54,753 nucleotides of DNA from Nemertoderma westbladi (Eukaryota > Animalia > Xenacoelomorpha), in contig JAUCBJ010003755.1 in the NCBI GenBank assembly GCA_032718475.1, positions 1 to 54,753 on the forward strand, read 5' to 3'. This document shows positions 1-54,753 of this stretch, in pieces (the stretch's first letter is position 1; every line of letters begins with the position of its first letter). The notes beneath the pieces are model-generated. The model made no database searches. It had not been told where the DNA came from and saw only the letters and a program-made list of their open reading frames with translations. The position numbers were made by a program, and so were the translations under genes.

Positions 1-1487
1 ACCGCGCACCCCCTTTGCCCTTCGAAATGCTCAACTTGCCATGCAGCGCCCGCTTTGTGAGAAAGGTAAGACTTTGTTCGACGCCCTTGCCCGCCGTAAG
101 ACCTATAGATCAGGGTAAGCGTGACACCGTACTGGACGCCGCAAATTTAGGATCAAATAATTATATCCAGACACCCCCCCTTTGTCAAGTCCTACGAATC
201 CCTGGGTTAACCTGTACTTCCTGCAGGTGCGAACTATTGCCATTCGTCAGTACGCGAGTACACATTAGGTACGGACAGCATACGTTCCATAATTTAGTGA
301 TTCATAGCACTGACTGTTTGGTACCGGTTCGCTTTGTAGAACGTACATTAGTACCCCCCCCCTCCTGTCTGGAGTTAGCTATTTGATCAGGCAAGGAGTA
401 TTTCTGCTACCGGCACACTGCTTGGCCTAGGGAGGTTTTATTAATATCCTACCGCGCCTTGCCACGTACTGATAGGTATTGCTGCTAACTACCGCAGCAA
501 CAAAGTTCTAGAATTAAATTAGTATACCAGATCAGCTAACGTACGGTAGCGATTAACCCCTATTCTTATCTTACAACCAGAATCTGGTATTAGTGCCGAT
601 CACGGGTGTAGTTACTAACACTGTGGTTGCCCATTGGGTTGTGGATAGGAAGGAGAGAGCTTTGACGTCATTCGTGAGTATAAAGTTCTACAAACGCGAC
701 TAGTTTATTTTAGTAGCTAGCGCACGGTATCATTTTAGTCAGAAAATCACTAAAACCTAGTAAAAGGAATTACACGAAATTGTTTTATTTGTAACACACC
801 CACACACACACGCCCTAAAACATATCGCCCTTAAAGTCCTACTAGCTATAGCGTACTATACATTACGTTAGGTGGAAATTATCTGTATTTGTAAAATTAG
901 GATCTGATTTAGTTGCGGCAAGATAAGGAGTATTTCACTTTCGTTATTAAACTGTTGTTTGTCTGGACAACGGTATTGTTACATTTAGGCCTGACCTTTT
1001 AGACTGATTTCGTACAGGGGGATCAGTTATTGTTACATTTAGGCACGACCTTTAGGCTGATTTCGACAGGGATGATCAGCATTGTTACACTAGGTCTGTT
1101 AACCACCTAGTTCGTATATAAACCATATAAATCACACCGCGGCAAGTTACTGTATTTAGGACTGTCAGTGATAGTTAGGATTCGCTGCGCGGGGATTGTT
1201 TTCCCGTGAGTTTGGTCTGTTACGGTAACTGTACATCTGCCTCACCGGTTAGAGGACAGGTATCCTTCTGTCTAGTACGTAGGCATTCGACCCGCTCACG
1301 TACATAGAATAGATACAAGGCTCTGTTCCTCGCCAGTAGTCGTTTGTGTACTATATCTGTTTGTTTAGATATCCTGGACTGGGATTTGTTGTCAGATACT
1401 GTACAAGCCCGTATACATTACTAGAGTCTCATAGTAAGATACATCGTTACTAGGATCTGGTAAGCGGTATACTACTGGACCCTTACA
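1..1487. mobile_element. Probable terminus of another LTR retroelement (LTR-like sequence) abutting the 15-bp satellite
   Basis: Non-repetitive sequence ends in ...CCCTTACA (TGTAAGGG on minus), a typical LTR terminus, and joins the satellite mid-unit. It contains TGACGTCA (663-670), TATAAA (679-684), ATTAAA (about 945) and an imperfect repeat of about 53 bp (975-1095). The partner LTR and TSD are not in the window. Confidence 0.4.
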
Positions 1488-4400
1488 AGTTGAGCAGACA
1501 CGAGTTGTACAGACACGAGTTGTACAGACACGAGTTGTACAGACACGAGTTGTACAGACTCGAGTTGTACAGATACGAGTTGTACAAACACGAGTTGTAC
1601 AGACACAAGTTGTAGAGACACCAGTTGTACAGACACGAGTTCAGACACGAGTTGTACAGACACGAGTTGTAGAGATACGAGAACAAACACGAGTTGTACA
1701 GACACGAGTTGTACAGATACGAGAACAAACACGAGTTGTACAGACACGAGTTGTACAGATACGAGAACAAACACGAGTTGTACAGACACGAGTTGTACAG
1801 ATACGAGAACAAACACGAGTTGTAAAGACACGAGTGGTCCGGACACAAGTTGTACAGACACAAGTTGTACAGATACGAGTACAAACACGAGTTGAACAGA
1901 CACGAGTTGTACAGACACGAGTTGTACAGATACGAGTTGTACAGAGATGAGTTGTGCAGACACGAGTTGTACAAACACGAATTGTACAGACACAAGATGT
2001 ACAGGCACAAGTTGTACAGACACGAGTAGTGCAGACATGAGTTGTACAGATACGAGTTGTACAGACAACGAGTTGTACAGACACGAGTTGTACAGACACG
2101 AATTGTACAGACACAAGTTGTACTGGCACAAGTTGTACAGACACGAGTTGTACAGACACGAGTTGTACAGATACGAGAACAAACACGAGTTGTACAGACA
2201 CGAGTTGTACAGATACGAGAACAAACACGAGTTGTACAGACACGAGTTGTCCGGACACAAGTTGTACAGACACAAGTTGTACAGACACGAGTTGTACAGA
2301 TACGAGAACAAACACGAGTTGTACAGACACAAGTTGTACAGATACGAGAACAAACACGAGTTGTACAGACACGAGTTGTCCGGACACAAGTTGTACAGAC
2401 ACAAGTTGTACAGAAACGAGTACAAACACGAGTTGAACAGACACGAGTTGTACAGACACGAGTTGTACAGATACGAGTTGTACAGACAACGAGTTGTACA
2501 GACACGAATTGTACAGACACAAGTTGTACAGACACGAGTTGTACAGATACGAGTTGTACAGACATGAGTTGTGCAGACACGAGTTGTACAGACACGAATT
2601 GTACAGACACAAGTTGTACAGGCACAAGTTGTACAGACACGAGTAGATCAGACACTAGTTGTACAGACACGAGTATTGCAGACACTAGTTGTAGAGACAC
2701 GAGTTGTACAGACACGAGTTGTTCAGACACGCGTTGCACAGACACGAGTTATACAGACACGAATTGTACAGACACGAGTAGTACAGACACGAGTTGTACA
2801 GATACGAGAACAAACACGAGTTGTACAGACACGAGTTGTACAGACACGAGTTGTACAGATACGAGTTGTACAGACAACGAGTTGTACAGACAACGAGTTG
2901 TACAGACACGAGTTGTACAGACACGAATTGTACAGACACAAGTTGTACAGGCACAGGTTGTACAGACACGAGTAGTGCAGACACGAGTTGTGCAGACACG
3001 AGTTGTACAGAAACGAGTTATACAAACACGAGTTGTATAGACACGAATTGTACAAACACGAGTTGTACAGACACGAATTATACAGACACAAGTTGTACAG
3101 ACACGAATTGTACAGACACGCGTTGAACAGACACGAGTTGTGCAGACACGAGTTGTACAGACACGAATTGTACAGACACAAGTTGTACAGGCACAAGTTG
3201 TACAGACACGAGTAGTGCAGACACTAGTTGTACAGACACGAGTATTGCAGACACTAGTTGTAGAGACACGAGTTGTACAGACACGAGTTGTTCAGAAACG
3301 CGTTGTACAGACACGAGTTATACAGACACGAGTTGTACAGACACGAGTTGTACAGACACGAGTTGTAGAGACACGAGTTGTACAGACACGAGTAGTGCAG
3401 ACACGAGTTGTACAGACACGAGTTGTGCAGACACGAGTTGTACAGTCACGATTTGTACAAACACGAGTAGTGCAGACACGAGTTGTACAGACACGAATTG
3501 TACAGACACTAGTTGTACAGACACGAGTTGTACAGACACGAGTTGTACAGACACGAGTTGTGCAGACACGAGTTGTACAGTCACGATTTGTACAAACACG
3601 AGTAGTGCAGACACGAGTTGTACAGACACGAATTGTACAGACACTAGTTGTACAGACACGAGTTGTACAGAAACGAGTTATACAAACACGAGTTGTATAG
3701 ACACGAATTGTACAAACACGAGTTGTACAGACACGAATTATACAGACACAAGTTGTACAAACACGAATTGTACAGACACGCGCTGACAGACACGAGTTAT
3801 ACTGACACGAGTTGTACAGAAACGAGTAGTGCAGACACGAGTTGTAGAGACACGAGTTGTATAGACACGAGTTGTACAGACACGAGTTGTACAGACACGA
3901 GTTGTGCAGACACGAGTTGTACAGTCACGATTTGTACAAACACGAGTAGTGCAGACACGAGTTGTACAGACACGAATTGTACAGACACTAGTTGTACAGA
4001 CACGAGTTATACAGACACGAGTTGTAGAGACACGAGTTGTACAGACACGAGGGGTGCTGACAATAGTTGTAAAGACACGAGTTGTACAGACACGAGTTGA
4101 GCAGACACGAGTTGTACAGACACGAGTTGTACAGACACGAGTTATACAGACACGAGTTGTACAGACACGAGTTGTACAAACACGAGTTGTACAAACACGA
4201 GTTGTACAGACGAGTTGTGCAGACACGAGTTGTACAGACACGAATTGTGCAGACACCAGTTGTACAGACACGAGTTGTACAGACACGAGTTGTGCAGACA
4301 CGAGTTGTGCAGACACGAGTTGTACAGACACGAGTAGTGCAGACACTAGTTGTAGAGACACGAGTTGTACAGACACGAATTGTGCAGACACGAGTTGTAC

Positions 4401-7400
4401 AGACACGAGTTGTACAGACACGAGTTGTGCAGACACGAGTTGTACAGACACGAGTAGTGCAGACACTAGTTGTAGAGACACGAGTTGTACAGACACGAGT
4501 TGTACAGACAGGAGTTGTGCAGACACTGGTTATAGAGACACGAGTTGTACAGACACGAGGCGTACAGACACTAGTTGTACAGACACGAGTTATACAGACA
4601 CGAGTTGTAGAGACACGAGTTGTACAGACACGAGGAGTGCTGACAATAGTTGTAAAGACACGAGTTGTACAGACACGAGTTGAGCAGACACGAGTTGTAC
4701 AGACACGAGTTGTACAGACACGAGTTGTACAGACACGAGTTGTACAGACACGAGTTGTACAAACACGAGTAGTGCAGACACTGGTTATAGAGACACGAGT
4801 TGTACAGACACGAGGTGTACAGACACTAGTTGTACAGACACGAGTTATACAGACACGAGTTCTAGAGACACGAGTTGTACAGACACGAGGAGTGCTGACA
4901 ATAGTTGTAAAGACACGAGTTGTACAGACACGAGTTGAGCAGACACGAGTTGTACAGACACGAGTTGTACAGACACGAGTAGTACAGACACGAGTTGTAC
5001 AGACACGAGTTGTACAAACACGAGTTGTACAAACACGAGTTGTACAAACACGAGTTGTACAGACGAGTTGTGCAGACACGAGTTGTACAGACACGAATTG
5101 TGCAGACACCAGTTGTACAGACACGAGTTGTACAGACACGAGTTGTGCAGACACGAGTTGTACAGACACGAGTAGTGCAGACACTAGTTGTACAGACACG
5201 AGTATTGCAGACACTAGTTGTAGAGACACGAGTTGTACAGACACGAGTTGTTCAGAAACGCGTTGTACAGACACGAGTTATACAGACACGAGTTGTACAG
5301 ACACGAGTTGTACAGACACGAGTTGTAGAGACACGAGTTGTACAGACACGAGTAGTGCAGACACGAGTTGTACAGACACGAGTTGTGCAGACACGAGTTG
5401 TACAGTCACGATTTGTACAAACACGAGTAGTGCAGACACGAGTTGTACAGACACGAATTGTACAGACACTAGTTGTACAGACACGAGTTGTACAGACACG
5501 AGTTGTACAGACACGAGTTGTGCAGACACGAGTTGTACAGTCACGATTTGTACAAACACGAGTAGTGCAGACACGAGTTGTACAGACACGAATTGTACAG
5601 ACACTAGTTGTACAGACACGAGTTGTACAGAAACGAGTTATACAAACACGAGTTGTATAGACACGAATTGTACAAACACGAGTTGTACAGACACGAATTA
5701 TACAGACACAAGTTGTACAAACACGAATTGTACAGACACGCGCTGACAGACACGAGTTATACTGACACGAGTTGTACAGAAACGAGTAGTGCAGACACGA
5801 GTTGTAGAGACACGAGTTGTATAGACACGAGTTGTACAGACACGAGTTGTACAGACACGAGTTGTGCAGACACGAGTTGTACAGTCACGATTTGTACAAA
5901 CACGAGTAGTGCAGACACGAGTTGTACAGACACGAATTGTACAGACACTAGTTGTACAGACACGAGTTATACAGACACGAGTTGTAGAGACACGAGTTGT
6001 ACAGACACGAGGAGTGCTGACAATAGTTGTAAAGACACGAGTTGTACAGACACGAGTTGAGCAGACACGAGTTGTACAGACACGAGTTGCACAGACACGA
6101 GTTATACAGACACGAGTTGTACAGACACGAGTTGTACAAACACGAGTTGTACAAACACGAGTTGTACAGACGAGTTGTGCAGACACGAGTTGTACAGACA
6201 CGAATTGTGCAGACACCAGTTGTACAGACACGAGTTGTACAGACACGAGTTGTGCAGACACGAGTTGTGCAGACACGAGTTGTACAGACACGAGTAGTGC
6301 AGACACTAGTTGTAGAGACACGAGTTGTACAGACACGAATTGTGCAGACACGAGTTGTACAGACACGAGTTGTACAGACACGAGTTTTGCAGACACGAGT
6401 TGTACAGACACGAGTAGTGCAGACACTAGTTGTAGAGACACGAGTTGTACAGACACGAGTTGTACAGACAGGAGTTGTGCAGACACTGGTTATAGAGACA
6501 CGAGTTGTACAGACACGAGGCGTACAGACACTAGTTGTACAGACACGAGTTATACAGACACGAGTTGTAGAGACACGAGTTGTACAGACACGAGGAGTGC
6601 TGACAATAGTTGTAAAGACACGAGTTGTACAGACACGAGTTGAGCAGACACGAGTTGTACAGACACGAGTTGTACAGACACGAGTTGTACAGACACGAGT
6701 TGTACAGACACGAGTTGTACAGACACGAGTTGTACAAACACGAGTAGTGCAGACACTGGTTATAGAGACACGAGTTGTACAGACACGAGGTGTACAGACA
6801 CTAGTTGTACAGACACGAGTTATACAGACACGAGTTCTAGAGACACGAGTTGTACAGACACGAGGAGTGCTGACAATAGTTGTAAAGACACGAGTTGTAC
6901 AGACACGAGTTGAGCAGACACGAGTTGTACAGACACGAGTTGTACAGACACGAGTAGTACAGACACGAGTTGTACAGACACGAGTTGTACAAACACGAGT
7001 TGTACAAACACGAGTTGTACAAACACGAGTTGTACAGACGAGTTGTGCAGACACGAGTTGTACAGACACGAATTGTGCAGACACCAGTTGTACAGACACG
7101 AGTTGTACAGACACGAGTTGTGCAGACACGAGTTGTACAGACACGAGTAGTGCAGACACTAGTTGTAGAGACACGAGTTGTACAGACACGAATTGTGCAG
7201 ACAAGAGTTGTACAGACAGGAGTTGTACAGACACGAGTTGTGCAGACACGAGTTGTACAGACACGAGTAGTGCAGACGCTAGTTGTAGAGACACGAGTTG
7301 TACAGACACGAGTTGTACAGACACGAGTTGTACAGACAGGAGTTGTGCAGACACGAGTTGTACAGACACGAGTTGTACAGACACGAGTTGTGCAGACACG

Positions 7401-10400
7401 ATTTGTACAAACACGAGTAGTGCAGACATTGGTTATAGAGACACGAGTTGTACAGACACGAGTCGTACAGACAATAGTTGTACAGACACGAGTTGTACAG
7501 ACACGAGTTGTAAAAACACGAATTTTACAGACACAAATTGTACAGACACGAGTTGTGCAGACACGAGTTATACGGACACGAATTGTACAAACACGAGTTG
7601 TACAGACACGAACTGTACAGACACAAGTTGTACAGACACGAGTTGTGCAGACACGAGTTGTACAGACACGTGTTGTACAGACACGTGTTGTACAGACACG
7701 AGTTGTACAGACACGAATTGTACAGACACGCGTTGAACAGACACGAGTTGTGCAGACACGAGTTGTACAGACACGAATTGTACAGACACAAGTTGTACAG
7801 GCACAAGTTGTACAGACACGAGTAGTGCAGACACTAGTTGTACAGACACGAGTATTGCAGACACTAGTTGTAGAGACACGAGTTGTACAGACACGAGTTG
7901 TTCAGAAACGCGTTGTACAGACACGAGTTATACAGACACGAGTTGTACAGACGCGTTTTGTACAGACACGAGTTGTAGAGACACGAGTTGTACAGACACG
8001 AGTAGTGCAGACACGAGTTGTACAGACACGAGTTGTGCAGACACGAGTTGTACAGTCACGATTTGTACAAACACGAGTAGTGCAGACACGAGTTGTACAG
8101 ACACGAATTGTACAGACACTAGTTGTACAGACACGAGTTGTACAGACACGAGTTGTACAGACACGAGTTGTGCAGACACGAGTTGTACAGTCACGATTTG
8201 TACAAACACGAGTAGTGCAGACACGAGTTGTACAGACACGAATTGTACAGACACTAGTTGTACAGACACGAGTTGTACAGAAACGAGTTATACAAACACG
8301 AGTTGTATAGACACGAATTGTACAAACACGAGTTGTACAGACACGAATTATACAGACACAAGTTGTACAAACACGAATTGTACAGACACGCGCTGACAGA
8401 CACGAGTTATACTGACACGAGTTGTACAGAAACGAGTAGTGCAGACACGAGTTGTAGAGACACGAGTTGTATAGACACGAGTTGTACAGACACGAGTTGT
8501 ACAGACACGAGTTGTGCAGACACGAGTTGTACAGTCACGATTTGTACAAACACGAGTAGTGCAGACACGAGTTGTACAGACACGAATTGTACAGACACTA
8601 GTTGTACAGACACGAGTTATACAGACACGAGTTGTAGAGACACGAGTTGTACAGACACGAGGAGTGCTGACAATAGTTGTAAAGACACGAGTTGTACAGA
8701 CACGAGTTGAGCAGACACGAGTTGTACAGACACGAGTTGTACAGACACGAGTTGTACAGACACGAGTTGTACAGACACGAGTTGTACAAACACGAGTTGT
8801 ACAAACACGAGTTGTACAGACGAGTTGTGCAGACACGAGTTGTACAGACACGAATTGTGCAGACACCAGTTGTACAGACACGAGTTGTACAGACACGAGT
8901 TGTGCAGACACGAGTTGTGCAGACACGAGTTGTACAGACACGAGTAGTGCAGACACTAGTTGTAGAGACACGAGTTGTACAGACACGAATTGTGCAGACA
9001 CGAGTTGTACAGACACGAGTTGTACAGACACGAGTTGTGCAGACACGAGTTGTACAGACACGAGTAGTGCAGACACTAGTTGTAGAGACACGAGTTGTAC
9101 AGACACGAGTTGTACAGACAGGAGTTGTGCAGACACTGGTTATAGAGACACGAGTTGTACAGACACGAGGCGTACAGACACTAGTTGTACAGACACGAGT
9201 TATACAGACACGAGTTGTAGAGACACGAGTTGTACAGACACGAGGAGTGCTGACAATAGTTGTAAAGACACGAGTTGTACAGACACGAGTTGAGCAGACA
9301 CGAGTTGTACAGACACGAGTTGTACAGACACGAGTTGTACAGACACGAGTTGTACAGACACGAGTTGTACAAACACGAGTAGTGCAGACACTGGTTATAG
9401 AGACACGAGTTGTACAGACACGAGGTGTACAGACACTAGTTGTACAGACACGAGTTATACAGACACGAGTTCTAGAGACACGAGTTGTACAGACACGAGG
9501 AGTGCTGACAATAGTTGTAAAGACACGAGTTGTACAGACACGAGTTGAGCAGACACGAGTTGTACAGACACGAGTTGTACAGACACGAGTAGTACAGACA
9601 CGAGTTGTACAGACACGAGTTGTACAAACACGAGTTGTACAAACACGAGTTGTACAAACACGAGTTGTACAGACGAGTTGTGCAGACACGAGTTGTACAG
9701 ACACGAATTGTGCAGACACCAGTTGTACAGACACGAGTTGTACAGACACGAGTTGTGCAGACACGAGTTGTACAGACACGAGTAGTGCAGACACTAGTTG
9801 TAGAGACACGAGTTGTACAGACACGAATTGTGCAGACAAGAGTTGTACAGACAGGAGTTGTACAGACACGAGTTGTGCAGACACGAGTTGTACAGACACG
9901 AGTAGTGCAGACGCTAGTTGTAGAGACACGAGTTGTACAGACACGAGTTGTACAGACACGAGTTGTACAGACAGGAGTTGTGCAGACACGAGTTGTACAG
10001 ACACGAGTTGTACATACACGAGTTGTGCAGACACGATTTGTACAAACACGAGTAGTGCAGACATTGGTTATAGAGACACGAGTTGTACAGACACGAGTCG
10101 TACAGACAATAGTTGTACAGACACGAGTTGTACAGACACGAGTTGTACAGACAATAGTTGTAAAAACACGAATTTTACAGACACAAATTGTACAGACACG
10201 AGTTGTGCAGACACGAGTTATACGGACACGAATTGTACAAACACGAGTTGTACAGACACGAACTGTACAGACACAAGTTGTACAGACACGAGTTGTGCAG
10301 ACACGAGTTGTACAGACACGTGTTGTACAGACACGTGTTGTACAGACACGAGTTGTACAGACACGAATTGTGCAGACACGAGTTGTACAGACACGAGTTG

Positions 10401-12110
10401 TACAGACACGAGTTGTACAAACACGAATTGTACAGACACGAGTTGTACAGACACGAGTTGTGCAGGCACGATTTGTACAGACATGAGTTGTACAGACACG
10501 AATTGTGCAGACATGAGTTGTAGAGACACGAGAAGTGCAGATACTAGTTGTACAGACGCGAGTTGTACAGACAAGAGTTTTACAGACGAGTTGCGCAGAC
10601 ACGAGTTGTACAAACACGAGTTGTACAGACACGAGTTGTACAAACACGAGTTGTACAGACACGAATTTTACAGAAACAAGTTATACAGACACGAGTTGTA
10701 CAGACGAGTTGTGCAGACACGAGTTGTAGAGACACGAGTTGCACAGACACGAGTTGTACAGACACGAGTAGTGCAGACAATAGTTGTAGAGACACGAGTT
10801 GTAGAGACACGAGTTGTACAGACACGAGTAGTGCTGACAATAGTTGTAAAGACACGAGTTGCACAGACACGAGTAGTGCAGACAATAGTTGTACAGACAC
10901 GAGTTGTACAGACACGAGTAGTGCAGACAATAGTTGTAAAGACACGAGTTGTACAGACACGAGTTGTACAGACACGAGTTGTACAGACACGAGTTGTACA
11001 AACACGAGTTGTACAAACACGAGTTGTACAGACTAGTTGTACAAACACGAGTTGTACAGACGAGTTGTGCAGACACGAGTTGTACAGACACGAATTGTGC
11101 AGACACGAGTTGTACAGACACGAGTTGTACAGACACGAGTTGTACAGACACGAGTTGAGCAGACACGAGTTGTACAGCCACGAGTTGTACAGACACGAGT
11201 TGTAGAGACACGAGTTGTACAGACACGAGTTGTACAGACACGAGTTGTACAAACACGAGTTGTACAAACACGAGTTGTACAGACAAGTTGTGCAGACACG
11301 AGTTGTACAGACACGAATTGTGCAGACACGAGTTGTACAGACACGAGTTGTAGAGACACGAGTTGTACAGAAACAAGTTGTACTGACACGAGTTGTACAG
11401 ACACGAGTTGTACAGACACGAGTTGTAGAGACACCAGTTGTACAGACACGAGTTGTACAGACACGAGTTGTACAGACTCGAGTTGTACAGACACGAGATG
11501 TGCAGACACGAGTTGTACAGACACGCGTTGTACAGACACGAGTTGTACAGAGACGAGTTGTACAGACACGAGTAGTGCAGACACTAGTTGTACAGACACG
11601 AGTAGTGCAGACACTGGTTGTAGAGACACGAGTTGTACAGACACGAGTTGTACAGACACGCGATGTACAGACACGAGTTGTGCCGACACGAGTTGTACAG
11701 ACACGAGTTGCACAGACACGAGTTGTACAGACACGAGTTGTACAGACACGAGTAGTGCAGACACTAGTTGTACAGACACGAGTTGTACAGACACGAGTTG
11801 TAGAGACACGAGTTCTATAGACACGAGTTGTACAGACATGAGTAGTGCAGACACGCGTTGTACAGACACGAGTAGTGCAGACACGAATTGTGCAGACACG
11901 AGTTGTACAGACACGAGTTGTACAGACACGAGTTGTACAGACACGAGTAGTGCAGACACGAGTTGTAAAGACACGAGTTGTACAGACACGAGTTGTACAG
12001 ACACGAGTTGTACAGACACGAGTTGTACAGACACGAGTTGTACAGACACGAGTTGTACAGACACGAGTTGTACAGACACGAGTTGTACAGACACGAGTTG
12101 TACAAACACT
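1488..12110. repeat. 15-bp satellite (consensus ACAGACACGAGTTGT), about 10.6 kb and about 700 units, with kb-scale higher-order duplications
   Basis: Direct periodicity. The diagnostic variant CGCTGACAGA recurs at 3781, 5741 and 8391 (spacings 1960 and 2650 bp). TACGGACACG recurs at 7571 and 10221. Confidence 0.99.
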
Positions 12111-12179
12111 ACTGTAGTTATCCACATATGAGTTGTCAATATCTGTTGTGAATCTAAAATAAACAGACCAACCACATAC

Positions 12180-12318
12180 CTCCCCGATAATGCCTATACG
12201 TTTTCTGTCTATATATGATTGGTTGCGAAGGAATTCGATCGCTTAATAATTGGTCATCTGCGTTTCCCAACACCAAGTTGGCCGTAGTCTGCATTACATA
12301 AATCATCTCCATGGAAAC
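12180..12318 (-). pseudogene. DPP4/DPP6/DPP10-like (S9B) exon, start of catalytic domain, with two apparent +1 frameshifts
   Basis: Acceptor ttttacgcag|GT and donor GAG|gtatgt. It reads (S)FHGDDLCNADYGQLGV/GNADDQLL/AIEFLRNQSYIDRKRIGIIGE, matching the family pattern G.QG......LG..E..DQI.A...L....ID..RI.I.G. The three segments lie in three successive frames. Confidence 0.8.
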
Positions 12319-12594
12319 CTGCGTAAAAGTGTAGTGTATAAAAAATACTGAATAAACCTAGCCTACAAGGTGTTACTTACTTAATCTACAGTACACAACC
12401 ACGGTGGCTGATTGCGGCCAGTTGTTTCCATTTGTTTTATTTTACCCCCCCCCCCCCCCCCCCGCACCCCCGCCCCGCCATATGACCAGTATGGAAATAA
12501 ATGTTATATATTTATTTCCAACGTAATACTTAATTGTATTCTTAGGTTTATACTATTTTGTTGCTTAATTCATAAATAATTAGTGATGACTTAA

Positions 12595-13544
12595 GGGGGG
12601 TGGGGGGGGAGGGGGGGGGGAGGGGGGTGTGGAGGGGGGGGGGATGGGGGGGGGAGGCATAACCCCACCCCTAGCAACGTTTTTTGAAATGGCCCATTAC
12701 TTTGGGTTACAGTTTAATATAAAAATTTTATCGTCGCCAGCGAAATGTCTGGAAGGCCAAAAAGTCTCCAACGTAAATTTGAAAATTTTTAGCCTCCCCC
12801 TAGCGGCTGGCGGCAAAATAAGAATTTAACTAAAACCACTACTAGTCACTCAATCTTGGTCCAAATTTCTTTAAATCAACTTTTTTGGATTCAGCACGAT
12901 CGACCTCTACAAAGTTATCTTATAATTTTTAATTATCTAATTTTAATTAAAGTAATTAATTTAGTTAATTAATTATAATATTTTGATTAAAAATTGCTAA
13001 TTACATGAAGTATAAAGAGTATTTTGAAATTCTATAAGATAAATGTTAAAGAACTGCCGACACCATTTCAAATGTCAAATGAGTCTAAAATAATGAGATT
13101 TGGTTGGAAAATGGCGGATGAGTATAGTGTTTTGACGATTAAAAATATATTTCTGAGATGATTGAATTTAAAGTGTGAGATGCTACCCGCTGACCCGCGC
13201 AAAAACTGTTAATACAGTAGGCCTATGTATGTTTATGTAAGAATGTCTGTCAATATCGCCAACATGTCGAGCCAACAAGAAAGCACAAAACAATGCTAAG
13301 ATTTTTGTCACGGGTTTTCCTGGTCAATGATTTCATTTCTGAGGTCAGTTTTAATATTTGATGACTTCCAAATTGTCTGGTTGGCTGTCGATTATATTTT
13401 GACGGACAGACAGACAGGCATAAAAGGTATTTCTAAACGGTTTTCAAATTTGGAATTTGATAAAAATGTGCTCTAGATAAAATAATAAAAACAATTTTGA
13501 AAAAAAATTCGAAAGTGGGGCTACCACCCCCCCCCCCCCTCCCC
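12595..13544. mobile_element. Putative non-autonomous DNA transposon flanked by TTAA (Kolobok-like termini TTAA-GG...CC-TTAA)
   Basis: TTAA at 12591-12594 is followed by G runs, and C runs are followed by TTAA at 13545-13548. The interior is AT-rich and non-coding. TIR similarity beyond the G/C runs is weak. Confidence 0.45.
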
Positions 13545-13828
13545 TTAATGATATGGAACGTAGTACCCCCCCCCCCCCCCCCCTTAAAGATATGGAACGT
13601 AGTACCCCCCCCCCCTTAATGATATGGAACATAGTACCCCCCCCCCCTTAAAGATATGGAACGTAGTACCCCCCCCCCCCCCCCCCTTAAAGATATGGAA
13701 CGTAGTACCCCCACCCCCCCCTTAATGATATGGAACATAGTACCCCCACCCCCCCTTAATGATATGGAACATAGTACCCCCCCACCCCCCCTTAATGATA
13801 TGGAACATAGTACCCCCCCCCCCCCCTA
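13527..13828. repeat. Minisatellite (C)n-TTAA(T/A)GATATGGAAC(G/A)TAGTA, 8 copies with variable poly-C
   Basis: GATATGGAAC occurs 8 times between about 13550 and 13806, separated by C tracts of variable length. Confidence 0.95.
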
Positions 13829-13964
13829 ATTGAACTTCTATATATCGTTAGCGAGCTCGCAACGAACATTTTTATCGCACCCCAATAACAACTTCGCTAA
13901 GGGAACCCCCCCGTACCCCAAGGTTGAATATTATGATATTATTCGACAAGAAAAATTCACGAAC

Positions 13965-14150
13965 TTGAGCCACTGCCGTCCACTTCCGCCACCATCACAT
14001 CCAAAGTGCCAACCAGATGTTGCGCCCACAAGCTGTTGGCAATACCGTCGGTTAATATGGAGCTTTCCGGTCGGGTTACCATAGAAACTAGTAGAGGGTA
14101 TTGGTATTCTTCGTCGTAATTTGGAGGGGTGTAGAGTTTAATCCAAATCC
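13965..14150 (-). CDS. DPP4/DPP6/DPP10-like exon (IWIKLYTPPNYDEEYQYPLLVSMVTRPES...VMVAEVDGSGS)
   Basis: Matches the S9B signature W....PP.FD...KYPLL....GP.SQ........W...L......VA..DGRGS. Acceptor tttatag|GG (phase 1) and probable donor A|gttcgt (phase 1). 186 nt, open, and in phase with both neighbouring exons. Confidence 0.88.
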
Positions 14151-14427
14151 CTATAAAGTACCGGTACAATACATAATAGTAACAACATGTTAGTTAGTCC
14201 TACGTGAGTAGTAGATGTTTGGTCCTCTCGGCGACAGTTGGACCACACTGACTGGCGCCAGACTGTCTGGGTGACACCCAATGTCACCCTATGGGTGTCA
14301 TTGGGTGTCATTGGCGCCAAACTGTCTGGGTGAACCTCCTAATTAGGCTAATTAGACCCTAATTGATAGGTGTCATCAATTAATTACTACAATTAAACCC
14401 TAATAGGTGTCTTATGACTCCTAATTA

Positions 14428-14711
14428 CTACTACTACTACTAGGATCGGCATGCTGCATTGCAGCTGCATTTTTAAGAATGCTGTGCCGGCTTATCGACA
14501 AAATTGTACCACCACAATAATCCATTACAACAACTATCACCCATGACATTTGCTAGATCATCCGCATCTTCAAGGCCAGTGTCCTTTAAGATGCGTCTCA
14601 AGAAAGTCATGGGCTGTCCACAATGCTTGCTTATTCACTCCATGAGGCTGCCAAAGTACAAGATTATGCACTGGCTGGTCCTCACGGCGAAAGCAATGTC
14701 CTGCAAAGCGG
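14428..14711 (-). mobile_element. 5'-truncated, decayed RTE-like non-LTR retrotransposon fragment with (TAG)n tail
   Basis: Minus strand reads RFAGHCFRREDQPVHNLVLWQPHG / GQPMTFLRRILKDTGL (frameshifted). (CTA)n at 14428-14442. 16-bp TSD TTATGACTCCT(A/T)ATTA at 14412-14427 and 14712-14727. Confidence 0.85.
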
Positions 14712-15172
14712 TTATGACTCCTTATTAGGGTTTAATTGATTATCCTAAATGATCAAACCGAGTACGCAATGGTGTCAGTGTTGTCCAACCATCGCCTAGA
14801 GGCCCAAAGGGTGTCATAAGTGACACCGCGGCTCTTTTATTTATTAATACTTATTTAATTGTATTTAATTTTAATTTATTTATTTGTATTTAATTTTAGA
14901 TTTACCAATAATTAGTTTTATATATTACTCTGTAAATGACCTCAATGACTTTCATCTCGCTATACTTAGCCCTAGGGTATACAGCTCCCTTACTGGTAAC
15001 TAATTACTCTTATCTATATCCAGACAGCTTTATCGTTGACCTATGACCCCCAATTAGCTTTAACCAAGCAACAGGTTATTAATAATAGTTGGATCCAAGC
15101 GCCCCCCCCCCCCTCGTGACACCTCTGATTACTAATTACTCTTACCTATATCCAGCCGTCTGCAGTTCCATA

Positions 15173-15806
15173 GTCTGCCGCTAGAGGGCGTATGATCTGA
15201 AAATTAACATCTTCTCTAACTTTGTTATTTTCATTCCGATTAGGTTTAAACTCGGTAGGCATCTACTACGGCATAGGCCATATCTTTTACGGAGTCGCAG
15301 AGTAGGCTGAAGTTCCCCAGTCTGCCGCTAGAGGGCGTATTATTTGAAAATTAACATCTTCTCTAGCTTTGTTATTTACAATCCGCAAAACCATGAAGCC
15401 ATATTGCTTAAGAGTTCTGAGGGGCGAGCCATGAGGCAAGATGTTTGAGACTTATTTAGATATATTATTACTTAATTTTGACCCCCCAATCGGCATCTAC
15501 TACGGCATAGGCTATATCTTTTACGGAGTCGCAGAGTAGGCTGAAGTTCCCCAGTCTGCCGCTAGAGGGCGTATTATTTGAAAATTAACATCTTCTCTAG
15601 CTTTGTTATTTACAATCCGCAAAACTATGAAGTTATATTGCTTAAGAGTTCTGAGGGGCGAGCCATGAGGCAAGATGTTTGAGACTTATTTAGATATATT
15701 ATTACTTAATTTTGACCCCCCAGTCGGTATTTATTACAATATAGGCTATATCTTTTGCGGAGTCACAGAGTAGTCTGAAGTTCCCCAGTCTGCAGCTAGA
15801 GGGCGA
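15173..15806. repeat. 234-bp tandem duplication (about 2.3 copies plus a partial upstream copy), probably TE-derived
   Basis: ATCTACTACG-like anchor at 15261, 15495 and 15729. GTCTGCCGCTAGAGGGCG occurs four times, one of them a variant. Confidence 0.85.
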
Positions 15807-15900
15807 AATGTCTCAACGTGAAAACCATACAGTAGCTATGAATTGGTTACTAGGTAATAATACTGCATTTTGTATAGTTAGGCATATTGCTGACCGAACG

Positions 15901-15980
15901 AAAACTGCCCTGGTTCATGCAGGGATCAAACCCATGACATACGGGAGATGTGAATTCAACGCAACCACTACACCAAGGTG
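15901..15980 (-). mobile_element. tRNA-derived SINE head or tRNA pseudogene (Pol III A/B boxes)
   Basis: On minus: A box TGGTGTAGTGG (15965-15975) and B-box-like GGTTTGATCCC (15922-15932) at tRNA-like spacing, followed by TTTT. No clean cloverleaf or anticodon. Confidence 0.5.
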
Positions 15981-16595
15981 GAACAGTAACGTTCAAATTC
16001 GTTCGTTGACGTTCGAATTTGTAAGACTCTGATTTAAGACCTGAGGCACTCCTAAAGTCTCGAGTTTAGGTCTGAGGCACAGACTATGCCTCACTGAGGC
16101 ACAGACTAAATAGCCGAGTTATATTGCATTACATAAACAATAAATTACAATATACGAGCACAAAAGAGTTTGCAAGCACAGGTTCAAATCCAACTAAAGC
16201 TCTATATATTTTGCATTGAAGTGGAATACTTTAGATGCTGGGGGAATCTGGTTTGCGAGATTTGAATGGTGAGTATAACTATCCTTGAGAGTTAGTGTGA
16301 CGTTATCTCACCGTGGATGGACTTTACCACTGTACTCACATCTGCTCTCTCATTGGCTGCCTAACTTTCACCCCTCGAGTCCTGATTGACTGCCTAACTC
16401 ACCCTCGCGCTCTGATTGGATAATCCATTTTTTTTATATATAATGCAGTTTTATACAATTATTAGCAAATTATATGGCAGATTGTAGTATTACATACATC
16501 CCGTCCTCATATAGACAAAAGACATGTACAGAAAAAAGAGAGAAATGAAAACGAATAAGTTGGTGCTCTCCAACAGTACCCATCAAGGGCACCCT

Positions 16596-17709
16596 CAACC
16601 TAAACACACGTTGGCAGCAGTACACACACAGCAGTACGTTGATCGCCAACCCTAAACACACAGCAGTACGTTGATCGCCAACCCTAAACACACGCAGTAC
16701 GTTGATCGCCAACCCTAAACACACGCAGTACGTTGATCGCCAACCCTAAACACAAAGCAGTACGTTGATCGCCAACCCTAAACACACAGCAGTACGTTGA
16801 TCGCCAACCCTAAACACACGCAGTACGTTGATCGCCAACCCTAAACACACGCAGTACGTTGATCGCCAACCCTAAACACACACAGTACGTTGATCGCCAA
16901 CCCTAAACACACGCAGTACGTTGATCGCCAACCCTAAACACACGCAGTACGTTGATCGCCAACCCTAAACACACGCAGTACGTTGATCACCAACCCTAAA
17001 CACACGCAGTACGTTGATCGCCAACCCTAAACACACGCAGTACGTTGATCGCCAACCCTAAACACACGCAGTACGTTGATCGCCAACCCTAAACACACGC
17101 AGTACGTTGATCGCCAACCCTAAACACACGCAGTACGTTGATCGCCAACCCTAAACACACGCAGTACGTTGATCGCCAACCCTAAACACACGCAGTACGT
17201 TGATAGCCAACCCTAAACACACGCAGTACGTTGATCGCCAACCCTAAACACACGCAGTACGTTAATCGCCAACCCTAAACACACGCAGTACGTTAATCGC
17301 CAACCCTAAACACATGCAGTACGTTGATCGCCAACCCTAAACACACGCAGTACGTTGATCGCCAACCCTAAACACACGCAGTACGTTGATCACCAACCCT
17401 AAACACACGCAGTACGTTGATCACCAACCCTAAACACACGCAGTACGTTGATCGCCAACCCTAAACACATGCAGTACGTTGATCGCCAACCCTAAACACA
17501 CGCAGTACGTTGATCGCCAACCCTAAACACACGCAGTACGTTGATCACCAACCCTAAACACACGCAGTACGTTGATCACCAACCCTAAACACACGCAGTA
17601 CGTTGATCGCCAACCCTAAACACACGCAGTACGTTGATCGCCAACCCTAAACACACGCAGTACGTTGATCGCCAACCCTAAACACACGCAGTACGTTGAT
17701 CGCCAACCC
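16596..17709. repeat. 31-bp satellite GCAGTACGTTGATCGCCAACCCTAAACACAC, left part (about 35 units)
   Basis: Direct periodicity. Interrupted by the LTR element and resumes in register at 35462. Confidence 0.99.
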
Positions 17710-19905
17710 TGTTACGATATATGGCGCTGTGTACCTATATTAGCCGTCTTACACTATAATTATTAGATAAGCCATAAAGACGCGCAATGATATTTAGATA
17801 AGGAAAGCAAAACGCCCATATTTTTGAATTTATCAATTTTATACAGTATGTAGTCCTACCTAGGTAATTTTGTAGTTAAACATGAGTAATAGTTCCACGG
17901 TAGCAAGTTTCCTATGAAACCCTTGATATAAGCTTGCTGTTATTAGCCTCAATAGGATTAACTGTGTATTGGTTTTAATTTTCTTTATATTTGCGCTAAA
18001 TTAGAGTTTTTATGTACCGCATTATTAGTACCGCTAAATTAAGCATCGCCAAAATTACCATATATGGTGACGATTTGTGATTCCAAGGAGCAATAGGTTC
18101 ACAATCCGGCTTCCTTATTGGCCTAACTGCTTCCAGGTTGGTCTAATGGTAGCGCGGATTGGGGAACCAATCAGAGAACTATTGCATCATCGTTCGTGAA
18201 TCACCTATAAATTGTCGGTATTTCCGGTATGTGCTATTGTAATTCAGGTAATTCCATTGCAATCTAGTGTGTAATTCTTTCTTAGTTTATCCACAATCTC
18301 AGTTTTTGTGTATTTCTGTATTTCCATTTGTTTTCTTGCAATAATTTGCAAATTTGTAATTTCTGCTGATTTCTTGCTGTGTCTCTCACTTCAATCCCAA
18401 TGATTACTGCTAATTACAATCGGAACTATGATTTATACCCTTTAATTAATGGTTCTATGTAATTCTTTTCGATGCGATAATCCCACGGGATTTCTTTATA
18501 CTATCAGACTGTATGATTGCATGCGCCGTTACGGTAGCTACCCATTAGATGGAGGGCTAAGGTATCGGTAGGCGCTGCGGGCGCATCGGGGGGTTAGCGA
18601 CGAAGGGAGTGCAGAGGATTCAAAGGACATCATGCTGGCGGGGGGTCACCGTTGCGGTCGGAAGGTTGGCAGTGTAGAGAGAAGACAGCTCGCTGGTACA
18701 GTAATTAAGGGGCTGATGATCCAGATTTTGTCTCTATTTTGTAGTGTTAGGGGGACAGGAATTGGGTTAGTTAGGAAGCCTACATGTACCCGGGAGAGGC
18801 TTTCATGCACTGCGAACTGTAGATTTCGAGTTATGAACCGTGAATTGTTGAATGCTGATTGTGAATTGTATATTAGGAACTATAAATTGGTAAGTATTAA
18901 TTATTGATTGTTACGCTGATTGGTGTGTTGTTAAAGTGTGCCTGATAAAATCATAAATACTTAGATAGGTGCCCTTTTTTCCCTGATTGATTTCCATTTC
19001 TTAGTTTATGATAATTAATTGCTGATTAGGTCAAAAATAATACAGTATTTAGGCTGTTACTAGTGTGACCCGTTGCGTAATAAATTAGAATTGCGCATTC
19101 TGGAATACTTAGTAATTAGTACGCTGTTACATATTCGTGACTGTAATTAATTAGTAAAATTAAGAATTTGTACGCAGCATAGCTGAGAGTAGTTAAGGTA
19201 ATAATTTGGAGTACTGTAAACTATTCACGCTGGGCGGTTATTTGAATTAGCGGTCAATAAGCTAGATAGCAGTATCCAGTACGCAGAACGCAGTAGTAAA
19301 TTGCTGGCCTAAAGCCAGCCGAAGGCAAGTTTAGACCCATAGTAGGTATCAGTCCCCAATAAAATTCTGCCCTATTTTTTAAATTATTTAAATATTCTCA
19401 CATTCACATATTCCGTTAGGGAACCCCAGTATTTGCGATTAGAGAAAACGCGTTTGTTAGCGCGTTTTAGCAGTAAGATTAGGCCATAAGAATACACTCT
19501 GCCTGTCAAGCCTCTCACACTCGTTTTAAGTAGCTTAGGGAGCCGATTCGGGTTTATTGTTTTGGTTATTCCCACGTGGCTCATATATTCGAACAGTTAG
19601 CTCTCTATCGAGCGATCGGTAGAGAAAGGAACAAGCGATTTGCAGGAGCCATAGAAAATTAGTAAAATATATTTGCGGACGCTATATTAGATATTATTAC
19701 AATAAATTAGCAGCGCCATCCAACGGTAAGTAGCGGTTTTGCATTTAGCAGTCCTACAGTAGTAATAGCACGCTCCTGATCACCCCTAGTTTAACAGTAA
19801 AGCAGTCTTTGTGTCCTTATCGGTTAGGCATGGGGTGGTCTGTTTAACAGTAAAGCACGTTTTGTGTGTCTTTAACAGTTAGTCAAGGTACCCGCTAGTT
19901 TAACA
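17710..19905 (+). repeat. 5' LTR (about 2.2 kb; end at 19905 or 19960)
   Basis: 17710-18350 and about 19625-19905 align with 34551-35461. TATA-like CCTATAAA at about 18205. U5 carries repeats of about 55 bp containing GTTTAACAGTAAAGCA. Confidence 0.9.
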
Positions 19906-20859
19906 GTAAAGCACGTTTGTGTGTCTTTAACAGTTAGTCAAGGTACCCGCTAGTTTAACAGTAAAGCACGAGTTTTGTTTTGCTGTAGGCCTACTGTGTA
20001 CAGTAAGACATACAGTGTATTCATTAGGCTGTTAGTTAGAGTACGGTATTCATTAGTCGCAATACAGTAGTACAGTAGTGCATTAGGCTGATTTGCTGTT
20101 ACTGCGTACGGTAGAAAAGATATTTGTTTTGCTGTACCACATACAGTATTCATTAGGCTGTTAGGTTGGTGTACTATTTTACTTACCGTAATGCGTACAG
20201 TGGATGTACGGTAGTGCGTTTATTAATCGCAAATACAGCAGTTCATTAGGCCGTTAGGGCGAATTGTAAATTAGTAAGTTTTTTGAAAATTTTAGCTAGG
20301 TTTGTGAGAATTCAGTTTCGGTCAAAATTATTTTATCATAAAATCTAGAGTTTTGTACCGGTATGTTAGATAACCGCTTAGTTGTTTTATACCATCTGGA
20401 GATACATGGCGAGACGGAGCTTCTGAGTTTGGGGTTTGTGTGGGTCTGCGGGTTCGGTTTGCAATCAGCGAAGAGCTTGAAACTTTGGACGCGGACTTGG
20501 AATCTCCCAGCAAACAAGATTAGTTGTTCTGTTAGCACCATTGTATTTGTGGAAGCAGTAAAAAATTACCGGTTGTTTAACTGCGAAGCTGAACTCAATT
20601 TATTAGTTAGGATAGTTAGGTTTAGCCGGCCATGGTTTTTTGAATCGCTCAAGTTAGAGAGAGAGAGAGAGTGTCGCAACCCGAAGGTGTAGCCACGCGC
20701 TAGTGGATACATATAATATTTGAAATTAAAATTACGTCGATTAGAGCTATATATAAAATTAGAAATATTTGGGTGGCAAGTTCATTTTTGAATATTTTGA
20801 ATTAGATTCAGAAATTATTTTGTGTCATACCGGTATTTAAATGCTATATAATAACTATA

Positions 20860-21505
20860 CTACTACTACTAGGTCGAGCGAACTCGGACAGTGGAAATGA
20901 GATCCTTCCAGGCTTCCCGATTCTCCATAGTTGTCGCAATTTCGTTTCTCCCAAGTTCAGTATCCCTTTCAAGTTGATCTATATATGTTATGGCAGGTCG
21001 TCCACGACTACGCTTTCCATGAGTTGGTTGCCAGAGAAGTAGATCTAGTATGACCTCGTCTTTACTTCGCCAGCAGTGCCCACTGAATCTTAATCTGCGT
21101 TCACGGAGGGTGGTTGATACAGGTGGTATTGTACCATAAAGCTCGGCGTTTGTCATGTGTTGTCTCCAGCTGATGTTTAGGGCTGCCCTTAGTAGTCTTG
21201 TGTAGCAACCATCAATTCGTTGTTCAAGTGATTTAGTCAGTGTCCAGGTCTCACCCCCGTATAAAAATACACTTTCCACTGTGGCTCGAAAGAACTTGGT
21301 CTTCAGGTGCCTGGAGAGATCTGATTTCCAGATGGTATCCATTTTTGACAGCGCTACCCAAGCCTTTGCTTTCCTAACTTCTATGTCCTTTTTGCTACTC
21401 TCTATCCATGATCCAAGGTACTGGAAGTCATCGACCTGCCTTAGTTGATTATTATCAATGGTTGTCAAGTTTCCATCAACATTAAAGGTCATGAATTCGG
21501 TCTTG
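20860..21505 (-). mobile_element. 5'-truncated RTE-clade LINE nested in the BEL leader (C-terminal RT region, ORF 20869-21492)
   Basis: Motifs KTEFM...FQYLGS...LYGGETWTL...RRLRFSGHCWR...GRP. The stop codon is the first unit of the (TAG)n tail. 12-bp TSD ATAATAACTATA at 20848-20859 and 21506-21517. Confidence 0.95.
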
Positions 21506-21718
21506 ATAATAACTATAGAATTAATATTTTGTTTAAATATTATACCGGTATTTACTATAACTATATCCTATTAAATTCCCAATATTATATTGTAAATTTA
21601 TTTGACATTTTGAGACCAACTAATTATTTGACAAATAATTTAACTGTATTTTCGATTAAATTATATATATCTCGAATTTTGCGAGATTTTAGCCGGAAGG
21701 CAAAATATTATTTAGACT

Positions 21719-24700
21719 ATGAGTGTCTCAGAGAAGGAGGCACTAGAGGACAGCTATGAGACGGCGGCTGGACCGCCAACCGACGATAGCATTAATATAA
21801 CTGTCGACGACAATGCCGACTATGACGACACAGCGAGCGACGCTGACGTAAGTGAACAGGAGGACGAGACAGTAATTAGTGAGGACGAGCAAGGACCTCA
21901 AGTAATAGTATTAGGATCCCCTACCGCTACTGTAAGGAAGGATTGTATAGCAGCCCGGCCAGAGGTGAGTGATAGGGAGAGTAGTATAGCAGAAGCAAGA
22001 GCCCGGAGCCTGGTTTCCAGACCTGTGGGTATGGTAAGTGCCGTGGTCCCAGCGGCTATAAGGAGTACCCGTAGTTCCCGAAATAATCCTTCAAGCCCAC
22101 CGAGTGTGAGTCAGGTAAGCGAGAGAGAATTAGACATCGCGATAAAGAAGAAACTTCGCGCGCATGCCGGACATATAACCCGGACGGCGGATAAGGTAAG
22201 AAAGATGCTAGCCGACTCTGGTAACATTGGAAGGGAAGGGTTAGTAGAGATTAGAAAGGGATACAACTCAGCGTTATTCAAACAGACAGAGGAGCTTGCA
22301 GTCCTAGCGAAGAGAGCAGTGGAGTCTCAGTCGAGCGACGTGGCGACGAGGGTTTACGACAGGGCTTTAGCAGCCTTGTTAGAGCACCGTACGTTATCGG
22401 AGCGATTTCGACGAGTTAGGACAGAGAACTGGTTGCTATGGGCATCACAAGCGCAGGCGACTCAGGTGAGTGACGCAGAGTCGAGAAACTTAGTGGAGCG
22501 GGAAGAAAACCAAGATAAAGAAGAGCGCCGGTATCAGAGGGAAGTTACTAGCTGGCTGATGCAGAGTGGAGTGGTGGTACCAGGCCAGGTGCTACCAACG
22601 ACGGACAACATCCAACAGAGAACGTTAATTCCACCCAACGACGCATTTAGAGACAGTGGCAATTCCCAGGTTAGTCACGCGCGAGGTAAAGTTATATGCG
22701 CTAGATCCCTCGTTTCTCACAACTCGGCGGAAGAGAGAAGACGCCGACTGGACGAACAACAGGCAGAAGTTTTGCGTGCATCGGAAGCACGAAAGGAAGC
22801 CGAACGAGAACAGGAGCGCACACGTAAGTTGGACGCAGAGCTATGAGAATTGGAGGATATAAGTAAGCGCGAACGAGCGGAATGTGAGCAAAGAGAATGC
22901 GAGCTTCAAGCTGAGCGCAAGCGCAAGGAACTCGAACATGAACAGAGAGAACGCGAACTTCAACTTGAACGCGAACAGAAGGAACTCGAGCATGAACAGA
23001 AGAAATGCAAGCTTCAACTCGAACGCGAACGCAAGGAACGCAAACTCGAGATCGAGAAAAGAAGATGCACATTGTATGAAGAGAAGGCGCGTGTGGAAGA
23101 AGAGAGTGCAGCACAACTCGCGAGGGAAGAAGAACAACCTAAACTGGCGCAGTTGGAAAGTGCGAGACTAAACTTAGAGAGCGAAGAACGGACCAGGAAG
23201 GCGAATGAAATCGCCGAGAAAGGGATGCAAATGATCGAAGAATGTGGGGCGAGTGTAGGTACTGAGTTGCGAGAACTGTTCGCACTGCAGAAGGGCGAAC
23301 AGGAGGCAACTCCGACTATACGCGAGTCGACGACGACCAGAATTCCTATACCCGGTCCAGCTATTACGAGTACTCGGATCGCTAAACCGTTCTCTACATA
23401 TCGCACGCCAGTTGGTATTAGTGCTTCACCCATCGTGCAGGATCTGCGCCACCAGGACACCGCACCACTACATACCAAACGAGAGAAAGAAGAGTTTAGA
23501 GGAGAAACTCCGATGGGCCGAGTATTGGGCGAACCGAACCCGTGGGTTTGGAATACGTGGACGGAGCGCTGACCCAGTTCAACGGAGAACTTCCGGGTTA
23601 AACTGGAAGAGGGATCATATGAGAGACAGCGGATTACTCAGATAGAGCCGACTATACAACAGAACCCTAGCCAGGAATTTATTACGAGGGATGAGTTAAG
23701 TGCTAGTTTAGCGCAAGCTATATCGCTGCACATCCAACCTATAACGGACATGCTTAGTAACCTACAGTTAAGGGAAGCAGCCCAGGTAAGAAGTAATTCA
23801 AATCCTAGCAGGCCTGAGTTTAGATGAAGTCCAACCTAGTCAACGAGTATGCATATCGGAGGCAACTATACCACATGGACCTCAGGTAAGAACGCCTGTC
23901 CCTACGATTTATAATCCCAATTTCGAGAATTCGGCGGAAAAGTTTATACAAGAAGCCTGGGTCAGGGCTTCAGCACGCAAACCAACGCGAGCGTTGAGGA
24001 CTGACACAGACTCAAGCGATGAAGAGGAAGACATGAGACGTCAGAAGTCCCAAACCCGAAGGAAAGAAGGACCGACGCGGAGCAGGTAAGTTTGAATCCC
24101 CGGGAAAGGACCAGACTTAATAACCCTGCAGAACTAAACCATTTGTTAACCCGGAACGACGCAACCCTTAGAGACATAGGTAAGTTTGCCGCTAGGCAAG
24201 GACTGCCGATGCAACAACCCCAGAAGTTTATGGGCAACCATAGACATTGGAGGACGTTCAAAACCTATGTCGACGAACAGCTGACCAACAGCACCTTTAC
24301 TCCCAATGAGAAGTTCAACTATCTGCTTCAGATGCTCCATCGAGACCCTAGAGCCATTGCTGACAACTTCGTCGGAAATGAAAGAGCATTTGAGTTAGCA
24401 ATGAAGACGCTTAGCGACATCTACGGGAATAAAACCAAGATGGCACAGTCGATAGTGGAAGACTTGGGTAAAGGCGGAAGGATTACAACTCCGTTAGAGC
24501 TGTTGAACTTGGCGAACGCTATTTCAAATGCATTAGACATCTTGAGGACGGTGAATCTACCTCATCATGGTGATCACGCCGGAGTTTTGAAGAGCATAAT
24601 AAGACGTTTAAACATGCGTTACAGACAGAAATGGTGCAAATTAGAGAATAAGTTGGAGGGTCAAGGTAAGGTGTTGACACTTCAACACATCCATGACATG

Positions 24701-25165
24701 ATAGCCACAGATGCGGTAGCAGAGATGAAATCAAACTTCTCAGAGGAGAATATGAGGGAGTCTAAACCTGTTACCGGTAAGTCAATGGTAAGTTTTGACG
24801 ATGACAGGACCACTGTGACTTTTAACTCAGTAGACAGATATAATTCGAGTACCCCTGCCTTTAGATCAGACTCGCAAGTATGGTCAGGTGAGCAGTCAGA
24901 TAGACCTAAGTTAAAGCAACAGGAGTTACCAGTTGGATTTGTAGGTTGCCAATTCTGTTTACTAAAGGAGGTAAGATCTGACAACCATAAGTTAGACAGT
25001 TGCAGATGGTTCAAAGAATTAACTTCGGAACAGAGAAGAGTTCAAGTGCGGATGTTGGACACCTGTTGGGCATGTCTTGCGCCAGGCCATGTACGGTGGC
25101 AGTGCCTGAACAGTAAGGACAGATGCATGGAATGCGGCAGATTACATCACAAGTTGCTACACTAG
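21719..25165 (+). pseudogene. gag: BEL/Pao gag (acidic N-terminus, long E/R/K coiled coil, DUF1759-like region, triple Cys/His knuckle), interrupted
   Basis: ORF pieces 21719-22846, 22850-23572 and 24092-25165. Motifs F.G....W..F, EKFNYL, CQFC...H....C, CWACLAPGHVRWQC and CMECGRLHHKLLH. Confidence 0.92.
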
Positions 25166-28100
25166 ATCCAAATAGAGTTAAAGTCCACGCACGGGGTAGG
25201 GGACCTCAAGGGACACAAGATTTCGGTAGAACTAGACTCCCTACTCCCAAGAGACCAGCACACTCGCCAAGAATGGAGAGCATTGCCATTGGATGGATTT
25301 AAGTGTCTAGCTATGAAAGGGTTCGGCAGGCAGTTAGGTAAGGTGACACCGATAGTCCCATAGCACAGGAGTATTATGACAAGCTCAGAGTACCGAGACA
25401 CCAGGTAGGTTATAGGAATGTATCTATGTTGATTGGTCAGAACAGCTGATCGCACACCAAATATGGGAAACGAGACCAGCTGAGCCGCATGTAAATGGAC
25501 CACATGCCCATAGGACTATACTAGGTTGGTATACACGAGTACCCATGTCTTGTGAGTTTACAGGTGGCAACAAGCCAAAGGATAGACACGACGGATTACA
25601 GCCTATAATTCAACCACCGTTAATAGAACCACCAGACATAGACGAGTTTAGGAGAACCTGTATTGACCACTATAGTGACGTTAGCGAGTCGGACGAAGAG
25701 TTGATTCCCGATAATGTTAGGTTGTCGGAACCACTTTATAACGACCGGACAGATAGTGAACCCGAGGACTACTGTTATCAGACCCGTGGGTCTGGTTCAG
25801 CGGCCCACGCTACCTATTTGAGTAACGTTTTGACTTATACCGACATAGTGGAGGGTCAAGTGGATAGATATCGAGACCTCGACATTTTCCAATACAGTGA
25901 GGAGGAGTTGCACAAGGAGTTGATATGCCAGGACCTCGAGACAGGAGCTAGAACCGTCGAATGGCTGGATAGGGACGCAATGGAACCCGGTGGGTATGAC
26001 CTAACCATGTCCACTGATGAGAAACGTTCGCTAGAGATGATGGAAGACACCATACGTCTGCTACCGACAGGACATTTTGAAGTTAGAATGTTGTGGCGTC
26101 GACAACCTCCTAAGTTGGAGAACAACTACAACTTAGCCTTGAAAAGATTGAATGGAGTAAGGGCTCGGTTGCTGAAGAATCCAGATGTTAGGGAGAAGTA
26201 TTGCGCCCAGATAAACAACTATTTCGCCAAGGGATTTGCTGGGAAGGTAGAGGACCCGGACTTAGTGACAGACCAGACTTATTACCTCCCACACCACTAT
26301 GTGACTCACCCTGACAAAGCAGACAAAGTCCGAGTAGTCAACGACTGCGCAGCAGTCTATAGAGGTATGTCCCTGAACTCAGAGTTGATGGATGGTCCCA
26401 ACTTGAATAACTATTTGATAAGAATACTGTTGCGCTTTAGACAGTGGTGATTCGCGTTTACTTGCGACATCGAGGCGATGTTCCACCAGGTAAGAGCCTG
26501 CAAGGCGGACCAGGATAGTCTCAGATTTCTCTGGTTCGAGAATGAAGACCTATCCGGCCCAGTGGTTACATACCAGATGTATGTCAGGATATTCGGTGCC
26601 CGCGATAGTCCCAACGGCACGCTGTTTGTTCTAAAGAAAACGGCAACGGCCCAGATTGGTAAGTATCCAGTAGACGTTATTGAGTCCATCCTGAGAAACT
26701 TCTACATGGACGACGGATTGGTGTCCAAGGACACAGCAGAACAAGCCATAGAAGTGGCTCACGGCCTACAGGAGTGCTTGGCTACAGGGGGTTTTCCTCT
26801 GACCAAGTTCACTACCAACTCAGAGGCCCTATTAGAATCGTTCCCAGTGAAAGATCGCGGGAGCGGAGACATTGAATTGGGGGTAGAACCCATCCCCATG
26901 GCGCGAGTACTGGGACTCGCTTGGAATCCGAACACGGATAAGTTCCAGGTAAGAGTCTAGACAAAGTAGTCCAGACAAAGTTTTGACTAAGAGAATCTGC
27001 TTATCGACAATGAGTAGACTATTTGACCCGATGAACTTTATCAGCCCGGTAATATTACAGGCATGAGTATGTATGAGGAAAATTTGGTTGTCCGACTTAG
27101 AGTGCGACGAACCAATATCCCCTATACATGCAAAGCAGTGGAGAGAGTGGGAAGCCGAGTTGCATCTATTGAAAAATATAGATGTACCCCGCTCCTACTT
27201 TCCGAATCAGCTGGTATTTCCAGTTTAGTCCTGTTTATTTCCTGTTTAGTGCCGCAAGTGACACCGGCTTTGGTATGGTAGCCTACCTTCGCCGAGAGGT
27301 AAGTCAGGACAAGTTTGAGACGGCCTTTGTGACTTCTAGATCAAAGATAATGCCGGTCAAATACATGACTGTCCCTCATGCAGAGTTGCAGGCGGCAGTA
27401 GTCTCAGTCGAGGTAAGTAAGCAGATAATAGAGGAGTTAGACACGACATTGACCTTATTCTATTGGACGGACGCATCCTTAGTGTTAGTATACATTGCAG
27501 CCGACAACATTGCACTAAAGACATTTGTGACCAACAGACGCACTCAGATCGCCGACTTTTCGACGAAGGAACAATGGAGACATTGTCCGGGAGTGTTAAA
27601 CCCGGCCGACATAACTTCGAGAGGTGCTATGCCGGCAGAATTCTGTCAGGAAGAGTCCCAAGAGTTTTGGTTGAATGGACCTGATTTTCTAACGAGGACA
27701 CAGGAACATTGGCCAGAGCGACTGAAGATAGTGACCAATCCGATGCCAGAGGATGCAGAAGTCAAAATGGAGAAAGTCTCCAAGTCTAAGTCGAAAGCCA
27801 AACTCAACTCATTGGAGCGGCCCGAAGAGTCATTGGAGCGGCCTGAAGAGTCATTGGAGCGGCCTGAAGAGTCATTGGAGCGGCCTGAAGAGTCATTGGA
27901 GTGGCCCGGAGACCTGTCAGACCTACAGACTTATGTGACGACTAGGTCCGGAAGGGTAAGTTATGACATAAAACCACCCTTACAGACTACACAAGGGTCA
28001 CAATTGGTAAGCGACGGACAGAAAATGACCGACACAATGGAGCCTTTGGTTTCCAAACCTGCGGGTTTGGATTCGAAACTTCCATTAGCTAGCGGGCAAC

Positions 28101-28180
28101 TGTCGCTGGCATTAGAGCCATGTAGTATTTATGACAAATTACTAAATTCGTCTGCCTCTTGGCTGACAATTTGTAAATGA
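25166..28180 (+). pseudogene. pol: BEL/Pao pol: partial protease, reverse transcriptase and RNase H (Pao A17-type), interrupted
   Basis: Protease C-terminal motifs MLIGQN and PHAHRTILGW. RT motifs YYLPHH, KVRVVND, GPNL, DIEAMFHQV, FGARDSP and FYMDD. RNase H motifs FSAAS, ELQAA, FYWTDA, NPADITSRG and WLNGPDFL. Confidence 0.95.
27808..27905 (+). repeat. In-frame 21-bp tandem repeat (SLERPEE, about 4.5 copies) in the RNase H-integrase linker
   Basis: CATTGGAGCGGCCTGAAGAGT repeated. Confidence 0.95.
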
Positions 28181-29644
28181 ACTGCATGGTTAAGGCGATA
28201 CGTTTTGTACCTTTGTTTAAAACATTCGAAACATTTAGGAGAGGAATTAAAACATTTGAAGCATTATCAAATGTGTGCCTTCCCAAAATAATTCTATCTA
28301 TTATCGGCTCAACGACCAGTTCTCTATAAACCCCTTAGAAAATGGAGCCCATTAATCCATAAGGGTTTAATTTGTCATAGATCGAGAATCCAGACTGTCA
28401 ACATAAACTCACAGTTTAGGTTCCCAGTGATAATCCCTAGTCACCCAATAGAATTGCAAAGAGCGATTCTATGGGATATACATAAGAGGTTGCATCACGC
28501 GGGAAAGTTACACTGTTTGTCGGCAGCGAGACAGCGATTCATTCTATTGCAGCCAAGCAGGGCAGTAGGCACTATGTATGATGCCTGTCTGGTTTGCAAG
28601 AGAGTGAACGCCAGAGTATTGGAACAGGAGATGGCTGAACTCCTGGAAGCGAGAGTACAGGCATATGACCCACCCTTTACAAATACAGGGGTGGACTGCT
28701 TTGGTCCGATTGAGGCAAAGAGTGGACGGCTGACCCACAAGCGATGGGGCCTGCTACTGATATGCATGGCTAGTAGAGCCATACATATAGAGCGTGTGGC
28801 AGACATGTCGACCAAATCTCTGTTCCTGGCCTTAAAGAGATTTATGGCCAGGAGAGGACTAGTAAAGGCGTTTTACTCCGACAAGGGTACAAACTTTGTC
28901 GGAGGGAATAGCGAGTTGAACGCGGCTCATAGGGCGGCGCAGAACAGAGAAATTTCTGCAGCACTTTTGCCGCAAAGAGTGGAGTGGAGATTTAACACTC
29001 CAGAAAGTCCCTGGAGAGGAGGAAGTTGGGAGCGTTTGGTTCGCTCCATAAAGCAGGCTATTGCTAAGACAATGCCTGTAAACAAACAACTTATCGACGA
29101 CGAGCTGGTAACAGCTTTCATCGAAATCGAGCATACACTAAACTCGAGGCCGATAGCTATGTTGCCAGACGGTGTTGCATTAACGCCGAATCATTTGCTA
29201 ATGCAGAGTCCCGCGTTTCTTGTGCCGGCATCAGAACCCATTAGTGCCAACCTATACAGTCGTAAGAGCTGGAAAATAACACAGTTTGTCGCGTACACGT
29301 TCTAGGAATATTGGCGGGAATATTATCTTCCCACCATATCCACCAGATCGAAGTGGTACAAAACGGTTCGGAGCCTCCAAAGAGGAGACTATGTATTGAT
29401 AACCGAACCAATTGTCAAGAGAAAATATGGGGAAACCGGAGTCATCTTGCACATACACCCAGACGTGCAAAATATAGTGCGCACAGTCACTGTGAAAATA
29501 AGGTGCAAGTGTCCGCACCCAAAGAAGTGTAAAACTAATGGTTTACACACCTTGGATCGACCGGTCCAAGATATCGTGTTATTAGAGGAGACACGCATCG
29601 AGACAGGAGATTATAATTTGTCTCCTGCCTCAAACCAAAATTAG
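28181..29644 (+). pseudogene. pol: BEL/Pao integrase (HHCC zinc finger, DDE core, C-terminal DUF5641-like region), interrupted
   Basis: Motifs H...HHAG...CLVC, TGVDCFGP, SDKGTNFVG, GGSWERLV, LNSRP and LTPNHLL. TAG at 29303 replaces the conserved Trp of FW. VRTVTVK...RPVQDIV at the end. Confidence 0.95.
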
Positions 29645-30400
29645 AGTTGGACGCAACTCACTTCGTATGCATTCCTCGTATGCAAATACTAGGAAATGCA
29701 TAGGAGCGGGTTTGTGGTGATTTGCATTGAGAATTTGTCTGGCGGGTATCAAAACAAAATTTTATTTTCAAAAATGTTTGGAAAATTAAAAAATTTTAAA
29801 ATTAGAAATGAACCCAAGACAATTCCAGACGCTGTGTATAGACGCGTTTTAGAATTCGTCTATAGATATACAGTAATTTGAAAAGTCGTGAAGCCTGGAA
29901 AATAGCATTTAGAAACCATGGTGACGGCTATATTACGAAGGAGTGTAAATTGAGTTTAGCAACTTCCACAGATTGGTGCCAACAGTACAACAACCAAGGT
30001 GCTAAAGGTTAGTAGCACCAGAGGCGTACGCGGACCCCACTCAGTAGTTTGCAGTGGAGTGAGGTGTTCGATTTATCAAACCTGTGGGTTTGGTATAGTC
30101 GAGCACCGAGACTATTGTCCTTTCTAACTACTGTAGTTTAGTACAAGTAATGGGAGTAGTTTGGGCATCAAAAAGTGAGTTGGTCACGGCCAGTTTATCT
30201 CCAAAGTTTTTGCGCTATGCATGGGAATAGGTTAGAGGATAGTTAGGAATGAGACGGGATCTAGAGAGTCGAACCTGAACTGCTGGAAGGCGGCTGGGGG
30301 GTTCGGGACGTCTGTCCTTCGGCATCATCTAACTGATTTACCCACAGAGTAATTAGTTACGTAACGGACCTATTGGGATATATGTATATACGCAGCTATA

Positions 30401-33400
30401 ATGGAGAAGGAAATTAGAGCGCAACCGAGGAGAGGATTTACTGCCAGAGAGGAGGCGGAACTACCATTTGCCCGACCCGGGTGTAAAGACTCAAACGTCT
30501 ACTACCATGGGAGGTCGGTGATAGACTTGAATGGGAAGTACAAGCCTACGTATGATAAAGAGTTGAGGAGGGAACGGATGAGAGCGTTGGGAGACCGTAT
30601 GGAGGTTTAAAGGAAGGAGTATCGCACTCGTTATCCCTACGATTTTGCTTTAGATATATGTGATATTAGCGCAGATCCGGATGAGGAAATCGCACGGCTG
30701 TACCATATGAACATGTATTTACGATATGACGAACCTCTACCTGCAGTCCGAGATCAGTTCGACGGAGTGCATCTTTACCGGAGGACTCGAGGCGAGGATC
30801 AAGACACGCCAAAGTTCTTCAGCGTATATAAGTTGTTCTACAAATGTGGTGAATGCATGAATAAACAAGATGTGGTGATTCCCGATCGACTGAACGAGCA
30901 ACATCCTGAACCGATATTAACGCGATGTCAAGCTCACCAGTTCCTTAGATACAACGAGGGAGGTTACCCAATGAGCAACCCGATGATCAGTATCGACTTT
31001 AGCGGAAAGCGACCTCCGAGACCCATTATGCCGACCGTTACGACTTTAGATCCGTATACGGGGATTAAACCCTGTTCGACACCCAGTTTGATAGAGACGG
31101 CAGCAGCCATTTCGCTATACTGAGCCTATAAGGACCTAGACGTGCGGCGCGAAGCGGCACGGGACTCGGGTACCAAACCCACGGGTTTGGAGCTCTCGAG
31201 TCCCTGGACTACGTTTACTTTGCCTCACCGAGCGAGAAATCTCACGCCCGAGCATCAGGACGATATAGATGCATTGCGGCAGGAGGAGCGAGCGGCGAAG
31301 GCGAAACAATTATTCGAAGAGCGGGTAGCGGAGTATAATAAGACCGTGGATAGACATCAGGAGGAGACGAGGAGAGTGACCGGATTTGTTCCACAGGCCG
31401 TATCTCAACCCCGACTGGTGTATTATTCCAACGGCAACGAACCTGCGATATTGGTAGATCACCCGGAGTCGCGAGAAGCGATTAGATTCTTGCCGATGGT
31501 GAGGATGTCGGATCATTGGAACGTCGACTGCCTACGGGAAGTTTTATGCGCGAAGTTCTTGCGTGACATCCCAATGCAGATAACGGATTACGACACGCTA
31601 GACAAGATTGGAGCCCTGGGGAAAGAGAGCAAGCTATTTGGATGGTTGGATAAGTACATAAAGGTATGGGTCGCGATGGCTACATTTCCAGACGACGAGG
31701 AGGTAGACCAGACGTGGCTGAGGAGAAAGGGTTCCTACACCCGATACGATGACCACAAGGCTATCGAGCGCATGTGGACCCCATCCGACGAGATCCAGCG
31801 TCAGTGGAGAAAGACGGAGGAATCACTACAAGATTGGCGAGTGATGTTCTACGACAATGAGGGAGGGTCTCATCAAGAGTGCTTAACTAGTAAGTGCATT
31901 CAAATTCGCGCGGCCGATGGTGTGAATCATGTATTTATGCGCGTGAGGGCGGACCATAATAACAACACAATATCGGAAAGGGAAGGATCCCAGGGAACAG
32001 ATTTTGGAGGTATGCAGGCGAGGAGGTATGCACGGAGCGGAGCGTATCGACGCCAGAATGCTACCCAAGAAAGTTAGAGAGGCGATTCTCAACCAAGATT
32101 ACGTCAAGGTGGGATCGGGAGTCCAGAGCGATTTGGAGAGTGACTTCAACGCCATGACTGATTTGGAGGACAGATTGCCGAGACCGTTTGTCGACACCAA
32201 GCTATTGTTGCTATGGGCACAAGATATTGGAATTTATAGGGAGTATCCCAACTCTGCCAAGACTGGTATGGGCTTCATAGTGCATTTGTTATATAATTTG
32301 GACTTCAAGTTAAAGACGCAAAAGAAATACGAGGAGGCGTATGGTGAATTTAACACGCCACCGGGAGCGGAGTTCAAATCCCACTTCAAGCGGCAAGCGT
32401 TAGTGTATTGGAACATCTGCGCGCCACCCCATGCGTCGCTGCAATATTATTTGGTGCTTGAGTCGAACATGGTAACTTGTTTATAAGCGGATATCGTTGT
32501 GCGAGTTTTGAAGCGTCATCCATTGGTATTCGGAGGAGATCAATACATTCGCTCGAAAGGGGGAATCCAATCCACGTGATGAAGCGTTTCTTAACCCCGT
32601 TCTTCAACCAATCGTTAGAGAATACGTCGATGGCTAGGAGAGGATTAGCGATATTCGAGGGAGTATATCGACAGAACATCGGAGATTTGGGAGACCGACC
32701 ATCGATGGAGTATCCAATGCTAGAGGCCTTGGAGAAGTGGTTCGGGAATCAAACCCGCGGGTTTGGTACTCCCGTCCACTTGGAGGCGGATAGACCCGTT
32801 AGAGAGGGTTGGCCGGAGACGTTAGTAGAGGTATTCGGAGTGGATCTTCCGGTGGAGAAGACATATCCGAAGCGAATGCGGGAGGAAATATTGGAGAAAG
32901 AGGACAAAGGCGAAGATGTTTATTTTGTTCCGGACCGACAACCTCTGACCGGAGAGGACGACATCGTATTAGATATTGGGAAGGAAGGGAGTGCGAAGCC
33001 GATTTGAGACCTCATATATGAGAGGGCCTGGTTTCCACAAGCGCGTTGATGTAAGCTGTGCGGCAGCATGAGACACAATCAAAAGTCATGCGACGCGGTA
33101 ATAAGCATAAGGTCTGCCGTTGGTGTAACGAGACAGATCACTCGTTTCATACGTGCACCGTCTTCATTTCTCAATGCGGATATTGTGGGGTAAAGGGACA
33201 TCGTAGCGCGAGATGCCAACTGCGAGACGATTCCTTCCAAAACCATAGCACCAACCTACTCCGAGAGATGCTAGATAAGTGGGAGGGTGTGGCTGATTAC
33301 CACATCCAAGCACAAATGCGTTGGTTGCCGTTCAAGGCAGGATACGGATTTTGGGCAGTAGACCCATCGCACATCGCATACGAGCCGTATCTGCAATCAC

Positions 33401-34083
33401 TACCGCAATATCAGGAGCTAATATTAACCGCTCAAGATCTTCCGCAGAACACTGGAGTCATTGTTGTTCGGGAATACTTCAGACAGCTAAACATGGACAA
33501 TAAATGTACTTGGAACTTTGTTGCTATTTGTGACCGTATAACCAAGGGTCTATTTTCGGAAACTAGGAAGGTGGTGCATGCGCGAGGAGACTGGAGAATG
33601 GTGGCTATCCAATACCGCAACGAGTTCTTGTTGACTCACGTACCGGTGGGGTCATTGACCACCGAGCGGATAAAGGAGCAGCGAACTGCAGCGCCCACAG
33701 CGACAACTGCCTGAGCTCAAGGCTCGTGGCGAGAACCAGGAGGAGAGGTCCAAGACAAGCGTCAAGTCAAGGACGACCACTATCATTCTATTATAGAAGC
33801 ACAACGGTTGCAGCGCAAGGTGCAGGGCGCGTCCGAAAAGGCGTGCGTGCAACTGCAGAAGGAGGAGTTGGCGGAGGCGACCATGGGAACGCGACAATTG
33901 GGACGAGGCCGAGGGAGGAACACCAGCCGGGAATCAGTCGGGGCCCAGGGAACATCGTCGCTGGTTCCGGGGAGTGACGCCTCACGGACGCGGTCAACAG
34001 AGTCGACAGGAGGAAGACTGGTGTATCTGGGGAGGGGGCGTAATAGAGGAGCGAGCCCGAAGAACCCAGGAGCGGGTCGGTAA
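30401..34083 (+). pseudogene. Additional retrotransposon ORF (about 1,200 codons reconstructed): putative DEDDy/WRN-like 3'-5' exonuclease, three CCHC knuckles and an RG-rich tail
   Basis: ORF pieces at 30401, 30707, 31142 and 32477 share one frame. Pieces at 33058 and 33808 share another. Exo motifs: VMFYDNE (31841-31861), CIQI..ADG, LP..VREAILNQDYVKVGSGVQSD (to 32132), FVDT..L, KTGMG, and W...PP...LQYYLVLE (to 32462). Knuckles at 33050-33091, 33115-33156 and 33175-33216. Confidence 0.75.
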
Positions 34084-34550
34084 TGCGATCGTATCACGGA
34101 GCGACAGACTCTAGATATATACATCATCGTCGCTCTGATGTATATTGTAGCATTTTTTGTAAACATTCGACTGGACTCATATACACTAGTCGTACTAATT
34201 CGAATTTATATTATGAGAGAGGCGAAGGAGGTGATTGGGGAGACAAACCTGCGGGTTTGGCTTACTCCTTCCACCTACCCCAGCTAAGTTTATTTGAAGG
34301 CGAAATTTTGTAAATTTAATTTGTATGTAGTAATCATTATGTAGAACGAAGGAGAAGGTAATATTTTTGTAAATTTGATTTGTATGCAAACCCATTATGC
34401 AATATATCTGCAATATTTTATAAATACTTAGAACTATTATGATACCAAGTTAATTAGATTATTTGAAAGTAAGTTTTATTTTGTTTTGTTTACATCGCCC
34501 TATATTCTTCTACAATTGGAGGGAAACATTGCTTGTTTCCCTTGGAGCGG

Positions 34551-35461
34551 TGTTACGATATATGGCGCTGTGTACCTATATTAGCCGTCATACAGTATAA
34601 TTATTAGATAAGCCATAAAGACGCGCAATGATATTTAGACAAGGAAAGCAAAACGCCCATATTTTTGAATTTATCCATTTTATACAGTATGTAGTCCTAC
34701 CTAGGTAATTTTGTAGTTAAATATAAGTAAATAGTTCCACGGTAGCAAGTTTCCTATGAAACCCTTGATATAAGCTTGCTGTTATTAGCCTCAATAGGAT
34801 TAACTGTGTATTGTTTTTAATTTTCTTTATATTTGCGCTAAATTAGAGTTTTTATGTACCGCATTATTAGTACCGCTAAATTAAGCATCGCCAAAATTAC
34901 CATATATGGTGACGATTTGTGATTCCAAGGAGCAATAGGTTCCCAATCCGGCTTCCTTATTGGCCTAACTGCTTCCAGGTTGGTCTAATGGTAGCGCGGA
35001 TTGGGGAACCAATCAGAGAACTATTGCATCATCCTTCGTGAATCACCTATAAATTGGCGGTATTTCCGGTATGTGCTATTGTAATTCAGGTAATTCCATT
35101 GCAATCTAGTGTGTAATTCTTTCTTAGTTTATCCACAATCTCAGTTTTTGTGTATTTCTGTATTTCCATTTGTTTTCTTGCAATAATTTGCAAAGGATTG
35201 CAGAGGAAAGCAAATAATTTGCAGGAGCCGTAGAAAATTAGTAAAATATATTAGCGGACGGCAGGTTAGCGCCATCCAACAGTAAGTAGCGGTTTTGTAT
35301 TTAGCAGTCCTACAGTAGTAATAGCACGCTCCTGATCACCCCTAGTTTAACAGTAAAGCAGTCTTTGTGTCCTTATCGGTTAGGCATGGGGTGGCCTGTT
35401 TAACAGTAAAGCACGTTTTGTGTGTCTTTAACAGTTAGTCAAGGTACCCGCTAGTTTAACA
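34551..35461 (+). repeat. 3' LTR (911 bp, internally deleted relative to the 5' LTR)
   Basis: Starts TGTTACGATATATGGCGC as at 17710. About 11 differences in the first 640 or so bp by eye. Ends TTTAACA, followed by the TSD. Confidence 0.95.
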
Positions 35462-36068
35462 AACCCTAAACACACGCAGTACGTTGATCGCCAACCCTAA
35501 ACACAAAGCAGTACGTTGATTTCCAACCCTAAACACACAGCAGTACGTTGATCGCCAACCCTAAACACACGCAGTACGTTGATCGCCAACCCTAAACACA
35601 AAGCAGTACGTTGATCGCCAACCCTAAACACACAGCAGTACGTTGATCGCCAACCCTAAACACACGCAGTACGTTGATCGCCAACCCTAAACACACGCAG
35701 TACGTTGATCGCCAACCCTAAACACACGCAGTACGTTGATCGCCAACCCTAAACACACGCAGTACGTTGATCGCCAACCCTAAACACACGCAGTACGTTG
35801 ATAGCCAACCCTAAACACACGCAGTACGTTGATCGCCAACCCTAAACACACGCAGTACGTTGATCGCCAACCCTAAACACACGCAGTACGTTGATCGCCA
35901 ACCCTAAACACACGCAGTACGTTGATCGCCAACCCTAAACACACGCAGTACGTTGATCGCCAACCCTAAACACACGCAGTACGTTGATCGCCAACCCTAA
36001 ACACACGCAGTACGTTGATCGCCAACCCTAAACACACGCAGTACGTTGATCGCCAACCCTAAACACAC
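35462..36068. repeat. 31-bp satellite, right part (about 19 units)
   Basis: Same unit as 16596-17709. Confidence 0.99.
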
Positions 36069-39000
36069 TTGGAATTGTTTGTGGTGCAATCTGGTTGATC
36101 GGCAACCCTAAACACACGTGGGATTGTTTGTGGTGCAATCTGGTTGATCGCCAACCCTAAACACACTTGGAATTGTTTGTGGTGCAATCTGGTTGATCGC
36201 CAACCCTAAACACACTTGGGATTGTTTGTGGTGCAATCTGGTTGATCGCCAACCCTAAACACACTTCGGATTGTTTGTGGTGCAATCTGGTTGATCGCCA
36301 ACCCTAAACACACTTGGGATTGTTTGTGGTGCAATCTGGTTGATCGCCAACCCTAAACACACTTCGGATTGTTTGTGGTGCAATCTGGTTGATCGCCAAC
36401 CCTAAACACACTTGGGATTGTTTGTGGTGCAATCTGGTTGATCGCCAACCCTAAACACACGCAGTACGTTGATCGCCAACCCTAAACACACTTGGGATTG
36501 TTTGTGGTGCAATCTGGTTGATCGCCAACCCTAAACACACTTGGGATTGTTTGTGGTGCAATCTGGTTGATCGCCAACCCTAAACACACTTGGGATTGTT
36601 TGTGGTGCAATCTGGTTGATCGCCAACCCTAAACACACTTGGGATTGTTTGTGGTGCAATCTGGTTGATCGCCAACCCTGAACACACTTGGGATTGTTTG
36701 TGGTGCAGTCTGGTTGATCGCCAACACTAAACACACTTGGGATTGTTTGTAGTGCAATCTGGTTGATCGCCAACCCTAAACACACTTGGGATTGTTTGTG
36801 GTGCAATCTGGTTGATCGCCAACCCTAAACACACTTGGGATTGTTTGTGGTGCAATCTGGTTGATCGCCAACCCTAAAAACACTTGGGATTGTTTGTGGT
36901 GCAATCTGGTTGATCGCCAACCCTAAACACACGCAGTACGTTGATCGCCAACCCTAAACACACTTGGGATTGTTTGTGGTGCAATCTGGTTGATCGTCAA
37001 CCCTAAACACACGCAGTACGTTGATCGCCAACCCTAAACACACTTGGGATTGTTTGTGGTGCAATCTGGTTGATCGCCAACCCTAAACATACTTGGGATT
37101 GTTTGTGGTGCAATCTGGTTGATCGCCAACCCTAAAAACACTTGGGATTGTTTGTGGCGCAATCTGGTTGATCGCCAACCCTAAACACACTTGGGATTGT
37201 TTGTGGTGCAATCTGGTTGATCGCCAACCCTAAACACACTTGGGATTGTATGTGGGTATGTGGTGTAAACTGGTTGATCGCCAACCCTAAACACACTTGG
37301 GATTGTTTGTGGTGCAATCTGGTTGATCGCCAACCCTAAACACACTTGGGATTGTTTGTGGTGCAATCTGGTTGATCGCCAACCCTAAACACACTTGGGA
37401 TTGTTTGTGGTGCAATCTGGTTGATCGCCAACCCTAAACACACTTGGGATTGTTTGTGGTGCAATCTGGTTGATCGCCAACCCTAAACACACTTGGGATG
37501 ATTTGTGGTGCAATCTGGTTGATCGCCAACCCTAAACACACTTGGGATTGTTTGTGGTGTAATCTGGTTGATCGCCAACCCTAAACACACTTGGGATTGT
37601 TTGTGGTGCAATCTGGTTGATCGCCAACCCTAAACACACTTGGGATTGTTTGTGGTGCAATCTAGTTGATCGCCAACCCTAAACACACTTGGGATTGTTT
37701 GTGGTGCAATCTGGTTGATCGCCAACCCTAAACACACTTGGGATTGTATGTGGTGTAATCTGGTTGATCGCCAACCCTAAACACACTTGGGATTGTTTGT
37801 GGTGCAATCTGGCTGATCGCCAACCCTAACACACTTGGGATTGTTTGTGGTGCAATCTGGTTGATCGCCAACCCTAAACACACTTGGGATTGTTTGTGGT
37901 GCAATCTGGTTGATCGCCAACCCTAAACACACTTGGGATTGTTTGTGGTGCAATCTGGTTGATCGCCAACCCTAAACACACTTGGGATTGTTTGTGGTGC
38001 AATCTGGTTGATCGCCAACCCTAAACACACTTGGGATTGTTTGTGGTGCAATCTGGTTGATCGCCAACCCTAAACACACTTGGGATTGTATGTGGTGTAA
38101 TCTGGTTGATCGCCAACCCTAAACACACTTGGGATTGTTTGTGGTGCAATCTGGCTGATCGCCAACCCTAACACACTTGGGATTGTTTGTGGTGCAATCT
38201 GGTTGATCGCCAACCCTAAACACACTTGGGATTGTTTGTGGTGCAATCTGGTTGATCGCCAACCCTAAACACACTTCGGATTGTTTGTGGTGCAATCTGG
38301 TTGATCGCCAACCCTAAACACACTTGGGATTGTTTGTGGTGCAATCTGGTTGATCGCCAACCCTAAACACACTTCGGATTGTTTGTGGTGCAATCTGGTT
38401 GATCGCCAACCCTAAACACACTTGGGATTGTTTGTGGTGCAATCTGGCTGATCGCCAACCCTAACACACTTGGGATTGTTTGTGGTGCAATCTGGCTGAT
38501 CGCCAACCCTAACACACTTGGGATTGTTTGTGGTGCAATCTGGTTGATCGCCAACCCTAAACACACATGGGATTGTATGTGGTGTAATCTGGTTGATCGC
38601 CAACCCTAAACACACTTGGGATTGTTTGTGGTGCAATCTGGCTGATCGCCAACCCTAACACACTTGGGATTGTTTGTGGTGCAATCTGGTTGATCGCCAA
38701 CCCTAAACACACTTGGGATTGTATGTGGGTATGTGGTGTAAACTGGTTGATCGCCAACCCTAAACACACTTGGGATTGTTTGTGGTGCAATCTGGTTGAT
38801 CGCCAACCCTAAACACACTTGGGATTGTTTGTGGTGCAATCTGGTTGATCGCCAACCCTAAACACACTTGGGATTGTTTGTGGTGCAATCTGGTTGATCG
38901 CCAACCCTAAACACACTTGGGATGATTTGTGGTGCAATCTGGTTGATCGCCAACCCTAAACACACTTGGGATTGTTTGTGGTGTAATCTGGTTGATCGCC

Positions 39001-42000
39001 AACCCTAAACACACTTGGGATTGTTTGTGGTGCAATCTGGTTGATCGCCAACCCTAAACACACTTGGGATTGTTTGTGGTGCAATCTAGTTGATCGCCAA
39101 CCCTAAACACACTTGGGATTGTTTGTGGTGCAATCTGGTTGATCGCCAACCCTAAACACACTTGGGATTGTATGTGGTGTAATCTGGTTGATCGCCAACC
39201 CTAAACACACTTGGGATTGTTTGTGGTGCAATCTGGCTGATCGCCAACCCTAACACACTTGGGATTGTTTGTGGTGCAATCTGGTTGATCGCCAACCCTA
39301 AACACACTTGGGATTGTTTGTGGTGCAATCTGGTTGATCGCCAACCCTAAACACACTTGGGATTGTTTGTGGTGCAATCTGGTTGATCGCCAACCCTAAA
39401 CACACTTGGGATTGTTTGTGGTGCAATCTGGTTGATCGCCAACCCTAAACACACTTGGGATTGTTTGTGGTGCAATCTGGTTGATCGCCAACCCTAAACA
39501 CACTTGGGATTGTATGTGGTGTAATCTGGTTGATCGCCAACCCTAAACACACTTGGGATTGTTTGTGGTGCAATCTGGCTGATCGCCAACCCTAACACAC
39601 TTGGGATTGTTTGTGGTGCAATCTGGTTGATCGCCAACCCTAAACACACTTGGGATTGTTTGTGGTGCAATCTGGTTGATCGCCAACCCTAAACACACTT
39701 CGGATTGTTTGTGGTGCAATCTCGTTGATCGCCAACCCTAAACACACTTGGGATTGTTTGTGGTGCAATCTGGTTGATCGCCAACCCTAAACACACTTCG
39801 GATTGTTTGTGGTGCAATCTGGTTGATCGCCAACCCTAAACACACTTGGGATTGTTTGTGGTGCAATCTGGCTGATCGCCAACCCTAACACACTTGGGAT
39901 TGTTTGTGGTGCAATCTGGCTGATCGCCAACCGTAACACACTTGGGATTGTTTGTGGTGCAATCTGGTTGATCGCCAACCCTAAACACACTTGGGATTGT
40001 TTGTGGTGCAATCTGGCTGATCGCCAACCCTAAACACACTTGGGATTGTTTGTGGTGCAATCTGGTTGATCGCCAACCCTATACACACTTGGGATTGTTT
40101 GTGGTGCAATCTGGTTGATCGCCAACCCTAACACACTTGGGATTGTTTGTGGTACAATCTGGTTGATCGCCAACCCTAAACACACTTGGGATTGTTTGTG
40201 GTGCAATCTGGTTGATCGTCAACCCTAACACACTTGGGATTGTTTGTGGTGCAATCTGGTTGATCGCCAACCCTAAACACACTTGGGATTGTTTGTGGTG
40301 CAATCTGGCTGATCGCCAACCCTAAACACACTTGGGATTGTTTGTGGTGCAATCTGGTTGATCGCCAACCCTAAACACACGCAGTACGTTGATCGCCAAC
40401 CCTAAACACACTTGGGATTGTTTGTGGTGCAATCTGGTTGATCGCCAACCCTAAACATACTTGGGATTGTTTGTGGTGCAATCTGGTTGATCGCCAACCC
40501 TAAACACACTTGGGATTGTTTGTGGCGCAATCTGGTTGATCGCCAACCCTAAACACACTTGGGATTGTTTGTGGTGCAATCTGGTTGATCGCCAACAGTA
40601 AACACACTTGGGATTGTTTGTGGTGCAATCTGGTTGATCGCCAACCCTAAACACACTTGGGATTGTATGTGGGTATGTGGTGTAAACTGGTTGATCGCCA
40701 ACCCTAAACACACTTGGGATTGTATGTGGGTATGTGGTGTAAACTGGTTGATCGCCAACCCTAAACACACTTGGGATTGTTTGTGGTGCAATCTGGTTGA
40801 TCGCCAACCCTAAACACACTTGGGATTGTTTGTGGTGCAATCTGGTTGATCGCCAACCCTAAACACACTTGGGATTGTTTGTGGTGCAATCTGGTTGATC
40901 GCCAACCCTAAACACACTTGGGATTGTTTGTGGTGCAATCAGGTTGATCGCCAACCCTAAACACACTTGGGATGATTTGTGGTGCAATCTGGTTGATCGC
41001 CAACCCTAAACACACTTGGGATTGTTTGTGGTGTAATCTGGTTGATCGCCAACCCTAAACACACTTGGGATTGTTTGTGGTGCAATCTGGTTGATCGCCA
41101 ACCCTAAACACACTTGGGATTGTTTGTGGTGCAATCTAGTTGATCGCCAACCCTAAACACACTTGGGATTGTTTGTGGTGCAATCTGGTTGATCGCCAAC
41201 CCTAAACACACTTGGGATTGTATGTGGTTTAATCTGGTTGATCGCCAACCCTAAACACACTTGGGATTGTTTGTGGTGCAATCTGGCTGATCGCCAACCC
41301 TAACACACTTGGGATTGTTTGTGGTGCAATCTGGTTGATCGCCAACCCTAAACACACTTAGGATTGTTTGTGGTGCAATCTGGTTGATCGCCAACCCTAA
41401 ACACACTTGGGATTGTTTGTGGTGCAATCTGGTTGATCGCCAACCCTAAACACACTTGGGATTGTTTGTGGTGCAATCTGGTTGATCGCCAACCCTAAAC
41501 ACACTTGGGATTGTTTGTGGTGCAATCTGGTTGATCGCCAACCCTAAACACACTTGGGATTGTATGTGGTGTAATCTGGTTGATCGCCAACCCTAAACAC
41601 ACTTGGGATTGTTTGTGGTGCAATCTGGCTGATCGCCAACCCTAACACACTTGGGATTGTTTGTGGTGCAATCTGGTTGATCGCCAACCCTAAACACACT
41701 TGGGATTGTTTGTGGTGCAATCTGGTTGATCGCCAACCCTAAACACACTTCGGATTGTTTGTGGTGCAATCTGGTTGATCGCCAACCCTAAACACACTTG
41801 GGATTGTTTGTGGTGCAATCTGGTTGATCGCCAACCCTAAACACACTTCGGATTGTTTGTGGTGCAATCTGGTTGATCGCCAACCCTAAACACACTTGGG
41901 ATTGTTTGTGGTGCAATCTGGCTGATCGCCAACCCTAACACACTTGGGATTGTTTGTGGTGCAATCTGGCTGATCGCCAACCCTAACACACTTGGGATTG

Positions 42001-45000
42001 TTTGTGGTGCAATCTGGTTGATCGCCAACCCTAAACACACTTGGGATTGTTTGTGGTGCAATCTGGCTGATCGCCAACCCTAAACACACTTGGGATTGTT
42101 TGTGGTGCAATCTGGTTGATCGCCAACCCTAAACACACTTGGGATTGTTTGTGGTGCAATCTGGTTGATCGCCAACCCTAACACACTTGGGATTGTTTGT
42201 GGTGCAATCTGGTTGATCGCCCACCCTAAACACACTTGGGATTGTTTGTGGTGCAATCTGGTTGATCGTCAACCCTAACTCACTTGGGATTGTTTGTGGT
42301 GCAATCTGGTTGATCGCCAACCCTAAACACACTTGGGATTGTTTGTGGTGCAATCTGGCTGATCGCCAACCCTAAACACACTTGGGATTGTTTGTGGTGC
42401 AATCTGGTTGATCGCCAACCCTAACACACTTGGGATTGTTTGTGGTGCAATCTGGTTGATCGCCAACCCTAAACACACTTGGGATTGTTTGTGGTGCAAT
42501 CTGGTTGATCGCCAACCCTAACACACTTGGGATTGTTTGTGGTGCAATCTGGTTGATCGCCAACCCTAAACACACTTGGGATTGTTTGTGGTGCAATCTG
42601 GTTGATCGCCAACCCTAAACATACTTGGGATTGTTTGTGGTGCAATCTGGTTGATCGCCAACCCTAAACACACTTGGGATTGTTTGTGGTGCAATCTGGT
42701 TGATCGCCAACCCTAAACATACTTGGGATTGTTTGTGGTGCAATCTGGTTGATCGCCAACCCTAAACATACTTGGGATTGTTTGTGGTGCAATCTGGTTG
42801 ATCGCCAACCCTAAACACACTTGGGATTGTATGTGGTGCAATCTGGTTGATCGCCAACCCTAACACACTTGGGATTGTTTGTGGTGCAATCTGGTTGATC
42901 GCCAACCCTAAACACACTTGGGATTGTTTGTGGTGCAATCTGGTTGATCGCCAACCCTAAACACACTTGGGATTGTATGTGGTGCAATCTGGTTGATCGC
43001 CAACCCTAACACACTTGGGATTGTTTGTGGTGCAATCTGGTTGATCGCCAACCCTAAACACACTTGGGATTGTTTGTGGTGCAATCTGGCTGATCGCCAA
43101 CCCTAACACACTTGGGATTGTTTGTGGTGCAATCTGGTTGATCGCCAACCCTAAACACACTTGGGATTGTATGTGGGTATGTGGTGTAAACTGGTTGATC
43201 GCCAACCCTAAACACACTTGGGATTGTTTGTGGTGCAATCTGGTTGATCGCCAACCCTAAACACACTTCGGATTGTTTGTGGTGCAATCTCGTTGATCGC
43301 CAACCCTAAACACACTTGGGATTGTTTGTGGTGCAATCTGGTTGATCGCCAACCCTAAACACACTTCGGATTGTTTGTGGTGCAATCTGGTTGATCGCCA
43401 ACCCTAAACACACTTGGGATTGTTTGTGGTGCAATCTGGCTGATCGCCAACCCTAACACACTTGGGATTGTTTGTGGTGCAATCTGGCTGATCGCCAACC
43501 GAACACACTTGGGATTGTTTGTGGTGCAATCTGGTTGATCGCCAACCCTAAACACACTTGGGATTGTTTGTGGTGCAATCTGGCTGATCGCCAACCCTAA
43601 ACACACTTGGGATTGTTTGTGGTGCAATCTGGTTGATCGCCAACCCTAAACACACTTGGGATTGTTTGTGGTGCAATCTGGTTGATCGCCAACCCTAACA
43701 CACTTGGGATTGTTTGTGGTACAATCTGGTTGATCGCCAACCCTAAACACACTTGGGATTGTTTGTGGTGCAATCTGGTTGATCGTCAACCCTAACACAC
43801 TTGGGATTGTTTGTGGTGCAATCTGGTTGATCGCCAACCCTAAACACACTTGGGATTGTTTGTGGTGCAATCTGGCTGATCGCCAACCCTAAACACACTT
43901 GGGATTGTTTGTGGTGCAATCTGGTTGATCGCCAACCCTAAACACACGCAGTACGTTGATCGCCAACCCTAAACACACTTGGGATTGTTTGTGGTGCAAT
44001 CTGGTTGATCGCCAACCCTAAACATACTTGGGATTGTTTGTGGTGCAATCTGGTTGATCGCCAACCCTAAACACACTTGGGATTGTTTGTGGCGCAATCT
44101 GGTTGATCGCCAACCCTAAACACACTTGGGATTGTTTGTGGTGCAATCTGGTTGATCGCCAACAGTAAACACACTTGGGATTGTTTGTGGTGCAATCTGG
44201 TTGATCGCCAACCCTAAACACACTTGGGATTGTATGTGGGTATGTGGTGTAAACTGGTTGATCGCCAACCCTAAACACACTTGGGATTGTATGTGGGTAT
44301 GTGGTGTAAACTGGTTGATCGCCAACCCTAAACACACTTGGGATTGTTTGTGGTGCAATCTGGTTGATCGCCAACCCTAAACACACTTGGGATTGTTTGT
44401 GGTGCAATCTGGTTGATCGCCAACCCTAAACACACTTGGGATTGTTTGTGGTGCAATCTGGTTGATCGCCAACCCTAAACACACTTGGGATTGTTTGTGG
44501 TGCAATCAGGTTGATCGCCAACCCTAAACACACTTGGGATGATTTGTGGTGCAATCTGGTTGATCGCCAACCCTAAACACACTTGGGATTGTTTGTGGTG
44601 TAATCTGGTTGATCGCCAACCCTAAACACACTTGGGATTGTTTGTGGTGCAATCTGGTTGATCGCCAACCCTAAACACACTTGGGATTGTTTGTGGTGCA
44701 ATCTAGTTGATCGCCAACCCTAAACACACTTGGGATTGTTTGTGGTGCAATCTGGTTGATCGCCAACCCTAAACACACTTGGGATTGTATGTGGTTTAAT
44801 CTGGTTGATCGCCAACCCTAAACACACTTGGGATTGTTTGTGGTGCAATCTGGCTGATCGCCAACCCTAACACACTTGGGATTGTTTGTGGTGCAATCTG
44901 GTTGATCGCCAACCCTAAACACACTTAGGATTGTTTGTGGTGCAATCTGGTTGATCGCCAACCCTAAACACACTTGGGATTGTTTGTGGTGCAATCTGGT

Positions 45001-47109
45001 TGATCGCCAACCCTAAACACACTTGGGATTGTTTGTGGTGCAATCTGGTTGATCGCCAACCCTAAACACACTTGGGATTGTTTGTGGTGCAATCTGGTTG
45101 ATCGCCAACCCTAAACACACTTGGGATTGTATGTGGTGTAATCTGGTTGATCGCCAACCCTAAACACACTTGGGATTGTTTGTGGTGCAATCTGGCTGAT
45201 CGCCAACCCTAACACACTTGGGATTGTTTGTGGTGCAATCTGGTTGATCGCCAACCCTAAACACACTTGGGATTGTTTGTGGTGCAATCTGGTTGATCGC
45301 CAACCCTAAACACACTTCGGATTGTTTGTGGTGCAATCTGGTTGATCGCCAACCCTAAACACACTTGGGATTGTTTGTGGTGCAATCTGGTTGATCGCCA
45401 ACCCTAAACACACTTCGGATTGTTTGTGGTGCAATCTGGTTGATCGCCAACCCTAAACACACTTGGGATTGTTTGTGGTGCAATCTGGCTGATCGCCAAC
45501 CCTAACACACTTGGGATTGTTTGTGGTGCAATCTGGCTGATCGCCAACCCTAACACACTTGGGATTGTTTGTGGTGCAATCTGGTTGATCGCCAACCCTA
45601 AACACACTTGGGATTGTTTGTGGTGCAATCTGGCTGATCGCCAACCCTAAACACACTTGGGATTGTTTGTGGTGCAATCTGGTTGATCGCCAACCCTAAA
45701 CACACTTGGGATTGTTTGTGGTGCAATCTGGTTGATCGCCAACCCTAACACACTTGGGATTGTTTGTGGTGCAATCTGGTTGATCGCCCACCCTAAACAC
45801 ACTTGGGATTGTTTGTGGTGCAATCTGGTTGATCGTCAACCCTAACTCACTTGGGATTGTTTGTGGTGCAATCTGGTTGATCGCCAACCCTAAACACACT
45901 TGGGATTGTTTGTGGTGCAATCTGGCTGATCGCCAACCCTAAACACACTTGGGATTGTTTGTGGTGCAATCTGGTTGATCGCCAACCCTAACACACTTGG
46001 GATTGTTTGTGGTGCAATCTGGTTGATCGCCAACCCTAAACACACTTGGGATTGTTTGTGGTGCAATCTGGTTGATCGCCAACCCTAACACACTTGGGAT
46101 TGTTTGTGGTGCAATCTGGTTGATCGCCAACCCTAAACACACTTGGGATTGTTTGTGGTGCAATCTGGTTGATCGCCAACCCTAAACATACTTGGGATTG
46201 TTTGTGGTGCAATCTGGTTGATCGCCAACCCTAAACACACTTGGGATTGTTTGTGGTGCAATCTGGTTGATCGCCAACCCTAAACATACTTGGGATTGTT
46301 TGTGGTGCAATCTGGTTGATCGCCAACCCTAAACATACTTGGGATTGTTTGTGGTGCAATCTGGTTGATCGCCAACCCTAAACACACTTGGGATTGTATG
46401 TGGTGCAATCTGGTTGATCGCCAACCCTAACACACTTGGGATTGTTTGTGGTGCAATCTGGTTGATCGCCAACCCTAAACACACTTGGGATTGTTTGTGG
46501 TGCAATCTGGCTGATCGCCAACCCTAAACACACTTGGGATTGTTTGTGGTGCAATCTGGTTGATCGCCAACCCTAAACACACTTGGGATTGTTTGTGGTG
46601 CAATCTGGTTGATCGCCAACCCTAACACACTTGGGATTGTTTGTGGTGCAATCTGGTTGATCGCCAACCCTAAACACACTTGGGATTGTTTGTGGTGCAA
46701 TCTGGTTGATCGCCAACCCTAAACATACTTGGGATTGTTTGTGGTGCAATCTGGTTGATCGCCAACCCTAAACACACTTGGGATTGTTTGTGGTGCAATC
46801 TGGTTGATCGCCAACCCTAAACATACTTGGGATTGTTTGTGGTGCAATCTGGTTGATCGCCAACCCTAACACACTTGGGATTGTTTGTGGTGCAATCTGG
46901 TTGATCGCCAACCCTAAACACACTTGGGATTGTTTGTGGTGCAATCTGGTTGATCGCCAACCCTAAACACACTTGGGATTGTTTGTGGTGCAATCTGGTT
47001 GATCGCCAATCCTAAACACACTTGGGATTGTTTGTGGTGCAATCTGGTTGATCGCCAACCCTAAACACACTTGGGATTGTTTGTGGTGCAATCTGGTTGA
47101 TCGCCAACC
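36069..47109. repeat. 49-bp satellite AACCCTAAACACACTTGGGATTGTTTGTGGTGCAATCTGGTTGATCGCC (about 225 units; 48- and 56-bp variants; higher-order repeats)
   Basis: Direct periodicity. Shares a 24-bp core with the 31-mer. Variant blocks recur at 1473-bp and 3567-bp offsets. Confidence 0.99.
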
Positions 47110-47172
47110 TCCTTTTCCTTTGAAATAAAATGTAAAACTAAAAATTGTTAATAAATCCAGACAATGACTTAC

Positions 47173-47319
47173 CTTTATTGGTTTGGTTGAGATGAATATA
47201 AGACACATTAGCTAGTCGAAATGTATCGAATAGTTTAGTTAGTTCGAGATTGTCCGAAATTACAACTTTATCTCGATTCGTCAAACTATGAATAGCCAAT
47301 AGATTACACATGCGAGGAC
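47173..47319 (-). CDS. DPP4/DPP6/DPP10-like exon (GPRMCNLLAIHSLTNRDKVVISDNLELTKLFDTFRLANVSYIHLNQTNKG)
   Basis: Acceptor ttgttttttag|GT and donor AAG|gtaagt. 147 nt, open, phase 1-1. Aligns to the GP....LH......VL.DN..L...L region that precedes W....PP in S9B proteins. Confidence 0.85.
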
Positions 47320-48142
47320 CTAAAAAACAACATCAAACATTGGCATTGGCGCGTATCCAAGGATACAATATCAAACATTGGCATATTATCAATGTAAAGC
47401 ACATTCTAAAAATACTTATGAATTGTTAATACTTAAAATGAAAACATATTCATTTTTATTAAAAATAACCTAAAACGTTATGTTTCAAAGGTGATGAAAA
47501 TGTTTGATGTCTATCACGATTTGTGTTACTATTTTAATTCCAATTTGCTTCTGAACAACAGTTGAACTGCATTATCTAGGGGTTTACAATTAGGGGTTTG
47601 TCGGATTTCCGCGCGGATTTTGATTAAAAAAATACGGTTTTTGTGCAGGTCGGTTTTTTCAAAAATTTTATAAATTTTGAGGCATTTATATGTAAAATAA
47701 TTCTATGTTTACGGATCCGTAACACCACCTGGGTTGAAGTTCTCGGCCAATTCGTTGGCGAAATGGACCTACAGTAGGTATGTAGGCAATCTTCTACGAA
47801 AATGTCAGCACAAAATTATTGTTTTTGAAAAATGTATGATGGGGGTTTTAGAATGTCCGGACTATAGTTTGGGAATCAAATATTTTGTGATAGACAAAGG
47901 GTAGCAGTTACAAAATCGGTTCTAGAACATCCAAATTGCCTTATTTTACAATTTTACACTCACGATTGTAGCCCTAAAGCTGCTGAACATTTTAGCATAT
48001 GTTTGCTGAACATTGAGTAAAAAATGAAAACAAACGTAGTAGGGAATTTAGTAATGAATTTAATATTATTAATATAGAGAGTCCTGAATATCAGCCATAA
48101 ATACTGTTGTTGAAATGTGCTGTTTTGTAATCTAAAAATCTT

Positions 48143-51100
48143 TCAATGGTAAATACGGATGTCACCACATGAAAGCCCCTCTATGGTGAATACGGATGTC
48201 ACCACATGAAAGCCCCTCTATGGTGAATACGGATGTCACCACATGAAAGCCCCTCTATGGTGAATACGGATGTCACCACATGAAAGCCCCTCAATGGTAA
48301 ATACGGATGTCACCACATGAAAGCCCCTCAATGGTGAATACGGATGTCACCACATGAAAGCCCCTCTATGGTGAATACGGATGTCACCACATGAAAGCCC
48401 GTCAATGGTGAATACGGATGTCACCACATGAAAGCCCCTCAATGGTAAATACGGATGCCACCACATGAAAGCCCCTCAATGGTAAATACGGATGCCACCA
48501 CATGAAAGCCCCTCAATGGTAAATACGGATGTCACCACATGAAAGCCCCTCAATGGTAAATACGGATGTCACCACATGAAAGCCCCTCAATGGTGAATAC
48601 GGATGTCACCACATGAAAGCCCCTCAATGGTGAATACGGATGTCACCACATGAAAGCCCCTCTATAGTGAATACGGATGTCACCACATGAAAGCCCCTCA
48701 ATGGTGAATACGGATGTCACCACATGAAAGCCCCTCTATGGTGAATACGGATGTCACCACATGAAAGCCCCTCAATGGTGAATACGGATGTCACCACATG
48801 AAAGCCCCTCAATGGTGAATACGGATGTCACCACATGAAAGCCCCTCAATGGTAAATACGGATGTCACCACATGAAAGCCCCTCAATGGTAAATACGGAT
48901 GTCACCACATGAAAGCCCCTCAATGGTAAATACGGATGTCACCACATGAAAGCCCCTCAATGGTGAATACGGATGTCACCACATGAAAGCCCCTCAATGG
49001 TGAATACGGATGTCACCACATGAAAGCCCCTCTATGGTGAATACGGATGTCACCACATGAAAGCCCCTCAATGGTGAATACGGATGTCACCACATGAAAG
49101 CCCCTCTATGGTGAATACGGATGTCACCACATGAAAGCCCCTCAATGGTGAATACGGATGTCACCACATGAAAGCCCCTCAATGGTGAATACGGATGTCA
49201 CCACATGAAAGCCCCTCAATGGTAAATACGGATGTCACCACATGAAAGCCCCTCAATGGTGAATACGGATGTCACCACATGAAAGCCCCTCTATGGTGAA
49301 TACGGATGTCACCACATGAAAGCCCCTCAATGGTGAATACGGATGTCACCACATGAAAGCCCCTCAATGGTAAATACGGATGTCACCACATGAAAGCCCC
49401 TCAATGGTGAATACGGATGTCACCACATGAAAGCCCCTCTATGGTAAATACGGATGTCACCACATGAAAGCCCCTCAATGGTAAATACGGATGTCACCAC
49501 ATGAAAGCCCCTCAATGGTGAATACGGATGTCACCACATGAAAGCCCCTCAATGGTAAATACGGATGTCACCACATGAAAGCCCCTCAATGGTGAATACG
49601 GATGTCACCACATGAAAGCCCCTCTATGGTAAATACGGATGTCACCACATGAAAGCCCCTCAATGGTAAATACGGATGTCACCACATGAAAGCCCCTCAA
49701 TGGTGAATACGGATGTCACCACATGAAAGCCCCTCAATGGTGAATACGGATGTCACCACATGAAAGCCCCTCAATGGTAAATACGGATGTCACCACATGA
49801 AAGCCCCTCAATGGTGAATACGGATGTCACCACATGAAAGCCCCTCAATGGTGAATACGGATGTCACCACATGAAAGCCCCTCAATGGTAAATACGGATG
49901 TCACCACATGAAAGCCCCTCAATGGTGAATACGGATGTCACCACATGAAAGCCCCTCAATGGTAAATACGGATGTCACCACATGAAAGCCCCTCAATGGT
50001 GAATACGGATGTCACCACATGAAAGCCCCTCAATGGTGAATACGGATGTCACCACATGAAAGCCCCTCAATGGTGAATACGGATGTCACCACATGAAAGC
50101 CCCTCAATGGTAAATACGGATGTCACCACATGAAAGCCCCTCAATGGTGAATACGGATGTCACCACATGAAAGCCCCTCAATGGTAAATACGGATGTCAC
50201 CACATGAAAGCCCCTCAATGGTGAATACGGATGTCACCACATGAAAGCCCCTCAATGGTAAATACGGATGTCACCACATGAAAGCCCCTCAATGGTGAAT
50301 ACGGATGTCACCACATGAAAGCCCCTCAATGGTAAATACGGATGTCACCACATGAAAGCCCCTCAATGGTGAATACGGATGTCACCACATGAAAGCCCCT
50401 CAATGGTGAATACGGATGTCACCACATGAAAGCCCCTCAATGGTGAATACGGATGTCACCACATGAAAGCCCCTCAATGGTAAATACGGATGTCACCACA
50501 TGAAAGCCCCTCAATGGTGAATACGGATGTCACCACATGAAAGCCCCTCAATGGTAAATACGGATGTCACCACATGAAAGCCCCTCAATGGTGAATACGG
50601 ATGTCACCACATGAAAGCCCCTCAATGGTAAATACGGATGTCACCACATGAAAGCCCCTCAATGGTAAATACGGATGTCACCACATGAAAGCCCCTCAAT
50701 GGTGAATACGGATGTCACCACATGAAAGCCCCTCAATGGTAAATACGGATGTCACCACATGAAAGCCCCTCAATGGTGAATACGGATGTCACCACATGAA
50801 AGCCCCTCAATGGTAAATACGGATGTCACCACATGAAAGCCCCTCAATGGTGAATACGGATGTCACCACATGAAAGCCCCTCAATGGTGAATACGGATGT
50901 CACCACATGAAAGCCCCTCAATGGTGAATACGGATGTCACCACATGAAAGCCCCTCAATGGTAAATACGGATGTCACCACATGAAAGCCCCTCAATGGTG
51001 AATACGGATGTCACCACATGAAAGCCCCTCAATGGTGAATACGGATGTCACCACATGAAAGCCCCTCAATGGTGAATACGGATGTCACCACATGAAAGCC

Positions 51101-53030
51101 CCTCAATGGTGAATACGGATGTCACCACATGAAAGCCCCTCAATGGTGAATACGGATGTCACCACATGAAAGCCCCTCAATGGTAAATACGGATGTCACC
51201 ACATGAAAGCCCCTCAATGGTGAATACGGATGTCACCACATGAAAGCCCCTCAATGGTGAATACGGATGTCACCACATGAAAGCCCCTCAATGGTGAATA
51301 CGGATGTCACCACATGAAAGCCCCTCAATGGTAAATACGGATGTCACCACATGAAAGCCCCTCAATGGTGAATACGGATGTCACCACATGAAAGCCCCTC
51401 AATGGTGAATACGGATGTCACCACATGAAAGCCCCTCAATGGTAAATACGGATGTCACCACATGAAAGCCCCTCAATGGTGAATACGGATGTCACCACAT
51501 GAAAGCCCCTCAATGGTAAATACGGATGTCACCACATGAAAGCCCCTCAATGGTGAATACGGATGTCACCACATGAAAGCCCCTCAATGGTGAATACGGA
51601 TGTCACCACATGAAAGCCCCTCAATGGTGAATACGGATGTCACCACATGAAAGCCCCTCAATGGTAAATACGGATGTCACCACATGAAAGCCCCTCAATG
51701 GTGAATACGGATGTCACCACATGAAAGCCCCTCAATGGTAAATACGGATGTCACCACATGAAAGCCCCTCAATGGTGAATACGGATGTCACCACATGAAA
51801 GCCCCTCAATGGTGAATACGGATGTCACCACATGAAAGCCCCTCAATGGTGAATACGGATGTCACCACATGAAAGCCCCTCAATGGTAAATACGGATGTC
51901 ACCACATGAAAGCCCCTCAATGGTGAATACGGATGTCACCACATGAAAGCCCCTCAATGGTAAATACGGATGTCACCACATGAAAGCCCCTCAATGGTGA
52001 ATACGGATGTCACCACATGAAAGCCCCTCAATGGTAAATACGGATGTCACCACATGAAAGCCCCTCAATGGTAAATACGGATGTCACCACATGAAAGCCC
52101 CTCAATGGTGAATACGGATGTCACCACATGAAAGCCCCTCAATGGTGAATACGGATGTCACCACATGAAAGCCCCTCAATGGTAAATACGGATGTCACCA
52201 CATGAAAGCCCCTCAATGGTAAATACGGATGTCACCACATGAAAGCCCCTCAATGGTGAATACGGATGTCACCACATGAAAGCCCCTCAATGGTAAATAC
52301 GGATGTCACCACATGAAAGCCCCTCAATGGTGAATACGGATGTCACCACATGAAAGCCCCTCAATGGTGAATACGGATGTCACCACATGAAAGCCCCTCA
52401 ATGGTAAATACGGATGTCACCACATGAAAGCCCCTCAATGGTGAATACGGATGTCACCACATGAAAGCCCCTCAATGGTGAATACGGATGTCACCACATG
52501 AAAGCCCCTCAATGGTAAATACGGATGTCACCACATGAAAGCCCCTCAATGGTGAATACGGATGTCACCACATGAAAGCCCCTCAATGGTGAATACGGAT
52601 GTCACCACATGAAAGCCCCTCAATGGTAAATACGGATGTCACCACATGAAAGCCCCTCAATGGTGAATACGGATGTCACCACATGAAAGCCCCTCAATGG
52701 TAAATACGGATGTCACCACATGAAAGCCCCTCAATGGTGAATACGGATGTCACCACATGAAAGCCCCTCAATGGTGAATACGGATGTCACCACATGAAAG
52801 CCCCTCAATGGTGAATACGGATGTCACCACATGAAAGCCCCTCAATGGTAAATACGGATGTCACCACATGAAAGCCCCTCAATGGTGAATACGGATGTCA
52901 CCACATGAAAGCCCCTCAATGGTAAATACGGATGTCACCACATGAAAGCCCCTCAATGGTGAATACGGATGTCACCACATGAAAGCCCCTCAATGGTAAA
53001 TACGGATGTCACCACATGAAAGCCCTTCTA
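48143..53030. repeat. 37-bp satellite AATGGT(A/G)AATACGGATGTCACCACATGAAAGCCCCTC (about 132 units, highly homogeneous)
   Basis: Direct 37-bp periodicity. Essentially only two frequent variant positions. Confidence 0.99.
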
Positions 53031-53134
53031 TCAAACTACGAAAACATATTTAAACATATTTTTTTGAAAAATATTTTTTTGCCGTTGGGCTTAATAGTCC
53101 CCTTAATTTGGTTTTGTAATTTATCTTAAAATAC

Positions 53135-53255
53135 CTAAACAACGGAGTAGAAAGCCGGTTCCATCGTTGTTGACATCAGCCTGGTACACAGAGCACTTAT
53201 CGTAGTTGAGGCCGCAGGTGTGGCAGACTACCACGGTTGGGGAGTCAGTGTTGAT
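53135..53255 (-). CDS. DPP4/DPP6/DPP10-like exon (INTDSPTVVVCHTCGLNYDKCSVYQADVNNDGTGFLLRCLG)
   Basis: Acceptor ctgcag|ATC and donor TTAG|gtattt. Cys pattern C..C......C..Y.........L.C.GP of the S9B beta-propeller end. Phase 0-1. Confidence 0.88.
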
Positions 53256-53402
53256 CTGCAGTTGATAATATAAATAATTAATCTTTAGTAAATCAGAAAT
53301 AATAAATCATTATTAAATTACAGAAAAAAATACTTAAACGTATTGAAGCGATTGGCGATGCGAATATTACACCGCAGAATGTGATTGCGATGCTCCAATA
53401 TT

Positions 53403-53795
53403 ACGCCACCGCAGTAACACATAATACGCCGCCGCAGTAACACATAATACGCCGCCGCAGTAACACATAATACGCCGCCGCAGTAACACATAATACGCCG
53501 CCGCAGTAACACATAATACGCCGCCGCAGTAACACATAATACGCCGCCGCAGTAACACATAATACGCCGCCGCAGTAACACATAATACGCCGCTGCAGTA
53601 ACACATAATACGCCGCCGCAGTAACACATAATACGCCGCCGCAGTAACACATAATACGCCGCCGCAGTAACACATGATAACGCCGCCGCAGTAACACATA
53701 TAACGCCGCTGCAGTAACACATAATACGCCGCCGCAGTAACACATAATACGCCGCCGCAGTAACAGATAATACGCCGCCGCAGTAACACATAATA
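53403..53795. repeat. 23-bp minisatellite CGCCGCCGCAGTAACACATAATA (about 17 units)
   Basis: Direct periodicity. Confidence 0.98.
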
Positions 53796-53849
53796 AGGCG
53801 ACTTTGTTTGTTTTCTCCAGCCTGGGGAGGATGAGCAGTTGGATGCTAC

Positions 53850-53874
53850 CTGGACTCCGCCTTGAAGTGCGGCA
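53850..53874 (-). CDS. Candidate small exon of the DPP-like gene (25 nt, (S)AALQGGVQ; alternative 72-nt version ending at 53803)
   Basis: Acceptor ttatacag|T. Donor CAG|gtagca gives phase 0, matching the next exon. It is a GC-rich island in AT-rich flank. Protein similarity is weak. Confidence 0.35.
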
Positions 53875-53980
53875 CTGTATAACATAATGAAACGAAGAGT
53901 TTCTTTACAAAATTCTCAATATTTAAAATTGATAAAGAAAACTAGATTATTAAGAGAAAAAATGAAAAATGGTTCACATG

Positions 53981-54706
53981 GGGGGGGGGGGGGTACACCA
54001 AGGGGGGGTACACCAAGGGGCGGGGGTACACCAAGGGGGGGGTACACCAAGGGGGGGGGGGTACACCATTTTCGGACAATTCTTCGATTTATCTCTCTCA
54101 GCATTTCAAAATTATTTGGTTTTTGGCTATAATTTGGAGTATAGGTACCTAAAATGCTATTCTACATGATTGCTCAGAAAATTTTATTTTCGCTATTTAA
54201 TATTAGTTAATACAAGTTAACAATAATAAAAATTAATTGCGCTTAAAACCCTTAAGGCTTTTAAAGTTCTAAATTTAAACACATGAAAGTTTTTTTATAT
54301 GATAGATCAAAGATGGCGCAACATAACTATCAGGCAAAATTTTGTGAAAATAATTCTGCGCCGCTAGGTGGCGTAGCTAATTTATGCTATTTTTTGAGTT
54401 TGTTATAAATAGTATTAAATTTTATTAACAAAAAATTTCAAAAAGTTGTCTGTTACTTTTATGCAGGGTGGCTAATGAGACACCCACAGTAGGGTTTTGA
54501 AGTTGACAATTTCCCAAATAAAATATTTGGAGATAATCGACCTTTCATTATACATAGTAATAGTAATTTCAATAGGATTCCCTAAATGGAAATTGTTACA
54601 ACTTGAAAACTAAAAGAGCTATTAAATAGCGGTTTTCAGATTTGGAAACACCATTTAATCGATCGTAAAAATAATGTCGCAATATTTTGGACCAAAATGG
54701 TGTACC
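53981..54706. mobile_element. MITE-like element with TIR GGTACACCATTTT and candidate CATG TSD; left terminus amplified as (G)nTACACCAA
   Basis: GTACACCATTTT at 54061-54072 versus AAAATGGTGTACC at 54694-54706. CATG at 53977-53980 and 54707-54710. Confidence 0.6.
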
Positions 54707-54753
54707 CATGACCTACTATAACAGTCTGTAACAGTCTACTACTGTTATAGTAG

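Follow-up and report, generated by a model that had tools for sequence, protein, structure and literature searches.

Five unrelated tandem arrays close to the donor sites of one Nemertoderma westbladi gene

Each of five introns in a minus-strand gene of Nemertoderma westbladi carries a tandem array of its own, beginning 54, 109, 63, 137 and 70 nt past the donor as located by TRF, within a 54,753-nt stretch of DNA that was analysed as a whole (the window). The sequence-only reading of this DNA had placed an array in every intron about 55-140 nt past the donor, at 55, 105, 63, 136 and 70 nt, and the recomputed distances agree. That reading had also taken the five donor-proximal units to be mutually unrelated, which pairwise comparison of the array segments bore out: among 21 pairs drawn from 7 segments, p<0.05 was obtained only for the 49-mer/31-mer and 31/31 pairs. 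As for the shared donor-side polarity, the positions hold in 5 of 5 introns but an excess over chance is not established (p 0.002-0.22, depending on the null). The five arrays are unrelated, and with a probability of roughly 0.6 their closeness to donors comes from the geometry of short introns, from a protected margin that is narrower at the donor than at the acceptor, and from small numbers.

The host gene and its exons

From its sequence, the window is assigned to the middle part of a gene of the DPP4/FAP/DPP6/DPP10 (peptidase S9B) family on the minus strand. Five exons, all on that strand, were delineated, each preceded by AG and followed by a GT donor (at 53849, 53134, 47172, 13964 and 12179), and a single open frame runs through E1-E4. 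Homology search with E4 (13965..14150, 186 nt) matched DPP4 at E 4e-6, while of three further searches for E4 homologues one gave no match, one gave six uninformative matches and one led to peptidase S9 at scores below 0.9. E2 (53135..53255, 121 nt) matched DPP4 weakly at residues 400-434 of 1orv (E 0.056), and E3 (47173..47319, 147 nt), which has a perfect-consensus donor, gave no DPP match when searched alone against structures. In 1orv numbering, however, residue 39 of E2 corresponds to 434 and residue 2 of E4 to 486, a gap of exactly the 49 codons of E3, so that E2-E4 are supported by DPP4 homology together with this exact collinear fit. E5 (12180..12318, 139 nt in the window) has weak S9/DPP-IV matches. 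E1 (53850..53874) is a candidate micro-exon of 25 nt reading AALQGGVQ; its phase, and the intron positions of the gene, are presumed to match those of vertebrate DPP4.

The E4/E5 junction is the sole read-supported one. A contig of 2,226 nt (X4 record 25) aligns with 14152-13962 and then directly with 12315-12179, which confirms donor 13964 and acceptor 12319. Run X4 carries the label 'DNA?', but record 25 behaves as cDNA and is taken to be cDNA-like because X4 shows zero depth over the unique bins of introns. In this contig the repeat-filled intron 4 is spliced out normally. E5 in the window has two extra bases relative to both this contig and a DNA contig (X1 record 1), each of which aligns to E5 with 2 gaps and is otherwise identical. 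A pseudogene, proposed on account of these bases, is less likely, both independent contigs being free of them; a rare null allele is possible. In this family the G-W-S-Y-G-G catalytic motif marks an active enzyme and its loss a DPP6/DPP10-like protein. E5 ends in ...IGIIGE at the point where DPP4 has W, and the serine codon would fall in the next exon, beyond the window. A YGG-type motif marks the exon expected after E5, and a search for it in 1-1494 yielded no convincing candidate. No tRNA genes were found in the window, and Rfam returned only two matches, driven by poly-G/C and far under threshold.

Tandem arrays, their margins and their turnover

All arrays located by TRF are read on the minus strand, in introns of 0.6-33 kb with repeat units of 15-49 nt. 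In intron 1 a 23-mer array of about 17 copies (53398..53795) lies 54 nt from the donor and 142 nt from the acceptor, and in intron 2 a 37-mer array of about 132 copies (48143..53025) lies 109 nt from the donor and 823 nt from the acceptor, and all of the 131 units into which it was split measure 37 nt exactly. Intron 3 holds a composite 49-mer/31-mer array (35462..47109), 63 nt from the donor, in which a 49-mer stretch (36045-47109) runs on into a 31-mer stretch (35462-36068), the two units having a common 24-nt core. A further 31-mer block, 16624..17709, is the acceptor-side remainder of the same array, which was split by a retrotransposon. Intron 4 contains a poly-G minisatellite of about 36-nt units (13530..13827, about 8 copies) at 137 nt from its donor, and intron 5 a 15-mer array of about 710 copies (1495..12109) at 70 nt. 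The intron upstream of E1 has a single visible array, a small poly-C/15-33-mer one of 86 nt (53983..54068; TRF score about 150), which the sequence-only reading had passed over; about 109 nt separate it from the E1 acceptor, and it is a counter-example to donor polarity. With head-to-tail units inside the 10-60 nt range and a wholly intronic position, the arrays are ordinary intronic minisatellites or satellites. The large arrays sum to 28,928 nt, which is 53% of the window and, once the retrotransposon is set apart, about 80% of the intron sequence; the introns are thus inflated by arrays, as had been claimed.

The retrotransposon, 17710..35461 on the plus strand, was inserted in the 31-mer array and is a BEL/Pao LTR element by its TG...CA ends, 5-nt target duplication and Pao-type gag/pol domains (PF03564, PF05380, PF17921, PF18701). 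Its LTRs are 98.3% alike over 643 nt, its ORFs are broken by stops and frame changes, and its relatives occur in many animal phyla at identities of up to 41%.

Several features of the arrays bear on how they arose and changed. On the donor side of the 15-mer array, decayed copies come within about 26-40 nt of the splice site (p=0.033 for this flank, one of five, without correction), and decayed unit-like sequence also lies at the acceptor edges of the 23-mer and 31-mer arrays; in these three arrays the decayed edge copies fit birth in place. At the edges of the 37-mer and 49-mer arrays, microhomology is weak or absent. Higher-order duplications were found in the 49-mer array (3,567 nt, 99.6% identity) and in the 15-mer array (1,960, 2,650 and 4,610 nt, about 99% identity; 99.1-99.6% over the blocks of both arrays). 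Such blocks are the signature expected from recent unequal exchange, and an assembly artefact is possible. Representative queries of the four large units against the non-array DNA of the window gave best matches of at most 12 nt, the 15-mer query having fallen on a variant block, and metagenome pattern scans for a high-copy repeat and for the 31/49-mer core gave 0 matches.

Repeated DNA is found near acceptors as well. Contig depth, taken from four runs of three studies, covers 12115-14800 only, where it bears on the fourth intron and the last part of the third; it is summed over all contigs and does not represent copy number, and the contigs are short-read, none of them spanning an array. Depth was about 20 on exons and 7-10 on the donor flank of intron 4. 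No X1 bin between 12385 and 13734 fell below 105, and at positions from 14185 on depth rose as high as 2.2 million. The last of these values marks a very high-copy interspersed repeat (14249..14800), whose near end is about 98 nt away from the acceptor of E4. Single-copy contigs end at 12430, about 112 nt from the E5 acceptor, and at 14248, about 98 nt from that of E4. Altogether, at 4 of 5 acceptors the nearest repeated DNA is about 98-142 nt away (109 nt in the upstream intron, 142 nt in intron 1, and the 98 and 112 nt just given), the other being that of intron 2, where no TRF array lies in the 823 nt before the acceptor. The non-repeat margins at donor and acceptor come to 54 and 142 nt in intron 1, 63 and 98 nt in intron 3, and 137 and about 112 nt in intron 4, in which every bin between the two margins is multi-copy by depth. 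Distances to the first repeat are shorter at donors than at acceptors, though not significantly so (Mann-Whitney two-sided p 0.12). With repeats near the splice sites of both sides, the introns therefore resemble short unique margins around a repeat-packed middle. One oddity remains, and it is unusual: on the donor side the first item is a tandem array each time.

Donor polarity and its possible causes

The polarity was evaluated under two nulls and a sign test. Under the uniform null, arrays were collapsed to points and placed uniformly across the remaining intron sequence, with intron 5 counted just to window base 1 since its acceptor falls outside the window; Fisher combination gave p 0.005 for the five arrays of the sequence-only reading, 0.010 for arrays of at least 250 nt and 0.041 for all TRF arrays, and 0.008 without intron 1 or 0.014 with introns 2, 3 and 5 only. 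This null is generous because introns grow by large insertions, which land on the longer side. An insertion-growth null was simulated in 15 settings with assumed parameters that include insertion sizes. When ancestral introns measured 150-300 nt, p came to 0.027-0.15; when they measured 500-1000 nt, it came to 0.002-0.016. By two-sided sign test, 5 of 5 gives 0.0625, and 5 of 6, with the acceptor-side array of the upstream intron included, gives 0.22. A test of whether every array starts no further than 137 nt from its donor (p 0.0001-0.002) was set aside, its threshold having been taken from the same data. All five introns belong to a single gene, and the pattern was singled out post hoc in a scan of very large extent. 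Donor polarity beyond chance is thus suggestive, and five cases in a single gene cannot demonstrate a special splice-site-linked mechanism or sustain a claim of donor-linked minisatellite birth.

In the account favoured here, each array would have been born by local duplication inside a probably short ancestral intron. Slippage and unequal exchange would then have lengthened it, a kind of growth that leaves the donor-side edge in place. Later insertions, including transposons, would land in arrays and mostly on the side already longer, so that any initial asymmetry would be exaggerated, and selection would keep the margins clear, with less room probably needed at donors than at acceptors. Counting for this account are the unrelated units, with no match above 12 nt in the non-array DNA of the window, the decayed edges, the 99.1-99.6% blocks, the short margins at both ends, the lack of a significant difference between donor and acceptor distances, the normal splicing of intron 4 in the contig, the growth-null values obtained with 150-300-nt ancestral introns (p 0.027-0.15), and the deficit of mammalian transposons close to exons, greater at acceptors than at donors, in the available text of PMC3088655. 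Against it are the growth-null values below 0.02 when ancestral introns are at least 500 nt, and the weak or absent microhomology at the edges of the 37-mer and 49-mer arrays; the estimate of short ancestral introns is moreover somewhat circular, because it partly reuses the donor distances. The donor/acceptor asymmetry of PMC3088655, for its part, was described for retrotransposons of mammals over short distances, and it leaves unexplained why large arrays are missing from the 800-2,500 nt that precede acceptors.

The sequence-only reading had proposed instead that a mechanism coupled to transcription or splicing seeds tandem amplification next to 5' splice sites and drives intron gigantism. 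As a rival account, such seeding, by polymerase pausing, R-loops or breaks at the edge of the exon nucleosome, would act just downstream of those sites throughout this genome. An array at 54-137 nt from 5 of 5 donors, with five unrelated units, would be expected from such a process, and the donor-side placement of all five large arrays, at p 0.005-0.04 under the uniform null, speaks for it and against the favoured account. Four of 6 unit types are also G-rich on the sense strand (GC skew +0.32 for the 23-mer, +0.13 for the 37-mer, +0.57 for the 36-mer and +0.38 for the 31-mer). The R-loop prediction nevertheless fails for the two largest arrays, of about 11 kb each, because their skew is -0.04 (49-mer) and -0.16 (15-mer), and G4 motifs occur in the poly-G array only. 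The start of repeated DNA close to 4 of 5 acceptors, the acceptor-side array of the upstream intron and the after-the-fact choice of one gene also argue against donor-coupled mutation, and a mechanism of this kind was not found in a full-text literature search. Such seeding appears unlikely, and a shade less likely again is its widest form, in which unrelated arrays preferentially seeded 50-150 nt past 5' splice sites genome-wide, by transcription- or splicing-coupled mutation, would be the main engine of intron growth, with mirage minisatellites (discussed below) as the donor-including subset.

Satellites borne by transposons occur, and the arrays could have been carried in by, or grown from, transposon ends (Helitron/MITE-type internal repeats), their position then reflecting insertion and not the splice site. 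The region of the poly-G minisatellite, with a depth of 116-713 as against about 20, abuts other multi-copy DNA, and the second poly-C array, upstream of E1, lies beside repeat-like DNA, but with matching at 85% likeness the depth values on poly-G runs may be non-specific. Neither shared termini nor target duplications were seen around the four large arrays, and the sole clear element, BEL/Pao, was inserted into an array already in existence. For the arrays as a whole an origin from transposons is quite improbable; the poly-G array is the main case in which it is plausible. Retention of the arrays as intronic splicing enhancers, or as aids in defining short upstream exons, has the T-rich sense strand of 4 of 5 donor-proximal arrays in its favour, and precedents in the human ABCA7 intron-18 VNTR, whose length correlates with exon skipping (available text of PMC6660495), and in a C. 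elegans minisatellite enriched near multiply spliced exons (available text of PMC4039745). The units, however, have no motif in common and copy no splice junction, so that the influence on exon definition suggested by the sequence-only reading found no support; multi-kb duplications that are almost identical, together with the recent arrival of a retrotransposon, indicate rapid turnover; and the 49-mer array holds about 200 donor-like 9-mers at 7/9, a burden and not an aid. A splicing role is accordingly very improbable, and local birth in short introns, followed by growth and by insertion on the longer side, is preferred.

Comparison with known systems

Intronic minisatellites, satellite-inflated introns (PMC6508621, in the part available) and donor/acceptor asymmetry of insertions are already known. 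A full-text search that covered few subscription papers found none describing, in invertebrates, a bias towards the donor side among arrays that do not copy the junction, and bioRxiv 10.1101/2021.07.19.452908, PMC2812944 and PMC6823432, in their available portions, have no bearing on donor bias. Should such a bias hold genome-wide, minisatellite birth would be linked to co-transcriptional events, which is directly testable. The gene described here is a clear example in which tandem DNA, and not transposons alone, builds most of the intron length, and it splices normally across at least one repeat-filled intron.

The accessible part of PMC3087553 describes amphioxus 'mirage' minisatellites in the globins BflGb6/BflGb9 and in Adh3, the units of which copy an exon-intron junction and the mechanism of origin of which it calls unclear. 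As in amphioxus, these are invertebrate intronic tandem arrays beside exons that splicing apparently tolerates; unlike mirages, the arrays begin 54-137 nt inside the intron, and the best junction match is a borderline 8 nt. Comparison of units with exon ends gave p 0.12-0.98 in all five cases, and comparison with junctions gave 0.048 (the 8-nt match), 0.064, 0.23, 0.69 and 0.92. Since none of the units reproduces the end of an exon or a junction, the arrays are not mirages of the amphioxus type, and that class was rejected.

The repeat-free margins resemble the transposon-poor zones that flank mammalian exons. According to the available sections of PMC3088655, the 50-100 nt next to an exon hold a deficit of transposons, and acceptors have fewer of them nearby than donors do, an effect ascribed to selection. 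A margin of about 50-100 nt is common to both, although those zones were measured on mammalian transposons and the present ones on tandem arrays in another animal. In the gigantic introns of the Drosophila Y, as far as the available parts of PMC6508621 and PMC11207136 go, tandem DNA likewise makes up most of the intron length; those introns reach megabases, whereas the present ones span 0.6-33 kb and give no sign of a special expression programme. The ABCA7 intron 18 VNTR of humans, an intronic array of 0.3 to >10 kb, falls in the same size range as the arrays here (PMC6660495, in the portion available), but it represents one locus with a measured effect on splicing, whereas in N. westbladi five unrelated arrays, known from sequence, occupy the introns of one gene.

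Structure and possible cargo of the BEL/Pao element

The BEL/Pao LTR retrotransposon of intron 3 (17710-35461, plus strand) is bounded by LTRs of about 2.2 kb (17710-19960) and about 0.9 kb (34551-35461), which are unequal in that an internal stretch of 1.3 kb is missing from the 3' copy, and which are 98.3% identical over the part common to both. Nested in its 5' region, on the minus strand, is a LINE-like fragment (20869-21567) similar to the 3' end of a reverse transcriptase ORF; we take it to be of the LINE type, and its profile evidence consists only of a weak match to DUF6451.

Downstream of the integrase region and ahead of the 3' LTR, the element has about 3.3 kb of additional, interrupted ORFs (30365-33714, plus strand). 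For one piece (31947-32483), searches of Pfam and PDB returned no matches, and the atlas pointed to the 3'-5' exonuclease family PF01612 with a score of 0.88, below 0.9 and so counted as a lead only. Another piece (33055-33714) contains two CCHC-like knuckles, as judged by eye. The element may carry an exonuclease-like cargo worth a look.

Exon 5, a candidate micro-exon and a small duplication

Two extra bases disrupt the reading frame of exon 5 (12180-12318, minus strand), and are absent from both a DNA contig and a cDNA-like contig; they are likely assembly errors. A null allele is also possible, because no length errors occur in 131 units of the neighbouring 37-mer array. A candidate micro-exon of 25 nt (53850-53874, minus strand) would preserve the frame into exon 2. 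Elsewhere, a 234-nt unit is tandemly duplicated at 15258-15805 (2.3 copies, 95%), and part of one more copy occupies 15160-15238.

Donor-like motifs in the 49-mer array

The 49-mer array (36045-47109, minus strand) contains about 200 donor-like 9-mers, each matching the consensus at 7/9 positions and equalling or exceeding four real donors of the gene; the gene's sole perfect donor belongs to the intron holding this array. The hexamer TTAGGG is present in the 49-mer core.

The window end beyond the 15-mer array

Beyond the 15-mer array of intron 5, the sequence at 1-1494 resembles another mobile element and has a TG start on the minus strand. Should this element be an insertion within the array, the 15-mer repeats may resume past the window end. 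The same sequence includes a 53-mer tandem that is similar to the 55-mer of the BEL LTR.

Follow-up and report, generated by a model that had tools for sequence, protein, structure and literature searches.

An open reading frame (ORF3) of a BEL/Pao LTR retrotransposon from Nemertoderma westbladi very probably encodes a DEDDy-fold 3'-5' exoribonuclease combined with zinc knuckles, judging from sequence profiles and structure prediction. It lies in sense orientation after the integrase, in the slot of env, within the window analyzed here (the whole 54,753-nt contig JAUCBJ010003755.1 of assembly GCA_032718475.1).

ORF3 within a BEL/Pao retrotransposon

The element is a BEL/Pao LTR retrotransposon 17.75 kb in length. 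Its two LTRs, both with TG..CA ends, are located on the forward strand at 17710..19960 and 34551..35461 and differ by 1.8% (889 matches, 16 mismatches); a 1.28-kb stretch of the 5' LTR (18353-19637) has no equivalent in the 3' LTR, which is preceded by a short purine tract (34518-34526). The target-site duplication is 5 bp long, as in BEL/Pao LTR retrotransposons, and reads AACCC on both the 5' side (17705..17709, within a 31-nt satellite) and the 3' side (35462..35466). The gag-pol region (21731..29644, + strand) is interrupted by stops and frameshifts and includes DUF1759 (E 6e-10), Peptidase_A17 (E 3e-15), Integrase_H2C2 (E 8e-6), and DUF5641 (E 7e-12), all above their Pfam cut-offs, together with a weak RVT_1 match (E 0.086 only). 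The domain order Peptidase_A17, integrase, DUF5641 is that of BEL/Pao, as is a gag comprising DUF1759 and triple Cys/His knuckles (ORF at 24023). The leader contains a nested non-LTR retrotransposon reverse transcriptase fragment on the reverse strand (20869..21567; 232-aa ORF), which we take to be RTE-like and which matches DUF6451 only below its Pfam cut-off.

ORF3 (30401..34083, + strand) runs from an ATG at 30401 to a terminal stop at 34081-34083, bearing out the large sense ORF first predicted between the integrase and the 3' LTR. Its length of ~1,225 codons is that of a reading with X placed at each of nine breaks, namely six internal stops (30608, 31121, 32484, 33005, 33047, and 33712) and three frameshifts (near 31950-32010, 32573, and 33110), which leave ten segments where seven fragments had been counted. 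Between pol and ORF3 lie 750 nt of noncoding sequence, and ORF3 is outside the polyprotein. A branch-point/acceptor-like string at 30329..30347 (+ strand), 54 nt 5' of the ATG, is at chance level (arising in 793 of 5000 shuffles); the ORF3 message may perhaps be spliced.

The N-terminal ~480 residues (30401..31830) match no known family, with zero matches in Pfam and zero among PDB sequences. They are followed by the predicted exonuclease domain (31840..32570), assigned from motifs, profiles, and a model and, some 200-270 residues further on, by three CCHC zinc knuckles of the pattern C-x2-C-x4-H-x4-C (33050..33216, comprising 33050-33091, 33115-33156, and 33175-33216); the segment in between has no match in the homologues. 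The ORF3 knuckles are unlike those of gag in the same element (E 1.5). A basic RG-rich tail (33880..34080) forms the C-terminal end, and the last 130 residues hold 8 of the 15 RG/GR dipeptides in ORF3. Knuckles and tail are both as originally described. The peak 19-residue hydropathy of ORF3 is 0.76 and it therefore lacks a membrane segment, which agrees with the original view that it is not env, as judged by a hydropathy scan rather than by a dedicated signal-peptide predictor.

Sister copies carry ORF3, as anticipated, with coverage of 30/30 bins in contigs X1-X3 and 26/30 in X5. The sister variants amount to 1,566 substitution and 152 indel entries; among the 40 and 12 of these that are listed, the sisters read differently at full depth at no fewer than three of the six internal stops. 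Since the sisters span all of ORF3 and differ at three listed stops, ORF3 is family-wide. Transitions between the window copy and its sisters favor CpG context (14 of the 21 tested, background about 0.22-0.27), an excess that fits methylation by the host of a BEL/Pao family bearing ORF3.

Identity and catalytic site of the predicted exonuclease

A phmmer search of 1.84 billion proteins produced two matches to ORF3. The homologue P0002, of 648 aa, aligns with the exonuclease along 197 columns (26% identity, E 9e-14); its knuckles give a match of their own (E 6e-8), and the exonuclease precedes the knuckles as in ORF3. A third lineage, L001/P0005, again has the exonuclease and knuckle layout, so that the homologues share the predicted domains and their order. 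The P0002 knuckles match HIV NC (E 1e-4), indicative of the nucleocapsid type. Word-index protein searches, one run of which covered proteins of 1135-3240 residues, gave no further relatives, and none was found in the viral contigs, genome contigs, and plasmids searched (one plasmid match, E 6). Two rotavirus VP4 rows (E 0.11 and 0.63) in the PDB sequence search with the exonuclease piece were taken as chance.

Pfam, proposed as a check on the repaired ORF, returned no family for the window pieces, X read-throughs included; the homologues have weak sub-cut-off PF01612 matches (P0002 E 0.2, P0003 E 0.069, P0005 E 0.019). Support for the suggested assignment to the WRN/EXD/RNase D type of DnaQ/DEDDy exonucleases comes from a four-sequence family profile, which matches a set of 59 bacterial WRN-like exonucleases (four checked, all four PF01612) with a probability of 96.5% (E 9e-10), compared with 0.16% for the reversed control and at most 4.4% for 60 column shuffles. 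Without any repair, the piece 31947-32483 reaches 10.1 bits against the bacterial WRN-like profile, a score matched by none of 200 shuffles, and the six other ORF3 pieces and four gag/pol pieces have shuffle-level scores. Just two PDB matches to the domain profile are found at E<10, EXD2 and RNase D, and the best Atlas match (0.91) is a cluster in which PF01612 accounts for 53% of members. Identity between the domain and solved DEDDy members does not exceed about 20%.

A DnaQ-like fold is predicted for the ORF3 domain. The usable structure model is of P0002 rather than of the window protein, and its alignment was seeded with WRN-like sequences, making its fold match partly circular; an unseeded AlphaFold model has a pLDDT of 29. 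The P0002 model matches WRN, RNase D, Exd1, and Nibbler with Z 12.0-12.5 (rmsd 3.3-4.2 over 152-172 residues), the top structural rows reaching Z 13.2 (rmsd 3.3-4.7), and the best Foldseek matches have an rmsd of about 14. These structural matches are tied and therefore no single donor gene can be named. The match ranges extend to the last helix of the model (pLDDT about 55 or less), without bacterial rows behind that helix.

All of the exonuclease motifs originally listed, including KVGSG and FVDT, were found and in order. The predicted catalytic positions in the window are D 31853 and E 31859 (Exo I), D 32130 (Exo II), and Y 32448 and E 32460 (Exo III). The position of the Exo I D-x-E was assigned by visual comparison with the homologues; in the MAFFT alignment it did not line up with their Exo I, and hhalign aligned the homologues' DxE to a WRN-like reference. 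The Exo II Asp column is invariant in alignment A9, which leaves out P0005, a homologue with N-x-E at Exo I and Glu at Exo II. At Exo III, the window and P0002 both have Y-x3-E and not the canonical Y-x3-D. The best placement for P0002 puts its Glu on the Asp column (2/200 shuffles) and the window block is in register with P0002 (7/2000 shuffles), through which the YxxxE of the original prediction gains support; the window block alone is not significant (146/200 shuffles score as high) and was placed via P0002. In automatic alignments, Exo III either fell on an earlier helix or was not placed at all, and the bacterial rows were therefore trimmed before Exo III for a second model. Glu is the likely residue at the fourth catalytic position, which would give a D-E-D-E site, shared with one distant homologue (P0002), and make the domain a putative DEDDy variant instead of a canonical member. 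Together with the Asn and Glu substitutions of P0005, the Exo III Glu suggests that part of the ORF3 protein family is probably noncatalytic; for ORF3 itself, we put catalytic activity at slightly better than even odds.

A predicted hairpin array along the element

Ten palindromic RNA hairpins are predicted on the + strand between 18479 and 34259 (core CARACC-YRYG-GGTYTG), at about 18479, 20441, 22018, 23535, 25779, 28054, 30077, 31174, 32750, and 34244, those at 18479 and 20441 being looser forms. The original prediction did not include this array. Two of the ten hairpins fall within ORF3, and gag and pol carry the same motif. The 16-mer pattern, defined only after the motif had first been sighted, has 15 matches at eight sites against 0.45 expected, and a loop-plus-stem scan located nine sense and four antisense sites, with none in 37 kb of flanks and a shuffle mean of 0.17. 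The hairpins are more evenly spaced than random (19/20,000), occupy all three codon phases, and fold better on the sense strand at six of eight sites. Their non-Watson-Crick stem pairs on the sense strand comprise eight G-U and no A-C (p 0.008; 4:0 without a CpG-prone pair), which favors sense RNA. Covariation is not significant (53/500 shuffles), one loop position differs in the sisters, and this difference and the CpG-prone pair indicate that CpG decay explains part of the hairpin variation. The hairpins have no match in Rfam and are not found in L001 (2.8 kb); the 17-mer occurs at 48 loci in viral contigs, never at more than one site per 3 kb.

Relation to known systems and possible function

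The LTR retrotransposons Juno and Vesta of bdelloids are Ty3/gypsy-type elements. DEDDy ORF3s in Juno and Vesta, common to Athena/Terminon elements, were published in 2017 (PMC5408684, available in part), and the exonuclease of the present ORF3 is consequently not the first, as the original prediction had left conceivable. Like ORF3 here, those of Juno and Vesta are described in the accessible text as separate ORFs downstream of pol in the env slot, with an RNase D-like DEDDy domain, Glu for one catalytic Asp, and no membrane segment. They differ in host, BEL/Pao here versus the Juno/Vesta lineages, and in motif, D-E-D-E here versus DEED; the same partial text mentions no fusion comparable to our ~1,225-residue ORF3 with its three CCHC knuckles, RG tail, and 480-residue N-terminus. 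Trypanosoma brucei RNase D (TbRND; PMC7797062, partial text) similarly has a DEDDy exonuclease followed by zinc fingers, the top Atlas cluster of P0002 has a TbRND-type layout (0.86, a lead only), and the P0002 model matches TbRND (PDB 7c42) with Z 11.7 (rmsd 3.9, 164 aligned, 19% identity). However, TbRND is, in that text, a cellular enzyme with four fingers whereas ORF3 has three knuckles, and the similar layout is probably convergent. ORF3 resembles WRN, EXD2, EXD1, Nibbler (mut-7), and Egalitarian in predicted fold, motif order, LP..L..LL.....KVG....D, and W...P....Q..Y, and differs from the WRN/EXD/Nibbler/Egalitarian group in its Exo III Glu and a roughly 10-30-residue insertion before the Exo III Trp. 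Dada DNA transposons are also mobile elements with a DEDDy exonuclease, but theirs is described in the available portion of the source (PMC3706591) as canonical DEDD inside the DDE transposase with a proposed action on DNA ends, whereas ORF3 is separate. Our literature search found no DEDDy ORF3 in BEL/Pao, no knuckle fusion, no D-E-D-E, and no account of an Asp-to-Glu mutant at Exo III. The idea of an exonuclease ORF3 is thus not new; its BEL/Pao host, knuckle fusion, and D-E-D-E site are unmatched in the literature searched.

We propose, at somewhat less than even confidence, that ORF3 is an accessory exonuclease gene in the env slot that blunts host RNA silencing of the element. Its product would be made separately from gag-pol, perhaps via a spliced message, and would therefore not be packaged by default with reverse transcriptase. 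The knuckles and RG tail would hold single-stranded RNA and pass its 3' end to the nuclease, by analogy with TbRND, whose zinc fingers increase RNA binding and cleavage (PMC7797062, partial text), and the ORF3 protein may trim or sequester small RNAs of the host or intermediates of silencing. Consistent with this, the nearest folds to the P0002 model include the small-RNA factors Nibbler and Exd1. Rodriguez et al., in the part of their paper available, saw no evident relationship of ORF3 to copy number and suggested a role in silencing, not counter to it (PMC5408684). The main rival, which we rate as rather unlikely, is an Egalitarian/EXD1-like adaptor, catalytic or not, that would bind the element's hairpins for RNA transport, protection, or packaging. 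The hairpins are confined to the element, evenly spaced, and sense-biased in their stem pairs, the ORF3 Exo III is noncanonical, and Egalitarian, a DEDDy protein and fold match of the P0002 model (Z 10.7), recognizes stem-loops of 40-65 nt, the I-factor signal among them, and does not depend on its five catalytic residues although it retains them all (bioRxiv 2025.08.03.668247, partial text). Gag or a host protein could, however, be the binder; the post hoc definition of the motif, its absence from L001, the better sense-strand folding at only six of eight sites, the nonsignificant covariation, and the share of variation owed to CpG decay also count against an adaptor.

An active exonuclease inside the particle, improbable in our estimate, would trim 3' ends of element RNA or primer, clear RNase H fragments, or proofread cDNA. 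Such a role has already been suggested for the bdelloid ORF3s (PMC5408684), as has DNA-end action for Dada (PMC3706591), both in partly available texts, and would suit the nucleocapsid-type knuckles of P0002; a primer-binding-site-like start was also looked for directly after the 5' LTR and none was found. The noncoding gap to pol, the location outside the polyprotein, and the lack of an evident packaging signal on the ORF3 protein argue against it. To our knowledge, BEL/Pao elements generally replicate without such an exonuclease. Still less probable is a functionless passenger of captured sequence: the nine interruptions of ORF3 favor this, as does the apparently neutral variation of bdelloid env and GDSL ORF3s within a genome (PMC5408684, partial text), but gag-pol of the same copy is also interrupted, the sisters differ at three listed stops, the motif order and acidic residues persist at 26% identity, and ORF3 has resided in the element long enough to contain two of its hairpins. 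A divergent env or separate nested element with motifs arising by chance is largely refuted and highly improbable. The env position is occupied and Pfam is empty on the window pieces, but the region lacks a hydrophobic segment, has the hairpin motif of gag and pol, and matches the WRN-like profile against shuffle controls; no terminal repeats bracket it except an AT-rich 19-nt pair (79%).

A broader scenario, to which we give little credence as a whole, is that an undescribed, widespread invertebrate mobile-element protein family, with a D-E-D-E exonuclease and three knuckles, reads hairpins every 1-2 kb, shields, routes, or packages element RNA, and trims host silencing RNAs. If true, this would constitute a hairpin self-recognition code, none having been described for LTR retrotransposons in the literature searched. 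Few element-encoded candidates for countering small-RNA silencing are known to us among animal retrotransposons. With the predicted exonuclease, the ORF3 type of bdelloid Juno and Vesta extends to a second superfamily of LTR elements, and a distinct protein family emerges whose homologues P0002 and P0005 are naturally open and directly assayable. The hairpins offer a short, concrete RNA target for studying how a BEL/Pao element might select or protect its own genome.

The BEL/Pao element and its third open reading frame

The window contains a single LTR retrotransposon (17710-35461), which sits in register within a 31-nt satellite and whose insertion duplicated 5 bp. Of the 905 positions that its LTRs share, 16 differ, and the 5' LTR is the longer by 1.28 kb. 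DUF1759, Peptidase_A17, Integrase_H2C2 and DUF5641 pass the Pfam cut-offs, identifying the element as BEL/Pao; the RVT_1 match reaches only E 0.086, and gag-pol is disrupted in this copy. The 1.28 kb lacking a 3' LTR counterpart (18353-19637) contains a single hairpin as well as another TATA-like box, suggesting that it may be native to the LTR and lost from the 3' LTR. A 55-nt tandem repeat (19842-19970) contains the LTR end, and no primer-binding-site-like start was found directly after the 5' LTR. Nested in the leader is a minus-strand non-LTR reverse transcriptase fragment (20869-21567), which we take to be RTE-like, and pol carries an in-frame 21-nt tandem repeat (27809-27906) between the Peptidase_A17 region and the integrase. 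Around the element (16624-17710 and 35462-47109) the 31-nt satellite grades into a 49-nt satellite with a partly common unit; further satellites have units of 15 nt (1495-12109) and 37 nt (48143-53025).

As originally predicted, the fragments beyond the integrase form one sense ORF after repair. This ORF3 (30401-34083) is preceded by 750 nt of non-coding DNA and comprises 1,225 codons with an X at every break (six internal stops and three frameshifts), including three CCHC knuckles and an RG-rich end. It contains no hydrophobic segment, in agreement with the prediction that it is not env, and no convincing termini bracket it as they would a nested insertion.

Its expected presence in sister copies was confirmed using contigs from four public runs, which represent no more than three samples (a single sample underlies both X1 and X2), with 16,758, 10,673, 8,045 and 86 records aligned to the element. 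Contigs, none spanning the whole stretch and their depth not equating to copy number, cover 30/30 element bins in X1-X3 and 26/30 in X5. At three or more of the six stops all aligned depth reads otherwise (among the 40 of 1,566 substitution variants listed), as does about half of the depth for at least one of the three frameshifts (12 of 152 indel variants listed). Given this coverage, the differences at breaks and the lack of bracketing termini, ORF3 belongs to the retrotransposon family, and at least some breaks are peculiar to the window copy. Between 21700 and 35200, CpG sites are over-represented among copy-versus-sister transitions (14 of 21 tested). The number of breaks in the copy also exceeds what its 1.8% LTR divergence would lead one to expect; conversion between the LTRs, accelerated decay of CpG or errors in the assembly may be responsible.

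Predicted exonuclease fold and active site

Pfam and PDB sequence searches with the window's ORF3 pieces returned nothing credible, and phmmer against 1.84 billion proteins gave two matches. The homologue P0002 aligns with the exonuclease at E 9e-14 and with the knuckles at E 6e-8, their order being conserved; P0003 clusters with the second match. A metagenome scan confirmed one of 163 candidates, L001, whose open 614-residue frame (1-1845) has an ORF3-like layout with three knuckle-like motifs, an RG-containing tail and altered catalytic positions. P0005, of the same lineage, has Asn and Glu at the Exo I and Exo II acid positions, and judging from these residues L001 is probably a non-catalytic branch.

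Of 120 bacterial loci, 75 passed a length filter and 59 were used to build a WRN-like reference, PF01612 identity being confirmed in all four of the 59 sequences checked. Between Exo I and the helix beyond Exo II, the family profile matched this reference with a probability of 96.5% (E 9e-10), compared with 0.16% when reversed and at most 4.4% in 60 column shuffles. The window sequence by itself scored 52%, and its unaltered piece outscored 200/200 shuffles. Three of four homologues scanned matched PF01612 weakly, P0001 giving no match; PDB profile matches were exclusively EXD2 and RNase D, and matches in the Atlas protein clusters provide an additional lead toward exonuclease identity. Structure modelling failed without seeding. 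Seeded with bacterial rows truncated ahead of Exo III, a P0002-domain model (mean pLDDT 72, final helix low-confidence) gave Z scores as high as 13.2 against DEDDy enzymes, a match that is partly circular because those rows seeded its alignment. The original reading stands: ORF3 is real and family-wide, and carries a predicted DEDDy-fold exonuclease domain with knuckles.

The window, P0002 and P0003 all carry the acidic residues of Exo I and Exo II. Automatic alignments left the Exo III position unsettled. In a reference-block scan Glu falls on the Exo III Asp column in P0002 (2/200 shuffles), with no significance in the window, P0003 or P0005; the window-P0002 alignment keeps that register (7/2000 shuffles). 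The putative catalytic set is therefore likely D-E-D-E on alignment evidence, and its conservation between window and P0002 at 26% identity speaks against simple decay.

An array of predicted hairpins

A palindromic 16-mer, unnoticed in the original prediction, occurs at eight sites, all within the element (15 matches versus 0.45 expected). They fall in gag, pol, the spacer and the 3' UTR, and two of them lie in ORF3. Scanning for loop plus stem added two looser sites in the leader, making ten predicted hairpins (18479-34259), and found none in 37 kb of flank. The eight sites lie 1.1-2.3 kb apart, more evenly than random (19/20,000), and occupy all codon phases; Rfam gave no match to the motif. 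Sense-strand wobble pairs are G-U (eight) and never A-C, and at 6/8 sites it is the sense strand that folds better. Sense-RNA hairpins, such as packaging or localisation signals, appear likelier than a DNA-binding site, although covariation is not significant, some of the variation in the loop is explained by CpG decay, and the motif's definition followed inspection.

Precedents and possible roles

DEDDy ORF3s with a DEED motif are described, in the available text, from bdelloid Juno, Vesta and Athena/Terminons (Rodriguez et al. 2017, PMC5408684), an account repeated in two reviews (PMC6431247, PMC6338049); Dada transposons likewise bear a DEDDy domain (PMC3706591). The accessible portion of PMC7968707 contains nothing bearing on the exonuclease motif. 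Unlike Juno and Vesta, the present element belongs to BEL/Pao, and no exonuclease ORF in that superfamily was found in the full-text literature outside Repbase, Dfam and most subscription journals. Relative to these precedents, ORF3 appears new in host superfamily, in architecture and in its altered site, and its element also bears the hairpin array.

We tentatively propose that ORF3 would act as a cellular exoribonuclease, guided by its knuckles, that blunts silencing. An Egalitarian-like adaptor recognising the element's own hairpins is a somewhat unlikely alternative. It is improbable that ORF3 trims within the particle, and a passenger role is more doubtful still; env or a nested insertion, given the missing hydrophobic segment and termini, is very hard to credit. 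The silencing-blunting exoribonuclease is compatible with the position of ORF3 outside the polyprotein, the kinship of its domain with small-RNA trimming factors, and a CpG signature of a methylating host. Trypanosoma brucei RNase D (TbRND) offers, in the text available, a precedent for finger-guided trimming (PMC7797062). These features fit, rather than demonstrate, a retrotransposon family that may use ORF3 to blunt silencing by its host.
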